Shown: positions 1-64,000 of the stretch, piece after piece
How the letters are laid out: every line of letters starts with the position of its first letter
Numbering within the stretch: position 1 is the first letter of the stretch
From: an uncultured Chthonomonadaceae bacterium
GTDB taxonomy: Bacteria > Armatimonadota > Chthonomonadetes > Chthonomonadales > Chthonomonadaceae
Assembly: GCA_963817895.1 (NCBI GenBank)
Contig: CAWFQB010000003.1
Span: 448,001 to 512,000 of the forward strand
Length of the DNA stretch: 64,000 bases
Reading direction: 5' to 3'
Position numbers and translations under genes: made by a program
The notes under the pieces: model-generated
Told to the model about the DNA's origin: nothing
The model's input: only the letters and a program-made list of their open reading frames with translations
Database searches by the model: none

Positions 1-729
1 CCGGCCCGCTACATCGGCATGCAGGTCGTCGAAGACACGCCTTGCGAGGTCATTGAATTAATCGGACACAAGCAGACGATTCGCTGGTACATCGGCCCCG
101 ACAGCCAACTGCGGCGTATCGAGGAAACCCGGCAGCAGTATCTCTACCCAATGTCCACCGCGCCTGTCACCACGCGCATCTTTTCGCATTTTCGGTGGAA
201 CCCTGCTCTGCCCGACAGCGAATTCGTGTTTCATCCGCCCGCCAAAACCGAACCGGGAATAAATAACAAAGCTCGCGCGGTTCCGCTCGGCTGGCAGGTT
301 CCTCCATTTGTCCTTCCGCAATGGCATGGCAAGCCTGTCAGTATGGCCGACGCGCTGAAAGGCAAGAGGGCGCTGTTTTTATTCTTTTCCGCCGGTTGAA
401 TCTGCTGCACGGAGGAGTTGCCTCACGTTCAACAGTTCGCGGATCGGCTAAAAACGCAAGGTGTCGCTGTCCTCATAGTTACCCCTCCGAACGGAGTGGG
501 AACCGCGAGAACCTGCATGACAGCCCACAACGTAACATTGCCCCTGCTTATCAGCGATGATCGCGCATCGGAGCGCTTCAAAGTCGTGTCTTCACCGGGG
601 GCTTATCTTTTGGACGCTAAAGGAAGGGTTGTCTGGACGGATGTGAATCGAACCAATACCCTGTCTACAGCCTTATCTCGTCTGGGAATAGCTATCCCGC
701 CGCCTGCTGTTAAGAGCCTGTCCCCATAG
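1..729 (+). CDS. LolA-like plus TlpA/AhpC-TSA redoxin domain protein, probable selenoprotein (in-frame TGA 397-399); 5' end outside the window
   Basis: Frame open from base 1; ORFs 19-399 and 418-729 share a frame; read-through gives LFFSAG-U-ICC-TEELP, matching the FWATWCxxCxxEMP redoxin motif; later SPGAYLLDAKGRV fits a thioredoxin-fold cis-Pro strand. Confidence 0.75.
409..428 (+). promoter_or_regulatory. putative bacterial SECIS hairpin
   Basis: ACG-GAGG [AGTTG] CCTC-a-CGT; the apical loop follows the UGA after a 16-nt spacer and has G at loop position 2. Confidence 0.55.
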
Positions 730-846
730 ACAGGGATTGAAAACACCCGGCCTGTGAGGATAAGCTCTAAACAACCTTTTCCATCTTCTCGGTCGTTTTA
801 TTTCTGAGAGCGCGACAGTCTGGCAAGCATCCTTATATTGTTCACG

Positions 847-1542
847 TTACGCCTGCTCACCGGATATGGCAGACGGTTCGGCAGGTGTTTCGGATGGCAA
901 AGGCATACTCAGAGCGGAAAAGGGCGGCGGCGTGGGCGCGACGACAACGGGCGGCCACACAATTTTGGCCTTGCCCTTGATGGTCAGCCGTCCCGGTTCG
1001 CATTTGATCTCGTCCAGCCGGACGGAAACAGGCAGTTTCGCTAAATCCAGCGTGAGAATGCGGTGTACATGCTGTTCGATTACTTCCAGAACCGGGGCGG
1101 GAATGGTAATGCCCACCCGCGCCGATTGAAAATCCAGTCGCACCCGCGTGCCGTTGTCCACCACCGCGATGCCTTCCAGCGTAAACGGCAGGCTCAAAAC
1201 AGACTTGACAAAGAGGCCGGTAATCCGCGCTTTGCCGGACAACAGCGACAATTTCACGCCGCGAACAGGCGCGTCCGGGGGCATGTTGGCGGCAAGCAGG
1301 CGGTTCAGGTTCGGTTCGGTCATCATGGCGGTGAATTTGGTTTCGACCACGCTGACCTTCGTAATCGGTTCCTCTTCACCCGCTAATTTATGCGATTCAA
1401 AGGCGATCTCCGTGCCGTCCAGAAACACCTCATCAAGCAACAGGTCTTCGCGCAACTGCACCTGCTGTAAGTGTATCTGCGCGCCCCCCACCTTAAACTG
1501 AACGTCCTGTTTGCGCGCGGGCGCGACTGCCGTTGCGGTCAT
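847..1542 (-). CDS. DUF2993/LmeA-like (TULIP-type) protein
   Basis: beta-rich ORF with 'MTEPNLNRLL' and 'LTIKGKA' pattern; GGGAG RBS before ATG 1542. Confidence 0.55.
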   Translation of the reverse strand: MTATAVAPARKQDVQFKVGGAQIHLQQVQLREDLLLDEVFLDGTEIAFESHKLAGEEEPITKVSVVETKFTAMMTEPNLNRLLAANMPPDAPVRGVKLSLLSGKARITGLFVKSVLSLPFTLEGIAVVDNGTRVRLDFQSARVGITIPAPVLEVIEQHVHRILTLDLAKLPVSVRLDEIKCEPGRLTIKGKAKIVWPPVVVAPTPPPFSALSMPLPSETPAEPSAISGEQA

Positions 1543-1558
1543 AAGCAACTCCCGTTTC

Positions 1559-1652
1559 TATTGACGATTTTCGATTGCCGATTGTGGATTGACGGTTGAA
1601 AAACCCTCTTCTGTATTTTCTCTTCCCTCTTCCCTCTTCCCTTTTCCCTTGC
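1559..1652. repeat. two heptamer arrays, (GATTNNN)n and (TCTTCCC)n
   Basis: gattttc gattgcc gattgtg gattgac; tcttccc tcttccc tcttccc ttttccc. Confidence 0.85.
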
Positions 1653-1699
1653 CTGTGGATTGTACGTTTGTTGCTCGCGCCGCGTTTCATCGGTTGATG

Positions 1700-1708
1700 T
1701 GGTATACT
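1700..1708 (+). promoter_or_regulatory. extended -10 promoter
   Basis: TG-g-TATACT. Confidence 0.45.
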
Positions 1709-1930
1709 ATCTATAACTACACTCCAGGTATATTTTTCGATATGCCCGGATTCGCTTTCTTCAAATACGCCGGAGGACGAACCCTTTATCTCGCGCGCAT
1801 TGTGTACCGGCGCGTTGAGCATGGGGGTTTTTGTATTTCTGGAAAATGAGAACGCGAACACTACTTGCGCCAGGCTCTGCGCGGGGGCATGTATCGCCCC
1901 GCAAAAGCCTGAGAAAGCAGAGGCAGTCTT

Positions 1931-2170
1931 ATGTCCACCACTCCAGACCGTTCCAGCAAGCTCGCGTTTACCAGCCGGTGTGTGCCGGGTTCGGCAGCAG
2001 AACAAGAAGAAACCGAACGACTCGCCGAATTCCAGCGCAACAAGGCGCTCCGTTTGGCGCAGGAGGAAGAGAGCCGGCCTGAAGAAGAGGCGCAGCGCGA
2101 AAAAACCTTTCAGGACGACCGCGAACGGCTTTCCAAGAAGCGGACAACGACGTACCACGTTCCGCGCTGA
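1931..2170 (+). CDS. small charged coiled-coil hypothetical protein
   Basis: GAGG RBS; E/R-rich 79 aa ORF. Confidence 0.55.
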   Translation: MSTTPDRSSKLAFTSRCVPGSAAEQEETERLAEFQRNKALRLAQEEESRPEEEAQREKTFQDDRERLSKKRTTTYHVPR

Positions 2171-2205
2171 CAATTGGCGCGGCCTGAACGGTCAGGAACT
2201 GTCTC

Positions 2206-2910
2206 ATGTCCGAAACCAACGACGGCAACAATCAGGAAGCCCCTGATACGGCAGGACAGCCCAAGCAATTCTGGCCGCGCGAGCCATTCAGCGGGCTTTC
2301 ACATCTTGTGGGCGCGTTCCTCTCTGTTTTGGGACTGGTTGCGCTGCTGATACTGTCGCGGGGCAAGCCCTGGCACACGCTTGGCTTCGCTATTTACGGC
2401 AGCAGTCTGATTCTGCTGTACATGGCAAGCGGATTGTACCATAGCCTGCATGTATCCGAACGGCGGCTCAACGCGCTGATGCGTTTCGACCACAGCGCGA
2501 TTTTCCTGCTGATTGCCGGAACCTACGCGCCCCTGTGTCTGGTTCCCCTGCGCGGGGCATGGGGCTGGAGTTTGCTTGCAGCAGAGTATCTGTTGGCCGC
2601 GCTCGGCATCGGCTGCGTCTTGTTATTCAACGGCAAGCCGGAATGGGCGCGCGTCGCGCTGTATGTCGGCATGGGGTGGCTGGCCCTGATTGCCCTGCCC
2701 TCCCTGTGGGCGGCCCTGCCTCCCGGCGCGGTGTGGTGGCTGGTGGGCGGCGGCGTATTATATACGGTGGGAACCGTATTCTATGCTACCAACTGGCCGC
2801 GTTTGTGGCCGGGAAAGTTCGGTGCGCACGATCTATGGCATGTGTTTGTATTGGGAGGCAGCGCGTGTCACTTTGTTTTGATGCTTTATGTGTTAGGGAG
2901 TAGGGAGTAG
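2206..2910 (+). CDS. trhA: hemolysin III / PAQR family membrane protein
   Basis: EPFSGLSH, SGLYH, DHSAIFLLIAGTY and HDLWHVFVLGG motifs; about 7 TM. Confidence 0.9.
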   Translation: MSETNDGNNQEAPDTAGQPKQFWPREPFSGLSHLVGAFLSVLGLVALLILSRGKPWHTLGFAIYGSSLILLYMASGLYHSLHVSERRLNALMRFDHSAIFLLIAGTYAPLCLVPLRGAWGWSLLAAEYLLAALGIGCVLLFNGKPEWARVALYVGMGWLALIALPSLWAALPPGAVWWLVGGGVLYTVGTVFYATNWPRLWPGKFGAHDLWHVFVLGGSACHFVLMLYVLGSRE

Positions 2911-2983
2911 GGGTTAGGGAGTAGGAAAAGCGTTGTTCCACTTGCGCATTATTCTACTCCCTACTCCCTGACCCCTACTCCCT
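2894..2983. repeat. mirrored heptamer inverted-repeat element, (TAGGGAG)n / (CTACTCC)n
   Basis: arms 2894-2925 and 2954-2983; left arm contains the stop codon of the hemolysin III gene. Confidence 0.9.
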
Positions 2984-3006
2984 GCGTAATAGAAAGGGGT
3001 TGCCTA

Positions 3007-3213
3007 ATGGCATCCGGAGAAGTTCCTGTTGTTTGTCCGCAGTGTCAGCATCGGGCCAGTGTGCCTGTTGCCGCCGTCAAGCGAGACAACTACTATTGTG
3101 GAAAATGTTTTGAGCGTATTCCGATGGTTGGAGTACGCACATTCAGTTCCGAAGGCGACAACCGCTCCGTTGCGGCGCGTCCCAAGAAGAGCAGCAAAGT
3201 TCACCGCCGCTAA
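3007..3213 (+). CDS. small zinc-ribbon protein
   Basis: CPQC...CGKC and basic tail; AAGGGG RBS. Confidence 0.65.
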   Translation: MASGEVPVVCPQCQHRASVPVAAVKRDNYYCGKCFERIPMVGVRTFSSEGDNRSVAARPKKSSKVHRR

Positions 3214-3636
3214 CAGCGCAACTAAACATAAGAGTCACACCCAACAGTGAATACTCGCCGCAGCAACCCGGATTAAACTCAGGTTTCTGCGGCGGTTGCG
3301 CTTTGGGATTGCCGCGTACAGGCGCGGGGAACAATAGCGGAGTGTATCGCGTCCTGCCTGCTTCTACCTGCCTCATTCGTCTTAGTTTCGCGTAATACCT
3401 GCGCAAGCATTTGTTGCAAACTGTGGCGAAACCCATGATTTTAGTGTAGAATAGACGTATAGAAAGCCGAAGATAAGGCTATGGCTGCCTTTGCCGTCTT
3501 CACAGACCGGGATTGGCAGGGGCTTTGTTGTTTGCGGGCTGTCCACACTCGCTACTCCTTTCCGACTGCTTCAAGAAGACAGTGATATGGCGTTCGAGAT
3601 AATTATGGACTGGAACGCCTTTCTGGAACCGGCATC

Positions 3637-5409
3637 ATGCAAAATTTCGCGCGTTTTTTAAAAGAGCTTCGCCCCTACTGGCGCGTCATGGCGGTTGTCA
3701 TTGTCCTTACCCTCCTTACCGCCGCGCTCTCCCTCCCCCCGCCTTACATCCTGAAGTACCTGACCGACAGCCTTTCCGACGCGCATGTTCGGGCGAACTG
3801 GCGCGTTCCTCTTGCGCGGGTATTTATCATCCTTGTCGCGCTGTCTACTACCAGTTCGTTTGTCGGATACTGGCTGTCATACGCCGTCACCTATCTCGGC
3901 CAGCGCTTCAAGTACGACATGCGGCGCAAGCTGTACACGCACATCCAGTCGCTGTCGCTTGGTTACTTTGAGAAAGCCTCCACCGGCAAATTGATGTCCA
4001 ACATCACCAATGACGTGGCCTCGCTCGACCAACTTATCGGCGGCAGCTTCGTGACGGTTTTGCAGGATGTGGTGATGCTGGTGAGCGCGTTGGGATTTCT
4101 GCTGTATCTCAACTGGAAGCTCGCCCTGATCGCTCTGGCCGTGTATCCGCTGTACATACTCAACTACAAGCTGTTTATCGGCAAAATCAAACTTGCCAGC
4201 CACGAGGTGCGGGAACAGCGCGAAGTTTTATACGGAGATTTACAGGAAAAACTGGCGGGCGTCCAGGTGGTGCGCTCGTATGCCCGCGAACGGGCGGAAG
4301 TGCGGGCGTTCGCCGGAGAAACCCGCAACCTGCTCGGCCTGAACGTCCGCATGACCGCGTATTCCACCGCCCTTGTCGGCATGTCGGAATTTATCGCCAG
4401 CGGCTGCGGAACCGCTCTGCTGTTGTGGTACGGCGGCAGGGCCGTGATGCGCGGCGAAATGACGCCCGGTTCCCTGATCGCCTTTTACGGCTATATGGGC
4501 GGCTATGTGTATCAGCCCACGCAGCGTCTTATCCAACTCAATGACCAGATTGCCCGCGTGAACACGGCCCTGTGGCGCATCTTCACCAATCTGGACACCA
4601 AGCCCAATGTAGAGGACAAGCCCAATGCCGTTGTCCTGCCGACCGTTCGCGGCGATGTGCGCTACGAAGACATCTGGTTCGGCTATGAGCCGGACCACCC
4701 TGTTCTGAAGGGTATCAATCTGGACGTAAAAGCGGGGCAGATGATCGCGTTCGTCGGGCAGTCCGGGTCGGGCAAGACCACCATGATCAACCTTTTGCAG
4801 CGGCATTACGACGTGCAGGAGGGGCGCATCACGATTGACGGGCATGACGCGCGTGACGTCGAATTGAAATCGCTACGGCGCCAGGTGGGCGTGGTGATTC
4901 AGGAAACCATTCTGTTCAATACTACGATTCGGGAAAACATCCGCTACGGCAAACTGGACGCTGACGATCAGGAAGTAGAAGCCGCGGCCCGTTCCGCCAA
5001 CATCGCCCATGTCATCGAAGCCCTGCCGCGCGGGTATGACACCAAAATCGGCGAGGATGGAACCAAACTATCGGGCGGCGAAAAACAGCGCATCGCCATT
5101 GCCCGCGCCATTCTGTCCGACCCGCGTATCCTGATTCTGGATGAAGCGACCAGCGCGCTTGACTCGGAAACCGAAGCCCTGATACAGGAAGCGCTGGATC
5201 GGCTCATGGCGGGACGCACCAGTTTCGTGATCGCGCACCGCCTGTCCACGATTGTGAAAGCGGACAAAATCGTCGTCATGGAAAAAGGCGTGATTCTGGA
5301 AGCCGGAAGCCATGCCGAACTGCTGGCGCTGGGCGGAAGCTACGCCGGCTTATACAATCAGCAATTCAAGGTAGCTTTGGAAGGGCATGGGGTGGCAGCC
5401 GGTGGTTAA
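3637..5409 (+). CDS. ABC exporter (type IV) permease/ATPase subunit
   Basis: TMD plus GQSGSGKT, LSGGE, ILDEA, AHRLST. Confidence 0.95.
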   Translation: MQNFARFLKELRPYWRVMAVVIVLTLLTAALSLPPPYILKYLTDSLSDAHVRANWRVPLARVFIILVALSTTSSFVGYWLSYAVTYLGQRFKYDMRRKLYTHIQSLSLGYFEKASTGKLMSNITNDVASLDQLIGGSFVTVLQDVVMLVSALGFLLYLNWKLALIALAVYPLYILNYKLFIGKIKLASHEVREQREVLYGDLQEKLAGVQVVRSYARERAEVRAFAGETRNLLGLNVRMTAYSTALVGMSEFIASGCGTALLLWYGGRAVMRGEMTPGSLIAFYGYMGGYVYQPTQRLIQLNDQIARVNTALWRIFTNLDTKPNVEDKPNAVVLPTVRGDVRYEDIWFGYEPDHPVLKGINLDVKAGQMIAFVGQSGSGKTTMINLLQRHYDVQEGRITIDGHDARDVELKSLRRQVGVVIQETILFNTTIRENIRYGKLDADDQEVEAAARSANIAHVIEALPRGYDTKIGEDGTKLSGGEKQRIAIARAILSDPRILILDEATSALDSETEALIQEALDRLMAGRTSFVIAHRLSTIVKADKIVVMEKGVILEAGSHAELLALGGSYAGLYNQQFKVALEGHGVAAGG

Positions 5410-6463
5410 GCGCAGCGTACTCTCACTCTTTACCCTCGCTTTGTCTTTGCTGCTCCTGCCGATGGGATGCCGCCACAAGGCTGCGCCGCTACAGCAGCGC
5501 GTGTTCGCGGGCCATGCCAACTACATCAACAGCGTGGCATTTTCGCCGGATGGCAAAACACTGGCGACGGCAAGCGCAGACCACGACGTGAAACTGTGGG
5601 ACACGGCAACGAGTAAGGAAACCCATTCGCTCGGCGGGCATACGGAAGTCGTGTCGCAGGTTGTTTTTTCGCCGGACGGCAGGATACTGGCGAGTTCAGG
5701 ATGGGATCACACCGTTCGGCTGTGGAACCCGGACACGGGAAGCCTGCTGCGCGTCCTGACCGGGCCGAGTTTAGCCGTGCTATCCATCGCCTTTTCACCC
5801 GACAGCAAGCGCATCGCGGGCGGAAGTTCCGACCACACGGTTACAATATGGGACGCCCAGACGGGCAAACCGCTGAAAACGCTGGAGGAGTCGGAAAACC
5901 CCGTCGCGTTCTCGCCGGACGGCAGTTTGCTGGCAGTGGGAAACGAAAACCACACGATGAAAGTTTGGAAAGTCCCACAGGACAAGGGCAAGGCCGCGAG
6001 GTGGGAAATGCTGCATACGCTGGCCGGTCACACGGAATCTATTATGTCTGTCGCGTTTTCGCCGGATGGCAAATGGGCAGGCACGGGCAGCGCGGATACG
6101 GACGCGCTGTTGTGGAACGCCGTGAACTGGCAAGAATCGGATCGCCTGCGGCTGCATCTCGGATGGGTGCGCTCCGTAACCTTCACGCTTGACAGCAAGA
6201 TGTTTCTGGCGGGCGCGGGCCACGTCGTTCAATTTTATGATTCCCAGACCGGGAACATCCTGAAAACGCTGCAAACGCCCTTCGATATCGTTACGGGCAT
6301 CGCGCTTTCCCGCGACGGCAACCAGCTCGCCATTGCCGGAACCTTCAAATCGTCCGCCGATCCCGCCGAAGTGGGCAAGCAACAGGCGGATACGGATGCC
6401 GCCGACAGGCAAATGGAAAAAAAGGCGATCATTTATACTGTCAGCGACATTTTCGCGCAGTAG
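5387..6463 (+). CDS. WD40-repeat lipoprotein
   Basis: LLLPMGC lipobox-like; repeated GH...FSPDG...WD. Confidence 0.9.
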   Translation: MGWQPVVKRSVLSLFTLALSLLLLPMGCRHKAAPLQQRVFAGHANYINSVAFSPDGKTLATASADHDVKLWDTATSKETHSLGGHTEVVSQVVFSPDGRILASSGWDHTVRLWNPDTGSLLRVLTGPSLAVLSIAFSPDSKRIAGGSSDHTVTIWDAQTGKPLKTLEESENPVAFSPDGSLLAVGNENHTMKVWKVPQDKGKAARWEMLHTLAGHTESIMSVAFSPDGKWAGTGSADTDALLWNAVNWQESDRLRLHLGWVRSVTFTLDSKMFLAGAGHVVQFYDSQTGNILKTLQTPFDIVTGIALSRDGNQLAIAGTFKSSADPAEVGKQQADTDAADRQMEKKAIIYTVSDIFAQ

Positions 6464-6486
6464 TTGGAGAGTTTGGGAGCTAGATT

Positions 6487-8242
6487 GTGGATCAGTTTCG
6501 ACGATTATTAGGCTATTTACGCCCCTATCGCAAGCGCGTCGGGCTGGCGGTCTTCCTGCTGCTGTGTCAGGCGACCACGCCCGTTATCATGCCCAAACTG
6601 CTGCAATACGCGCTTGACGACGTGTTGCCGCATCATCGCTACGGAACGCTGAACTGGATCGGAATCGGCATTTTCGCGCTGTACGCCCTGCGCGGCGTGA
6701 TCTCTTTCGCGCTCAACTATATCATCGGCTGGCTGGGGCAGCGCATTGTTTTCGATCTGCGCTTTCAATCCTATCGCCACCTGAATCGCCTGTCCCTCGC
6801 CTACTACGACACGCGGCAAACGGGCAAAATTATCTCGCGCCTGATGAGCGATATTGACTTTATTCAGCAGATGATTTCTGGCAACTTTGTGCAGTTTATG
6901 GCGGACTCGATGAGCGTGATTATCGTGCTTGCCATGCTGTTCAATATTCAGTGGCGGCTTGCCCTTGTCGCCCTGATAGCCATCCCCTTTTATGTGCTGA
7001 ACTACAAGCTGTTTATCCGCCACATTCGCCCCATCAGCGAGGAGTTGCGCGAAAAATGGGACGCCCTTCTCGGCATGTTGCAGGAGAAGTTGACGGGCAT
7101 CAACGTTGTGAAAGCGTTTGTGCGCGAGGATTATGAAACCGAAAAGTTCATGGGAACCGTGATGGACAATTTCACGCTCGGCATGAAGCAGATGAAGATG
7201 AACCGGCGCTTGCAGGGCGTGGCACAGGTGATACGCGGCATCGGAACCGGCCTGGTGCTGTGGTACGGCGGCGCGTTGATATTGCATCGGTATATGCGCA
7301 TCGGGGAACTGATCGCTTTCAACGCCTTAATCGCGCAATTGTACGACCCGGCTGTACGCATCGTGGACTTTAATGTGCAGGTGCAATGGACGGGCGCGGC
7401 GATTGAACGCATATTCGAGACGCTGGACACGCGCCCCGAAATTGTGGACGCGCCCAACGCCGTGACCATCAAGCAAATGGCGGGCGCGGTGGAGTTCCAG
7501 AACGTGTCGTTCGGCTACGATCCGAATCTATCCCGTGCTGCACGACATAGATTTGAGGGTAAATCCCGGCGAGATTATCGCCATTGTCGGACCGTCCGGC
7601 GCGGGCAAAACAACCCTCGTCAATCTCATTGCCCGTTTTTACGATGTGAATCAGGGGCGCATACTGGTGGATGGAACCGATTTGCGGCAGGTGCGGTTGG
7701 AATCGGTGCGGCGTCAGATCGGCATCGTCAGTCAGGAGAGCCTGCTGTTTTCCGTCTCGTTAAAAGAGAACATCCGGTACGGCAAGCCGGGTTCGACGGA
7801 TTTGCAGATATTGCAGGCGGCCAAAAACGCCGACATGCACAACTTCATTATGAACCTGCCGCACGAGTACGATACGAAGATAGGGGAAGACGGCATCAAA
7901 TTATCGGTAGGCCAGAAGCAGCGCATGAGCATCGCCCGCGCCACGCTTACCGACCCGAAAATCCTGATTCTCGACGACGCGACAAGCGCCTTAGACAGCA
8001 AAACGGAAGCGAATGTGCAAGCGGCTTTAGAACGATTGATGAAGGGCAGAACGTGTTTCGTGATCGCGCACCGGCTTTCCACGATTATGAACGCGGACCG
8101 CATTGTGGTTATGGAATTGGGCCGAATTGTGGATGTGGGAACGCACGACGAACTGGTAGCGCGTCCCGGCGTGTACCAGAAACTCTACAATGAGCAGTAC
8201 CGCAGCGCGAGAGAAGAGGCCATGGAAGCCCTCTTCGCGTAA
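6487..8242 (+). CDS. ABC exporter partner subunit (one +1 indel near 7531, probable read error)
   Basis: TMD in 6487 frame joins NBD of 7535-8242 (GPSGAGKT, LSVGQ, ILDDA, AHRLST) at 'GYDPNL/PVLHDIDL'. Confidence 0.9.
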
Positions 8243-8393
8243 GTTTCTTTCAGCCGCAAACACTCTCGCATAATTTTCGCTCTGCCATCTGCCAAACCAG
8301 ACGCTCTGCTCCGCCCTGCATAGGAAGGAGCGCAAACTGGAGCCAGCAAGTTGCTGCGGGCAAACGAAGTTGAAAAGCGCCTGAAAAACCAAC

Positions 8394-9119
8394 ATGGGAG
8401 ACAATGCGGTGTCGCAGGAGAACACAGATCAAAACGGTTCTCATGAGAGTTCCAGGCCCGAACTGCATGAAAGTTCCATTGAGAATGTTGAATATGGTGT
8501 CTACGAGGATTCTCATGAGAGTTCCATTCCAAAACGGCGTGTAGCCGTCGTGCCTTTCATCGCGGCTCTGGATTACGACGCCGAGTTTCACGCCAGACGG
8601 GGCGAAGCGCCGCCGCCCGTTGTGCCGGAGGCCGCCTTCCGGAAAGCGGTAAGACAGCGCACAATCGCGAGGGTATGGGGAACAGCCCTGATGCTGCTTG
8701 TTGGGGGATTGCTCGTCCGAACCGCAATCTATGCCTACACCGATACGCGCGCCTACATCGCTGGACAACCGCAGCATATAGAAACATCGGAGGACTCCGT
8801 CAATGCTCCGACGGTCATCATCCCGCGTGTTGTACCGTCCATGTACCCTTTGCCGGCAGATTGGGAGCGAGCCACGCTGTTCAAGTATACGTATTTGCTG
8901 CTGGGGATGGGTGTTTGCAGTTACCTGGGCATCACGGCCCTGTACCGCGCTCAAAACATAGAAACCGGTGTGCCTGATACGGAGCAGTTGCCCCTTGTGG
9001 AAATAGTAGCCTATCTTCCCTCTGAACTTGCCAACCCAAAATCACCTGTTCCGCCCCGCCCGGATAGGAACGGGGAAGAGAACCCTGCGCCGCGCTCATC
9101 TCGTCCGCCCGCTGAATAA
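8394..9119 (+). CDS. hypothetical two-TM membrane protein with N-terminal HESS repeats
   Basis: two hydrophobic helices; three HESS units. Confidence 0.55.
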   Translation: MGDNAVSQENTDQNGSHESSRPELHESSIENVEYGVYEDSHESSIPKRRVAVVPFIAALDYDAEFHARRGEAPPPVVPEAAFRKAVRQRTIARVWGTALMLLVGGLLVRTAIYAYTDTRAYIAGQPQHIETSEDSVNAPTVIIPRVVPSMYPLPADWERATLFKYTYLLLGMGVCSYLGITALYRAQNIETGVPDTEQLPLVEIVAYLPSELANPKSPVPPRPDRNGEENPAPRSSRPPAE

Positions 9120-9187
9120 AGGTAAACAACTTCGACCACACGGACACCTATCTCAGTACGCGCTAACAGAAATAACCTGCTTCAACA

Positions 9188-9231
9188 CAAAAACGCCTGC
9201 ATGTCCTTTTCAGAACTTGCAGGCGTTTTTG
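9188..9231. terminator. bidirectional intrinsic terminator
   Basis: caaaaacgcctgca...tgcaggcgtttttg between convergent genes. Confidence 0.75.
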
Positions 9232-9302
9232 ACGTTACAGATATAGAACTATCAGCGCGAACCGGCGAGTAGTTGGAGGTAGCGAGACTAGCCACCAGCC
9301 AC

Positions 9303-11168
9303 TTACCGGGCGGCGAGTTGTTTTTCCTGTCGGCGGCGCAGACTGCTATCGAGGATACGCTTGCGCATACGGATGCTCTTGGGCGTCACTTCCACGAACT
9401 CGTCCGGGCCGATGTACTCGATGGCGCGGTCAAGGCTCATTTCCGTGTACGGCGTCAGGCGGATGCCCATGTCGCTGTTGGACGAGCGCATGTTGGAGAG
9501 TTGCTTCACCTTGCACACGTTGAATTCCAGATCGCTGTCGCGTTGGTGCTTGCCCACAATCATGCCCTCGTACACTTCCACGCCTGGGCCGATGAACAGA
9601 ATGCCCCGCTCTTCGGCATTGTTCAGGCCGAACGGGTTGGACGTGCCGGCTTCCGTCGCGACCAGACTGCCGTTGCTGGTTTTGCCGATGTCGCCCACGA
9701 ACGGCTTGTACGCTTCAAACAGCGTGTTGATGATGCCCGTACCCCGCGTGGCCGTCAAGAACTCGTTGCGGAAACCGAGCAGGCCGCGCGTCGGCACGAT
9801 GTAGGTGAAGAACACGCTGCCGTTGGCAAGCCGCATGTTCTGCATTTCGCCCTTGCGCTGCCCCATCTGCTCCACAACCACGCCCTGATGCTCTTCGGCC
9901 ACTTCGATTTCAACGCGCTCGAACGGCTCCAGCTTGTGGCCCTTTTCGTCGTGATGATAAATCACTTCGGGCTGCGCCACCTGCATCTCGTACCCTTCGC
10001 GGCGCATGGTTTCAATCAGAATGGCAAGGTGCAGTTCGCCCCGTCCGCTGACCAGAAACGTATCCGCGTTTTCCGTTTCCGCCACGCGCAGGCTGACGTT
10101 GGTTTCCAGTTCCTTGAACAGGCGTTCGCGCAGTTTGCGGCTTGTGGAATACTGCCCTTCGCGCCCGCCGAGCGGGCTGGTGTTGACGCCGAACGCCATT
10201 TGCAGGGTCGGCTCGTCCACGCGCACGGTTTTCACGGCGCGGGGGTCTTCCCGGCTGGCAATGGTTTCGCCAATGGTCACATCGGCAAGCCCGGACACGA
10301 TGCAGATCTCGCCCGCTTCAATCGAATCCTGCTCCACCTTTTTCAGCCCCTCGTAAATGAAGGCGCTGACGATTTTGGCAGGGCGAATATCGCCGTCGCG
10401 ATTGATAAGGGCCACGTTGTCGCCGGGGTGAACCGTACCCGCGTGAATTCGCCCGATCCCGAAGCGGCCCCGGTAATCATCATAATCTATGCTGGAAACC
10501 AGAATTTGCAGGGGCGCGTTCGGGTCGCCGGTGGGCGCGGGAATGTGGCTGATAATCGTCTCGAACAGCGGCTTCAAGTCGGTTCCCGGCTTGTTGTGAT
10601 CCAGCGTGGCGATGCCCTGCCGCGCAGCCGCGAACACAATCGGGAAATCCAACTGCTCCTCGTTCGCGCCCAGTTCCACAAACAGATCGAACGTCTGATC
10701 CACAACCCAGTCCGGGCGGGCGTCGGCGCGGTCAATCTTGTTGACGACAACGACGACTTTATGCCCCATCGCAAGGGCTTTGGACGTAACGAAGCGGGTT
10801 TGCGGCATCGGGCCATCCACCGCGTCCACGAGCAGCAGTACGCCGTCTACCATCGCCATCACGCGCTCCACTTCGCCGCCGAAGTCGGCGTGACCGGGCG
10901 TGTCCACGATGTTGAGTTTCATGGGCGTGGGGTTGGGCTTTTCGGGCGTAGGGGCCGACAGATAGCTGACAGCCGTGTTTTTGCTGACGATGGTAATGCC
11001 GCGCTCGCGCTCCAGATCGTTGCTGTCCATGACCCGCTCGGCGAAGTCCTGATTGGCGCGGAACACGTTGCCCTGCCGCAGCAGGCCGTCAACGAGCGTG
11101 GTTTTGCCATGATCAACGTGGGCGATGATGGCGATGTTGCGAATGTTTTCCTGCGTATACTGGCTCAT
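9303..11168 (-). CDS. typA: translational GTPase TypA/BipA
   Basis: [47 protein letters not shown]. Confidence 0.98.
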
Positions 11169-11181
11169 AAAACCCTTCGGG

Positions 11182-11256
11182 AGCGTTAAGCGTTAAGCGT
11201 TGAACATTAAGAGAATACGAGGAGGTTTCGCCCCTCAATGCTTAACGCTGAACGCT
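11182..11256. repeat. imperfect mirrored heptamer element, (AGCGTTA)n / (TAACGCT)n
   Basis: arms 11182-11211 and 11234-11256 in the typA leader. Confidence 0.8.
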
Positions 11257-11392
11257 GCGTACTTGCTGCTTTTACATGAATAAGGCGAACCGCGTCGCAG
11301 TCCGCGCAAGTAGTGGCAATAGTGTTTAGATAATTGCAGTCTATTGTACCACAACCAGCGGCCTTATGCTTGTTATCGCCGACAATCGAGAC

Positions 11393-12538
11393 TCATTTAC
11401 CGTCGCGGAAGGGGTCGTCCACTGTCTGCGACGTGTCACCCGGCTTGCGGAAGGGGTCGGACCTGTCTTTGACGGTTGCGGGAGAACCCGTTGGCAGTGG
11501 GCTGCCGGGTTCCTGATGCAGCATAACCGGAATCATCGCGCTGCTGCCGGGGACGCTGGGCTTGTGGAACTCGTAATGCAGCAGATTGCGCAGACGCACG
11601 ATGTCGCGCAATGCGCCCTCGAATTCGTGACGCGCCATATCTTCGGGAGACGCATGGTACGCGCGCGCATACTGAAGCGCGAGGGCAACAGCCTCGTCCT
11701 GCCGGGTGAGAGGCTGCGTCTGCCGGGGGCGCGAACGGCGCGCGACAATCGGAGCGGTCTCGTCATCGTCGTGTTCCCCTGCCGCTGCCGCATGTTCTGT
11801 TTTTATCAGCCCCTGCCGCTCGAACTGCCGCGCGACCTCGTCCTCGCTTGCCGTCCAGGGAACCGACAGGGATCGGATTCCCGCCGCTTCCAATCGGTTC
11901 TTTTGCTGTATATGCTCCAGTCCGGCATCAAGCTGCTTCAGGGCTGTGTCTGCATACGCCAGCGCGTCCGGGATGGTCACGCCGGAGGGGATATAGTGGC
12001 CCGGATCGGGAGCCAGGTGCTTGCTTTCGCGCATAATGCGCGTCAGATGCCGCCGCTGCCGCGCAACCACATCGGGAAGCGCGCGCGGCACATTGCCGGT
12101 GAGCAATTCCTGCCGCGCCCAGTTCAGTTTCCAGTAAATATCCAGTGTTCCAACCCAACTGCCGGCCTTTTCGCCGGAATCAGAGTTTCCATTGGGATCA
12201 TCCAGAACCTCGTCGCTGCTGACGGCAACCGGTGTGGGCAATGGCACGGACAGCGTAGGCGCGGAAAGAGCCAGGGGCCTTCCGGTCGTCGTATCAATCA
12301 CGCTGCCGACGCCGGGAACCGCATTTTTCATCGTCTCGATCTGCGCGGCATGCTCATACTTATATACTTTGGTGTCTTTGTCAATTGCCATGCCCGGAAC
12401 CTCGCGGCTGCACCCCGCAAGGCCACCGAACAGCAACAATGCCGGCAGAACCAGACGGCGTTTATACTCACCTGAAACGGAACCTGCTTGCCTCCTGCGC
12501 CGTTCCCGCAACAAACTAGAATCCGATGTATATAGCAA
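11393..12538 (-). CDS. hypothetical putative lipoprotein
   Basis: LLLFGGLAGC lipobox; GAGGAG upstream; DPFR twice at C-terminus. Confidence 0.6.
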   Translation of the reverse strand: MLYTSDSSLLRERRRRQAGSVSGEYKRRLVLPALLLFGGLAGCSREVPGMAIDKDTKVYKYEHAAQIETMKNAVPGVGSVIDTTTGRPLALSAPTLSVPLPTPVAVSSDEVLDDPNGNSDSGEKAGSWVGTLDIYWKLNWARQELLTGNVPRALPDVVARQRRHLTRIMRESKHLAPDPGHYIPSGVTIPDALAYADTALKQLDAGLEHIQQKNRLEAAGIRSLSVPWTASEDEVARQFERQGLIKTEHAAAAGEHDDDETAPIVARRSRPRQTQPLTRQDEAVALALQYARAYHASPEDMARHEFEGALRDIVRLRNLLHYEFHKPSVPGSSAMIPVMLHQEPGSPLPTGSPATVKDRSDPFRKPGDTSQTVDDPFRDGK

Positions 12539-12758
12539 GGCAATGCTCCTCTTAACAATCCGTTCCTACAGCGAAGGCCGAAAGAACTTCCCAATGACGC
12601 GGTTTTGTTAGAATTATGGCTGAATTCCGGCGCGTAAGTATGCTGTTCCTTTTTTCCGAAAGCAGGCGGCGACAGGCATACCGTACATTATACGAGAGAA
12701 CAGGGAGGAAACGGCGTCGCGCGTGTTGATTTTCAAGACGGAACACAACCGAATTCAG

Positions 12759-12783
12759 CCAGCCACCAGCCACCAGTCACCAA
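12759..12783. repeat. (CCAGCCA)n heptamer array overlapping a stop codon
   Basis: ccagcca ccagcca ccagtca cca. Confidence 0.75.
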
Positions 12784-15377
12784 CTCGTGTTGCCAATCTC
12801 CGGCAGGCCCCGGCCAAACCGGTCGCTCACCGTCAGGCTGAATTGGAACGGTTCGCTTCCGCGCACCCATTTGACGAGCAGGGCATTGTCACCGGCGTTG
12901 AGCGTCACGTCCGCTGTCCAATGTCCACTGCCCAGAATGGGGCGGAACGGTTCGCGGTTAAAGCGGCGCAACACGAGCGCGCCGTTGAGCCAGAGTTTCA
13001 CGCCGCTGTTGGTGTTAGCGACGAGCCGCGCTTCCCGCGTGGTGGGACTGCGCAGAACGGTTTGCCCGTAAACCACGCCCGACGAGGCGCGAAACTGCGG
13101 TTCCAGGTCCAGAACGGCTTCGGTATACGCGCGCTTTTCCCAGCGCGCGTTCTGCATACTGCGGCTCACGTAACTCTCATGAAGACCCGGACGGTCTTCC
13201 GGCGCATACGCGCGGTCGAACCCTTCGCCATCGAAATTAGCGAATGGCCCCACCGTCCACCAACAGTTTGCCCCGATCAGGACGAACTCGGCCTCAAAGG
13301 GCGGCGTCTGGTCGTCGGGCGTAAACCGCAGCGTGACGGCATTGGCAATGTCAATCCGCGCCGCGCCTTCGGGCGCGCGGACGGAAAAATCGGCGCGGAG
13401 CGTTCCCTGACGCGCGGCAAGAAACTGCCGTTGCCCCATGTTGGGCGGCGCGGCAATCTGCCATCCGGGGGGAGCCAGCAGGGTAATACGCCCGCTAAAC
13501 GGTTCCGCGCTGTGATTGGTCACGTAAAAGGAGAGCGTTTTGGGAGCGTTGATCGCCACTGTGGGCGACTCCCCTGTGTCCATAACCACCTCCAGAAAGC
13601 CCGCCTGCCCGACAAGCGCGTTGGGCGGCGTAATCAGCAGGGGCTTGACGCGCGTACTGTCCGCCCAGGCAATCGCGTCTATCAGGTCGGGAGCGGGAGC
13701 CGCGCCTCCAGACGGAGTACCGGCAGAAGAATCGGTCGTGGCTTCCACGTAAGGCGAAGGCGACGCGCTGACCGCCTGCGGCCTGAAAGCAATCCCCAAT
13801 GCAGGCGCGGGCGGCGTGTTGGTCGTCTCGTAAGCCGCCGTCTGCGCAGGCAGGGAGGCAGGAGTTGAGAGTTGAGAGTTGAGAGTTGATAGGGATTTTT
13901 CTTTTTCCTTTTCCCTTTTCCCTTTTCCCTCTTCTCGTATCTCGTATCTCGCATCTCCTATCTTGTCCTCTTGCAGCGTCAGTCCTGTCTCTTCCCCCGA
14001 GGTTTGCGTTGCCGGGGCGCTTCCGGTCGCAATCAGGTCAGGATCAATAGCAAGGGGGCGTTCTACCGGTTCGGCAGGCTGCTTGTACGGCAAAGCGTCG
14101 CCCGGCATTACGGCCATGTCCGCAGGCGGCAGCGTTTCCCCGGCAAGGGGAGAATTGGGTAAGGAGGAAGGGGGAAGGAGGAAGGAGGAAGCCTCTCCTT
14201 CTCGTATCTCGTATCTTGTATCTCGTGTCTCTCCTGTCTCCTCATCGGGCATTATCTCCAGGCCCGCGAAACGAGATTCAATATCGGCAGACGCGGCGAG
14301 TGGGGCCGTAGAGGAAGATGCAGTGTGGGGCGCGGGAATATCGGCGCCGGAAAGCATCGGGGAGGAGTTCCCCTCCATTAATTCCAGGTCGGAACAGCGT
14401 TCGGCGATCACGCGCCTGCCCACCGCAACCACCCGCTCAGCCACTTCGCTTAAACTGAGAGGCGCGTCGTGGTCGCGCATGCCCAGGCCGGGAATGAGCA
14501 GGTCGCCGATGGGAGCGATCCACGCTTCGGGCAACCCGCTGCTGCCTTTGAGGATTCCCTGAACGGCTCCCATCGCGCCGCCAACCGTTTCGGCATCGTA
14601 GCCACAATTCACCGCCGCGCACAGGGACATGCCGAAATCGCGCTGTCCATACAGCAGGCCAATTGTGAAAAACCCCAGGTTCTGTGGCGCGTCTGTGTAA
14701 TTGGGCGAGCCGACCTCGTGCTGTACGCTTTCCCGCGCTTCCAGCCAGCCTGCCGCGCGCTGCCACGCGGCAATGGCGGTTTTCACCGCCCGCGCCACGC
14801 GGCAGGTGCGCGGAATCATGGCAAGTCCGATGGTGGCAAGGATAATGGGATCGCTGAGGAAGAACGCCGCGCTGCCCAATGCGGCCAGGAACATGGCGGC
14901 CCAGACACCCTCCTCGCTGTGATCGAGTTTTGCGTCATGGTAGGCATACGCGGCGGCGATTTGCGGCGCGCCCGGCGCGATCATGGCCCAGAAATCCGCC
15001 CGCATCACTCCGCCTGTCGCATGACGGAACCAGTTGGAATACGCCCCGGAAGCGGGCGGGGGCAGGCCCCGGCGCAGATTCAGGGCGGCATAGCCGAATT
15101 CGTCCTGCGCATAATCCAGATGTTCCAGCCAGGCGACGGCAAGGTCTTCGGAAACCACGTCCGGGCCGCTCTCTTCCAGCGCGTGAAGCCAGACGAGCGG
15201 AAAGTCCAGCGCGAGACTGGCTGCGGGCTGGCCGGGAACCGGGCTGTAAAAGTTGTTGCGCCCGGGCGTTAATTGTCCGCGCAGTCCGGCTCCCAGAGTG
15301 ACGCCCGCGCTTTTGCCCTGCCAGGCTCCCAAAATCTTGTCGTGGTAGGTTCCTACCGTGATTGTCAATGCCGCCAT
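12777..15377 (-). CDS. ADP-ribosylglycohydrolase-family protein with long repeat-invaded linker and C-terminal beta-sandwich domains
   Basis: DKILGAWQGK..G..LG, GGVMRADFWAMIAPG, AVNCGYDAET; C-terminal WTVGPF / GVKLWLNG module. Confidence 0.85.
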   Translation of the reverse strand: MAALTITVGTYHDKILGAWQGKSAGVTLGAGLRGQLTPGRNNFYSPVPGQPAASLALDFPLVWLHALEESGPDVVSEDLAVAWLEHLDYAQDEFGYAALNLRRGLPPPASGAYSNWFRHATGGVMRADFWAMIAPGAPQIAAAYAYHDAKLDHSEEGVWAAMFLAALGSAAFFLSDPIILATIGLAMIPRTCRVARAVKTAIAAWQRAAGWLEARESVQHEVGSPNYTDAPQNLGFFTIGLLYGQRDFGMSLCAAVNCGYDAETVGGAMGAVQGILKGSSGLPEAWIAPIGDLLIPGLGMRDHDAPLSLSEVAERVVAVGRRVIAERCSDLELMEGNSSPMLSGADIPAPHTASSSTAPLAASADIESRFAGLEIMPDEETGETRDTRYEIREGEASSFLLPPSSLPNSPLAGETLPPADMAVMPGDALPYKQPAEPVERPLAIDPDLIATGSAPATQTSGEETGLTLQEDKIGDARYEIREEGKGKREKEKEKSLSTLNSQLSTPASLPAQTAAYETTNTPPAPALGIAFRPQAVSASPSPYVEATTDSSAGTPSGGAAPAPDLIDAIAWADSTRVKPLLITPPNALVGQAGFLEVVMDTGESPTVAINAPKTLSFYVTNHSAEPFSGRITLLAPPGWQIAAPPNMGQRQFLAARQGTLRADFSVRAPEGAARIDIANAVTLRFTPDDQTPPFEAEFVLIGANCWWTVGPFANFDGEGFDRAYAPEDRPGLHESYVSRSMQNARWEKRAYTEAVLDLEPQFRASSGVVYGQTVLRSPTTREARLVANTNSGVKLWLNGALVLRRFNREPFRPILGSGHWTADVTLNAGDNALLVKWVRGSEPFQFSLTVSDRFGRGLPEIGNTSW
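13862..14240. repeat. five intragenic heptamer arrays: GAGTTGA, TTTTCCC, TCTCGTA (twice), AAGGAGG
   Basis: arrays at about 13862-13889, 13896-13931, 13933-13957, 14161-14191, 14201-14240; frame preserved. Confidence 0.9.
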
Positions 15378-15628
15378 GCCTGTGTTCTGCCTCCTGCCCG
15401 GTGTCTGCCATTCCTAATTGTAATTCATTTTACAAGTTGCCGACGTGGCGCGGGCGTGTTTTTCCATCTTTCTAGTATACGCGCAACATCCCCGCTCGGC
15501 TTCAAAGCCTTCTTAACATATGCGAAAGTTCTCCCTGATAATGCAGGGGGTGACTGTCGCAAAGAAAGCCCCGCGAAAACCCGATAATGGGAATGTTCGC
15601 GTAACGTTGTTTGTTGGAATGTTAAGGT

Positions 15629-16357
15629 ATGATATATTCTGAGGAAGCGAGCAGAAAGGACAGCGACGAAGTGGTTCTTCCGGTTCCACATCCAAAACAT
15701 CGTTTGGACAGATACCGCCCAACACTACAGTTGTTAGCGGCGGCGGGAATTGTCGCGGCAACGGGCATGGCGATGCTCCGGCTGAACGCGCGTCCGACAA
15801 CCATGCTGATGGGCTTGTCTGTCGGAGTAATTCTGGCGGCTCTGGTCAGCGGGCGGCGCGGCGCATGGGTTGCCATTGCCCTCGCCGTCGTTTTGGGAGC
15901 GCTGCGCCTGCCTCCCACGGATACACTGTTTATTGATCCCTCTTACCGACTGGGGTACGGTCTTTTCCTGACGCTGTGCCTGCTGCTAACGCTGTACCAT
16001 CCTCCCCGCAGCAGCGTCCCTCTGGAACAGACGGGCAAAAAATATCGAAGTCGTAAGCAGCCTTATACCGAAGCCGATTTGCCGACAATTGCTCCTCCCA
16101 CGCGCGGCATTGTGGAACAGCAGACGTGCGAAGTGGCCGGCCTGGACATTTACAAATGGGAACGCTCCTGCGCCCACCTGAGCGACGTGATTGCGGACGC
16201 GCAAATCAAGCTTCAGGAAAACGACCGTGTACAAGTCTACTTTCTTCTGCAACACGCGCATCAACTGGCAGACGATACCCGCAGGCACATCCAGCAAACG
16301 GAAATCTTCGCGCACCCCTCCTCGGAAAGCGACGCGCCTGTATCAGAGCCGGAATAG
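15629..16357 (+). CDS. membrane protein (DUF4118-like TM region plus helical tail); start uncertain
   Basis: about 4 hydrophobic helices. Confidence 0.5.
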   Translation: MIYSEEASRKDSDEVVLPVPHPKHRLDRYRPTLQLLAAAGIVAATGMAMLRLNARPTTMLMGLSVGVILAALVSGRRGAWVAIALAVVLGALRLPPTDTLFIDPSYRLGYGLFLTLCLLLTLYHPPRSSVPLEQTGKKYRSRKQPYTEADLPTIAPPTRGIVEQQTCEVAGLDIYKWERSCAHLSDVIADAQIKLQENDRVQVYFLLQHAHQLADDTRRHIQQTEIFAHPSSESDAPVSEPE

Positions 16358-16434
16358 AGACAACTGCCGGTTCATAAACTTTTCAATCCGAGCAGGGGCT
16401 GAAACAGATTGAAGTTTGGGAATGGAGGAGCAAG

Positions 16435-17283
16435 ATGCCTCCCCTGTTTATCTTGTTTCATGCTGCCGCTACGATCCTGTGCCTGCTGGCAATGTGTCGG
16501 CTTATTGGGAGGTGGAGGCAGGCGTTTGCCGCGACGATACTCCTTCTCGCGAGCATTGGCTTTGTTGTGGAACGGCGTTCCGATTGGGCCGAGGTCGCGT
16601 TGCGCGTTGCGGGAACCAATCTGGTTTTCCTGACCAATGGGACGCTGGAAGCCGTGATCGTCTTGCTGTGTTTGTTGTGGCAGGCGGCGGTGGAAGCAAC
16701 AGCGAAACGCCGCGCCGTATTTCTGTCCGTTCCGCTGCTATGCGTAGCCCTGTGGAGCTATGCGTGGTATTTTGCGCCCCTGCCTCAACCCCTGATCTCT
16801 ACACTGGACCGCACCGGCTATTGCCCGCAATCCACGCCCGACAGTTGCAGTGCGGCCTCCGCCGTGATGCTGCTGCATCTGCACGGCATTTCGACAACGG
16901 AAGCGGAAATGGCGCGATTGTGCCTGACGCGGGCGAATATGGGAACGCCAACACTGGGATTGATCTACGGTCTGGATCAGAAAGCGGAAGCGCATGGATT
17001 GCATGCCCGTATTATCTCCGTCGCTTCCCCTGTGGAATTGGGCAGAATACGTCCGGGCTGTATCTTATCCGTTGGCTTGAAACGCGGCCTGTCCGCCAAG
17101 GTAGAAGCAAGAATGCGCGGCTACGGTTGGGAACCGGGCGTACATCACGCGGTCGTCATCACAGGCGCAGACCCAAAGGGCGCATGGCTGGACGTTGCCG
17201 ACCCCAGCTACGGCCGCGAACACTGGCCGTTACAAGATTTCGCCTCTATTTGGGACGGGCAGGCGATTACTCTCAGTCTATAA
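16435..17283 (+). CDS. membrane-anchored C39-like cysteine peptidase
   Basis: 4 TM, then QSTPDSCSAAS (Cys), HAVVI (His), VADP (Asp); GGAGGAG RBS. Confidence 0.85.
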   Translation: MPPLFILFHAAATILCLLAMCRLIGRWRQAFAATILLLASIGFVVERRSDWAEVALRVAGTNLVFLTNGTLEAVIVLLCLLWQAAVEATAKRRAVFLSVPLLCVALWSYAWYFAPLPQPLISTLDRTGYCPQSTPDSCSAASAVMLLHLHGISTTEAEMARLCLTRANMGTPTLGLIYGLDQKAEAHGLHARIISVASPVELGRIRPGCILSVGLKRGLSAKVEARMRGYGWEPGVHHAVVITGADPKGAWLDVADPSYGREHWPLQDFASIWDGQAITLSL

Positions 17284-17364
17284 CGCGCAAGGAATAATCT
17301 ACCACAACGTAGAACTGTTTCAGGAGTTGGACAATCTGGCAAAGCAATCAGGGGCAAACGAAAC

Positions 17365-17500
17365 GTGCTGAGTGATAACGACGTTAAAGAACAATTGAGC
17401 TACGCTTATCTTCATGCGATTGCCTCACGAGCGCGGTTTGGCTGTGATCGCCCTACGGCGGATCGTGACAGCGTGGATGCCACTAATTCAGCAAGGAAAT
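17365..17500 (+). pseudogene. N-terminal fragment of a DUF4365-type (PD-(D/E)XK) protein
   Basis: KEQLSYAYLHAIASRA...DRDSVD is the typical DUF4365 N-terminus, then abruptly joins the next gene. Confidence 0.6.
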
Positions 17501-17505
17501 CTGCA

Positions 17506-18681
17506 ATGCCTTATAACGAACTGGTGAGCGTATCGGAAAACATCTTGAGCCAGTTGCGCCCCTTAGACGTGCAGAATTATGCTCGCGCAACAGGTTGGCA
17601 GCGGGTTCAAGGCGTGAAAGGCGATATTGCCGTTTATCATCGCGCAGATTTAGAAGACGACGAAATTATTGTTCCACAAAACCCTAACTACGCCGATTAC
17701 GCCCTGCGCATGGCGGAAGCCGTAAGCGCGTTGAGTGAAGCGGAACACCGTTTACCGGGCGAAATTGTAGCCGACCTGTTGTTGCCGCCTGCCGACGTAT
17801 TGCGTTTTCGTGAAGAGGGACCGACAACACAGGACGGCGGTATCGGCTTGCAGGACGGTATTCGCCTGCTGTCAAGCGTTCGCAAAACTTTGCTTGCAAC
17901 CGCCTGTGACATAGTGCAGCCACAACGTTTTCATCCGCGCTTGAGTTTTGCCGAAGCCGTTCAATTTGTGGACTCCTGCCGTTTGGGACAAACCGAGCGC
18001 GGCAGTTTCACAGCCACTTTTATCTGCCCGCTTGATGTTGTTCCCGGCGTCAACACGCTGTCGACCGATCCATTCGCGTTGTTTCCCGAACTGCCAAGTG
18101 AACCCTTCACGCGCCGCGTAACCAAAACCCTGATGGGCGCGTTGGAACAGGTATCGCGCTTCATCAATGCCGATCAAGCGGAACGGCTTGTTTCGCCGCA
18201 GGAAGGGGATATCGTTGTCAGCAGCAACTTTTATCAGGCGCTTGCCGAAATGCAGCCGTCCGACACGCGCGCCGGTTTACGCGTCGCTTCCACATGGTCA
18301 CGCGCCATTACGCCACCCGCTATGGCACTGCCAACAAGCGTACATCTGCGCTCAGAGTATTTCCCGCTTGTCGCGCAGGTTGCCGAAACGCTGCGCCCGG
18401 ACTACAAACCGCGTACGGGATTGTTTGTCGGCAGAGTTGAGGCGCTGAATGGCGAAACCAATGCAGAGGGGCGGATGCAGGGCGAAATCGAAATCGAGTT
18501 TTTACAGGACGAAGAGGCAATTCGGGCGCGAATAGAACTGTCGGCAGAAGATTACGCGCAAGCCTGTGACGCGCACAAAAACAGCGAAATCGTCCTCGTC
18601 AGCGGCACACTGCATCGCGGCAGACGCCTCAACGCCATTCGAAACCATCACGATTTCCGCGTACTGCACAACTACAAGTAG
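17506..18681 (+). CDS. conserved hypothetical protein usually paired with DUF4365 genes
   Basis: YARATGW, GQTERGSF, YAQACDAH motifs; OB-like C-terminus. Confidence 0.7.
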   Translation: MPYNELVSVSENILSQLRPLDVQNYARATGWQRVQGVKGDIAVYHRADLEDDEIIVPQNPNYADYALRMAEAVSALSEAEHRLPGEIVADLLLPPADVLRFREEGPTTQDGGIGLQDGIRLLSSVRKTLLATACDIVQPQRFHPRLSFAEAVQFVDSCRLGQTERGSFTATFICPLDVVPGVNTLSTDPFALFPELPSEPFTRRVTKTLMGALEQVSRFINADQAERLVSPQEGDIVVSSNFYQALAEMQPSDTRAGLRVASTWSRAITPPAMALPTSVHLRSEYFPLVAQVAETLRPDYKPRTGLFVGRVEALNGETNAEGRMQGEIEIEFLQDEEAIRARIELSAEDYAQACDAHKNSEIVLVSGTLHRGRRLNAIRNHHDFRVLHNYK

Positions 18682-18726
18682 TGGTTCTTTCGACGCGCCA
18701 AAACCTTTTGGCGGGATACCGAGGCA

Positions 18727-20016
18727 ATGACTTTCTGGCTGCAAACGGACTTGTGGATACTATCTTCGCCTGAGAGAGCCTTTGCGCGAATCGCCCATTC
18801 GCCTTCTATTGGCGCTGCGGTAGTTCTGCTCGTTATTATCAGCCTGCTGTTCCTCGCTTCGCAATTCCTGAGCAGCGCTATGCGTTATCAGCGCAAGCGT
18901 TCTGCCCAACAAAGAAAGAAGGACGCTGTTCCCGTAGTTGCGATTTGCAGTCTGTTTATTCCTGCCATCTGGTTCTGGCTGGCGCTGTTGACACAAGGCT
19001 TGCTTAACCTGCTTCATACCCCTTCCACTTTTGACACTCTGTTTTGCCTGTTGGCTTTTGCCGCGATACCACAGTTGGCCGGTTGGCTGACCTATCCCCT
19101 GCGCAATTTCCATTGGTATGCTTACCGCATCTGGCAGGCGGTCATGGCAGGCGGCCTGCTGTGGACAAGCGTACTGGCGGGGCTGAGTTTCCATACCATT
19201 TACGGCTTGAATGGCTGGAAACTCTTGTTGGCATGTGCGCCTCTCTTGACTTTGCTGTGGGCGGCGGGCATTGCCGCCGCGCGGGAACTTCCCGACTCGC
19301 TGCAAGCCGCGCGATTATGGCAGCGCATGGCGGGTGAGCGCGTCGTTGTCTTCGCGCGGCTGACTACAAAACCTGACGAGTTGGCGGAGATAGTACGGGA
19401 GTCGGATGCCACGTTGGAGCGGGCCACACAACTGCTGGAAGTGGAACCACTTGCTTTCAAATTAGGCATATTCTTGTTTGCCGATCAACAGGAACACAGA
19501 GATATTCTTGAAATCAAGACGAATCAGGCTGAAGGCTATGCACATGGTGATTGCCTGACTTCAGCGGTTGCGTCGTGGGAACAACTGCAGGGAATCATTC
19601 CGCATGAGATTGGGCATGTCCTCCGCGAACAGCGAATTACGTCTAAAGCTGTCGCGTTTTTGGACGAGGGGTTGGCTGTGTATGTCAATGCAAAGTTGTT
19701 TCCACAGAAGACACACGCGCCCCTTATCAGCGTCCCCCACACCCTGCACGTTCTGGCGCACTATTACATTTTCTACAATTGGCTTTATGCGCAACAGCCG
19801 GACTACTCCTCCGACCACTACTATTCCCATGCACACGGATTTGTACGATTTCTGATACAGAGTTTGGGGATTAAAGCCTTTAAGCAGTTTATGAAAGAAG
19901 CCGGTGAAGACAAAAGCGAAGATGCCGGTGAGCGATTGGAGAACGCGGCCAAAAAGGTCTATGAGGTCTCCCTGACGCAATTAGAAACTGAATGGCGGGA
20001 AAAAGAGACAAAATAA
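18727..20016 (+). CDS. YIP1-like membrane domain fused to gluzincin (peptidase MA-like) domain
   Basis: SPERAFARIA start with about 5 TM; HEIGH...DEGLAVY. Confidence 0.75.
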   Translation: MTFWLQTDLWILSSPERAFARIAHSPSIGAAVVLLVIISLLFLASQFLSSAMRYQRKRSAQQRKKDAVPVVAICSLFIPAIWFWLALLTQGLLNLLHTPSTFDTLFCLLAFAAIPQLAGWLTYPLRNFHWYAYRIWQAVMAGGLLWTSVLAGLSFHTIYGLNGWKLLLACAPLLTLLWAAGIAAARELPDSLQAARLWQRMAGERVVVFARLTTKPDELAEIVRESDATLERATQLLEVEPLAFKLGIFLFADQQEHRDILEIKTNQAEGYAHGDCLTSAVASWEQLQGIIPHEIGHVLREQRITSKAVAFLDEGLAVYVNAKLFPQKTHAPLISVPHTLHVLAHYYIFYNWLYAQQPDYSSDHYYSHAHGFVRFLIQSLGIKAFKQFMKEAGEDKSEDAGERLENAAKKVYEVSLTQLETEWREKETK

Positions 20017-20078
20017 TCTAACACGATATCACCGGAGGCACATCAGCGCCTCCGGTTTGTTCTCCTCATGTTCGAGGA

Positions 20079-20199
20079 CTACTCGCGGGGAATGTCGTGC
20101 ATGGCGTATTCGCTGGAATAGTTGGGCGGCTCTTTGGTGATCCAGACGTTCGTGGACGTGGGACTCGCGCAGGTCGCGCCCGTGATCCGCATGAACTGC
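20079..20199 (-). repeat. displaced duplicate of the guaB 3' end (direct repeat of 20854-20974)
   Basis: 121-bp copies differing by 3 substitutions and 2 single-base indels. Confidence 0.95.
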
Positions 20200-20203
20200 A
20201 TTG

Positions 20204-20545
20204 TTATGGAAGTTCCAGAGCGTACCGTAGTTTATCATTGGCCTCCTGTATCAAGTCCGCCGATAATTCTCCGAGTTCTCCAAGCAGAATCGATTGGTCA
20301 ACGGTAATCAGCTTATCCAACTTCACGACTGAACTACGGCGTAAGCCTGTTGCCGCAAAATCCGGGTGGGTTTTGTCAAGAAGCAAATCGGCAGCGTACA
20401 GCGTCTCCCCGGAGTAGGTTGTCATGAAGGCTAACGTGACATCGCCGGTACGGTCAGAGCGCGAAACCACCAGAGCCGGACGTGTTTTGCGTCCCGACAG
20501 GTCGGTAAAAGGAAATGGCGACAGGACGATTTTGCCGCGCTTCAT
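20204..20545 (-). CDS. PemK/MazF-family toxin
   Basis: MKRGKIVLSPFPFTDLSGRKTRPALVVS...TGLRRSSVVKLDKLITV. Confidence 0.92.
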   Translation of the reverse strand: MKRGKIVLSPFPFTDLSGRKTRPALVVSRSDRTGDVTLAFMTTYSGETLYAADLLLDKTHPDFAATGLRRSSVVKLDKLITVDQSILLGELGELSADLIQEANDKLRYALELP

Positions 20546-20776
20546 CGGTAGCGCACCTTCAAGTCGTCAACCGTATAAACATCCTCATCCCCGGCAAGAA
20601 AATCAAACGCGCCCCCCTGTTCCGCAAGCCGCATCAGGTCAGCCGTGGAAACATCGTCTTGCTGCGCAATCAGTTCTACATTCTCGTGCTGACGCGCAAG
20701 ATTCAGCAGGGTGTCCAGTTCTGTACGCGGCAGTACAGCTTTATCCCCGACGTAGTTCGGCGTGTATAGTTGTCAT
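20542..20776 (-). CDS. putative antitoxin (one extra base near codon 8)
   Basis: MTTIHAE/YVGDKAVLPRTELD...AFDFLAGDEDVYTVDDLKVRYR; TGA overlaps toxin ATG (ATGA). Confidence 0.75.
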
Positions 20777-20839
20777 GTGTTTTGACTCCGGTTACGAACA
20801 AATCCGTCAGGCAGAGACTATCAGAGCAATTTGCGCTCA

Positions 20840-22367
<1,528 letters not shown>

Positions 22368-22511
22368 CGTTTTCCCCCGTAGAACGCATTTGACCATCAA
22401 CGGTCTGTCAACCGTCTGTTCAACTACATTTGATAGTGTGTAAAGTTGGGGTAGTATACCGTGTCACAAGGAACAGTGTCAAACGATTTACGGGGTGTGC
22501 TATACTGGAAT

Positions 22512-22550
22512 GGGTGTTCGGTGTTCAGGTGTTCAGGTATTCAGGTGTTG
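22512..22550. repeat. solo (GGTGTTC[A])n array
   Basis: ggtgttc ggtgttca ggtgttca ggtattca ggtgtt, just after a TATACT box. Confidence 0.8.
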
Positions 22551-22582
22551 GGCAGGCTCGTATTGGAAAATGTGGGGCGCGT

Positions 22583-23212
22583 ATGAAGTGGAATGGTAAA
22601 TTGTTGGTTGCGGTTGTGCTGGATGGATTGCATCTGCTGGCATTGGCGGTGTGGCTGGGTGGATTGGCGACGCTGTGGCTGGCGGTCATGCCCGCCGCGT
22701 TTCACACGTCCGGGCTGACCATGCGGGAAGCGGAAGCGGTTGTCGGCGACAGCCTGCGTAATTTCACCGGGCTTGTAGAGGTGTGCGGCATTGCGATGGC
22801 GGGGGCGCAGTTTGTCCTGCGACGCCGGTATCAATCCGTTCGCGCCCTGTTTGTGGCGGACGGCATCCGGCAACTGCTGACGTTCGGCGCATTGATGCTG
22901 GCGGAAGTGAATTTGCGCGTCCTGCTGCCGCAAATGGATACGGCCCGACAACAGGCGCATGTGGCGGACTTTCACCATCTGCATCAGAACTACGCGGTTC
23001 TGGCGACGCTGCAAGCGATGATACTCCTCGTCGTAGGCGCGCTCACGGCATGGCTGCAATCGCCTCGACAGGTAGCAGCAACACCGAATGTTACGCCAAC
23101 GGCTGCGCCCAATGTTCTGCCGACAGTTCCGACTCCTCTTGCTGCCAATTCATCGCAGTCGCAAAAGCCGAACAGGAACGGCGGACGCCGCGCCCGCAAC
23201 GCAGGCAGATAG
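22583..23212 (+). CDS. DUF4149/CopD-like membrane protein
   Basis: HLLALAVWLGG, LLPQM, FHHLH motifs. Confidence 0.7.
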   Translation: MKWNGKLLVAVVLDGLHLLALAVWLGGLATLWLAVMPAAFHTSGLTMREAEAVVGDSLRNFTGLVEVCGIAMAGAQFVLRRRYQSVRALFVADGIRQLLTFGALMLAEVNLRVLLPQMDTARQQAHVADFHHLHQNYAVLATLQAMILLVVGALTAWLQSPRQVAATPNVTPTAAPNVLPTVPTPLAANSSQSQKPNRNGGRRARNAGR

Positions 23213-23230
23213 TTTCTCAGGCAAGAAATC

Positions 23231-23668
23231 ATGTACGAGTCACAAATTGCTGTCCAAAAACAACACGCGTTTTCCCGACGCATGAAATTTCGTATGGCGG
23301 TTCAGATTGTTCTTATTTCACTGCTGCCTCTGGCGCTGATTGTCGCTGTTGTTGGCGGGCGTATCTGGTGGTTCAATTTTCAAGAGCGGGATGCCGCGAA
23401 TTCCCCTTTGCAGACAGGAACGGCGGTTGTAACGACCATGACGCAGGTAAATCGCCGACAGGGTTTTCGCGTCAACCTGACGTTTCGTATTGACGGTCGT
23501 ATAGCCGAAACGAGTGTTCTGATAAACACGAATATGGAAGAGGATGAACGCTTCATCTGGACCCATGTTGGCGACACGGTTCCGGTCACATACCGCGTTG
23601 GAAAAAGCGGCGCGGTTTACATTGACAGTTGGCAAGCGCCGCCGCACAAAGTTTCGCTGTCACGCTGA
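23231..23668 (+). CDS. membrane-anchored hypothetical protein (DUF3592-like)
   Basis: one TM; VGDTVPVTY. Confidence 0.55.
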   Translation: MYESQIAVQKQHAFSRRMKFRMAVQIVLISLLPLALIVAVVGGRIWWFNFQERDAANSPLQTGTAVVTTMTQVNRRQGFRVNLTFRIDGRIAETSVLINTNMEEDERFIWTHVGDTVPVTYRVGKSGAVYIDSWQAPPHKVSLSR

Positions 23669-23733
23669 TAAAGTGGGAGAACAGAGTTATGTTCCAGAAA
23701 CTTCGACAGTATTTTGAACAACGGAGGAAACGT

Positions 23734-25242
23734 ATGTCTTCGGCTACTCTTGACACAAAACCAATCCCCAGGACCCAAGACCCGACAGTGTTGCGGGAAC
23801 TGATACGGGAACTCGAGCATATTGTCGGGCCGGAATATGTGCTGACGAGTGACGCGGCCAAACGCGATTATGATTGTGACGCTTACTCGCCGGAAAAACG
23901 CTACCCGGATGCGATTGTCCTGCCCTCAGATACGCAGCAGGTGGCGAAAATTGTCAAATTGTGCAATCGCCTGAACATTCCGTTTATTCCGCGTGGGGCG
24001 GGAACGGGGCTGTCGGGCGGCGCGACGACCACGCAGGGCGGCGTACTCCTTTCCCTGATGCGGCTCAAGAAAATTCTGGAAACGGATGTCCCCAACCGTC
24101 GCATGGTCGCGCAGGCGGGCGTCGTCAATACCTACCTGACAAAAGCCGTAAAAAAAGACCATTTGCACTACGCGCCCGATCCGTCCAGTCAGGGCGCGTG
24201 TACCGTCGGCGGCAATGTGGCGGAAAATTCGGGCGGGCCGCACACGCTTAAATACGGCGTCACGACCAACCACGTCACGGGTTTGACCCTGGTGCTGCCG
24301 GACGGCGAAATCGTACATATCGGCGGCAAAGTGGAAGACGCGCCGGGTTATGATCTTGTAGGGTTGCTTGTCGGCTCGGAAGGCACGATGGGAATCGTGA
24401 CGGAAGTGACCATTCGCCTGACGCCCCTGCCCCAATCCGTGCGAACGCTGCTGGCTATCTTTGAAACCGTAGATCAGGCCACGCAGACGGTTTCCGATCT
24501 GATTGCCGAGGGCGTCCTCCCCGCCGCATTGGAACTAATTGATACGTTCATCATCAAGGCGTGTGAAGAGGCGTTTCATCTGGGTTTTCCCCTCGATGCC
24601 GAAGCGGTGCTGATTATGGAAGTGGATGGTCTGGAAGTGGGACTGGAGGAGGAAGCCAGTCATGCCCGCGAAATCGCCGAGCGCAACGGCGCGCGGGAAG
24701 TGCGGCAGGCGAGTACCGAGCTGGAACGCGCCCTGCTGTGGAAAGCCCGCAAGCAGGCGTTCGGCGCATTGGGACGGTTAGGCAAGTCTATGGTCACGCA
24801 CGACGGCGTTATCCCGCGCACGAAACTGCCGGAAGTGATACGCGAAGTGCGGGCGATTGCCGCGCGGCACGGGTTGGAAGTGGGCAACGTATTCCATGCG
24901 GGCGACGGCAACCTGCATCCGAACCTGATGTTCGATGAGCGCGACCCAGTCGCGGTGCAGAACGTGCTTCACGCGGGCGAAGAAATTTTGCAGTTGTGCG
25001 TGAACGTGGGCGGCTCGATTACAGGCGAACACGGCATCGGCGTGGAAAAACAGGAGGCCATGACGATGATGTTCACCGACAGCGACCTGGAACTAATGGC
25101 GAAACTGAAAGGCGTATTCAACCGCAGCGACCTGTGCAACCCCGGCAAAATCTTCCCCGCCGCCAAAGGCTGTTGGGAAACCGATCACGGTCCTCGTATC
25201 GCGGCAGCGGTACGAAATCCGGGGAGAGGGGCGGCGGTTTGA
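23734..25242 (+). CDS. glcD: FAD-linked oxidase, glycolate oxidase subunit GlcD-like
   Basis: PRGAGTGLSGG, DPSS, GGNVAENSGG, HAGDGNLH, GEHGIG; GGAGG RBS. Confidence 0.9.
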   Translation: MSSATLDTKPIPRTQDPTVLRELIRELEHIVGPEYVLTSDAAKRDYDCDAYSPEKRYPDAIVLPSDTQQVAKIVKLCNRLNIPFIPRGAGTGLSGGATTTQGGVLLSLMRLKKILETDVPNRRMVAQAGVVNTYLTKAVKKDHLHYAPDPSSQGACTVGGNVAENSGGPHTLKYGVTTNHVTGLTLVLPDGEIVHIGGKVEDAPGYDLVGLLVGSEGTMGIVTEVTIRLTPLPQSVRTLLAIFETVDQATQTVSDLIAEGVLPAALELIDTFIIKACEEAFHLGFPLDAEAVLIMEVDGLEVGLEEEASHAREIAERNGAREVRQASTELERALLWKARKQAFGALGRLGKSMVTHDGVIPRTKLPEVIREVRAIAARHGLEVGNVFHAGDGNLHPNLMFDERDPVAVQNVLHAGEEILQLCVNVGGSITGEHGIGVEKQEAMTMMFTDSDLELMAKLKGVFNRSDLCNPGKIFPAAKGCWETDHGPRIAAAVRNPGRGAAV

Positions 25243-25245
25243 GGA

Positions 25246-25360
25246 AGGTTGTTAGGTTGTTAGGTTGTTAGTTAATGGCTGTGTCGCGCCGAAGTAACTA
25301 CTGTTCTTCTGCCTGCCTGAAGACCTAAAAACCTAACAACCTAACAACTAACAACCTAAC
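25246..25360. repeat. mirrored octamer element, (AGGTTGTT)n / (AACAACCT)n
   Basis: arms 25246-25273 and 25324-25360 between convergent stops. Confidence 0.9.
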
Positions 25361-25364
25361 CCTC

Positions 25365-25781
25365 CTACTTTCCCAGCACTTCCTTCACCGCCTGTACTAA
25401 CTGCTGCGGGCTGAAGGGCTTGGTCATAAAGGCGTCGGCGGACGTAGCCCACTCCTCGAACAGTCCTGAATCTTTAGCATGGGCCGTCAGCATAATGACC
25501 GGTATCGCGATAGTCGCCGGGTCTTTTCGCAGGGCGTCCAGCACCTGAAAACCGTTCATGCCCGGCATATCCACATCCAGCAGAACCAGATCGGGCAGAT
25601 GGACGCGGATACTGTCCAGCGCGTCCTTACCGTTGGAACAGGCGATAACAGCATAGCGCGCCCGCTCCAGGCATAATGTCGTCAGGCGCACCTGAACGCC
25701 CATGTCGTCGGCGACCAGAATTAAAGGCTGTTCGCGGGTCGGGCGGGCAAGTTCGGAATCATGGGCATTGGAATTGGTCAT
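25365..25781 (-). CDS. single-domain response regulator
   Basis: VADD, LLDVDMP, MLTA, KPF. Confidence 0.92.
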   Translation of the reverse strand: MTNSNAHDSELARPTREQPLILVADDMGVQVRLTTLCLERARYAVIACSNGKDALDSIRVHLPDLVLLDVDMPGMNGFQVLDALRKDPATIAIPVIMLTAHAKDSGLFEEWATSADAFMTKPFSPQQLVQAVKEVLGK

Positions 25782-26007
25782 GGTACTGCGGGTTCTGTGT
25801 CTTTCTGTTGCCTGACAGCAACATACTCGTTTTGTGAAAGGCTCAGGATCAAATTCTACTAAGGCATTGAGGCTGGAACATCAGGGTTCAATGCCCGGAT
25901 CAAATACCTGTTCGTGAGACGCCAATTCAATGCGGGTTGTTTCCAAGAATAAGCAACATGTCTCGGGTAATTTCGCTTTTGTCTGCGCGGTTGAGATAGC
26001 GTAAGTC

Positions 26008-26036
26008 TTGACAAACAAAGCGTGTTGTGGTACATT
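26008..26036 (+). promoter_or_regulatory. sigma70 promoter of tRNA
   Basis: TTGACA, 17 bp, TACATT with TG extension. Confidence 0.8.
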
Positions 26037-26050
26037 AAATAGTGTGTTGA

Positions 26051-26124
26051 GGCGGAATAGCTCAGTTGGTTAGAGCGTTCGGTTCATACCCGAAATGTCG
26101 GGGGTTCAAGTCCCTCTTCCGCTA
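26051..26124 (+). tRNA. tRNA-Met (CAT), elongator type, CCA not encoded
   Basis: GGCGGAA acceptor; D arm; TTCGG-TTCATAC-CCGAA anticodon arm; GGTTCAAGTCC T arm. Confidence 0.95.
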
Positions 26125-26665
26125 TCTGTTTTCCATAATTCATCAGACGCTCCCTACCTGCACCTGTTTCTGCGTTTGTTTCCGTTCCTCCTTGATAGGA
26201 ATAGACATTTTCTCCTGCCGCTTCCCCGCAGCCTATTCTTTTCTGAACCTTTGCGCAATTTTCATGTTATATTACCTCTAACTGTCATTCTGGCACGATT
26301 CTTGCAATATAGTATTCCAGATCAACCCATCATTCCGCCACCGCTTTACCGCAATCCGCTGATCGCCACAGGTCACCGTTTCCACAATTTTCAGGCTATG
26401 CCCCGCATGAACTTTCCAACGCGGCATGTCGTCAAAGTATATGTTCCTGCTCAAATGCCGGTCGTGATTCAGGCTCTCCACGCGGCGTTCAGGAATTGCG
26501 CCCTGTCGCGTAACAAACAAGTGATCTGTTAGTCTAACTCGACATGTCGTTGTACCCCGGCCTTGAAGCCAATTGCCTTGCCGCCATCCGTGTTTCCCGA
26601 AGTTCGTGTGGAACACTGGTTTTTACATCACCTTTATTAGAAACGAGGCTGGCTTCATCCACCCT

Positions 26666-27292
26666 ATGAGCATAAGACATTTTTCTGATGCTCCGTCACT
26701 TTCCGAAACTTCCACACTGAACCATACTGTTGCACTGCGCGCGAAATGTGACGGCTACCATATCAGCACAACAAGTACCCTGAATAAGCGCGGAAGCGTT
26801 CTGATTGTCAGCGCCAGCGCCGACACCGAAGTTTGCAGCATGATCGAATTCGACGTAAGTTCTCTCCCTGCTGCCGCTACGGTCACGCGCGCCACCCTGC
26901 AAGTCTACGTGACGGATTGCCGCCTCGCCATACCTGAAGAAGCTCTGACGCTGTGCTGCTATGGCTACATCGGGGACGGGGACATCACGATAGACGATGT
27001 GGGCGCAGGCAGAATGGCAGGCGTTTCTACCCTGACGAACTCGCGCGTTACCGGTTCAGTGCGTCTTGACATCGCGCCGGAGTTTGTGGAACGCGCGTGG
27101 GAAACGGGCTATGCGGGCTTCCGCCTTGCAGCCTCCGCGTCCACCCTGACGCCCCGCCCCAACGGCCTGTTCCTGCGATCACTGGAAAATACGCAACCGG
27201 ACTCCGCGCCGATGCTATTCCTTGATTACGCTGTTCCAGACACATCGGATGACCGGTGTGTGGTAGCAATACGCCCGGACATGGCTCCGTAG
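26666..27292 (+). CDS. DNRLRE-like beta-sandwich protein
   Basis: IEFDVSSLPAAATVTRATLQVY...PMLFLDY pattern. Confidence 0.55.
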   Translation: MSIRHFSDAPSLSETSTLNHTVALRAKCDGYHISTTSTLNKRGSVLIVSASADTEVCSMIEFDVSSLPAAATVTRATLQVYVTDCRLAIPEEALTLCCYGYIGDGDITIDDVGAGRMAGVSTLTNSRVTGSVRLDIAPEFVERAWETGYAGFRLAASASTLTPRPNGLFLRSLENTQPDSAPMLFLDYAVPDTSDDRCVVAIRPDMAP

Positions 27293-27399
27293 TCGGTGTT
27301 CGGTGTTCGCAGGTTTCGTTGGTAGTTCTACCGCGTTAAAGCAAACCGGTAACTGCCGCATTGCCCGAACGCCAAATACCGAACACCGAACACCGACTA
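27290..27399. repeat. mirrored heptamer element (GGTGTTC), 20-bp perfect arms
   Basis: tagtcggtgttcggtgttcg (27290-27309) / cgaacaccgaacaccgacta (27380-27399). Confidence 0.9.
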
Positions 27400-27679
27400 T
27401 GGCGTGTTCCCATCGCGTGACAGGACGCGCCGAATGGGAATGTTCGCTACCAGCGCGACCGTATCCCCCTCGGCGCAGTCCAGATTTACTTCCAGCGCCT
27501 CCTCATCAATATCCAGATGCTTGCGCAGCACCATCAAAATATCGCGCCGAATCTCTTCCATGACCGGGGCGGGGATGTCGGCGCGGTCGTGCATCAGCAC
27601 CAGGCGCAGTCGGTCCCTCGCAATATTCTTGGCGGATTTTTCGTTTTTACCGAACAGACGATCAAAAAAACTATGGCAT
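27397..27679 (-). CDS. minE: cell division topological specificity factor MinE (extra base after ATG)
   Basis: SFFDRLFG...SAKNIARDRLRLVLMHDR...LVANIPI; GGAGG RBS. Confidence 0.93.
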
Positions 27680-27734
27680 CGTCGGGTTCCTCCCACATAA
27701 ATTTGGATCAAGATAAACAATTCGGCAGGGGCAA

Positions 27735-28553
27735 TTATCTGGATTTCGCGGTAAACAGTTGCTTGATGCGGTCCAGAAAGCCGACTTTTTCATCCAGATC
27801 CAAAAAGGGGACGGTTTCTCCTCTCAGGCGGCGCGCGATGTTGCGATAGGCCTGTCCCGCCAGCGTTCCCTCCGTCATGGCGACGGGTTCGCCCCGGTTG
27901 GTGGACGTGATGATAGCCTCATCGTCCGGCACAATGCCGAGGAGTTTGATGTTGCTGCCCAGAATCTCCTGTACGTCTTCCACGCCCAGCATCTCCTGAT
28001 TTTTCACCATCTGCACCCGCAGTCGGTTGACAATCAGCATGGAATTGTGCAGTTCCTGCGCTTCCAGCAGGCCAATGATTCGATCCGCGTCGCGCACGGA
28101 CGCCATTTCCGGGTTGGTGACGACAATGGCCTCAGTCGCGCCCGCAGTGGCGTTTTTGAACCCCTGCTCAATCCCGGCGGGGCAGTCAATCAGGATATAC
28201 GTGTAGCCCTCTTCCTGCAATTCCGCCACAATCTGCTTCATCTGCGCGGGGTTGACCGCGCTTTTGTCGCGCGTCTGCGCGGCGGGCAGAAGCGCGAGAT
28301 TCTGATTGCGCTTGTCCTTGATGAGCGCCTGCCGCAGTTTGGCCCGCCCCTCCACCACGTCAACAATATCATACACAATGCGGTTTTCCAGCCCCAGCGC
28401 GAGGTCAAGGTTGCGCAGGCCGATATCGGCGTCCAGCAGCGCCACTTTTTCGCCCAGATTGGCGAGCGCCGCTCCGATATTGGCCGTCGTGGTCGTCTTG
28501 CCGACCCCGCCCTTGCCCGATGTAATGACGATTACCCGTCCTGTATTAGTCAT
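27735..28553 (-). CDS. minD: septum site-determining ATPase MinD
   Basis: SGKGGVGKTT, DIGLRNLD, DCPAGIEQGF, RDADRIIG. Confidence 0.98.
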   Translation of the reverse strand: MTNTGRVIVITSGKGGVGKTTTTANIGAALANLGEKVALLDADIGLRNLDLALGLENRIVYDIVDVVEGRAKLRQALIKDKRNQNLALLPAAQTRDKSAVNPAQMKQIVAELQEEGYTYILIDCPAGIEQGFKNATAGATEAIVVTNPEMASVRDADRIIGLLEAQELHNSMLIVNRLRVQMVKNQEMLGVEDVQEILGSNIKLLGIVPDDEAIITSTNRGEPVAMTEGTLAGQAYRNIARRLRGETVPFLDLDEKVGFLDRIKQLFTAKSR

Positions 28554-28581
28554 GCTCTCCGAATGTCCTCTCCCACAAATA

Positions 28582-28703
28582 TAGGTTGTTAGTTGTTAGG
28601 TTGTTAGGTTGTTAGGATACCTCAACTGTCGGCCTTTCCCTACCATGAGATGTAAAGTACGGCAGACGCCTAACAACCTAACAACCTAACAACTAACAAC
28701 CTA
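28582..28703. repeat. mirrored octamer element, 35-bp perfect arms
   Basis: taggttgttagttgttaggttgttaggttgttagg (28582-28616) and exact reverse complement (28669-28703) ending on the minC stop. Confidence 0.95.
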
Positions 28704-29399
28704 AACCGGCGAAACCTGTATCACGCCGTTTTCAATGCGGGCCACTTCGGGGACGCGCTGGCCGGGAGTGGCGCGTTCGCCATCTTCCGGGGCGCGGGCG
28801 ATCTGGCCGGCGATGCGTACCAGTTGGGGGCGCATGTTGCCTGCCGTGATGCAGGCCGCCTCATTGCCCTGACTGCCCGCGTGGGCCACGCCGCGCAGCG
28901 TGCCGAAAATCAGAATATCCCCCTCCGCAATCACTTCCGCGCCGGGGTTCACGTCGCCGCCGATGACCACATGCCCGTTATGCACGACTCGCTGCCCGGA
29001 ACGGAGCGTCTGGGGCAGATACAGCGCGTTGCTCAGGCCGGTGACACCCTCCTCTTTGGCTTCCAGACTGCCGCCGGGAAGCATCAGATAGGCGTTCAAC
29101 CCCAGTAGGCGCGCGGCTTCGCGCGTCACGGGGTCGGTTGCGACAACGGCGACAATCATCATGCCCTGCGCCTGTTTGAGACGCTCCGCCAATTCCAGTA
29201 ATGCGGGATGGGGAACCGCCCGCGCGCCTAAATCCAGCGTTACCTGCGCGCCCTGCCACGTTTGCCCCTGCGAGCCTTCCGTCAGCCTGCTGTTGATCCG
29301 CGCCAGCGCCTCGTCCCATTTGCCGTCGGAAGGCACGCGCAGCAGCAGTTCGTTCAGCAAGCGATTCCGCCACTCCGTCAATTCTACCGCCTGATTCAA
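28701..29399 (-). CDS. minC: septum site-determining protein MinC
   Basis: TLRSGQ, GDVNPGAEVIAEG, LRGVAHAG; GGAGG then TTG start. Confidence 0.93.
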   Translation of the reverse strand: MNQAVELTEWRNRLLNELLLRVPSDGKWDEALARINSRLTEGSQGQTWQGAQVTLDLGARAVPHPALLELAERLKQAQGMMIVAVVATDPVTREAARLLGLNAYLMLPGGSLEAKEEGVTGLSNALYLPQTLRSGQRVVHNGHVVIGGDVNPGAEVIAEGDILIFGTLRGVAHAGSQGNEAACITAGNMRPQLVRIAGQIARAPEDGERATPGQRVPEVARIENGVIQVSPV

Positions 29400-29637
29400 G
29401 CTATCTCCTCCACGCGCCCTGTCGCGGCCACGCGCGAACACGCAATCCACTGCCGATACGCTACAAACCGCCGCTTATTTCAACAGAGTACCCGTTGTAT
29501 CCTTCATTGTAAGGAATTTATATAGAAACATCCTTGACCGGGAAGAGCATGGCAGGCGGAGCCGAAATGAATCCTCCTAAATTGAAACCTTTTCAAATAC
29601 AGGAGGAAATTTCTGCCTCTTAACGAAATTACCATTT

Positions 29638-30291
29638 TTGCGCAGATTGGAAGCAGATTGCCTAATGCCAACAGACAGACTAATTCGTGTACCTGAATGG
29701 TTTGCTGCGCCCAACGTTGTATTCCCAGATGTGTCGGCAGTCCTTCGCAATCCACATCGCGCTGTTGAAAGTGCGGAAGCGTATGCAGCCAGCCTTTCTG
29801 TGCCTGCGCAGTATGGCTCTTTTCTGGAAATCGCCAACATGGTTAATGAAGCGCTGACGCAGATGCAGGAGCGTAGCCTGCCCCTTTTCTCAGCCGTTTA
29901 TGTTCACGCCGACTTTTTCCGAGAGTATGGCGCAGAAGCAGAAGCAATTGCCGCGCGGACAGAATACAACGCCCTGTTCATCAACCCGGATGGAAGCGCG
30001 TGGAGCAATCCAGTCGCCGTAGCCGCATCGCTGTATGAGTCTCGGTTCTGGTCTACGCCACATCCACTCCATGCGATTTATCACGAAGCCGGTCACTTAT
30101 TCCTACCACAAGTGGGGGAACCGAATAAATTGCGTCCAAGTCAGGTTACTGTGGCTACCGCCGTAAGTTTCCGAGCGAAAGCAAATGTTGACGAATTTAT
30201 TGCTGAAGTGTTCGCGGGGCTTATGTGCGGTGTAGAATTTGATTCGGACATTTTGCGATTGTACAAACGTTTGGGAGGAAAACTGCTATGA
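29638..30291 (+). CDS. zincin (HExxH) domain protein resembling phage MuF C-terminal metallopeptidase domains; start uncertain (29638 or 29665)
   Basis: [16 protein letters not shown]...[20 protein letters not shown]. Confidence 0.65.
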
Positions 30292-30512
30292 TAAAAACCG
30301 TCCAGTGTGGTTTTTGCGTTCATTATCGCCCGGAATTGGGGGGAGGGCGATGCGCCGCATTTCCAGTCGGTATTCCTGAAGATATTTTGGAGGGCCGTGC
30401 CGATCATCGGCAACCGTATCCGGGCGATCATGGGATTCATCTTCTACTCAAACCGGGGTTGCCGGAAGCCGTTCTGGGAAAGCAGCCGGAACCTTTGCGG
30501 AAAGCCTCCTGA
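30288..30512 (+). CDS. small Cys/His protein of phage type, candidate immunity partner
   Basis: CGFCVH...CAAFPVGIP...[16 protein letters not shown] overlap. Confidence 0.7.
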
Positions 30513-30563
30513 ATTTACCGGGCGGCTTGAGGCATATTACGATAAACATTTCTGTGGGAAAAT

Positions 30564-30596
30564 GCGGCGCGGCTCTTTTCAAAAGAGCCGCGCCGC
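30564..30596. terminator. GC-rich hairpin between convergent genes
   Basis: gcggcgcggctctttt c aaaagagccgcgccgc. Confidence 0.7.
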
Positions 30597-30767
30597 GTTC
30601 ATCTATTTACGCCGGGGCGTAAGCCGTGTTACTTTTGGTTCGATCCCGTCAGCGCTTTCAGCCAGTCCTGCGCGGCGGTCAGGCGGCACTCGTAAACAGA
30701 CTTTTGCGCTTCGGGCAACGTCTCTTCGTACCGCAGGAACGGGAAGAAGAATATCTGGCCGCCCCCG

Positions 30768-33287
30768 CTATTCCCGCCCGACACCACTTTCGGGATTGAG
30801 AATGTTTTCGATCTGCGTTTTGCAGTCGCGCAGGTGCAGCAGCGTGGCGGTATCCGTGGTTTTGGGAATCACGGCGTTCACTTTTTGCTGCAAACTGCGC
30901 AGCGCGCCAATGGCGACCGGGCGGAACTCGCTTTGCGAGGCGCTGTCCCCGACAAGGCGCGGCTGTAGGGTTTTCAGGTAAGCGCGCTGCAGGTTGCGGC
31001 GGCACAGGTCAATTTTCGGGGAAGGAGTCGCCAGTTCCGACCAGATTCCGTTCTGCACATCGGAAACCAGTTCCGAAACCGTGTAGGTGGGCGCGCCCGT
31101 AGCTTCGCGATCCATCAGGCGCTGTACACGGCTTTCCGCCAGCAGGCCGCTGCAGAATAATCGTCTGGCTGCTCAAAACCCGATTGGCGACGCCGCCGAA
31201 CTCGATGCGGTTCAGAATGTCCGGAGCCATCAGCGAACGGGGCGTGGAAAAGGCGTTGTCCACCAGGAACCGAACCGCCTCCGCCTGCTTTGCTTTCGGA
31301 ACCGGGCGATATACTTCCGCGCCGTGTCCCACGTGGTAGTCCGTCTGCGTCACGCCGCCGACAAGTTTCACCACATGGGTCAATTCCGTGATGCGCTGGT
31401 TGAGAAGTCTGGCCGTACATCTCCTGAAGCATGCTGTAATCGTCGCCATAGCGGGTGGTCGTGGCAAGCAGCAGATGCGTATTCCGCTCCAGATTTTTCA
31501 GGCCATACGTGGTCGCCTCAATCGGGTCTGAACCCAGATCTTCCATTTGAACGGTAGGGTCAACCCGCGAGTTGGCATCCTCGCCGCCAAAGCGAAGCAT
31601 GGGATCCGTCACCTGCCGCGCCGCGATCTCGTCCAGACTCAGTCTCTCCGCGTCCTGGCGTCGTAGCGCCGGGAAACGGCTTGTAGCCCCATTCGATGGC
31701 GAACTTGTCATAGGGGCCGATGATGGGGATCAGGCGGGCGTTGTCCCCCGGCTGCGCCACATAGTTGAAGCGCCCGTAATCCATGATGGAGGCTTCATCG
31801 CCAAACTTTTCCGTGAACGCCGCGTCGCGCAGTTGCGCGGCGGTGTAGGAGGAACTGGCTTTGTGGTTGTGGCGCAGGCCGAGCGTATGCCCCACCTCGT
31901 GCGTCACAATATAGCGCAGCAGTTCGCCCATCAGCGGTTCGGGAAGCGGCAGAGTCTGCGCGCGCTTGTCCAGACACGCCACCTGCGCGAAGTACCACTG
32001 CTCCGACAATTTCATCACGTCATGCCATATAATGACATGCGCGGACAGGATTTCGCCCGTACGCGGGTCGCTGATGTGCGGGCCGACGGCGTTTTCAATC
32101 GGCTGCGCGGCCCATCGGATCACCGAATAGCGCGCGTCTTCCGGGTCCCAGTTCGGGTCTTCCAGTTCGGTCGGGGCGTCTTTGGCGATAATGGCATGGG
32201 AGAAACCCGCCTGCTCGAAGCACGACGACCACGCTTCGATTCCCTGCTTCAGGGCAAAGCGATACTTTTCCGGCACTTCCCGGCTGATGTAGTAGACAAT
32301 GGGCTTGACCGGATCGGAAACTTTTGCTGTCGGGTCCTTCTTTTCCAGCCGATAGCGGTTGATGAACTCCCGATCTTTCACCCGGTTCTCATTGCTGCCG
32401 TAGTCGGAAAAGCTATCGGTGAAATAGCCGACGCGCGAATCGTAGTAGCGGCCCTGCATGGGTTTTTCCGGCAGCAGCACAAGACTGTGATGAACCGTTG
32501 TCGTAATGCCGCCTCGCGCGCTGTAAGTGACAACGGCGCGGGCTTCAATGTTGGTCGGGAATGACTTGATGCGCTCAAGATAGGAGCGGGACGGGTCCGC
32601 GCCCCCGCCGATGGCCCCGCTGCCGGGAACAGGCCCGGCATCGCCCGCATAAAAGCGCGTGACATCAATCACCGCCGACTTGTTCGTCCCCTCGGCCTCG
32701 ACCGGAAACGTGGCGATAATCGGCGACACATTGGCCGCGTCTACGGCCTTTTGAATGGCGGTCTTGCCGTCGCCCCGCATGGTATAGGAGATGGCGCGCA
32801 GATACATCGTGTTGTTGCGCCGTGTCCAGCGAATTACTTTCTCACCGACATGTGTGCCGCCATACCCGGCTCCGGAACCTGTTTGCGCGAGTTCGGTCTG
32901 CCAGAGCATGTCCTCGTCGTACATGGCTGTGGGGATTTCAAAATACACTTTTTCATCTATCCGATGCACCGTGAACAGGCCCGTGTCGGATTTGGCTTCA
33001 GCCGTGATTACGTCCTTGTAGGCTTTAGGCGTACCCGGTTTGGGCGGCGGGGCGGCAGGTTTCGCCTCGGCGGGTTTCTGTCCCGGCGCGGGCGTGGGAG
33101 CAGGCGTTGGAGTTGGGGTAGGTGTCGGCGGAACAGGGGCGGGCGGGGCAGGAGTGGGCGCGGGAGCGGGAACAGGCGCGGGAACGGGCGTTTGCGCGGT
33201 TGCGCCGGTTGCCAGTCCCAGACTGAGCGTTAACAGAACGCCCGTTCGGACAGAGAATAAAGATGGTCGCAAATTCAACCTCCTCAA
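30768..33287 (-). CDS. secreted zinc metalloprotease (DUF5117/DUF5118/DUF4953 type), 3 indels near 31655, 31405 and 31150
   Basis: signal peptide, Pro-rich linker, DSRVGYF, DPRTGEIL, HEVGHTLGLRHN, SIMDY. Confidence 0.9.
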
Positions 33288-33569
33288 AAAGCGCGCGGCA
33301 GAACAACTGCCGCAGGATGCTGTGCATGGAAAGTGTGTTGAAAGCTAAACGTGGATATTGACGGCGTGGAATTTCGTCCGGCAGGGGAGGAGATTGCAAG
33401 CGTACACGTCTATTATACCGCAGGTTTTTTACTATTCAGCATAAATTTGCCCGGTCAAATGCCCCAATCCTGCAACGCAACCGGGTAAACTTACCGGTAG
33501 GTGATAAGTCCGTCTGCATTTGATTGAGTCTGAATACTCTACTTCGTGAAGTCAGAAAGGAACAGAACC

Positions 33570-34007
33570 GTGAACGCTTACGAAATATTTTTTTCTCTGT
33601 TCAGCGCGCTGGTAGTTCCCGTCTACCTGCTGATGATTTTCGCCCCCCGCTGGCCGAACACGCAGAAAATCATGTCCTCGCTGTGGATCGTTGTGCCGTT
33701 CATGCTGGCGTATGCCGTGCTGGAGATACCCAACGCCCTGCCCGCGATCCCCCTGTTCCTGCGCCCTACCCTGCCCGGTATCCGCGCCCTGCTTGGTTCC
33801 GAGTCGGGGGGAGCGCTGGCGTGGCTGCACTTCATCGCCGCCGATCTGTTTGTGGGGCGCTGGATATACATGGACAGTCGCAAGCACAATATGAATGTAT
33901 GGCTGATGGGACCGATTTTGTTTGTCAATATTCTGTTCTGCCCGCTCGTGTTCATAGTCTATCTGCTTATCCGCAAAGTAGCTGTGCCAACCGCGCCCAT
34001 GGAGTAG
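33570..34007 (+). CDS. ABA4-like (DUF4281) membrane protein
   Basis: LLMIFAPRW, AWLHFIAADLFVGRWIYMD. Confidence 0.85.
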   Translation: MNAYEIFFSLFSALVVPVYLLMIFAPRWPNTQKIMSSLWIVVPFMLAYAVLEIPNALPAIPLFLRPTLPGIRALLGSESGGALAWLHFIAADLFVGRWIYMDSRKHNMNVWLMGPILFVNILFCPLVFIVYLLIRKVAVPTAPME

Positions 34008-34044
34008 CTCCACCCCTTCAGAAGAGACATGATACAAAAGCAAA

Positions 34045-34078
34045 GGCGTCAGGACAAACTTTCATTTGTCCTGACGCC
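34045..34078. terminator. hairpin terminator
   Basis: ggcgtcaggacaaa / tttgtcctgacgcc. Confidence 0.7.
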
Positions 34079-34104
34079 CTCTATCTCTGATACCTTCCGT
34101 CTTC

Positions 34105-34761
34105 TCACACCGCCATAAACGTATCCTGGTACGGAGCCAGCCGTTCGCGCAGCATGGTGCGAGCGCGGTTCAGGCGGGATTTCACCGTTCCAATGGACAG
34201 ACCCGTCGCTTCGGCGATCTCTTCATAGGACTTGCCTTCGGTGTGGTACATGCGCAACACCTGGCGCTGATACGCGGGCAGGTGGTGGATGGCTTTCGCC
34301 AGCAGAACCGCCGTCTCGTTGTCCATGCACAGAGCTTCGGGCGAGGGAGACGGGTCCATCACGTCGCGGCCTGCGGTGGGTTCGTTGTCGCCGGTGGGAC
34401 TGGCATCCAGGCTCAGATGGCTGCGATGCGCGGGGCGAACGCACAGGTCAAGATAGGTATTGCGGACGATGCGGAACAGCCATGAGGTGAAACTGGCTTC
34501 GTTGCGGAAGGTGTGCAGGTTCTGGTACAGGCGAAGGAACACCTGTCCGGCAATGTCGCCCGCCTCTTCATGGTTGCGGCACAGGGAGTACGCGAACTTG
34601 TAAACAGACTTCTCGTAGCGGCGGAGAAGGGAATTCCAGGCGGCGGTATCGCCGGCTTTGCAGCGCTCCAGCAAAACGGCTTCAGTGATCGAATCGGAAC
34701 TGGCGGCTGCGGTGGGGCGCGTGGTTGTCGCGCCGGACTGGGTCTGAATCATCGGGTTCAT
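34105..34761 (-). CDS. ECF sigma-70 factor
   Basis: FTSWLFRIVRN (region 2); SYEEIAEATGLSIGTVKSRLNRAR (region 4). Confidence 0.93.
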   Translation of the reverse strand: MNPMIQTQSGATTTRPTAAASSDSITEAVLLERCKAGDTAAWNSLLRRYEKSVYKFAYSLCRNHEEAGDIAGQVFLRLYQNLHTFRNEASFTSWLFRIVRNTYLDLCVRPAHRSHLSLDASPTGDNEPTAGRDVMDPSPSPEALCMDNETAVLLAKAIHHLPAYQRQVLRMYHTEGKSYEEIAEATGLSIGTVKSRLNRARTMLRERLAPYQDTFMAV

Positions 34762-35333
34762 GCTGGCTCTCCTGACATGGGCGGAAGCGGTTTCCATCGT
34801 CGGTTGGACGAGTGGGGAAATCGGCTTATCAATGTGTGTGTTACAACGGTACTACCGCAGACAAACACGGCCTGCCTGGAGCGACGAACAATGCCGCGCC
34901 ATCAAACGAAACAGGGTTGCAGACAATCTGCAACGTGGGCGATTACGCCCGGGGGTTACACGCAACAGCGGAAAAATGGCGGAACTTAAAAACAAAAACG
35001 CGACTCTGTATCCTGTAAGATGGATTCAACAGAAGCGGGGCGACATGCCAAACTTGTTGATAAACTCTTAACCGAAACAAAGACGCGCGTGGCCTGGGTT
35101 CAGGCGACTGTCATAGCCACCGTACACCTATTAAATTGTGCCGTTATTCAATTTCACTACTCTCATCTAACTTTTATATTCTACCATGCCCGCTCGCCAT
35201 CTGTCAAGGGCGTCTGCAAAAATATTTTTCGCCGGTAATGTATCGCGGCGGCAGGTATCTTTTCTGCCGCCGCGCCTGTTCACAACAAAGTTCGCTGTTG
35301 CCGAATCTCTATCAACTATCAACTTCTGGCTCC

Positions 35334-36192
35334 TCATCCCTGCGCCCGCCACACCTGGCCCGGAATGCGCGGGCCTAACTCTACGGATTGCGCCTGCTCC
35401 GACCAGACCTCGAAGCGCGTCAGGGGGGCCGAGCCGAACGAAGTGGTCAGGGCGCAATCCGCCGCGTCGCGTCCCGTCGCCATCAGCACATGCCCGATGC
35501 GCGGCACATTGAAACGCGCGTCCCACGTCCACCACTGCCCGCCCAGATATGCCTCGAACCACGCGCTGAAATCCATCGGGCCGGGTAGAACCTCCACGCC
35601 ATGATCGCCGAGCCAGCCGGTCGCGTATCGGGCGGGAATGTTCATACAGCGACAGAATGTAATCGCGAGATGCTGAAAATCGCGGCACACGCCCTTGCCC
35701 GTCTCATGCACATCCCACGCGGTTTTGGTGTAGTGCGCGTGCTGGTAGCCGAACGTAACGTGGTTGTGTACCCAATCGCAAATCGCCTGCACTTTGCCCC
35801 ACCCCGGCGGAACCTGCCCGAACAGTTTCCAGGCGGTATCCGTCAGTTTGTCCACTTCGCAGTAGCGGCTCGGCAACAGAAACTGCAAACACTCGTCAGG
35901 CAGATCCTCCACGCGATGCTGAACGGCATCCGGGGCGGACGGGGTAGGCAGTCCATCATCCTCTACAATCATGTCCCCTGTCAGCGTCAGTTTGCCCGCA
36001 GCGGGCATACAGGCGGGCGCAGCGATTGCCGAAACTGTCCGTGAAATCGTGAATGGGCGTTTCGGGCGTCGCGTGTATGGTGTCCGGCAGCCGCAGCAGG
36101 GGCGCGGCGGACGGGTGCGCGTATAATAGCGCCATCATCGGGGTCGGGGCCGGCAAATCAAAGCCGATGTCATAGCCAACGCGAATCAACAT
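35334..36192 (-). CDS. transglutaminase-like protein (indel near 36010)
   Basis: MLIRVGYDI, GVCRDFQH, DFSAWFE, GRDAAD. Confidence 0.9.
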
Positions 36193-36378
36193 GGGTTTTC
36201 TTCTCCTCGTCTTCTCGTCTGAAATCGTTACTGCGCTCTGCTCGGTTCGCAGGCGCAAATTGATACTTTCTGCTTCTTTTTGCTCTTCTTTTCAATTTTA
36301 CTCTGGTTGGCTTGCAGGTTATCGGCCCTTCGACGTTGAATAGACCACGCAGTTCGGTTTTGATTCTACCATAAGGAG

Positions 36379-36510
36379 AGGTGTTAGGTGTTAGGTGTCA
36401 GGTGTTAGGGAAAACAGTCTGCTGCCATTGGTTCTCGATTTCAGCCGTAGAATCAACCGTGCAGGCACTGTCCTGACACCTAATACCTAACACCTGACAC
36501 CTAACACCTA
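36379..36510. repeat. mirrored heptamer element, (GGTGTTA)n / (TAACACC)n
   Basis: arms 36379-36409 and 36472-36510; the variant unit ggtgtca is mirrored; ends 3 nt before the Anbu ATG. Confidence 0.9.
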
Positions 36511-36513
36511 CCT

Positions 36514-37247
36514 ATGACTTACTGCCTCGGAATTATGACGCGCTCCGGCCTTGTCATGGCCTCGGATTCGCGCACCAACGCGGGTTACGACCAGGTCAAT
36601 ACCACGCGCAAAATGCACCTGTTTTTGACGCCGGGAGAACGGGTATTTATTGTCCTCGTCAGCGGCAGCCTGTCGCTGTCGCAGTCCGTAATCGCCCTGC
36701 TGGACAAGGATTATGAGCGGGGGGAGGGACTCGCGGCGGTTACATCCATGTACGACGCGGCCCGCGACATCGGCGAACAGGTGCGCCGGGTCAGCGATCT
36801 CGACCGAGCCGCGCTGGAACGGGATGATTTTCGCTTCAACGTCAATATGCTGCTCGGCGGGCAGATTGCGGGCCAGAAGCACGACCTGTACATGATCTAT
36901 CCGCAGGGCAACCCGCTCAACGCGACGGAAGACTCGCCCTATCTTCAGATCGGCGAGGTAAAATACGGGCGTCCCATTCTGGATCGGGGCATTGCCTACG
37001 ACCGTACCAGCGTGGAAGAGGCCGCCAAGTACGCCCTGCTGTCGCTCAATTCGACCATGCGCTCCAATGTCACGGTTGGCCCGCCCATTGACTTATTGTT
37101 ATACGCGGATGGCGACCTGGACATTCGCCGCCAGCGCCGCTTTACCGACAACGACCCGGATTTGCGTGGCATCCGTCAGCAGTGGGATCAAACCCTGCGC
37201 CGGGCGTCAGCGACCTGCCCGCCCTTCACTTCTGGACAGACCCGTGA
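36514..37247 (+). CDS. proteasome-type protease Anbu (probable -1 indel near 37203)
   Basis: MTYCLGI...ASDSRTNAG, IYPQGN, QIGEVKYGRPILDR, STMRSNVTVGPP. Confidence 0.92.
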
Positions 37248-37276
37248 GGAAGGGAAAAGGGGAAAGGGAAAAGTAG

Positions 37277-38075
37277 ATGCAGACTGATAATTCTGGACGG
37301 GCGTTGGATGATGATACGCTGGACACGATGACAATTGGTTACAGCAACAGTATGCGGGTGAACGACGAAAACCGGGAGGCCAAATTCAACGGTTTTCTGG
37401 CGCAGCCTAAAGATGGAGCAAAGCGTGGGAGCGTGATCGTCGTCCACGAGATTTTTGGCCTTACGGATCATATCAAAGATGTTGCCTGTCAGATACGCGC
37501 GGCAGGGCTATACCGCGCTTGCCATCAACCTGTTCACGCGGGAGGGCGAACCGCCGCCCATTTCCGGCGGTTTCGACGCGCTGAGAGAATTTGTCGGCAA
37601 GATTACAGACGCGCAGGTGATGGGCGATCTGGACGGCGCAATGGAGTTTTTACGCGACGCGGAGGAGTCGAACGGCAAAGTTGGCATTGTCGGCTATTGC
37701 TGGGGCGGGCGGGTTGCCATGCTGTATGATGCCCACGCGCCCACGCTTGATGCCGCCATTGCCTACTACGGGCGCATTGTCGGCGAACCAACGCCCGCGC
37801 AGCCCCACAGCCCGCTCGGCCTTGCCCCACAGATGTATGCGCCCCTGCAAGGACATTTCGGCGCGGAGGATACCAGCATCACGCCCGCCCATGCCGCCCA
37901 ACTGCGCGACGCCCTGCAAGCCGCACACAAAACGGCGGAAATATACGTTTACGACAACGCCGGACACGCTTTCAACAACGAAACGCGGGAATCCTACCGC
38001 CCCGAAGCCGCAAAAATCGCTTTTGAACGCTCGTTGGAATGGTTCGGCATGTATTTGAAGTCCGCTACGGGGTAG
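37277..38075 (+). CDS. dienelactone hydrolase family protein (indel near 37492)
   Basis: VHEIFG, GYCWGG, AGHAF. Confidence 0.9.
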
Positions 38076-38137
38076 AATAAAAGTATGAATTTGGAAGTTG
38101 CTTTCGCTGCCAATCATGGCGCGGCGCAACAGATTAA

Positions 38138-38505
38138 TGATAGATGCAGAGAAGAGGAGTTTTGCGGTGGAAACGCGCTTTAAACTCACGCGGCTGATAC
38201 GAACGCAGTCCTCGGAAATTTATTTGATGTGGGATGGAGAAAAGCGCATCGGCCAGATTGATGTTCACTATGTCCACGACACCATTCACGCGACCGTGAT
38301 TTTCGAGTCGGATTTGAGCGTCGGCGAGGAAGAAGAACTGCTGGCGCAAATTGACGACGACATCGTCTCTTCCTACCTGCCCCGCTTCGAGCGCGAAGAT
38401 TTTGTCGCGCACGTTTTCCGGGGCGAGGAGATCAGCCGCTATACGGACTGTTCCGGGGCGATGGACGACATGGATGAGGACGACGATGACGAGCGGGAGG
38501 AGTAG
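38138..38505 (+). CDS. small acidic hypothetical protein
   Basis: ORF with acidic tail; GAGGAG RBS suggests GTG 38168 as an alternative start. Confidence 0.6.
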
Positions 38506-38506
38506 C

Positions 38507-39532
38507 GTGTCTCCTGTCGGTTCTCCCGAACCTATCGCGGCCCTGAATCGCGTCCGCATGGCCGAACTCGCGCTGCCCTGGGAAGCGCGGGAACCTCTTG
38601 TGGATATTCGCGCTTGCTGTCCCGGCGTGGTGTGCAATGAGGGGATTTGCCCGTACCTGCGCGTTCGCGTGGCCGACATGCTGAACCGGGCGCAGCAGTC
38701 GTTGCCAACCGGTTACAGGCTGAAAGTGGGAACCGCCCTGCGAACTCCGTCCATGCAGCGGCACGGGTGGGACAACTACTTTCAAAAAATGCGGGATGAA
38801 CACCCCGATTGGCCGCTTTCCGCCCTGCGCCGCGCCACCAACAAATACCACGCGCCCTACGACCAGAAAGCCCCGCCCGGCCACTGCACGGGCGGCGCGG
38901 TAGATGTCGGCCTGCTCGACCCCGAAGGCAACGCGCTGGACATGGTTGCGCCCACGCAGGGATGGGAAGCCGTAGACACCTTCAACACCAAAATTTCTCC
39001 CGAAGCCCGCGCCAACCGCATGTTGATGGTGGAAGCGATGCTCGGCGCGGGCTTTTCCAACTGTAGGGATGAATACTGGCACTACTCGTGGGGCGATTCG
39101 GGGTGGGCCGTCCGTGTCGGGGAGAGCGAATGTCCATACGGATGGACGTATGCGCCGCCCGCTCTTGCCGTCACAGAAGACACGCCAAACGCGCCCGAAC
39201 AGATTTTAGATACCCAACGGGACGCGCAGGGCAAACCCGTAAACGTAATGGGAACCTGCGCTTGGCCGCAGTCCACTCCCCATTTTGAGGCGCGATTATT
39301 ATGGGCGAAGCACACGCCCACCCTGCTGCGCGTGGTTTATCAACGGCATACCACTCCCGTAACGTTCTACGTGGGCAATGGCGACAGCGCGTGGGAACCC
39401 GTAACGGACATAAGGCAGGGCGAAGAAACTTGGATTCTGAACCTCACTCCCCCGTTCGACCGAACCATTCTGACCACGCAACTCCCCCCGCCCAAACCCG
39501 AAGAAGTTCCCGACAGTGGCGCAGCCGCGTAA
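38507..39532 (+). CDS. D-Ala-D-Ala dipeptidase (VanX/M15D-like) with C-terminal extension
   Basis: HCTGGAVD and EYWHYSWGD motifs. Confidence 0.85.
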   Translation: MSPVGSPEPIAALNRVRMAELALPWEAREPLVDIRACCPGVVCNEGICPYLRVRVADMLNRAQQSLPTGYRLKVGTALRTPSMQRHGWDNYFQKMRDEHPDWPLSALRRATNKYHAPYDQKAPPGHCTGGAVDVGLLDPEGNALDMVAPTQGWEAVDTFNTKISPEARANRMLMVEAMLGAGFSNCRDEYWHYSWGDSGWAVRVGESECPYGWTYAPPALAVTEDTPNAPEQILDTQRDAQGKPVNVMGTCAWPQSTPHFEARLLWAKHTPTLLRVVYQRHTTPVTFYVGNGDSAWEPVTDIRQGEETWILNLTPPFDRTILTTQLPPPKPEEVPDSGAAA

Positions 39533-39554
39533 AATTGCCGATGCGGGCCATTTC

Positions 39555-40106
39555 TTAGCGGAAGAGGTTGGCGACAGGAAAGCGCCAGCCCGCAACGGCA
39601 GGCTCGGCGTCAGCCATATCGCCGCGCCTGTAAATGGTAGGCGCATCCATTTGCCCCGCGCTGTACTTCTTGATTACGTTTTCGCTTTGCAGGTCTACGT
39701 CCCAAACCACCAGCGTTCCCGCCGCAAAGTAGTCGCGTATCTTCTGCGTAATCGCTTGCTCGGCTGCCGGCCTATAATCGTTTTCACTGCGCGTTTCGAC
39801 GGCAAAGCGAGGCGCGGCCTGCGCAAACTTCATGGTGTCAACGTCGCCGACATACCACGCCGCGTTCGGGCTGAATGATCTGCGGTTGGGCAAATCCACC
39901 ACAAAGCCGACGTTGTCCGGTAGGGCATAACCGCCTCCGAAATCCTCTTCATGGCGCACAAGGCTGAGAACAATCTTGCCTGTGGCGTAACCCGGCAGAA
40001 GTCCTGTAGGCCCTATGAGCCGCAGTTCTCCCTCAACGAGTTCGGCTTTGCCGTTTTCCGGCACGTTATACAGGTCTTGCACAGTGGCGCGTGGCGTGGC
40101 AATCAT
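39555..40106 (-). CDS. Uma2 (DUF820) family endonuclease-fold protein
   Basis: KAELVEGEL, FSPNAAWY, APRFAVETRSEND, DYFAAGTLVVWDVD. Confidence 0.9.
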   Translation of the reverse strand: MIATPRATVQDLYNVPENGKAELVEGELRLIGPTGLLPGYATGKIVLSLVRHEEDFGGGYALPDNVGFVVDLPNRRSFSPNAAWYVGDVDTMKFAQAAPRFAVETRSENDYRPAAEQAITQKIRDYFAAGTLVVWDVDLQSENVIKKYSAGQMDAPTIYRRGDMADAEPAVAGWRFPVANLFR

Positions 40107-40225
40107 CGTTTCTTCCTCCCTCTCTCCAGTATAACATAGCCCGTTCCGGTTGCTGTACCCTGTTTTGCTGTATACTGTAGTTATAGTTTTCCTGTCATAG
40201 CAGACACAGACACCACAGTTCAGGC

Positions 40226-40257
40226 GGTGATTGGTAGTTGGTGGTTGGCAGTTGGCA
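40226..40257. repeat. solo (TTGGYRG)n heptamer array
   Basis: ttggtag ttggtgg ttggcag ttggca. Confidence 0.75.
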
Positions 40258-40336
40258 TACAACCGCGTAAGTTTGTCTGCATCGCCTGAATGTACACTAA
40301 AGTGGCGCTGAATTCCTACCGGAGCGAGATGAGATT

Positions 40337-43027
40337 ATGCAGGCGCATGAGATACGACAAAAATATCTGGACTTTTTTACCGAACGCGGGCATTTGCAGT
40401 TGCCCTCCGCGTCGCTGATTCCCGTAGACGCGCTCGGCCATGCAGACACTTCCACGCTGTTTACGGGTTCGGGCATGCAGCAGTTCAAGCCCTATTTTAC
40501 GGGCGCGGCTACCCCGCCGAAAACGCGGGTAACAACCGTGCAAAAGTGCCTGCGCGTCAAGGATATTGACGAAGTGGGTGATTTTTCGCACTGCACCTTT
40601 TTTGAAATGCTTGGCAATTTCAGTTTCGGCGATTACTTCAAGGCCGAAGTGATTCCGTGGACGTGGGAGTTTCTCACTCAGGTTGTCGGGCTGGATGCGG
40701 AACGGCTGTGCGTCACCGTGTACATTGACGATGAGGAGGCGTACCGGCTGTGGCATGACGTTATCGGCCTGCCGGACGAGCGTATTCACCGGCTTGGAGA
40801 AGACAAAAACTACTGGCCCGCGAACGCCATTTCCGCCGGTCCGAACGGGCCGTGCGGGCCGTGTTCGGAAATCTTCTACCGAGTCGCGCCCGTAGAGGAG
40901 ATGACAAGTGATCCTGCGCTTTCCCCTACCGACCGCTACCTCATTGACGACGAGGCGGGAAGGTGGACGGAAATCTGGAACAACGTGTTTACGCAGTTCG
41001 ACCGGGGCGAAGACGAACACGGCAAGCCCACCCTGACGCCCCTGCCGCGCAAAAACAACGATACGGGCGGCGGGCTGGATCGCGTCGCGTATGTGTCGCA
41101 GGGCAAAACATCCGTGTTTGAAACCGATCTGTTCGGCCCAATTTTGCAGGCCATCGAACAGCTATCGGGACACAAATACGAAAGCGGCCTGTCGCCTGTT
41201 GATTTTGCATTCCGCGTAGTGGCGGAGCATACGCGCTCGATGGTATTCTGCATCGCGGACGGAATTCAGCCGGGAAATGAGGCGCGGGATTACGTGCTGC
41301 GCTACATCATGCGCCGCGCCATCCGCTACGGCAAAACGGTTTTGGGGTTTGAGGAGCCGTTCCTGCATCTCGTCGCGCCTATTATCATCGAACAGATGGG
41401 CAGCTTTTACAGCGAACTGCCCGAACGCCGCGAACTGATTCTCAGCACGATTCAGGAGGAAGAGAAGCGTTTCCGCCGTACTCTGGATAACGGCCTGCGC
41501 ATCCTGAACCAAATGCTGGATTCGGGAACCGTGCAGGAAACCAAAATTCTGCCCGGACACGACGTATTCAATCTGTACAGCACGTATGGCTTTCCCCTGA
41601 GCCTGACTATTGACATTGCGCGCGAACGCGGCATTACCGTAGATGAAGAGGGGTACAAAATAGCGTCCATAGAGTTCAGCGGCCCTAAACAAGAAAAAGG
41701 AGATGTGTTCACGGACACGCGCATACTGGGCGCGGAGTTGCCCGCTTCCACCTTCCGGGGCTACGCGGAATCCGTGACCGAATCCAAAATCCTCGGCCTG
41801 TACCAGAATGAGGCGAGTGTGGAAACAGCGCGGGCGAGCGATGAAATCGTCATTGTTTTGGATCACACGCCGTTTTATGCCGAATCGGGCGGGCAGGTGG
41901 GCGATAACGGCTACCTGACCGCGCCCGCCGGGAATGTCACCTGCGCCCTCAAAATCGAAATTACCGATACCAGAAAGAACCCGCTTGGCGTGTATCTGCA
42001 TACCGGCAAAATTCTGGAAGGCGAAGTTTCGGTTGGGCAAACGGTTCAGGCAAGCGTGGACAATACGCGGCGCAAAGACACCGAGCGCAACCATACGGCC
42101 ACGCATCTATTGCAGGCGGCGTTGCGGCAGGTGTTGGGCGGGCATGTGCATCAGAAAGGTTCGCTTGTCAACCCGAATGGCCTGCGCTTCGACTTTACGC
42201 ACTCGCAGCCGCTTTCCATTGAAGAGTTACATCAGGTGGAAGAACTGGTCAACCGGCAGATACTAAAGAATACGGACGTTCGCGTTACCGCCGACGTGCC
42301 TATTGACGAAGCGCGCAGTCGGGGCGCAATGGCCCTGTTCGGGGAAAAGTACGGGGATCGCGTTCGCACGGTCGAGATACCCGATTTCAGCCTTGAACTG
42401 TGCGGCGGAACCCATTTGCGCAACACGTCCGAGGTTGGGCTGCTGAAAATCACGCGGGAAACGGGCGTCAGTTCCGGCGTCCGTCGCGTCGAAGCGATTA
42501 CCGGGAACGCCGTTTACCGCTACCTGCGCGAACAGGAACAGAAACTCGCGCAACTGGCAACCCTGCTCAAATCCAACCCGAACGACGTATTAACCGCTGC
42601 GGAACGGCTGGTACAACAGCGTCAGGAACTGGAAAAGCAGAACCGGCAATTGAAATCTGGCGAAACCGCGCAAACCGAACTGACCGCGCAGGACGTAAAC
42701 GGCATCCCCGTCGTTGTTCACCGCATGGACAACACAGACGCGGAAACCATTGCCAACCTTGCCGACAAAACGGCGCAAAAACTGGGCAGCGCGGTTGTCG
42801 TTATCGGGAGCGTCACGGATGGCAAAGTGGCTTTCACCGCCAAAGTCACCAAAGACCTCAACGCGAAAGGCATCCACGCGGGCAATCTCGCGCGGGAAGT
42901 GGCGAAAATCGCGGGGGGAGGCGGCGGCGGGCGTCCCGACTTCGCGCAGGCGGGCGGACGCGACCCCGGCAAACTTCAGGACGCGCTGGACGCCGTGCCG
43001 GACTTAATCAAGGCGCAGATCAAGTAA
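40337..43027 (+). CDS. alaS: alanine--tRNA ligase
   Basis: HCTFFEMLGNFSFGDYFK, GPCGPCSEI, NHTATHLL, ELCGGTH, GGGGRPDFAQAGG. Confidence 0.99.
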   Translation: MQAHEIRQKYLDFFTERGHLQLPSASLIPVDALGHADTSTLFTGSGMQQFKPYFTGAATPPKTRVTTVQKCLRVKDIDEVGDFSHCTFFEMLGNFSFGDYFKAEVIPWTWEFLTQVVGLDAERLCVTVYIDDEEAYRLWHDVIGLPDERIHRLGEDKNYWPANAISAGPNGPCGPCSEIFYRVAPVEEMTSDPALSPTDRYLIDDEAGRWTEIWNNVFTQFDRGEDEHGKPTLTPLPRKNNDTGGGLDRVAYVSQGKTSVFETDLFGPILQAIEQLSGHKYESGLSPVDFAFRVVAEHTRSMVFCIADGIQPGNEARDYVLRYIMRRAIRYGKTVLGFEEPFLHLVAPIIIEQMGSFYSELPERRELILSTIQEEEKRFRRTLDNGLRILNQMLDSGTVQETKILPGHDVFNLYSTYGFPLSLTIDIARERGITVDEEGYKIASIEFSGPKQEKGDVFTDTRILGAELPASTFRGYAESVTESKILGLYQNEASVETARASDEIVIVLDHTPFYAESGGQVGDNGYLTAPAGNVTCALKIEITDTRKNPLGVYLHTGKILEGEVSVGQTVQASVDNTRRKDTERNHTATHLLQAALRQVLGGHVHQKGSLVNPNGLRFDFTHSQPLSIEELHQVEELVNRQILKNTDVRVTADVPIDEARSRGAMALFGEKYGDRVRTVEIPDFSLELCGGTHLRNTSEVGLLKITRETGVSSGVRRVEAITGNAVYRYLREQEQKLAQLATLLKSNPNDVLTAAERLVQQRQELEKQNRQLKSGETAQTELTAQDVNGIPVVVHRMDNTDAETIANLADKTAQKLGSAVVVIGSVTDGKVAFTAKVTKDLNAKGIHAGNLAREVAKIAGGGGGGRPDFAQAGGRDPGKLQDALDAVPDLIKAQIK

Positions 43028-43261
43028 ACCACGGGGAACACGGGGGACACGGGGAAGAGAAGGGGAGAAATTAAAACCACGGAGGACACGGAGAACAGAG
43101 AGTGAAGAACGGACGAGCGAGGATTGGAAGCAATTTGATACCGATTAAACAGGCAAGCAGGATTACTGCCTCCGTTCCTAATCCTGTCAATCCTGAACAT
43201 CCTGTTAATCTTGTCTATTCTCCCCCTCTCCTCCCCGTGTCCCCCGTGTTCCCCGTGGTTT
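43026..43261. repeat. nested 9-mer inverted-repeat element, 30-bp perfect arms
   Basis: aaaccacggggaacacgggggacacgggga (43026-43055) / reverse complement (43232-43261); inner cacggagga-type and aatcctg-type arrays. Confidence 0.92.
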
Positions 43262-45600
43262 TATTTCTCCTCCTGTGGTTGGTCGTGTGCTGTCCGTCTG
43301 TGGCGCGGGCGCGGGTGGTTGTAGTCGTGTGTGAGCGGCTGACGTGGGAGGATGTCGTTTCAGAGTGTCCGTTTCTGCTCGGTTGGATACAGCAGAATCG
43401 CTGCGCGGTGGGCCTGATGAATACCGCAGTGGCCGGACAGAAGAACCCCACCTCGGCAATGCTGGCAATCGCGCAGGGACAACTCGCGCCTTCGGAACCG
43501 GGGGACGAGCAGGCTGTCAACCTCGTGGAAACGGTTGGCGGCGAACCGGGAACGGGCGCGGTTGTGTACAGGCGGCGGACGGGCGCGGATGTGGCGGCGG
43601 GCCGTACCCTTGTAAATTTGAATGTGGCGTCGCTGGCGCGGCGCGGAATTATCGGGCAGGGGTTGGGCGCGATACTGGCGCAGGCGAACCCGGCAAAGCG
43701 TATTCTGATTTGCGGCAACGTGGATACGGATACGCGGCAACGGCGTGGCGCATTACTGGCGATAAATGCGCAGGGCGCGGCAACGGGTGACGTGGCGCTC
43801 ATCTCCGCCGATAAAAGCAAGCCGTTCGGCGTAACGGACGACATTAACGCGCTTGCCCGCTACGCCGCCACGACTGACGCGGACGTTTTTGTGGCCGTGC
43901 TTGGCGATCTGGCGCGGGTAGAAGCGGCGCGAACGCGGCTGGATACCGCTGCTTATCGCGCAGCGCGTCACGAAGCCTTGCAGCGTTTGGACTCGTTCTT
44001 TCTGCAACTGCTCGCCATACGGCATCTGGACACCGAAACTGTTGACCTGCTGCTGATTTCGCCGTGTCCACCCTCCGCGCTGACCGAACAAATCCCTTCC
44101 GCTTCTTCTCATTTGACGGGCGAAACATGGGAACAGCTTACCCCCATTCTCGCGCTCGGCCCCCATTTTCCGCCCGGACTGCTTACTTCCCCCACCACGC
44201 GAACCCCCGGACTTGTTTCCAACACCGATATTGCCCCCTCCATGCTGCGCGCGCTCGACGTTCCCGTTCCTCCCACCACAACCGGACGCCCGATGCGAAT
44301 TGTCACCGTATCGGGCGGGAGTGAGGCCGTTCTGCCCGTCCTTTCCCGTCTGGATTACGTCACCACCATCAATGCGCGGGCGCTCACTCTGGTTGCCATG
44401 CCGATTGGCGGATTATGCTTTGCGCTCGTGTTGGGGGCCATCTTCGCGTACCGGTTCGGCAAAACGCGGCTGCTGCGCCTGCTTTGCCCCGGAATCGTTT
44501 TCACGCAATCCCTGCCCCTCGGCTTCCTCCTCGCCACTATTCACATTCCGCCCACCCTGCTGGAATACGGCCTGCGCGTCCTCGCGTGTATGGCAGCCCT
44601 GACCGTATGTAGTTACATTTTATCCCGCCTGTTCCGCCTTTCCCCGCCCGTCGCCTGCGGCCTGATAGGAATCATTCTAATCGCCATTGATCTCTGCTGC
44701 GGTCAACAACTGCTGAAAGACTCCCTGTGGAGCGGCTACGCCCTGTCCGGCATCCGCTACTACGGCATCGGCAACGAGTATCTCGGCGTTATACTGGGTT
44801 ACGCGCTGCTCGGCGGCTTTGGGGAAGAATTTGAGGAAGAAAAGGAGAAAAGGAGAAAAGGAGAAAAGGAGAAAAAGAACCACGAAACACACGGGGGCGC
44901 GCCAAAAGAAGAAACCGTAGGGACACAACTAGTTGTGTCCAACACTCAGGAACAGACGCAATCGAAAATCGAAAATCGAAAATCGAAAATCGTCATTCTA
45001 TGTTGGCTGGCGCTGATGGTTTTGCTTGGATGGCCGATGCTGGGAGCCAATGCGGGGAGTTTGATTGTTACCGGGGCGGGGTTCGGAGTGGGAGCATGGA
45101 GTCTTTCAGGGAAGCGGGTGACGGTGTGGACGGCATTGATTTGCCTGTCGGCGGGGATTGCTTTATCGTTTGTATTTGGCGCTATAGATGCGTGGTTGTT
45201 CGGCAGCGGAGCGTCTCATGCGGGCAATGTATTAAGCGCGGCGAACGGGGCGCGGGGCGCGAACTACCTGCTTGAAATTATGGCGCGAAAAGCAACCATG
45301 AACCTGCATCTGCTCACCACGCCGTTTTTCCTGCTCGGCATCAGTCTTGTCGCCATTCTCGGCGGGCTGATGCGCGTGTGGCTTGGCAAGGCCGTACAGG
45401 ATATGCTTCAAACTCATCCACGCTTGAAGCAAAGCCTGCCCGCCCTGACCACAACCCTCCTTGCCGCCCTGCTCTTCAAAGACTCCGGTGTCGTCACCGC
45501 CGGACTACTGACAGGCGTAACCTGCCTCTACTTCCTCTGGCACACGCTTGATACAGAAAAGGAGAAAAGGAGAAAAGGAGAAAAGGAGAAGCGGAATTAG
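43102..45600 (+). CDS. multi-pass membrane protein with alkaline-phosphatase-like extracellular domain; start uncertain
   Basis: GLLTSPTTRTPGLVSNTDIAP, RYYGIGNE, LGANAG, KDSG motifs; many TM. Confidence 0.7.
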   Translation: MKNGRARIGSNLIPIKQASRITASVPNPVNPEHPVNLVYSPPLLPVSPVFPVVLFLLLWLVVCCPSVARARVVVVVCERLTWEDVVSECPFLLGWIQQNRCAVGLMNTAVAGQKNPTSAMLAIAQGQLAPSEPGDEQAVNLVETVGGEPGTGAVVYRRRTGADVAAGRTLVNLNVASLARRGIIGQGLGAILAQANPAKRILICGNVDTDTRQRRGALLAINAQGAATGDVALISADKSKPFGVTDDINALARYAATTDADVFVAVLGDLARVEAARTRLDTAAYRAARHEALQRLDSFFLQLLAIRHLDTETVDLLLISPCPPSALTEQIPSASSHLTGETWEQLTPILALGPHFPPGLLTSPTTRTPGLVSNTDIAPSMLRALDVPVPPTTTGRPMRIVTVSGGSEAVLPVLSRLDYVTTINARALTLVAMPIGGLCFALVLGAIFAYRFGKTRLLRLLCPGIVFTQSLPLGFLLATIHIPPTLLEYGLRVLACMAALTVCSYILSRLFRLSPPVACGLIGIILIAIDLCCGQQLLKDSLWSGYALSGIRYYGIGNEYLGVILGYALLGGFGEEFEEEKEKRRKGEKEKKNHETHGGAPKEETVGTQLVVSNTQEQTQSKIENRKSKIVILCWLALMVLLGWPMLGANAGSLIVTGAGFGVGAWSLSGKRVTVWTALICLSAGIALSFVFGAIDAWLFGSGASHAGNVLSAANGARGANYLLEIMARKATMNLHLLTTPFFLLGISLVAILGGLMRVWLGKAVQDMLQTHPRLKQSLPALTTTLLAALLFKDSGVVTAGLLTGVTCLYFLWHTLDTEKEKRRKGEKEKRN
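44838..44992. repeat. intragenic (AGAAAAGG)n and (AAAATCG)n arrays
   Basis: encode EKEKRRKGEKEK and SKIENRKSKI between TM helices. Confidence 0.9.
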
Positions 45601-45680
45601 ACAAGTTTATATTCTTTTGCGTTTATTTCGCGTCATTCGCGGTTCCCACTCTCCTCTTCTCCTCTTCTCCTTTTCTCCCC
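45556..45680. repeat. mirrored octamer element, (GAAAAGGA)n / (TCCTCTTC)n
   Basis: left arm forms the end of the upstream CDS; right arm follows the stop of the convergent gene. Confidence 0.8.
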
Positions 45681-45696
45681 CTCTCCCTGTCTTCCC

Positions 45697-47697
45697 CTAC
45701 CCCGCCGGTCGGCTGCCGGGCATGGCTTGCAGGGGCATGGCGCGGCGGGTGGCGCGATCACGGACGGGCGGCAGCAGATGGAAGAGGACGCTGAACTGCT
45801 GAGTGCGCAGGCTGTACGCGAAGCCGGCCTGCATACAGTCGAAGTTACGCAGAACGGCGAATTGACTGTCATAGGCGCGGGAGCGTTCCAGATCGAATTT
45901 GGTTTCAAAGCCGAAGGCGTAGGGGCCGCCGGTTTGCGCGATCAGGCGCAATTCGTGACGTATATCCAGATGATCAAAGGCAAATGGCGTCCGGCCCAGA
46001 TCGTCGGTAAAGCGGTACGCGATGCCCAACCGCGTGGTGGAAGTGGGCAGATAGTCCAGTTCCGCTTCGGGCGAAAACAGGTTATAAATGCTGCCTTTGG
46101 AATAGGCGTTGAGCCAGTCGGTGACCCCAAAGCGCAGGGAGATGCGTCTGCCGAGCAGAATCGGCTGCGTGGCGGCTGTAGTGGCAAGCGCCAGTTTGCC
46201 CGATGTGACCCGCGTGGGGTATTCCGTGACGCCGCCCGCGCTCAAATTGAAGTCCAGCAGAAACGGGGCGCTGGACGCGCGCTGCAATATAGGGTTGAAC
46301 GTGGCGCCGCCGGGGGCGTCGGGGGTTCCATCCGCATTGCGCTGTCCGGTCAAATCCGGCTGCCCGTCGCGGGCGTGTCCCAAAACATTGACAAGGCGCA
46401 GGTTCGCTTCGGGAAACCGGGATACGCGCAGGTCGGTGCGCCGCCGATTGTACACGTACTGGTCGTTTTGCAGAATGGCCCCGACAGTGGTACGTGGCGT
46501 AAACTCATCCTCGTAGCGGTCTTCGGCATACTCGCGGTACGTGGGTGGCGTCAGTTGTTCCAGATAGCCGTGCAGTGGGTCGGAAAGCGATTGCCGCAGC
46601 GAGCGGGGCGGGGGGGCTTTGGGCGCGGGCGGTTTCAAATCGAACTCGTACGCGACAAAGCCGGTGGGCAAGCGCTTCACATTGATATGGCCGTCTAATT
46701 CCAGACTCCGGCGCGGTTCCAGAATGGGCGTTTCGTGGATACGCGCAAACAGGCCCTCGCTTTTGTTGTAGCCCGGAGTGGCGGCAAGCAGGTCGCTTTT
46801 GCTGTTCAGATTGCGTTTCAGGGAGGGCAGGGTAATCAGTTTTGTCGCACCCGCGTATACCGTGATTCCTGAAGCCGACACATAGCGATTGGGATGAACC
46901 GTCAGCCGTTTGGCGTGTATCTGATAATCGGGACGGCCCCGGATACAGGTGGTAAAGGTTCCGTTTTCAACCGTGTACGTGCCGTCCGCGTTGGCTTCGA
47001 TGCGGTCGCCGCGCATACGGAAGTAATCGGTTTCGGCAATCGCGTTGGTGACGAACCCGGCGTTGGTGAGGACGTTGAAGGTGATCTCCTGCGCGATGAA
47101 ACTGCCCTCCGAACGATCCAGACGCGCCCCATTGTGAGCGGTCAGCAGGCCGGTATTGCGGTTATACTCCGCGCTTTCGGCGTTGAGCGTGGTCGTGGTT
47201 TTGCTCTGCTCATCCATATAGCGCAGCCGAACGCCCCCCGTAAAAGCGATCACGCCATCCGGTCGAAGGGCAACCGCAGTATTCTGGTCTACCGTAAAGG
47301 GGCCGATTTTGCGGGGTGGGGTGTCGAAAGGGGCGGTATCGGCATCGTCTCGAAAGTTATGGAATACGTCCCGCGCCCGCACCGAAATAATCTCGTCCTC
47401 CGCATTATCCAGCAATAAAATCTTTTCCTCATCCGGGTCGTTTTCTGCTGTAGGAGTGGCTTTCGCTGCGGCAGTGTTGCCGAACGGCGGCAACGCAAAG
47501 GGCGCGTACAAAGCAGGCAGGGAAAAGGTCGGGCGAGAAACCGGGGCATTGTCGGCGCGGACAAGTTGCGGCAAAAGAAGGGATGCGGCGACTAACCATA
47601 CGCTTTTAGCCCTAACAGTGTTCAAATAAAAGTTTGCAGGGACACAACATGTTGTGTCCTCGCGCGCGTGTCTCAAATTTGTCAGTACAGGTGTCAA
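45697..47697 (-). CDS. LptD/OstA-like outer membrane assembly protein; start uncertain
   Basis: beta-jellyroll region with FTTC...PDYQIHAKRL; C-terminal beta strands. Confidence 0.65.
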   Translation of the reverse strand: MTPVLTNLRHAREDTTCCVPANFYLNTVRAKSVWLVAASLLLPQLVRADNAPVSRPTFSLPALYAPFALPPFGNTAAAKATPTAENDPDEEKILLLDNAEDEIISVRARDVFHNFRDDADTAPFDTPPRKIGPFTVDQNTAVALRPDGVIAFTGGVRLRYMDEQSKTTTTLNAESAEYNRNTGLLTAHNGARLDRSEGSFIAQEITFNVLTNAGFVTNAIAETDYFRMRGDRIEANADGTYTVENGTFTTCIRGRPDYQIHAKRLTVHPNRYVSASGITVYAGATKLITLPSLKRNLNSKSDLLAATPGYNKSEGLFARIHETPILEPRRSLELDGHINVKRLPTGFVAYEFDLKPPAPKAPPPRSLRQSLSDPLHGYLEQLTPPTYREYAEDRYEDEFTPRTTVGAILQNDQYVYNRRRTDLRVSRFPEANLRLVNVLGHARDGQPDLTGQRNADGTPDAPGGATFNPILQRASSAPFLLDFNLSAGGVTEYPTRVTSGKLALATTAATQPILLGRRISLRFGVTDWLNAYSKGSIYNLFSPEAELDYLPTSTTRLGIAYRFTDDLGRTPFAFDHLDIRHELRLIAQTGGPYAFGFETKFDLERSRAYDSQFAVLRNFDCMQAGFAYSLRTQQFSVLFHLLPPVRDRATRRAMPLQAMPGSRPAG

Positions 47698-47736
47698 AAA
47701 TGGTACGTTCCTTCAAACCATCATACGGGCGGTGTT

Positions 47737-47776
47737 CAATCCACAATCGTCAATCAAAAATCAAAAATCCAAATCC
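47737..47776. repeat. (MAATCNN)n heptamer array over the HerA stop
   Basis: caatcca caatcgt caatcaa aaatcaa aaatcca. Confidence 0.8.
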
Positions 47777-49485
47777 CGGCTTTGCAGCAGGCGTTCGCGG
47801 CGGGCGGTAACGGCTTCTCTCGTGTCGAGCAGGCTGCCGAAATCGTTGCCCTCGCTCATGGCCTTGCGGAACGGCTCGTCGTCGTACTGCCGGGTCTTGA
47901 CGACGACGGGCATAGGGACGGCATGGCCGAAAATCAAGGCCTGCTGTTTGGTTTCCAGACTGGCAAGCACATTGCGCAGCGTGTTCGCGCCGGATACGCC
48001 CGTCAGCACCGCGTCTATATCCTTCTCATCATCCAGCAGGCAGCAAATTTTGGTTCCCACCTGCGACAGCACTTCATCGTCAATGCCGCTGGGCCGTTGA
48101 TCCACGATGAGCAGGGTGACGTTGTACTTGCGCATTTCGCGGGCAATTGTGCCGAAAATGGTTTGTCCCGCCAGATGGGGCGCGAGAAACTTGTGCGCTT
48201 CCTCAATGGTAATCACGAGCGGGCGCGGCTTGTCGCCATCCCTGCCTAGAGACTGTTCCACAAGCGTTCGGTAAATGTCGTGCAGTCGCCGCGTCAGGAT
48301 GTTGACGACGAGCATATACTGCTTGGGCTGATCGTACTGCCCGAATTCCAGAACAACGTTGCGTCCCTCCTGTAGGGTGCGCAGAATATGGTCTACCGCA
48401 TCATCGTCTCTGGGTACATCGGGTTCCAGAAAGCCCTTGCAGTCCTCAATCAGCACTTTCAGTTTGCGCTGTAGAGCGGAGAGGGCGCCGCTGTGCGCGT
48501 TGTTTTCGCCCACGAACTCTTTGATGTCGTCGGCGTCCATATTCAGAAATTCTTGAAGCCACTTTTTCTGCGTAAACCGCTGCACCAGCAGGTAGCACGT
48601 TTCCACTGCCGTCGCGTTCAGGTTCAATTCGCGTTGCAGCAGCATGATGTCTTCAACCGTGATGGCTGAATAGGGGATACGCACATCGAAATCGGGCGTG
48701 ACATTGCGGCGCAGGCTGCTGGCGCGATCCAGCGTGAAAATCTGAACCCGGTTGCGGAAATACTGTTTCAGGCCGCGCACGGACTTGCGCCCCGCTTCTT
48801 CAGTCGTCCCCTGCCATCCGTATTCGCTGTGCATGTCGAATACTAAATGAACGGCTTTGTCGGCCTTGATCGCGCCGCACAAACACAGGCGCGTTAAAAA
48901 CGTTTTGCCCGTCCCCGACTTGCCGAAAATGGCGTTGGAGCGCTCTACCCATCGGTCGAGGTTCAGGCAAACGGGCGTATCCATATCCAGAGGCGTGCCG
49001 ACGTGGAAGAATTTGGGCTTGCGCTCGTCGCCGAACACGCGGCTGACATCCTCCTGTGTGGCGTCGTACACGGGACTGAAATGGTCAGGAATGGTTTTGA
49101 CGGGCAGTTTGGCGTCTTCGTCTTCGGGGTCGGCGTCCAGAGGTATCATCAGCATGGGGCGCATCTTGATAGTTCCAAATGTGCTTGTTCCCGCCAGCAC
49201 CGCCCGCATCAGCGTCTCTTCGCCGCGCGGGGGATTGACCAATACGCCGGGATGGGTGGCAGACAGTTGCACGTCGTTGAGCATGGCGAAAAACTGGAAC
49301 CGTTCACCCTGCACCACGACGAACTTGCCGACGCGCAGTTCCTCGACACTTTTGCCCTCGGCCAGCCGCATTTCCAGCCCTTCCGACAGGCTGCCGCGCA
49401 CAATCACGCCCAATTCTTCGGATTTTCGATTTTCGATTTTCGATTTTGGATTGGAAGACAGGTCACTCACGCTATGCTCCGGCAT
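47761..49485 (-). CDS. herA: HerA/DUF87 family helicase-ATPase
   Basis: HAS-barrel-like N-terminus, GKSGTGKT, FDMHSEYG, IEEAHKF, IAREMRKY, DQRPS. Confidence 0.88.
   Translation of the reverse strand: MPEHSVSDLSSNPKSKIENRKSEELGVIVRGSLSEGLEMRLAEGKSVEELRVGKFVVVQGERFQFFAMLNDVQLSATHPGVLVNPPRGEETLMRAVLAGTSTFGTIKMRPMLMIPLDADPEDEDAKLPVKTIPDHFSPVYDATQEDVSRVFGDERKPKFFHVGTPLDMDTPVCLNLDRWVERSNAIFGKSGTGKTFLTRLCLCGAIKADKAVHLVFDMHSEYGWQGTTEEAGRKSVRGLKQYFRNRVQIFTLDRASSLRRNVTPDFDVRIPYSAITVEDIMLLQRELNLNATAVETCYLLVQRFTQKKWLQEFLNMDADDIKEFVGENNAHSGALSALQRKLKVLIEDCKGFLEPDVPRDDDAVDHILRTLQEGRNVVLEFGQYDQPKQYMLVVNILTRRLHDIYRTLVEQSLGRDGDKPRPLVITIEEAHKFLAPHLAGQTIFGTIAREMRKYNVTLLIVDQRPSGIDDEVLSQVGTKICCLLDDEKDIDAVLTGVSGANTLRNVLASLETKQQALIFGHAVPMPVVVKTRQYDDEPFRKAMSEGNDFGSLLDTREAVTARRERLLQSRDLDF
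49420..49454. repeat. (GATTTTC)n array inside the HerA N-terminus
   Basis: encodes SNPKSKIENRKS. Confidence 0.85.
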
Positions 49486-49653
49486 TTCAATGTATCATTA
49501 TAGCGTTTACGGGAGTCGGCGTCAATGCCTGTATGCTAATCTCCCCTGATGGATTTATCAATCGCAAAATTTCTGCCCAAACTCCTGTCACAAAGCGAAG
49601 GTTCGTTCGTAGTCTTGGGAGTTGCTGCAAATTGTACAGCCGGAGGAGCGAAC

Positions 49654-51075
49654 ATGCGAGGCACAAAAGCGGGGCGTTGGGCGCAGGGTCTGCTGGCGGG
49701 CGCGTGTCTGTGCGGATTGTCCGCGTGTGGGGGTGGCGGCAGTAATGGCGCGCTGGACACGAACACGAGCGAAGGCGTTGAACAATACGCGCTGGCTGTT
49801 GCGCCGGATGGGAGCAGGATCGCCAGTGGCGGCACGTTTTCGCGCATCACGTACAGCGGCGCGTATCCGGTAGAGAGTACCGGTGGCGGCACGGACTTGC
49901 CGCCCGGCCCTCAAACTCCCGGACCCTCCGACCCCCTGCCCGGTCCTTCCGATCCAATTCCCGGCCCTGTGGAAGACATTCCCCCGGACAATGGCTCGAA
50001 TGGAAACGGCGGCAATGATACAAATTCGCCGCCGGACGAGTCAAACGCGGGCGAGGGCAATACGGATCGCCTGCTGCGATTACGCGCCTCGCGGGGCGGA
50101 TTTGGCGACGCCCACAATAGGGTTTGCGCAACGGCAGGCAAACGCAATTTCATTACCGGCAAGCCGAGCGTGACGCGGGCAACGCTTGCCGCGAGCGCGT
50201 CACGCGGGCAGGCCGCGACGACGAGCAAAACGCCTCGCTATGTTACGGAAGATTTATCCGGGCGCATCTGGTATGCCAATCCGCAGAACGGGCAGCGCGT
50301 TGGCGGGCTTAATCTGGGCCAGATCGTGTACGGGCTTGCTTTTTCGCCGGATGGAACCCTGCTGGCGAGCGGCAGTCAGGATCGGATTTTGCGCCTGATT
50401 GACGCGCGGAGCAATGTGGTTGTGGCGCAGTTAAAAGGGCATGGTGACCGGGTCAGTGGCGTGGCCTTTTCTCCTGACGGCAAGCGGATCGCGTCCTCGG
50501 GCTACAACGACCATACCGTTCGGCTGTGGGACATTCTGACACAAACGCAGCAGCAGGTGATTTCGACCGGCAATTTGGGCGCGACTGCTATCGCCTTCGC
50601 GCCGGATGGCGCGACATTGGCCGGGGCGGAGGGGGATGGCACGGTTCTGATATGGGACGCGCAAACGGGAAGCGTCGTACAAACCCTGAAATCCCACAAG
50701 TATGCGGCCTTTTCCGTCGCTTATGCCCCGGACGGCAAAACCCTTGCCAGCGGCAGCGCGGATGATACCGTGATCCTGTGGGATCCGCAAACCGGAACAC
50801 CCCGACAGACGCTGACGGGGCATACGGGCTTTGTATTCGCCGTCCGCTTTTCGCCCGACGGCAAACTGCTGGCAACCGGGAGCGCGGATCAGACAGTGAA
50901 ATTGTGGGACGCGCAAACGGGAGCCTTGCGCAACACTCTCTCCTCTCCCGAAGGCGTACAGGCCGTCGCCTTCACGCCCGACAGCCAGACCGTTATCGGG
51001 GCGGGCGGCAACGGCAACCTGCGCGCGTGGAATGTCCTGAACGGGCAGTTAAAATGGGAACAGCAGTTCCACTAA
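49654..51075 (+). CDS. WD40-repeat lipoprotein with Pro-rich insertion
   Basis: LSAC lipobox; FSPDG/WD repeats; GGAGG RBS. Confidence 0.88.
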   Translation: MRGTKAGRWAQGLLAGACLCGLSACGGGGSNGALDTNTSEGVEQYALAVAPDGSRIASGGTFSRITYSGAYPVESTGGGTDLPPGPQTPGPSDPLPGPSDPIPGPVEDIPPDNGSNGNGGNDTNSPPDESNAGEGNTDRLLRLRASRGGFGDAHNRVCATAGKRNFITGKPSVTRATLAASASRGQAATTSKTPRYVTEDLSGRIWYANPQNGQRVGGLNLGQIVYGLAFSPDGTLLASGSQDRILRLIDARSNVVVAQLKGHGDRVSGVAFSPDGKRIASSGYNDHTVRLWDILTQTQQQVISTGNLGATAIAFAPDGATLAGAEGDGTVLIWDAQTGSVVQTLKSHKYAAFSVAYAPDGKTLASGSADDTVILWDPQTGTPRQTLTGHTGFVFAVRFSPDGKLLATGSADQTVKLWDAQTGALRNTLSSPEGVQAVAFTPDSQTVIGAGGNGNLRAWNVLNGQLKWEQQFH

Positions 51076-51539
51076 CCACTTGCCACTGCCTGTTTGACAA
51101 ACGCCTCAATCGCCGCCGCAGGCCGCGCCCCGGACGCCCGCGTGATTTCCTGCCCGTTGCGAAAGACAGTCATCGTTGGAATAGATTGGATTCCGAAACG
51201 CTGCCCGAGCGCGGGCAGGGCGTCCGTGTTTACTTTGGCGACAAGGAATTGTCCCGCAGTATTGGCCGCGACTTTGACCAGTTCCGGCGCGACCATTTTG
51301 CACGGCCCGCACCAGGGCGCCCAGAAGTCCACCACGACCGGGACAGCGGAGTTGGCGACAAGCGCGTCGAACTGCGCCGTTGTTGTCACGTCAACGGGTT
51401 CGGACGGCGGGCGTATCTCATGTTGGCATTTGCCGCAGGTTCCCGTCTGGTTCAGCCGCGCATGCGGCGTTCGGTTTTTCTGCCCGCACTGCGGACACGG
51501 TATCACCACCCCTTTAGCGTCCAGCGTCAGCGTACTCAT
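51072..51539 (-). CDS. trxC: thioredoxin 2 with N-terminal zinc finger
   Basis: CPQC...CGKC and WAPWCGPC. Confidence 0.92.
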   Translation of the reverse strand: MSTLTLDAKGVVIPCPQCGQKNRTPHARLNQTGTCGKCQHEIRPPSEPVDVTTTAQFDALVANSAVPVVVDFWAPWCGPCKMVAPELVKVAANTAGQFLVAKVNTDALPALGQRFGIQSIPTMTVFRNGQEITRASGARPAAAIEAFVKQAVASG

Positions 51540-51706
51540 CTGTCACCCCTCCATTTTGAAAGCGCAGGGTTGCGCCCGTAGTCCCTATATTGCTGAATAC
51601 GATTTTCAAGGCTCGGAATTAGCAAGTTCCTGCCCTGCGAATAGGGAGGCTCTCTATTCTCCTGTGTCTGACAGCAGGTACAATAGTGTGGGAGAAACTT
51701 GCGCCA

Positions 51707-53602
51707 ATGAAAATCATTTCAGACCATTTTGGTTCCGTTTGTTGTTTGCTGCTGTGTTTTATCCACTGCCCGCTTGCTGCGACTGCTCAACAGCCTCTGG
51801 AGAAAATTCCGATGCCTCAACCACCCTCAACCCTGAATCTTCCTCCTGCCTCGCTGCCCGCCGCGTACAACCCGCTTCCCAACTTACCGGCGATTGCGCT
51901 GGATGAGGCGAATAACAACGTCGGAATTGCCCAACAGACGGCGCGGGCGAAGCATTTGCAGGGGCGCGTGTTGTGGATTGACGGCACGGCGAACATGAAC
52001 GCCATCAATACGCCGGACAAAATTGTTTCGCTGGCGCAGCAGATTAAAAAGGCCGGTTTCAATACGGTTGTGCTGGATGTGAAGCCGATTGTCGGGTTTA
52101 CCCTGTATCCGAGCAAGTACGCGCCCAAACTGACGACCTGGAAAGACCGAACCATTCCCGCCGATTTCGATCCCCTGCCGGGTATGGTAACGGAGTGCCA
52201 CCGGAACGGGCTACAGCTTGTCGTCAACATGAACGTGTGGAGCGAGGGACACCGGGGCGACAACAACACGGTCAAAAAGCAGGGGCCGGGATACGAGCAT
52301 CCCGAATGGCAGACCGTTTTGTACACTGTCGAGGGACGGCTTCATTCCACATTCGGCGGGAATGGGGGCGCGGCGGTTTCGCAGAAGACTAATCCCCCCG
52401 CTGTGGGCGACAATGAGATATGTGTGTATACGGATGTGAAAGCCCTGCCCGCGCTTGCGGATGGGTTTGCGGTCGCGATTGCGGAAACGGGCAAAGTGAT
52501 CGCGCAGGTCGAGGGGAACGCCCTGAGTCTGCTTGGCAGCGCGCCGTGGAAAGGGTCGTATCTTGTCGGGCGGGGAACGGGCGCCAGTTTTCTGCGCCAG
52601 AACGCGCCGGTCGGCAGCGCGCTTGGGCTGGACACGGTTCCCGCGTTTGTGCCTATGTCGCAAATGCAGGAGCAGGTTCCGCTCATGGTCAGCCCGCACC
52701 GCGCGGACGTACAAAAACGAATTCTGGATATGATTACGGAAGTCTGTTCGCGCTACGAGATAGACGGCGTGATTTTCGATGACCGTTTTCGGTACGCGGG
52801 CATCAACGCCGATTTTAGCGAGGACACGCATAAGCAATTTGAGGCGTATCTCGCGCCCGTTCTCGGCGGTAAAAGTCTGAAATGGCCCGAAGATGTGTTC
52901 CGCTACGATCTCGCGTTCCCCACTCTGTCGCGGCGATTGACGCCCGGAATGTATTATGATGCGTGGCTGACATGGCGCGCGCTTACCCTGCGGAACTGGC
53001 TGGCGTCGGCAGTGGCAACGGTGAAAGCCATCCGCCCCAACGCAACCGTCAGCACCTACAACGGCTCGTGGTACGGCGATTATGCCGCATTGGGCGCGAA
53101 CTGGGCGGCGGATGATTTCAACGCGGGCTTTCGGTTTTTAACGCCGGGGTATCAGAAGACCGGCTACGCGGGTCTTGCGGACTGGATTACGACCGGCTGC
53201 TACTATCCCACGCCCACCATGTCGGAAGCGCTTTCGCTTGGCAAATCCGCCGGGGCGACCATCGAAGCGGCGGGGCAGTTGTCCAACCGCGCGGCAAACG
53301 ATCAGACCTGGGTATACGCGGGCTTGAACGTGGCGGATTACAGCAAGCAGCCGGAAAAGCTGAAACAGGCGGTTCAGGCCGCGCTGGCAAGTACACAGGG
53401 CGTGATGGTGTTTGACCTGTCCGCCTTCGACGACTCGATCTGGAACCTGTTCGGCGAGATATTCAAAGAATCCGCAATTGCGCCTCATGCCGTTCCCGGT
53501 CTGCTGGCGCAGGTGCGGCAGCAGCGAATCGCCCGCAAAGCATCGGGCGTTCCCGACCCGCCCGTCATCATCCACAATGGCATCCCAGGCACTGGTTTAT
53601 AA
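51707..53602 (+). CDS. GHL10-family glycoside hydrolase-like protein
   Basis: AGFNTVVLDVK, FDPL..MVTECH, YEIDGVIFDD. Confidence 0.75.
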   Translation: MKIISDHFGSVCCLLLCFIHCPLAATAQQPLEKIPMPQPPSTLNLPPASLPAAYNPLPNLPAIALDEANNNVGIAQQTARAKHLQGRVLWIDGTANMNAINTPDKIVSLAQQIKKAGFNTVVLDVKPIVGFTLYPSKYAPKLTTWKDRTIPADFDPLPGMVTECHRNGLQLVVNMNVWSEGHRGDNNTVKKQGPGYEHPEWQTVLYTVEGRLHSTFGGNGGAAVSQKTNPPAVGDNEICVYTDVKALPALADGFAVAIAETGKVIAQVEGNALSLLGSAPWKGSYLVGRGTGASFLRQNAPVGSALGLDTVPAFVPMSQMQEQVPLMVSPHRADVQKRILDMITEVCSRYEIDGVIFDDRFRYAGINADFSEDTHKQFEAYLAPVLGGKSLKWPEDVFRYDLAFPTLSRRLTPGMYYDAWLTWRALTLRNWLASAVATVKAIRPNATVSTYNGSWYGDYAALGANWAADDFNAGFRFLTPGYQKTGYAGLADWITTGCYYPTPTMSEALSLGKSAGATIEAAGQLSNRAANDQTWVYAGLNVADYSKQPEKLKQAVQAALASTQGVMVFDLSAFDDSIWNLFGEIFKESAIAPHAVPGLLAQVRQQRIARKASGVPDPPVIIHNGIPGTGL

Positions 53603-53649
53603 CGGCTTTTATCAACGGAACACGCGGCAACGATACAGAATGTCGGGAA

Positions 53650-53682
53650 CTGACCCCTGAATCCTGAATCCTGACCCCTGAC
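53650..53682. repeat. (CTGAMYC)n heptamer array before a start codon
   Basis: ctgaccc ctgaatc ctgaatc ctgaccc ctga. Confidence 0.8.
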
Positions 53683-53696
53683 AGGGAGGTGACACT

Positions 53697-54242
53697 ATGA
53701 GCGTACCGCATGATCCTGAACGTATTGGGGAAACGTGGAACCCGATTCGGCTGGCGGTTTTTGAGGCAGAATTGAACGCCCTGCGCGAGTGGATAGTTGT
53801 GTCGGGCGGGTGGGCGTGGCATTTTATGACGCCGCAAGGCCATATAGAATTGAAACACGCGCACAACCACAAGGATGCCGACCTGTTTGTTCGTCCCCAC
53901 GATTTCCCCACGCTGGTTGGGCTGCTGAAAAGTCGGGGTTACGAGCGTATCTGGACGCGCTTCGACAGTCTGCCTGAGTCGCGCGACTTTTACCGCTATG
54001 GCAAAACGGTGGAACAGGACGGCGAAGCAGTCAAAATTCTGCTGGATGTGTTTGTAAGCGAAGTTCCGAGCGTGGAAGCAGGCGGATTTCAGATCGTAGA
54101 GCCGAACTATCTGCTGTCGCTGTACGGACATAAGCATACCAGCGACCGCTGTTTCGCCGTGCGGACCGCAACCGATTTGCTGGCGCGAGGCCTTGACCCC
54201 GTTGGCAATCCCGCAATGGCGGATTACTCCGGGTTCAAGTAA
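53697..54242 (+). CDS. stand-alone Pol-beta-like nucleotidyltransferase-fold protein
   Basis: VVSGGWA...HKDADLF...LLDVF; GGAGGT RBS. Confidence 0.65.
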   Translation: MSVPHDPERIGETWNPIRLAVFEAELNALREWIVVSGGWAWHFMTPQGHIELKHAHNHKDADLFVRPHDFPTLVGLLKSRGYERIWTRFDSLPESRDFYRYGKTVEQDGEAVKILLDVFVSEVPSVEAGGFQIVEPNYLLSLYGHKHTSDRCFAVRTATDLLARGLDPVGNPAMADYSGFK

Positions 54243-54246
54243 ATTA

Positions 54247-55101
54247 TTAACTGTTGGCAGTCGTGTCATGAGAGGCGCGGAGGAGTTGTTGCGGTTCAGT
54301 AGGTTCGGCGGCATTGGCAGGGCGCAGCAGAACGTCCGCCTTCTGCGGCGGGCTTGCGCCGCGCAGCAGAATGGCATCCGACGTCATGCCTTTCATGCGG
54401 GCTTCCAGCGCGTGTAAGCACTCCTGCGCCGCTTCCTGCACTTCTGCGTTCTGCGCTGTCTTTGCTTTGCCCGCCAACAGTTTTCGCACCTGCTTCAACG
54501 CCCTTTCATCCGGTGTCCACGCCAGACCGCGCAGGCAGGCAATCGCCAGTTCGGGATCGTTTTTGAGTAACAGTTGGCGCATCCACACATGTTGCCGCTC
54601 ATCAAAGCCGATGAAATCGCCTGCCTTCATGCGGGGTAATAACTGAAGCAGCGCCCGCTTTGACGCTTGCCGTATGCTTTTATCAGGAAGGTACTGCGCT
54701 TGAAGCAAATAGCGAACCACGCGCACATCTTCGTACTCCGCCAACGCCCCGATTACCTCACTCAATCGAACGCTGCGCAGCAGCAGTTTGGACAGCAAGA
54801 ACAGGCACGGCAACCCAATGGCAACGCTCAACAGCGTCCGCAATACAAATGGTAGGTTGGGGAACAGATGGGAAACCAGAATGTAGGGTAATCCCTGCAT
54901 ACACATCAGAGCAAAAGCGCGGCGTCCCCACTGATTGTACTCGTCGTCTGCAAACTGTAGTAGCGGTCCGAGAGCGGACGGGCTACAGGCGCGCAATTCC
55001 AGTAGAGCCTCGTCGCGTTCGCTCTGGTTCTTGCTGCCCATTTGTCGCATCAGGCGGCGGATACATTGTTGAGACGGTGGCGGCGTATCTATAGCAATCA
55101 C
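54247..55101 (-). CDS. membrane HEAT-repeat protein with LLRAS-type tail
   Basis: 2 TM, HEAT-like helices; LLRGAS, LLRPA, LLRAS. Confidence 0.7.
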   Translation of the reverse strand: MIAIDTPPPSQQCIRRLMRQMGSKNQSERDEALLELRACSPSALGPLLQFADDEYNQWGRRAFALMCMQGLPYILVSHLFPNLPFVLRTLLSVAIGLPCLFLLSKLLLRSVRLSEVIGALAEYEDVRVVRYLLQAQYLPDKSIRQASKRALLQLLPRMKAGDFIGFDERQHVWMRQLLLKNDPELAIACLRGLAWTPDERALKQVRKLLAGKAKTAQNAEVQEAAQECLHALEARMKGMTSDAILLRGASPPQKADVLLRPANAAEPTEPQQLLRASHDTTANS

Positions 55102-56003
55102 GGCGTGATTTCCTGTATCGGGTGGAGAAGTTCATTGGGGGCGGCATCGGTCTGGTGTTCCACAGAGCGCAACAGGTCTGCGCCGTTTCCCGGCTGCATC
55201 GCGCTTGCGCGGAGCAGGGTTTGATTGGCGGCGTCATAAACGGAACGGGCTTCGAGGAGAGGGAGGCAATGCTGCGCGGCATACAAGACCTGCGGATCAA
55301 TGCGGGCGCGTCCGCTCCCGTTTGCCAAACGCTTTACCGCGCTGATGGAACGCCCGTCGCCGATCTTTTCCAATGCTTTCAGCAGCAAAATCACGAGGTC
55401 GGTGTTTGGATCATCGAGGGCGAGATGCAGGCAGTGGCGGTGCGCGTCCGTGAACAGCACGGCGTCGCCGGGTTCCAGGAGGGGCAGCAGTTCTTTGAGG
55501 GCGCGCTGCGGAATTCCCTCCATATCGGCAAGGCGCATGGCTTCCAGAAGCGGCCCGATGGCGCGAACGTCCGAGTCGGGGATGGTGGCGACAAGGGTTG
55601 CCATCTGGCCGTGCAGCCGGGTTCCCGCGCCCATAATGACGAGCGCGAACGCGGCCATAACTTCAAAGGGCGCGAGCAGGACATCCATCATCGCGGAGTC
55701 GAACATCATTGCCATGCCGGTAATGAGTGCGAAACTGCCGGTAAGCGTGAAGTAGCGCAGGCAGAATCGGCGATGGCGCGACCTGCGCTTAAACTGAAGC
55801 AGCAGTTGTCCGAGCAGTTCCTGTTCCTGTTCGCGCTGCGCCTGTTCGCGCTGTCGCCGCTCTCTTTCGGTCAACGTTGGTTCCGTTTCCACCCGCGCGG
55901 GCCGGTCAACGCGCTCGCCCCGCAGGGAGTACGCGAACACCGCCAGATCAACGGCGGAAACATTCGCCGTATCCTCACCGGTATTTTGTGATTTTACGCG
56001 CAT
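55098..56003 (-). CDS. paralogous membrane HEAT-repeat protein with LLRAS-type tail
   Basis: DVRAIGPLLEA, LKALEKIGD; LLRAS, LLRS, LLHP. Confidence 0.7.
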   Translation of the reverse strand: MRVKSQNTGEDTANVSAVDLAVFAYSLRGERVDRPARVETEPTLTERERRQREQAQREQEQELLGQLLLQFKRRSRHRRFCLRYFTLTGSFALITGMAMMFDSAMMDVLLAPFEVMAAFALVIMGAGTRLHGQMATLVATIPDSDVRAIGPLLEAMRLADMEGIPQRALKELLPLLEPGDAVLFTDAHRHCLHLALDDPNTDLVILLLKALEKIGDGRSISAVKRLANGSGRARIDPQVLYAAQHCLPLLEARSVYDAANQTLLRASAMQPGNGADLLRSVEHQTDAAPNELLHPIQEITP

Positions 56004-56096
56004 TGAACTTCTCCGCTCTGGATTGATGTTGATAAAAGAACAGCGAACACGAGATTAGTTTCGTGGTCGCTGTCCTTATTCCTGCCTCACTGCGCC

Positions 56097-56125
56097 GGGG
56101 GCAGGGATTAAAAATCCCTGCCCCC
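56097..56125. terminator. hairpin, terminator or REP-like
   Basis: gggggcagggatt aaa aatccctgccccc. Confidence 0.6.
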
Positions 56126-56132
56126 TCAACGC

Positions 56133-57368
56133 CTAACCTCCCTGGGGGCCTCCGGGGAATCCGGGCTGCGCGGACGGGGGCGGCGGAGTCATGTAGCTGG
56201 CAACCTGCGCCCGCTTCTCCATCAGGTTTTGCATGAAGGTGTTGAGCAGTTGCGGGTTCTGCGATTGGAAGCGCTGATTAAGCGCGTTCAAGGCGTTCTG
56301 CCGCTCTTCAGGCGTCAGGTCTTTGCCCTGCTTTTCCACCTTGATGAGATGGTAACCATACTGACTCTTGACCGGGCCGACGATTTCGCCGGTTTTGGCG
56401 GCAAATGCGGCCTGGGTAAATTCCTTGACCATCGTGCCACGCAAAAACACGCCCAGGTCGCCGCCCGTGGGCTTGGAACCCGTGTCGTCGCTGTTCTCCT
56501 GCGCTTCGGCCTCGAACGTCTTTTTGCCGGACTTTATCTCGGCAGCGATCTTGTTGATTTTCGCAAGGGCGGCGGCGTCAGCGGCTTTGGCATCCGCCGG
56601 GTTCGCGCTCTGATCGCGGCTGGTCATCACAAGGATGTGGCGGGCGCGCAGAAAATCGTTGGGGGTTGGCACATGCCCCACAATTTCCGTTTGTTTCGCC
56701 TGAAGCTCTTTTTGCAGCGTGGCGTCTTTTTCCATCAATTTGGTCATTTGCAATTGCAGGCGCACCTGGTCATTCACGCCAGCGCGGGTCTGCTTTTTGG
56801 ACGCCAGAAACTCATCATCGCTCATTTTGGGCTGAATCTGCCCGTTTTTGCGCATATCGGCAAAGAACTTGGTGAGGAACTCATTGATTTGCGCATCCGT
56901 AACGACGATGTTTTCTTTGGCCGCCGTCTGGGAAATGACCTGCTCCTGAAGCATGTTTTGCAGCACCTGGTACAGGGTAGGGTTGAACTTATCGCGCAGT
57001 TGCAGCATCACCTGCTCGGACGTGATAGTGGCGCTCGGCTTCGGCTCCGCGCCAAACATCTGGTCCGCCGCCACAACCCCCGCCGCCTGTCCGGCTATCT
57101 GCTTGAAAGTGTCCGGGTTGACCTTGCGCAGGCGTTCCACAACATCCGCGAACATAATATTCTTGCCGTTGACGCTTCCGACAATGTTGGGGTCGGAGGG
57201 ACGGGGCGGCGCGACGGGCAGCGTTACCGGGGGGACAGCCGGTTTGGGCGCGGTCTGAGGCGCGGTCGTCGGTTTTTTGGGATCAGTTTTGTCCTGCGCC
57301 TGTGAGGGGGCCAGTGCCGCCGTCCAGAGCGCTGCCGCCAGCGCGGTGGGCAGAGCGTATCGAAGCAT
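56133..57368 (-). CDS. PpiC/parvulin-type PPIase (PrsA/SurA-like)
   Basis: signal peptide, RARHILV, GGDLGVF, SQYGYHLIKV. Confidence 0.92.
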   Translation of the reverse strand: MLRYALPTALAAALWTAALAPSQAQDKTDPKKPTTAPQTAPKPAVPPVTLPVAPPRPSDPNIVGSVNGKNIMFADVVERLRKVNPDTFKQIAGQAAGVVAADQMFGAEPKPSATITSEQVMLQLRDKFNPTLYQVLQNMLQEQVISQTAAKENIVVTDAQINEFLTKFFADMRKNGQIQPKMSDDEFLASKKQTRAGVNDQVRLQLQMTKLMEKDATLQKELQAKQTEIVGHVPTPNDFLRARHILVMTSRDQSANPADAKAADAAALAKINKIAAEIKSGKKTFEAEAQENSDDTGSKPTGGDLGVFLRGTMVKEFTQAAFAAKTGEIVGPVKSQYGYHLIKVEKQGKDLTPEERQNALNALNQRFQSQNPQLLNTFMQNLMEKRAQVASYMTPPPPSAQPGFPGGPQGG

Positions 57369-57388
57369 GAAGAGAACTCCTTCGGAGC

Positions 57389-57477
57389 AGGGAGTGGGGA
57401 ATAGGTGGTAGGGAGTAGGACAATGCGCAAGTTGAACAATGATTTTCCTACTCCCTACCACCTATTCCCCACTCCCT
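57389..57477. repeat. mirrored heptamer element, 32-bp perfect arms
   Basis: agggagtggggaataggtggtagggagtagga (57389-57420) / reverse complement (57446-57477). Confidence 0.95.
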
Positions 57478-58595
57478 ACCCCATAGCGTGTAAACAGCAA
57501 TTGCTGTAGGTTGCGAATCGAGCGCGCGGCGAACTCTCCGGCCAGAGCGTTCTGTTCCGGGGTGACGTCGGGCGCGTGATGGTCGGTCAGGGTAGGTATG
57601 CGGTTCCGGTGGGCATAACCGGCGGGAACCGCGTCGGGAACTTCTATGCCGGCCAGAGTGGTCACGGCCAGCGTCCACATGCGGGGTACTGTAGTTAAAT
57701 TATAGCCGCCCCCGCCAACAGCCACAATCGGTTTGCCCAACGCCTGCACATCTTTAATCGCTTCAAGCCAGCCCTGCGCGGTCAGGCAGACATGGGCAAG
57801 GGGGTCGAACTCGTGCGTGTCCGTACCCATTTGCAGCACAATGGCATCGGGATGGAACGCTTTCAGAACCGGCAGGGCGGCGGAACGCCACGCATTGAGC
57901 CAGATTTCATCGGTGGTATCGGGCGCGAACGGCAGATTGACGCTGTAACCCTCGCCCGCGCCCTCACCGATCTCGTCCACGTCGCCCGTGCCGGGAAACA
58001 AGAACCGTCCGCTTTCGTGCAGGGACACGGTTAATACGGAGGGGTCGTCGTAAAATAGTTCCTGAACACCGTCGCCGTGATGCACGTCAATGTCCACATA
58101 CGCGACGCGGGCATATTTTTGGCGCAAGCGTCGAATCGCCATCGCGCAGTCGTTGAGGACGCAGAATCCGGCGGCTCTGGCATAGTGCGCGTGGTGCAGG
58201 CCACCCGACATATTGAATGCCACCTGCCCCCCGCCCGCGCCGTCCATAATGGCCTGCGCCGCGTCAATGGAACCGCCGGAATACAGGAGGGACACGTCAT
58301 AAATGTGCGGAAAAATGGGATTGTCGCCCGTGCCGAAGCCGTATTTACGCGCGTTCCGAACGTCCTCGCCCCGGTCGAAGGCGCTGAGAACTTCCAGATA
58401 GTCCCGGCTGTGCGTTTGCGCCGCCTCTTCCCAAGACGCCATTTGTGGCGCAACCACTTCCAGCCCGCTTTGAAACGCGCCGTAGCTGTCCAGCAGATCG
58501 TAAGTCATGCGCAGGCGTTCCGGCTTCAGCGGATGCTGCGGCCCCATGTCGTACCCCAACAGGTCATCGGAATAAAAGAAAAGTGGTCGGCTCAT
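57462..58595 (-). CDS. acuC: histone deacetylase family protein (AcuC-like)
   Basis: HPLKPER, GGLHHA, GFC, DIDVHHGDG, GGGGY. Confidence 0.9.
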   Translation of the reverse strand: MSRPLFFYSDDLLGYDMGPQHPLKPERLRMTYDLLDSYGAFQSGLEVVAPQMASWEEAAQTHSRDYLEVLSAFDRGEDVRNARKYGFGTGDNPIFPHIYDVSLLYSGGSIDAAQAIMDGAGGGQVAFNMSGGLHHAHYARAAGFCVLNDCAMAIRRLRQKYARVAYVDIDVHHGDGVQELFYDDPSVLTVSLHESGRFLFPGTGDVDEIGEGAGEGYSVNLPFAPDTTDEIWLNAWRSAALPVLKAFHPDAIVLQMGTDTHEFDPLAHVCLTAQGWLEAIKDVQALGKPIVAVGGGGYNLTTVPRMWTLAVTTLAGIEVPDAVPAGYAHRNRIPTLTDHHAPDVTPEQNALAGEFAARSIRNLQQLLFTRYGVGSGE

Positions 58596-58662
58596 AAGAC
58601 TATTGTACCAGCAAAACCGGCGCATTGCAGAATCTACAAAGGATGAAGGATGGAAGCCGACA

Positions 58663-58746
58663 GGCGCAGGCTTTGTCCGCAAACGCCGTACCTCTCGCTA
58701 ACTATAAGCGGGTGGCGCGTTTCCCCATAGTCCCTACGCCCACCCG
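58663..58746 (+). repeat. orphan PEP-CTERM tail plus 3' hairpin; direct repeat of 59440-59523
   Basis: GAGFVRKRRTSR* plus hairpin; 73/84 identical by manual alignment. Confidence 0.88.
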
Positions 58747-58890
58747 CCCACCCACGCAGCCTTTCTGAAAAACCCCGTACTTCTTCGCCACAAAACCGCA
58801 CACTTGGCACACTTCTTGCACTATACTATACAGGACGCTTTTACAGACCGTTAATTCCCTGCATCGCCTCACCCGAAAGGCTATTGACAC

Positions 58891-59478
58891 ATGCACACCC
58901 GTTCTCTCGTTCGTCACACCCTTGCGCTTACTGCCCTGACCGCACTTGCCTGCCTTGCCGCGCCCAACGCCCACGCGCAGTTCCTCGGCACATCCGCCAC
59001 CGGAAGCCTCCAGTTCAATGGCAGTGGACCTAACTATTTCGATCCCAACAACGGCTTCGTTCCCAACGGCTTCTCCAACAAAACGCAGGGAACCACCGTC
59101 ACCGTCGCCGAACCTGCCATCGAATTCGGTTTTGCCGACGGCGTTAATACCGACACCGTCAACATCACCAATACGACGATCACTCTGACCGATGTTATTG
59201 CGACCAGGGGAAGCACTGCCCCCTTCCTTGTGACGCTCACGGACACCGCGTTTGCCGGCGTCACCTTTACCCAAACCGCCAATACGACCAACAGTTTCAC
59301 TTACAGCCTGACCGGAAACACGCTCAGTCTCAACTTCGCCGGCACCAATACTGGTGGAACATATACAACCACCTTAACGGCTGCTTCTCCCGTTCCCGAA
59401 CCCGGCAGCGTTGCCCTTCTCGTCGGCATCGTCACTGTGGGCGCAGGCTTTGTCCGCAAGCGCCGTTCCCTTCGCTAA
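58891..59478 (+). CDS. PEP-CTERM sorting domain surface protein
   Basis: signal ending AHA; Thr-rich body; VPEPGS-TM-RKRR. Confidence 0.95.
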   Translation: MHTRSLVRHTLALTALTALACLAAPNAHAQFLGTSATGSLQFNGSGPNYFDPNNGFVPNGFSNKTQGTTVTVAEPAIEFGFADGVNTDTVNITNTTITLTDVIATRGSTAPFLVTLTDTAFAGVTFTQTANTTNSFTYSLTGNTLSLNFAGTNTGGTYTTTLTAASPVPEPGSVALLVGIVTVGAGFVRKRRSLR

Positions 59479-59550
59479 CTGCAAGCGGGTGGCGCGTATC
59501 CCGATAGCCGGTACGCCCACCCGTCCGCCGATACAGCCGCCCAACTCTCC

Positions 59551-59580
59551 TTGTCAAACTCCCTCCGCCTTTGCTATAAT
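59551..59580 (+). promoter_or_regulatory. sigma70-type promoter
   Basis: TTGTCA, 18 bp, TGcTATAAT. Confidence 0.6.
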
Positions 59581-59991
59581 GTCTGTATAGGGCGTAGACG
59601 TTGCTCTGTGAAAATTGAGCGTTGAAGAGAAAACGATGGTAACAGTTGCGATTGATGAAGCCTTGGATACGGGATTGGAAGTTGACCTGATGCTTCGCCT
59701 GTAAAAGAGGGTTGTTGTACATTCGGGAACATCCTGCGGGGCGAGACCGTCCTTACAGCAACAGTCCGCATTGTTGTCAAGTGGCAACAATGGAGAACTG
59801 TTTGCATTGTGAAGCAGTACAAACACTCGTGAGCGCCGCATTATGCGGCTTCCCTAACCCTGACAGGCATGACCATATTTCGCGGCGGTTCGTAAAGATC
59901 GCTGACGTATATGCTGTCTGTCACAATCAAATAGAGTTGAAATCGCGTTTCGCGCCTCTGGATGGGCGTCGAAAACGCAAGGAGAACCGAG

Positions 59992-60243
59992 ATGTTATTC
60001 TGGATTATTGTTGGCATTATCGCGGGCGCGCTCGCGAAAGCGGTTGTTCCGGGCGAAGGCCCCGGCGGTATTCTGGGCGACCTGATTGTCGGCATTGTGG
60101 GCGCGATGATCGGTGGGTTCCTCGCGGGCGCGTTCGGGCTTGCGGCCTACGGATTCATCGGCACAACCGTCGTTGCCTTCATCGGCGCGGTTGTCCTGCT
60201 GTTCCTGCTGCGCGCGTTCACCACGCGCCGCGCGGTTCATTAA
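59992..60243 (+). CDS. GlsB/YeaQ/YmgE stress membrane protein
   Basis: WIIVGIIAGALAK...GIVGAMIGG...AFIGAVVLL. Confidence 0.92.
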   Translation: MLFWIIVGIIAGALAKAVVPGEGPGGILGDLIVGIVGAMIGGFLAGAFGLAAYGFIGTTVVAFIGAVVLLFLLRAFTTRRAVH

Positions 60244-60500
60244 CCTACTGCCTGCGTTCGGTGTTTGGAAACAGACGCTTGTTTGAAAATTTACCTGTGG
60301 ATATACGGTACGCTGCTAAAGAAAGCCGCTGATTACGCCGAATATGAAGTGCCATCGGAAATCACTCCTGCAACTTCATACGGGCATAATCTTGAAAATA
60401 GCGGCACAATCGAATAGAGACAACTGAATAGCGCTCAAAAACTGAATAGAGACTCGCCTTGAAATCGCATACCGTATTTTCATCGCCAAACCGATGTTCG

Positions 60501-60537
60501 ACGAGGCCGGAACAATAATAAATTGTTCCGGCCTCGT
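60501..60537. terminator. hairpin terminator
   Basis: acgaggccggaacaat / attgttccggcctcgt. Confidence 0.7.
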
Positions 60538-60549
60538 TGTTTTGGGAAG

Positions 60550-60601
60550 GTGAGAGTGGAGAGTGAGAGAACAGGCATTTACTCTCACTCTCCACTCTCA
60601 C
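60550..60601. repeat. mirrored GAGAGT(G) element, 20-bp perfect arms
   Basis: gtgagagtggagagtgagag / ctctcactctccactctcac next to the apt stop. Confidence 0.85.
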
Positions 60602-60604
60602 TCT

Positions 60605-61130
60605 TCACTCGTACCGTATCAACGAATTAATCTCATACGCGCTCAGGGCTTTGCGGCCATCCAGAAAATTCAGTTCGGCGAGAAAGCCGCAGCCGGCCAC
60701 TTTGCCCCCCACGCGCTCAATCAGGCGACAGGCTGCCGCCGCCGTGCCGCCCGTTGCCAGCAGGTCGTCAATCACCAGAATACGCTGTCCGGGCTTGATG
60801 GCGTCGGCGTGCATTTCTACCGTATTCGTGCCGTACTCCAGCGCGTACTCTTCCGTGACCCGCGCGCCGGGCAGTTTGCCCAATTTGCGCAGGGGCACAA
60901 AGCCGACATTGAGCGCGAGCGCAAGGCCGGTTCCGAAAGATAAAACCCCGCGCCTCGATGCCCATCACCAGATCGGGGTTCAAGCCTTTGCCCCATTCCG
61001 CCAGTACATCTATCACTTGTTTCAGCGCGGCGGCGTCCTGCACAACCGGGGTGATGTCTTTGAAAACAATGCCGGGTATCGGAAAATCCGGCACATCGCG
61101 AATCAGGCTTTCGGCCAGCAGTTTGTCCAT
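60605..61130 (-). CDS. apt: adenine phosphoribosyltransferase (indel near 60935)
   Basis: [36 protein letters not shown]. Confidence 0.95.
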
Positions 61131-61134
61131 TAGG

Positions 61135-62258
61135 TTACTCCTCAATTAGGCAAGTATTGACTTCTTTATCGGCAATCCGCCCCGTTTGCGTCACGGCTTT
61201 TTGGGGTTGCGCTTCCAGTAAACTGGTTTCGTAGGGCGGCTCGATAACGCCGCGCTCGGTGATGAAGGCCGTGATGAGTTCGCCGGGAGTCACGTCGAAG
61301 GACGGGATTCAGCACCGCTACACCCTCCGGCGCGACGCGGATGCCCTCGATGTGCGTCACTTCCACGGACTCGCGATCTTCAATGGGGATTTGCAGCCCG
61401 GACGCGAGTTTCATGTCAATGGTGGAAAACGGCGCGGCCACGTAAAAAGGAATATTGTGGTGACGGGCAAGCACGGCAAGGCTGTACGTGCCGATTTTGT
61501 TGGCGGTATCGCCATTCGCCGCGATGCGATCCGCGCCGACAATCACGCAGTCCACTTTGCCCTGCCGCATCAACGCGCCCGCCATGTTGTCGGCGATCAC
61601 GGTGACGGGAATGTTGTCGCGCTGCAATTCCCAGGCGGTCAGTTTCATGCCCTGCAAGCCGGGGACGGGTTTCGTCGGCATAAACGTGAATGCGCTTGCC
61701 CTCTTCCACAGCGGCGCGAATCACGCCCAGCGCCGTGCCATATCCCACCGTCGCCAGCGCGCCCGCGTTGCAGTGCGTCAGCACATTGCCCTGCGCGGGC
61801 ATTAAATCGGCCCCGAATTTGCCCATGCGCCGGTTGGCCGCAATATCCTCGTCCAGCATCAGCCGCGCTTCGGAAAGCATGGCGTCTTTGATGTCCACGG
61901 GGTTGCCGTCCGTGTTTTCCGCCACATCCAGCATCCGGTCAATGGCCCAGAACAGATTCACGGCAGTAGGGCGGGCGGCGCGAAACGTGTCGGCAATGCC
62001 CGTGATACGCTTGAGGAACGATTCGCGGCTGTCGGCGATGATGCCCCGCGCGCCCAGCGCGATGCCCAGAGCCGCCGCGCAGCCAATAGCGGGCGCGCCG
62101 CGCACGACCATCGTGCGTATCGCTTCGGACACTTCGCGCCAGTCGGCCATCTCCACGTACTGCAATTTTTCCGGCAGCGCGGTCTGGTCAATCAGGCGAA
62201 CCTTGCCGCTCTGCCACGCGACCGTTTGCAACTCTTTGTTCTGCGCCCCTAGCTGCAT
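61135..62258 (-). CDS. mtnA: S-methyl-5-thioribose-1-phosphate isomerase (indels near 61668 and 61305)
   Basis: [41 protein letters not shown]. Confidence 0.95.
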
Positions 62259-62282
62259 GTTGTCTCCTTCGGAGAGTAGATA

Positions 62283-62412
62283 GGTAGATGGGTAGATGGT
62301 AGATAGGTAGGAATGCCGCCTAACCTAAAGATGAGTTCAAACAACAATAACATTGTATCAGGCAACTAATGGAGGTTGCAGTTCCTACCTATCTACCATC
62401 TACCCATCTACC
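62283..62412. repeat. mirrored GGTAGAT(R) element, 31-bp perfect arms
   Basis: ggtagatgggtagatggtagataggtaggaa (62283-62313) / reverse complement (62382-62412) containing the mtnP stop. Confidence 0.95.
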
Positions 62413-63217
62413 CTACTACTACTTTCGCATTATCCAGCGCATGATGGCACGGGCTGTCCAGATCGAGGGGGATGCGGCGTATCAGGTCCAGCACCACGCT
62501 TTTGATGCGCGAGGCGTTCTTCTGAAACACGGCGAACACCTCGTCGGCCTGCACGGGAGCCACGTCGCCCTCCGCGACAAGGCCGCTGTCATAATCGGTA
62601 ATCAGGGAAATATTCACGACGGCGATGTTTTGTTCCAGCGCGAGATACGCTTCCGGGTACTGCGTCATGCCGATCACTTCCCAACCCGCCGACGTGAACC
62701 AGTTGCTTTCCGCTTTGGTGGAAAAGCGCGGCCCGCCGATCACGACCAGGGTTCCCCGCTCATGCACGGTGATGCCATGTTCTTTGATAACGTCAATGGC
62801 ATACTGGCGCAGATGCGGGCAGTAGGGGTCCGCGCTGCTGACGTGATAAACGTCCGGGCCGTCGTAAAACGTGTCTTTGCGCCCGCGCGTCCGGTCTACA
62901 TACTGGTCGCAAACCACAAAATGTTCGGGTTCGACGTGCCGCTGCAAACTGCCTGCCGCGCACGGGCTGATGAGAAACTTCACGCCCAAATGTTTCATCG
63001 CCCACACATTGGCGCGGTAATTGATGTTGTGCGGCGGAATGGTATGGTGGCGGCCATGCCGGGGCAAAAACGCGACCCGCTTGCCGTCGAGTTCCGCCAG
63101 AAACACGCTGTCGCTCGGCGGGCCGTAGGGCGTTTCGATCTGCACTTCGCGCACATTGTCAAGCAGGGAGTAAAACCCGCTGCCGCCAAAAACGCCAATA
63201 TCTGCGGCAGGCGGCAT
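62408..63217 (-). CDS. mtnP: S-methyl-5'-thioadenosine phosphorylase
   Basis: GVFGGSG, TPYGPPS, PRHG, GPRFSTKAES, TDYD. Confidence 0.95.
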   Translation of the reverse strand: MPPAADIGVFGGSGFYSLLDNVREVQIETPYGPPSDSVFLAELDGKRVAFLPRHGRHHTIPPHNINYRANVWAMKHLGVKFLISPCAAGSLQRHVEPEHFVVCDQYVDRTRGRKDTFYDGPDVYHVSSADPYCPHLRQYAIDVIKEHGITVHERGTLVVIGGPRFSTKAESNWFTSAGWEVIGMTQYPEAYLALEQNIAVVNISLITDYDSGLVAEGDVAPVQADEVFAVFQKNASRIKSVVLDLIRRIPLDLDSPCHHALDNAKVVVG

Positions 63218-63382
63218 ATTTCATCAGAAGACATGTTCACCTGAAACTCTAATTTATTTACAACCAAACCATTTTACCCCGATTCACGCTCAGCTCAATG
63301 CCGTCAATTCTGCCGTATCCGGGGTTAATGTCCACGGATCTGTTTGTGTCTTCAACGAAAATGGGGGTTTCGACAAACGTCA

Positions 63383-64000
63383 TCATCGGACAGACGCGAC
63401 TGCTTCTGTAGGTTCCGGCAGCGGGGGTGGGAACAGGCGCGGGAGGTTTTCCAGCGCGTTGAAGGCGGCGGCCTGCTCTGCCTCTTTTTTGCTTTTGCCC
63501 TGCCCGCTGCCGATGATGGTTTCGCCGACAACGGCCTGCGCCACAAAGGTTTTGTCGTGTTCGTGGCCCGATTCATCTACCGTGCGATAAATGGGAGTCA
63601 GGCGCAGCTGCGCCTGCGTGTGTTCCTGCAGGGAAGATTTGTAGTCGCGGCGATGCTCGTCATGCGCCACTTCGTCAAAGGCGGGCTGTAGCGGATTTGC
63701 GGACCACCCGGCGCGCGGCCACGATGCCGCAGTCCAGATAGATAGCGGCGACAACGGCCTCGAACGCATCCGACAAAATAGAGCGCCGCCGCCGCCCGCC
63801 GGAAGCCGCTTCACTCGCGCTCATCACCATGAACTCTTCCAGTCCCAACGCCTGCGCCGCATCGGCAAGAGCGGACTCGCTGACAATATAGGCTTTGGAT
63901 TTGGCGAGATTGCCCTCGCTGTAACCGGGAAACATGCGGAACAGGTTTTCGCAGATGACCAGTCCCACAACCGAATCGCCCAAAAATTCCAGCCGCTCGT
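63383..64000 (-). CDS. rnc: ribonuclease III (5' end outside window; indel near 63690)
   Basis: ERLEFLGDS, DAFEAVVAAIYLD, dsRBD DYKSSLQE...SKKEAEQAAA. Confidence 0.95.

Follow-up and report, generated by a model that had tools for sequence, protein, structure and literature searches.

The question raised by this locus is whether a TGA in the middle of an otherwise open frame is a stop or a codon. At the left end of the window, by which we mean the whole 64,000-nucleotide stretch of DNA analysed (G000:C3:448001 onward, G000 being the source genome), frame 1 holds two open reading frames, 19-399 and 418-729, with TGA 397-399 as the sole break between them. A sequence-only reading had taken these for a single selenoprotein gene, encoding a UxxC redoxin fused to a LolA-like domain, which automated annotation would cut in two.

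A read-through gene that begins upstream of the window

The arrangement of the two frames was confirmed on the sequence, translation through the TGA reproduced the predicted peptide FFSAG-U-I-C-C-TEELP, and database proteins do stop exactly before the Sec codon. The single read-through gene thus stood, while its extent did not: the 237 aa that 19-729 would encode are part of a 389-aa product with Sec at residue 280 (U280). The open frame runs past the window's left end, ATG 19 is internal, and the true start lies 441 nt upstream of the window at G000:C3:447560 (L001:9560), an ATG that follows AGGAGG both here and in the orthologue genome G002. A scan for promoters and terminators gave results at chance level.

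The gene neighbours, ThuA-like upstream and LmeA-like downstream, are unrelated and offer no clue to the substrate. The LmeA-like phospholipid-binding gene (window 847-1548, minus strand) is convergent with the selenoprotein gene and syntenic in G002; further on lies an HlyIII-family membrane protein (2206-2910, plus strand). An ABC transporter gene at 6487-8242 (plus strand) is seemingly in two frames (6487-8193 and 7535-8242), likely through an indel.

Table 1. Features of the selenoprotein gene, in window coordinates.
Feature	Position	Strand	Basis or remark
3' part of the gene, codons 148-389 and stop	1..729	+	start codon, RBS and signal peptide lie outside the window
LolA/DUF2092-fold domain, C-terminal part (whole domain about residues 28-237)	1..270	+	Pfam, model matches
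ResA/TlpA/DsbE-type redoxin, thioredoxin fold, about residues 240-378	277..693	+	Pfam, PDB sequence, fold
In-frame TGA, very probably U280, first Cys of CxxC	397..399	+	alignment to ResA and Cys homologues; TGA in G002
U-I-C-C motif (U280, I281, C282, C283)	397..408	+	identical in G002
Bacterial SECIS, overlapping codons T284-V290	409..428	+	fold, Sec versus Cys rows, pair counts
E286, three residues after the second Cys	415..417	+	aligned to Glu of ResA KKEFP
C319, extra Cys common to the orthologue only	514..516	+	alignment
P346, cis-proline position	595..597	+	nearly invariant in the family alignment; second Pro of ResA PLP

Conservation of the TGA and its column

Comparison with relatives makes it almost certain, in our view, that TGA 397-399 is decoded as Sec and that this is a genuine selenoprotein gene. 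An orthologue in the same-genus genome G002 is 76% identical and syntenic, and has the same TGA and the same U-I-C-C; between the two, dN/dS is 0.19 before the TGA and 0.25 after it. The first 32 nt from the TGA are identical where local nucleotide identity is 80%, and the 36-nt run over the TGA and the hairpin that follows it is the longest identity in the 480 nt compared (the next is 30 nt; 80% overall), which taken alone would be modest evidence. A third orthologue, available as a protein sequence (P0005, 71%), terminates at this column too.

The TGA column aligns to the first Cys both in Cys homologues and in the CxxC of ResA, which agrees with the placement of the TGA that had been proposed, and the Cys/TGA pair expected among homologues at this column was found. 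A substitution error at the TGA is unlikely since the identical triplet occurs in two species, though G002 is also frameshift-rich. A lone TGA would prove little here, because the assembly is noisy and contains a clpB gene with an apparently non-Sec in-frame TGA; a codon-model scan for genome-wide read-through was mostly noise, with this gene outside the top 70. The case for a Sec-containing redoxin is instead carried by the orthologue's TGA, the Sec/Cys pairing at the column, the Sec machinery and the covarying SECIS described below.

A short hairpin common to the Sec forms

The hairpin is exactly as first described in its fold, its spacing of 16 nt and its loop G. It pairs ACG 409-411 and GAGG 412-415 with CCUC 421-424 and CGU 426-428, leaving A425 as a bulge; the loop, AGUUG 416-420, begins 16 nt after the UGA, with G417 at loop position 2, followed by U. 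The bacterial SECIS model, as set out in the available part of PMC13188914, has a loop of 3-9 nt, an upper stem of 4-16 bp, a G in the first two loop positions, a spacing of 16-37 nt and an MFE of at most -7.5 kcal/mol. The proposed fit to this model holds for the geometry (5-nt loop, 4-bp stem, G at position 2, spacing 16) and is borderline for the energy, where the minimal hairpin gives -7.3 (408-428) to -7.6 kcal/mol (a 24-nt stretch) against the threshold of -7.5, and 397-440 gives -14.6 kcal/mol. Considered alone, the hairpin is not beyond chance, with shuffle z values of -1.99 (408-428), -1.73 (397-440) and -0.28 (400-450).

It becomes significant only by comparison. We scored a fixed register, a 4-bp stem with the loop G 17 nt past the UGA, across the redoxin domains of loci L009-L028, L263-L292 and L151 and six G000 stretches, counting identical 45-mers once (L020 and L021, which lack CxxC, were left out, and no separate row came from L282 or L289). 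Stem and loop G were in register in 22/22 Sec-type rows and in 0/25 Cys-type rows; the Sec count is 20/20 when two pattern-found rows are excluded, and 8/8 among rows unseen when the register was set. The genome background is 0.6% (1238 of 207,581 TGA triplets).

Base pairing behaves in the same way: 93.9% of cells were paired in 19 Sec rows (including the pattern-found L151), against 39.5-71.1% in slid controls and 42.4% in 22 Cys rows. Pair 17-27 is A-U in 14/19 Sec rows and C-G in the other 5/19, and is never unpaired; where one side changes from Glu to Ala, the wobble base of a Pro codon on the other side changes with it. These rows include kin and are not independent, and the figures are counts rather than P-values. 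Scanning the whole of G000 for a TGA followed by the hairpin returned 51 matches, and the top five by open frames on both sides were all UxxC redoxins with one offset, the pattern having been derived from them. The selD hairpin (L005), compared by eye, also has a G at the position of G417, counted as 18 nt downstream, in a different loop.

Selenocysteine machinery in a noisy assembly

The search for Sec machinery in G000 returned selA, tRNA-Sec and a selD whose own Sec position is an in-frame TGA; selB (L003, G000:C14:204959-206861) was also found, yet spread over several frames. Both G001 and G002, of the same genus, have 641-aa open selB frames, selA is split in the frameshift-rich G002 assembly, and rpoC is frameshifted in G000. 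A DsbD-like gene (L298) is present in G000 and is frameshifted as well. We read the selB and DsbD-like frameshifts as probable assembly noise, and the clpB gene mentioned above (L295, G000:C3:742917), which combines a TGA at a non-Cys position with a 3' frameshift, probably reflects assembly error too.

Overall, selB was over cut-off in 27/41 genomes searched, and in 14/14 other Sec-form genomes tested among the SECIS-comparison rows (9 + 5). The Sec-form genome G221 has tRNA-Sec; G024 (84% complete) has a Sec-form gene and tRNA-Sec with no selB match. Members checked from four genomes without a selB match (G032, G033, G034, G039) were all Cys forms; apparent TGA codons in G033 and G032 proved to be terminal stops.

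Other observations on G000 include an array of 16 tRNA genes (G000:C4:227906-230044, minus strand), a 'tRNA-Pyl' (CTA) at C11:90528-90599 and a tRNA-Cys with ACA anticodon at C1:603139-603212, both called by ARAGORN, and a second, divergent rpoB/rpoC-like pair (G000:C1:1673746-1675993, minus strand) that is also in G002.

Alternatively, the TGA could truly end translation, mark a pseudogene or stem from a sequencing error, leaving a 279-aa product or two proteins: the assembly is error-prone, with the TGA inside clpB as an example, databases call the 279-aa form, and GGAGG 411-415 resembles a Shine-Dalgarno sequence. We nonetheless find this extremely improbable, as the TGA is shared with a second species and a third is truncated at the same point, purifying selection continues downstream of it, and a stop here would cut a thioredoxin fold at its active site. 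Restart of translation at TTG 418 is further opposed by the position of GGAG, which directly abuts that codon and is buried in the stem, and by its change to GCGG in homologues that carry a compensating partner. Read-through as Trp or Cys instead of Sec deserves practically no credence; Cys would fit the column, but the tRNA-Sec is the only tRNA with a TCA anticodon among the 67 called, and the forms with TGA go together with selB or tRNA-Sec and have a hairpin that is missing from the Cys forms.

The redoxin domain and its U-I-C-C site

The C-terminal domain matches Pfam AhpC-TSA at 55.5 bits (cut-off 26) and Redoxin at 39.9 (26.6), and its best PDB sequence matches are ResA, with E 6e-11. 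In the predicted structure, residues 240-378 match DsbE/ResA-type folds (3gl3, Z 15.0, 2.5 A, 133 aligned), and the BCP peroxiredoxin 5epf also matches, with a Z of 14.2 that ties with TlpA-type matches. In the alignment to ResA, its CxxC cysteines correspond to U280 and C283, the Glu of KKEFP to E286, and the second Pro of PLP to P346. E286 thereby aligns with ResA E80, a residue that we take to be catalytic; the PDB listing includes an entry 'ResA E80Q', and a literature search on ResA Glu80 found nothing. P346 occupies the cis-proline position of the thioredoxin fold, and its geometry is presumably cis. No NCBIfam model reaches its cut-off with the 389-aa protein (NF002854 ResA, for example, gives 45.2 against 170), and the peroxiredoxin motif PxxxTxxU is absent, the sequence here being FFSAG-U-ICC.

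The domain may have drifted in function, since the usual Trp before CxxC is missing (FFSAG-U) and the tree branch is very long (2.47). Its U-I-C-C site had been called unusual, and it is rare among both Sec and Cys homologues: it was found in G000 and G002 only, and CxCC occurs in 0/114 full-length fused Cys-type matches among the best 150 database representatives. At least one LolA-fused metagenome gene, in L151, has U-N-C-C, and it was the sole redoxin among the 120 U-x-C-C-plus-hairpin metagenome matches examined. Upstream of it, L151:31-1290 (plus strand) has an in-frame TGA in A-R-C-U-V-F-A-G and is a possible second selenoprotein. Position 3 of the motif is Pro in 24/25 Cys rows and in 1/22 Sec rows; U-x-P-C is nonetheless present in several TGA-plus-SECIS pattern matches. 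Because this position is so rarely Pro in Sec rows, C282 may be just a tolerated small residue where Sec forms avoid Pro.

Signal peptide and LolA-fold domain

The suggestion of possible export gains from the N-terminus encoded upstream of the window, where residues 1-27 resemble a signal peptide by eye and by hydropathy: MIKSRRSILALICAGLFPAIVLPTRASA, with presumed cleavage before DE, a basic start, a hydropathy peak of 2.55 at residue 7 and A-S-A before D-E, an A-x-A-then-D pattern that is repeated across the family alignment. Hydropathy predicts no membrane helix after the signal peptide. In all likelihood, to judge from these sequence features, the product is exported, its signal peptide being cleaved between A-S-A and D-E, and resides in the periplasm as a soluble protein. 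Export by Tat was rejected, S-R-R-S-I-L being present with a twin Arg that is absent from the orthologue, and so was a lipoprotein: Cys13 lacks a lipobox and is not in the orthologue.

The LolA-like domain, proposed from the window's sequence, was borne out by Pfam and by structure. DUF2092 (PF09865) is matched at 31.1 bits against a cut-off of 21.2. In a model built with AlphaFold2 on an alignment of 16 rows (mean pLDDT 74.6, pTM 0.64, with residues 105-145 of low confidence), residues 28-237 match LolA-type folds at Z of about 14: 2yzy (Z 14.3, rmsd 3.1 A, 157 aligned), 4mxt (Z 14.3, 3.4 A, 170 aligned) and 8orn (Z 14.0, 3.9 A, 169 aligned), with 8v1k LolA found by Foldseek at E 1.5e-8. LolA-fold proteins that are not shuttles also match the model (MucB 6jau, Z 12.7; VioE, Z 12.2). 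TIGR00547 lolA gives 19.2 bits and does not reach its cut-off of 112, and PF03548 (LolA) has no match in the protein or in G000 (81% complete). The accessible part of PMC4520260 reports that DUF2092 keeps the hydrophobic cavity of the LolA family in part; that of bioRxiv 10.1101/2021.05.31.446380 describes the Lol system as practically absent from Terrabacteria, among which Armatimonadetes are diderms.

A family with Sec and Cys forms

Within the phylum, 89/251 genomes were matched by a profile of the fusion at E <= 1e-45, seven candidates being scored per genome, and the family has both Sec and Cys forms. By hand count, 22 of the 130 fusion matches listed contain one TGA, its position having been checked where a locus was returned. 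Of the 12 LolA-like matches in G000 alone, three are Sec fusions, one is a Cys fusion and the other 8/12 are not redoxin-fused. DUF2092 was matched at E <= 0.001 in 14/16 family members and Pfam LolA in 4/16. The best 150 database representatives, which are proteins only, include 114 full-length fusions and 15 whose last residue falls at the Sec column or immediately before it, so that 15/129 fused matches within this set look like stand-alone DUF2092 proteins. CxxC is lost in 8/114 of the full-length database fusions, and likewise in loci L020 and L021; such LolA-redoxin fusions hint at a non-catalytic role for some members. The Sec/Cys tree has seven changes, of which starred branches force only two, with the bootstrap not settled, and suggests repeated switching between Sec and Cys.

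Among named genomes the TGA-plus-SECIS pattern returned 110 stretches; 72 of the 80 examined are redoxins and 20 are LolA-fused, with 17 of these 20 labelled Armatimonadota, two Planctomycetota and one Actinomycetota. These labels point to Armatimonadota, probably Chthonomonadales, as the group to which G000 belongs. A metagenome search with the protein gave 350 pattern matches, none confirmed.

Two of the G000 paralogues, G000:C11:128053-129189 (plus strand, L270) and G000:C6:13634-14572 (minus strand), are LolA-fold fusions to U-G-A-C redoxins with the same SECIS, and the Cys-form paralogue lies at G000 C4:893154-894287. A C-G version of the SECIS accompanies a stand-alone U-G-S-C redoxin (G000:C3:2145-2573, minus strand) and a YVTN beta-propeller fused to a U-G-P-C redoxin (L297:206-1681, minus strand). 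Loci L029-L108 carry a module of U-x-x-C-x-E-E-[FL]-P-H plus SECIS in Acidobacteriota, Planctomycetota and records labelled Bacteroidia, where its partners are TPR, Por-tail and other domains. A DUF4760-rhodanese protein with a Y-C-A-U motif (L296:45-962, plus strand; G000:C1:83994) has the rhodanese_LYCAU selenoprotein model as its best NCBIfam match, at 72.3 against a cut-off of 115, and is a probable selenoprotein with a different fusion.

Proposed function and its alternatives

Viewed as a whole, the protein would most likely be a periplasmic disulfide reductase fed by DsbD. SelB and tRNA-Sec would decode UGA 397-399, directed by the hairpin 16 nt downstream, and the ResA/TlpA-type domain would, by the chemistry of its family, probably be a reductase or isomerase of the thiol-disulfide type. 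The selenolate of U280 would attack a substrate disulfide or an oxidised Cys, and C283 would then resolve the U280 intermediate by forming a selenenylsulfide, which a membrane protein of DsbD type would re-reduce. The ResA-like sequence and fold, the Glu at +3, the cis-Pro position and the DsbD-like gene in the genome all favour a reductase role. More tentatively, the LolA-fold half-barrel could be a tethered holder of the substrate, an acylated or hydrophobic envelope client, rather than a canonical lipoprotein shuttle. Taken jointly, Sec, export and a thiol-disulfide reductase role form a combination that we find fairly probable.

A different catalysis is conceivable for the same architecture. 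An enzyme that works in the periplasm as a lipid-hydroperoxide peroxidase or in lipid repair, using the LolA-like cavity to extract an oxidised lipid for reduction by Sec, would make use of the hydrophobic cavity of LolA-family folds (partly kept in DUF2092 according to the portion of PMC4520260 available) and of the resistance of Sec to irreversible oxidation, as described in the accessible part of PMC13188914; the likeness of the redoxin model to BCP peroxiredoxins (5epf, Z 14.2) fits it too. It is unlikely, however, as Sec stands first in UxxC and not in the PxxxTxxU of peroxiredoxins (a motif given in that same part of PMC13188914), the best sequence matches are ResA and its relatives, and the Cys homologues carry CGPC or CPPC, motifs of disulfide reductases. 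A change of role confined to this genus-level branch, with U-I-C-C and C319 moved to metal binding or to a second-disulfide relay, strikes us as distinctly unlikely. The orthologue retains C282 as well as C319 at dS of about 0.7, the branch is very long and has lost the conserved Trp, and U-N-C-C recurs in L151; yet only two full sequences, close kin, have U-I-C-C, L151 has by eye no Cys at the C319 position, its joining of this branch may be long-branch attraction, and position 3 is simply non-Pro in 21/22 Sec rows.

The LolA-like domain might instead be a true lipoprotein or lipid shuttle, with the redoxin as an accessory that keeps cargo cysteines reduced. LolA structures are indeed among the top fold matches and Pfam LolA is matched by 4/16 members, but non-shuttle LolA folds match equally well (MucB 6jau, Z 12.7; VioE, Z 12.2), the score against TIGR00547 lolA is 19.2 bits versus 112, and Lol is practically absent from Terrabacteria in the account given by the accessible part of bioRxiv 10.1101/2021.05.31.446380; we regard a true shuttle as very unlikely. 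A bolder reading, which we consider rather doubtful, is that a LolA-type lipid-binding barrel, repurposed in a phylum reported to be without Lol, offers its clients, acylated proteins or oxidised lipids of the envelope, to a tethered Sec redoxin, the whole being a periplasmic selenoenzyme family not described before. Were this true, it would mean selenium-dependent quality control of the envelope, with several paralogues per genome and repeated Sec/Cys switching, to which the U-I-C-C branch would add a second redox or metal-binding Cys pair.

Significance and comparison with known systems

The fusion with its SECIS is the part of the original proposal that stands as its substance; the extra Cys of U-I-C-C is secondary, and the gene is a divergent member of a sizeable family rather than a single case. 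The LolA-fold and UxxC-redoxin fusion is apparently an uncatalogued family, of which this probably exported protein is one divergent member, and apparently a new domain architecture for the bacterial selenoproteome. A short covarying SECIS is common to several phyla, and the family gives a lead on the function of LolA-fold proteins where the Lol system is absent. Since matched Sec and Cys versions exist, sometimes in the same genome, why Sec is kept becomes directly testable in one scaffold.

In literature searched by titles and abstract openings, we found no account of a selenoprotein fusion of LolA fold and redoxin, the terms 'LolA', 'DUF2092' and 'Armatimonad' have 0 occurrences in the main text of PMC13188914, and the accessible portion of the deep-Sep supplements (PMC12013277) has no match for the fusion. 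BSepDB (PMC13326102), in the part of its description available, screened Armatimonadota genomes by tblastn with known families and may well therefore contain family members that are labelled as redoxins.

In its chemistry, the Sec site is of a type already known. The accessible part of PMC13188914 lists UxxC selenoproteins with PF00578, PF08534 and cd02966, including, in its Table 1, a 'Prx-like thiol:disulfide oxidoreductase' (PF00578, UxxC/UxxU) and a 'Redoxin family protein' (PF08534, UxxC). Our protein shares with these, as described there, the Pfam domains above cut-off, Sec first in UxxC and a canonical bacterial SECIS; it adds a 210-aa LolA-fold domain, a signal peptide and U-I-C-C. Among named Sec models, NF041054 WAxxUGC_long and NF040769 SelL_rel_redox also have a Sec thioredoxin fold and match weakly (35 versus 300 and 27.1 versus 120 bits), while redoxin_TUGYCR (NF053656) and HUIPC (NF047660) have no match to the protein at E <= 0.01, even though U-I-x-C is common to HUIPC, going by its motif in the available text of PMC13188914, and to our protein.

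Bacillus ResA and DsbE/CcmG/TlpA are the closest solved sequences and folds, with the CxxC register, the Glu at +3 and the cis-Pro position kept. The selenoprotein differs from this group in that Sec replaces the first Cys, the motif is not preceded by Trp, position 3 is not Pro and no membrane helix is predicted after the signal peptide, and its neighbours are not cytochrome c maturation genes. With LolA/DUF2092 proteins it shares DUF2092 above cut-off and, in the model, an open barrel of LolA type; unlike LolA, it lies far under the equivalog cut-offs, is fused to a redoxin, and belongs to a lineage reported, in the part of the preprint available, to be without the Lol system.

Follow-up and report, generated by a model that had tools for sequence, protein, structure and literature searches.

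Described heptamer repeats and intergenic hairpins

REP/REPIN sequences with RAYT, and MITEs, are intergenic hairpins with species-specific expansions, accompanied by a rare gene that has the same flanking repeat. Bacterial heptamer repeats have been an oddity without explanation for decades, and STRR sequences were reportedly described in RNase P RNA by Vioque in 1997. The accessible text of the respective papers describes intergenic GGGAATC arrays near gene ends in Xanthomonas, with convergent inverted pairs numbering 70 and 75 and a place kept in 83% between two species (Rehm et al. 2015, PMC4692102); intergenic TAACTGA arrays of 2–6 units in Beggiatoaceae, with stop codons, at gene ends and in a patchy set of phyla (MacGregor 2015, PMC4679880); a P6b hairpin with Class 1 and Class 2 repeats in the Nostoc tRNA-Leu intron (PMC3488679, citing Costa et al. 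2002); and the Coxiella S23p 23S rRNA intervening sequence (IVS), in which a PF05635 gene lies within a heptamer-repeat stem (PMC4990558).

The elements found in the window (the whole 64,000-nt stretch of an uncultured Chthonomonadaceae genome that was analysed) and in its relatives share with STRR, GGGAATC and P6b repeats the intergenic tandem units of the 7-base type, the position at gene ends, the inverted pairs and the use of a structural-RNA helix. With GGGAATC, as far as the accessible text of that paper goes, they have all of these in common except the RNA helix, and also the kept sites; there, however, a single motif is kept between species and read as G-quadruplex DNA, whereas here at least 15 motifs coexist in the genome, quadruplex formation being impossible for most, and are exchanged at kept sites. 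No link to gene cassettes was found in that text, which has 0 occurrences of 'helix bundle'. The STRR and P6b sequences, in the sources available, likewise have degenerate heptamers that form a hairpin, a single site bearing two motif classes and a place in a structural RNA's variable helix, but are single loci used as markers, while the present elements are genome-wide and tied to protein cassettes. The TAACTGA arrays are similarly intergenic, with stop codons beside gene ends, but in the text at hand consist of one motif in direct arrays, nearly always unpaired, for which the author found no spread mechanism. In the cassettes described below, located outside the window, a PF05635 ORF sits inside a heptamer stem as in the ORF-bearing IVS; the latter, by the accessible account, lies within the 23S rRNA gene, whereas the elements here are found between protein genes (all 11 in the window, and likewise the two PF05635 genes), and most contain no gene (11/11 window hairpins lack an ORF).

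As in REP/REPIN and MITE sequences, inverted arms surround an intergenic spacer in many copies, with terminal inverted repeats, expansions particular to a species and a rare gene between copies of the same repeat, but the arms are tandem arrays, the partners are not transposases, the interiors are unconserved and old copies are apparent targets. In contrast to MITEs, no autonomous element combining a transposase with matching ends was identified, as 4/4 IS-like ORFs between arms have armless copies elsewhere. Filled and empty alignments revealed no consistent target duplication, with flanks only 82% alike. A literature search, which covered subscription journals thinly, returned no paper linking such arrays to cassettes outside rRNA and none describing genome-wide motif exchange.

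Build and distribution of the hairpin elements

The preliminary description had recognised a tandem array, a spacer and the reverse-complement array at 11 or more intergenic loci, and the 11 that it listed were all recovered. Genome-wide, 474 paired array hairpins were found, 449 of them with the G-rich arm first. A second, independent detector yielded 996 inverted repeats, 426 of them periodic, and 102 on the real contig compared to 0 after block-shuffling. The build is fixed: arms of approximately four units with words of 7–10 bases, a total size of roughly 90–130 bp without a gene, and an AT-rich spacer of 50–60 nt with a common inner AATGC word, present at 71/574 spacer inner ends versus 0.7% mid-spacer and spanning many motif families. 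The motifs had been regarded as locus-specific, but each proved to be a genome-wide family (AGGTTGTT 151 arrays, GGAGAAAA 139, AGGGAGT 109, CGGTGTT 69 and AGATAGGT 45). Arms are near-perfect, with an identity of 0.83–0.96 in the unselected third unit of five 7-mer families; 343/412 spacers clustered as singletons, and within-family spacer identity was 0.57–0.64 versus 0.52–0.57 for shuffled spacers. Nested and composite elements are common. An Rfam scan of the window gave a single tRNA and nothing else.

The assembly is indel-prone, with split genes (apt, mtnA and an ABC transporter), which would favour an assembly artefact, as would the search for a sequencing run of the genome (none found contained more than 0.10 of its words). 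This explanation is nonetheless scarcely credible and is refuted for the element class, since two independent assemblies show the same build at the same sites and an unrelated run yielded a contig that crosses the minC–minD element.

Within the window, a TrhA/HlyIII gene (2206-2910, + strand) ends in a stop codon provided by the left arm of an AGGGAGT hairpin (2894..2983), whose 27-nt spacer is from a 12-member spacer family; other motifs occupy the site in the sister species. An AGCGTTA hairpin (11182..11256) lies immediately upstream of typA, where the sister species has the same motif and a different spacer. The AGGTTGTT hairpin at 25246..25360 separates the convergent glcD and response regulator genes, a site at which the sister species carries AGGGTTTT arms around an ORF of 84 codons that matches no Pfam family, and that at 28582..28704 occupies the minC–minD junction, holds the minC stop codon and has perfect arms of 35 bp; a different motif is found there in the sister species G002 and a solo 10-mer array in the sister species G001. 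A MinD search of a plasmid collection provided no useful context. Between the convergent stop codons of minE and an ORF stands a CGGTGTT hairpin with a 20-bp perfect private arm (27287..27402), at the site of a composite of other motifs in the sister species, and an AGGTGTT hairpin with a 25-bp perfect private arm (36379..36510) abuts a proteasome-beta-like gene on its upstream side, the sister species having AGGGAAA. The hairpin of the 9-mer class CACGGGGAA (43026..43261) is placed on the alaS stop codon, nests solo arrays from other families in its spacer, and has the same outer motif in G002 and a different one in G001; the same arms flank a GxxExxY gene. A GGAGAAAA hairpin (45555..45698) lies between convergent ORFs, with a related motif in the sister species. 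Between the genes for a deacetylase-domain protein and a PPIase, an AGGGAGT hairpin (57384..57482) combines a 32-bp perfect private arm with a spacer of the 27-nt family; the sister species has a spacer of this family in the opposite direction, but with other arms around it. The GAGAGTG hairpin at the apt 3' end (60550..60610) has an irregular arm that is family stock (35 exact copies), with CAGGTGT in the sister species. Finally, a AGATAGGT/GGTAGAT hairpin with a 31-bp perfect private arm (62275..62420) fills the mtnP/mtnA junction; its motif also flanks a resident four-helix-bundle gene, and the site has AGTAGTC in G002 and the 9-mer class in G001.

Unpaired arrays were also present: two of different families at 1555..1649, clusters of several families within the long ORF 12777-15377 (13862..14240), solo GGTGTTCA (22513..22549), AGGGAAA at a gene end (37250..37273), GGTGGTT (40226..40257), GGAGAAAA and AAAATCG (44838..44992), AAAATCG-like (47736..47773), CGATTTT (49421..49452) and, where two genes meet, an array of degenerate heptamers (53650..53682).

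Mirroring of the arms

Perfect arms of 20–35 bp, previously counted at six loci, were confirmed and found at seven of the 11. The exact arm strings are unique in the genome for four of these seven (27290, 36385, 57389 and 62283), while the remaining three recur 4, 11 and 35 times. When arrays were chosen without regard to pairing, identity to the own partner exceeded that to unlinked arrays, as had been anticipated, in 3 of the 13 testable families and not in the rest. The assertion that irregularities are mirrored held as a tendency, but not as a rule: across 219 pairs in 10 families, 68/209 variant unit types were common to both partners versus 42.3 by shuffling (rare variants 9 versus 1.9 expected), approximately two thirds of variants thus being unmirrored, and much of the sharing between arms is family stock. 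The arm-to-arm signal in partner identity, shared variants and private perfect arms does, however, bear out the argument that slippage alone is insufficient. Partner arm lengths were not correlated. Mirroring into the host flanks was rejected as a general rule (paired test, p 0.31); at least 5 non-periodic bases were shared at 29/219 outer ends versus 8.3 expected, yet many of these ends belong to variant units or family caps and, the paired comparison lacking significance, such mirroring is limited to a minority.

Position at gene junctions and RNA folding

The elements occupy the space that separates a stop codon from a ribosome-binding site. Of 461, 322 lie at -10 to +25 nt of stop codons, 246/449 units include a stop triplet, and divergent junctions are depleted (29/429 elements versus 14% of all junctions). 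Folding of ten window elements as RNA, covering all but the 236-nt one at 43026, gave z-scores of -5.9 to -14.2, with 0/200 shuffles as stable; together with the junction positions, this agrees with the proposal of stems in transcribed junctions. A function as intrinsic terminators was discarded, U-tracts being rare (TTTT within 10 nt at 47/898 ends). The variable helix of RNase P RNA is occupied in both sister species, and the motif swap is seen there too; the RNase P RNA gene was not found in the present assembly, at 81% completeness.

Closest to the preliminary description is the explanation that the hairpins are old RNA stems kept by the host as RNase III sites or mRNA stabilisers, their arms turning over by slippage and hairpin template switching without a dedicated protein. 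We consider this quite unlikely. The strong folding, the depletion at divergent junctions, the partial mirroring and the persistence of slots in three species would fit, as would the Coxiella IVS, whose heptamer stem is cut by RNase III according to the accessible text (PMC4990558), but independent drift at individual sites cannot place a single motif at dozens of loci of one species and at 0 in 40 others, clean empty sites exist, and the cassettes are left unexplained.

Conserved sites with differing motif and spacer

The sister species occupies 76 of 109 hairpin sites, compared to 22 expected (odds ratio 17). At these 76 sites the motif is identical in 7 cases, related (1–2 edits) in 36 and unrelated (at least 3 edits) in 33, with a mean distance of 2.2 versus 3.2 when shuffled, and the unit-length class is concordant at 75 where 64 would be expected. 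That a site is conserved between species while both motif and spacer are exchanged is new here, and the finding of sister hairpins in the same gaps, usually with a different word, suggests a mobile element, little described so far, which replaces itself at fixed places. A search for empty sites in relatives, suggested earlier, was productive and returned sites with exchanged motifs as well. Clean empty sites exist among orthologous loci; two G002 cassette sites hold a short hairpin of another motif in this genome, and a third is empty. In metagenome contigs of relatives from four runs, approximately 95% alike, the minC–minD element is present, absent or replaced by 101 other bases. Both gain and loss at sites are observed.

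A possible explanation for shared sites is independent insertion into a limited set of permissive junctions, without overwriting, and the proximity to stop codons, the stop triplets within units and the unrelated motifs at 33/76 shared sites speak for it. It appears decidedly unlikely, as the odds ratio stays at 17–18 within comparable junction classes (co-oriented 65/91, long gaps only likewise), and motif relatedness and unit-length class follow the site.

Orthologous spacers ranked in the top 5% in 4/41 cases, with a mean rank of 0.58, versus 13–34/41 and 0.71–0.95 in neutral simulations; the spacers diverge faster than neutral, and no base-specific mutation bias was seen in them. Both observations count against a further explanation, in which the old element stays in place, a cassette protein uses an RNA or DNA template to convert its arms to the currently active motif, and the spacer mutates fast. 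The near-perfect arms around barely similar family spacers, the inner AATGC across motif families, the relatedness of orthologous motifs beyond chance, the frequent nested and composite elements, and the spacer family kept under different arms at 57384 are all in its favour, but the only reverse transcriptase has no cassette next to it, and we regard such rewriting as unlikely. A diversity-generating retroelement was rejected on the same location and on the lack of adenine-biased change.

Genes carrying the same arms

The predicted association with four-helix-bundle genes was borne out: all six PF05635 four-helix-bundle and GxxExxY genes of the genome have inverted periodic arms, and the arm families of these six cassettes also occur gene-less. 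A tblastn search of the assembly (81% complete) gave these six cassette genes only, and its five largest families (GAGATAC, AAGGATG, AGGTTGTT, GGAGAAAA and AGGGAGT) have no cassette in it. Units are of 7–8 bases around the PF05635 genes and 9–10 around the GxxExxY PD-(D/E)XK genes. In four-helix-bundle loci of many phyla, an array was present on one side in 73/79 and on both sides in 47, with period 7 in 59 of the 73. To our knowledge, PF05635 has no enzyme activity assigned, and we know of no function for PF05635 or GxxExxY, both large families. The PF05635 protein forms a five-subunit ring (PDB 2gsc, 5 chains).

A RAYT/TnpA partner had also been suggested, but the Y1_Tnp (PF01797) genes lacked periodic arms in 3/3 cases, two having unrelated palindromes. 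IS transposases were likewise dismissed as element genes, the IS between arms being ordinary copies inserted into elements.

The link between gene and motif is based on three related genomes. The AGTAGTC hairpin occurs in 1/41 genomes of the family, as a species-specific expansion, and the four-helix-bundle gene of that genome has AGTAGTC arms; the spacers of this family are, by eye, unlike the inner ends of that cassette. In G001 (97% complete), where GxxExxY genes are present and a four-helix-bundle gene was not found, 160 kb contained a single paired 7–8-mer element (6 per Mb), compared to 57 and 81 per Mb. A further genome, G005, has a cassette whose motif is found at two loci only, and the cassette is therefore not always a driver of expansion.

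Proposed mechanism and significance

We put at approximately one in two the probability that the elements are non-autonomous hairpins moved in trans by the cassette proteins and preferentially overwriting older elements. Each protein would recognise its own unit and move or copy matching hairpins in trans; a new copy would preferentially insert at an old element, assisted by partial homology of the arms, and replace it. One arm may be copied from the other at this step, so that young copies would be perfect mirrors and old ones decayed. Their folding into an RNA stem, whether in the gaps of an mRNA or in the RNase P RNA variable helix, may be why the host tolerates the elements. In favour of this reading are the arms common to cassettes and gene-less hairpins, the arrays beside four-helix-bundle genes of many phyla, the distribution of AGTAGTC and the scarcity of 7–8-mer elements in G001, the shared slots with exchanged motifs and spacers, and the states seen at cassette sites and at minC–minD. 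Against it stand the within-family spacer likeness of 0.57–0.64, far below that expected of recent copy-paste, the mismatch between AGTAGTC spacers and cassette ends, the inconsistent target duplication, the five largest families without a cassette in this assembly, the unexpanded motif of G005, the enzymatically unassigned PF05635 and the small number of genomes behind the gene–motif link.

A broader and more doubtful proposal is a self-overwriting class in which five-subunit four-helix-bundle proteins and GxxExxY nucleases read arrays of their own word, four to five units long, and in which the hairpins of a newly gained specificity gene home genome-wide into the older slots of the lineage. 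If true, this would be a transposase-free homing system targeting its own kin, and it would account for cyanobacterial STRRs, the GGGAATC pairs of Xanthomonas, both P6b classes and the rRNA intervening sequences with an ORF as a single phenomenon.

The genome pair makes it testable which protein matches which word, and the kept site with exchanged motif and spacer is a measured pattern that any mechanism must account for. If the proteins move the hairpins, they would represent a new route of DNA mobility and possibly a programmable repeat reader; should they be maintained by the host, approximately one in seven gene junctions would have an unstudied RNA stem.

Existence and genome-wide extent of the elements

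All 11 loci that the preliminary description had listed as array, spacer and reverse-complement array were found in the window as described. Across the entire 7.5-Mb assembly, a seed-and-extend detector returned 996 inverted repeats; 426 were periodic, and in 414 of the periodic ones the G-rich arm led. A shuffle control of one contig in 6-base blocks gave 0, compared to 102 in the real sequence. Pairing of Tandem Repeats Finder arrays yielded 474 elements, led by the G-rich arm in 449 and by the C-rich arm in 12, and adjacent arrays of one motif separated by under 200 bp were inverted G-first in 320 cases, C-first in 11, skewless in 14 and direct in 1. RNA folding, applied to 10 of the 11 window elements, found each more stable than 200/200 shuffles. 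The elements are real, and an assembly artefact is a practically negligible explanation. Nor are the motifs tied to single loci, as had been proposed: the biggest families hold 100–184 arrays each genome-wide. Frameshifts split an ABC transporter gene (window 6487–8242), apt (60605–61145) and mtnA (61135–62258); the assembly looks indel-prone, and single-base arm variants therefore require read support.

Anatomy and position

Arms of 7-mers held a median of 4.4 units (quartiles 4.0–4.6), and arms were short and capped, typically 28–34 bp regardless of unit. Spacer lengths peaked at 40–70 nt, with 44% GC (vs 57%). Most spacers (343/412) had no close match; one 27-nt spacer family had 12 members, spread over four arm motifs. 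AATGC occupied 71 of 574 inner ends, across many families, versus 0.7% deeper in the spacer.

By our own gene calls, the stop codon lay −10 to +25 nt from the outer edge of stop-facing arms in 322/461 cases, and within the arm in 118, while start-facing arms peaked 10–20 nt ahead of the start. Divergent junctions held 29 of 429 elements, although they make up 14% of all junctions, and U-tracts were scarce (47/898 element ends). A long ORF (window 12777–15377) contains two clusters of intergenic-type arrays (13862–13963 and 14157–14240) and no stop; translation of the arrays and a mistaken ORF call are the two alternatives. A proteasome-beta-like gene (window 36514–37287) neighbours a transglutaminase-like gene, the two separated by a hairpin.

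Mirrored arms

The refutation test proposed in the preliminary description, own-partner against unlinked array identity, was run on arrays picked blind to pairing. Of 13 families open to the test, three showed higher own-partner identity: GAGATAC (p 0.0007), AGGGAGT (p 0.02) and ACACAGAG (p 0.02). The claim that irregular units are mirrored held in part, with 68 of 209 variant unit types mirrored compared to 42.3 expected (rare types: 9 vs 1.9) and the remainder unmirrored. Of seven perfect arms in the window, four were strings unique to their own locus and three were family stock. Together, these results point to a genuine trace of arm-to-arm copying in a minority of variants. At window 27287–27402, two convergent genes both end in near-identical six bases ahead of the array, and the minE end is unlike that of the sister species G002, as if mirrored from the host flank, in this one case.

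Gene-carrying cassettes and motif distribution

The genome encodes two four-helix-bundle (TIGR02436/PF05635) and four GxxExxY (PF13366, PD-(D/E)XK) genes, all six flanked by inverted arrays, of 8-mers for the former and 9–10-mers for the latter. Every cassette motif also occurs in gene-less form, and one GxxExxY cassette lies 2.8 kb ahead of the window. Among four-helix-bundle relatives from many phyla (80 fetched, 79 scored, one incomplete one dropped), arrays adjoined 73/79 on one side or both, and 47/79 on both; motif similarity tracked protein identity over 64 loci (rho −0.39, p 0.001, kinship ignored).

GAGATAC (23 per Mb here) and AGGTTGTT (19 per Mb here) were both absent from 1.43 Mb of G002, while AGTAGTC and AGGCATT showed the opposite distribution. 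The AGTAGTC hairpin pattern occurred in 1 of 41 genomes, G002, whose four-helix-bundle gene bears AGTAGTC arms. In the other sister species, G001, no four-helix-bundle gene was found, and 7–8-mer pairs were few (160 kb). Two results count against a cassette–motif link: the motif of a cassette in a further genome, G005, is limited to two loci, and no cassette was found for the five largest motif families in our assembly (81% complete).

At the G002 glcD junction (L039:1936–2190), an 84-codon ORF without a Pfam match lies between AGGGTTTT arms, possibly a third cargo type. An IS-like insertion breaks a GxxExxY cassette gene in G001 (L034/L035), and four different IS elements sit in hairpin arms or spacers here (C3:336273, C3:364006, C2:121358, C14:676198), one of them being present again within a different AGGTTGTT arm. 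A Y1 transposase (L008, C5:223662–224000) is flanked by its own non-periodic palindromes, the like of which are dispersed genome-wide, and likely represents a separate REP-RAYT system. The sole reverse transcriptase (about 477 aa, and of similar length in both sister species) closes an operon of large proteins (C6:132735–139753); a hairpin element sits immediately upstream of it.

Slots are kept while their contents are exchanged

The comparison with G002 covered 2.63 Mb of roughly 8 Mb and 722 of 1574 gene junctions, with flanks 82% alike. Hairpin junctions were also occupied in G002 in 76/109 cases vs 22 expected (odds ratio 17), in 65/91 between co-oriented genes, and similarly for gaps of at least 60 nt; the count is a floor, since the detector overlooks some irregular families. 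Motifs at the 76 shared slots were identical at 7, within two edits at 36 and three or more edits apart at 33, so that 43 pairs lay within two edits (15 when shuffled), and the unit-length class (7–8 vs 9–10) agreed at 75. Independent hits on hot spots, which would fill the same junctions separately in each species, are a decidedly unlikely source of this pattern. All 11 window sites were occupied in G002, and at three of them the motif was identical or almost so.

At the 41 of 76 shared sites where both spacers could be excised, 4 orthologous pairs ranked in the top 5%, with a mean rank of 0.58 (ties halved) or 0.50 otherwise. Four neutral simulations, calibrated on 63% identity at fourfold sites, placed 13–34 in the top 5% (mean rank 0.71–0.95), and plain intergenic gaps reached 32/45. 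Two G002 four-helix-bundle cassette sites are short hairpins of other motifs here; a third is empty. In public-run contigs, the minC-minD element was present, absent or replaced by a different stretch of 101 bases, the flanks in the replaced state being about 95% alike. The RNase P RNAs of both sister species, G001 and G002, have a hairpin at one shared place, presumably helix P12, and its motif differs between the two; STRR have reportedly been described in RNase P RNA before. That the host keeps the hairpins for an RNA function while they drift where they stand is quite unlikely; such drift offers no route by which a single motif could come to occupy dozens of sites within one species.

Possible mechanism and relation to known systems

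The observations cover how the elements are built and where they sit, the arms they share, gains and losses, motif expansion within lineages, and slots retained with their contents exchanged. Beside these we set a reading to which we give a probability of about 0.5: cassette proteins would mobilise hairpins in trans, older elements would serve as preferred landing targets, and one arm would be templated from the other on arrival. The spacer is its weak point. Within one young family the arms are near-perfect while spacers are barely more alike than shuffled ones (at best 0.64 vs 0.52), a combination more in keeping with rewriting of the arms or with error-prone copying than with plain copy-paste; that alternative seems unlikely overall. 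The solved four-helix-bundle homologue 2gsc is a five-subunit ring (PMC4990558), and the match to 4–5 units per arm is suggestive only. Whether movement in trans would amount to something categorically new, a transposase-free homing in which cassette proteins steer hairpins into older hairpins' slots, is a more tentative proposition.

REPINs and MITEs are the classes for comparison; their workings are similar, but the present elements fail defining tests of each. Xanthomonas has inverted heptamer pairs retaining a single motif (PMC4692102), the Nostoc P6b stem shows two motif classes in one hairpin (PMC3488679), the Coxiella 23S intervening sequence has a PF05635 gene surrounded by heptamers (PMC4990558), and Beggiatoaceae arrays are unpaired (PMC4679880). 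No paper uniting arrays, cassettes and motif exchange was found in the literature covered, which was incomplete. The heptamer-hairpin kind is already known; the turnover pattern of the present elements is undescribed in that literature, and renders the mechanism open to testing.
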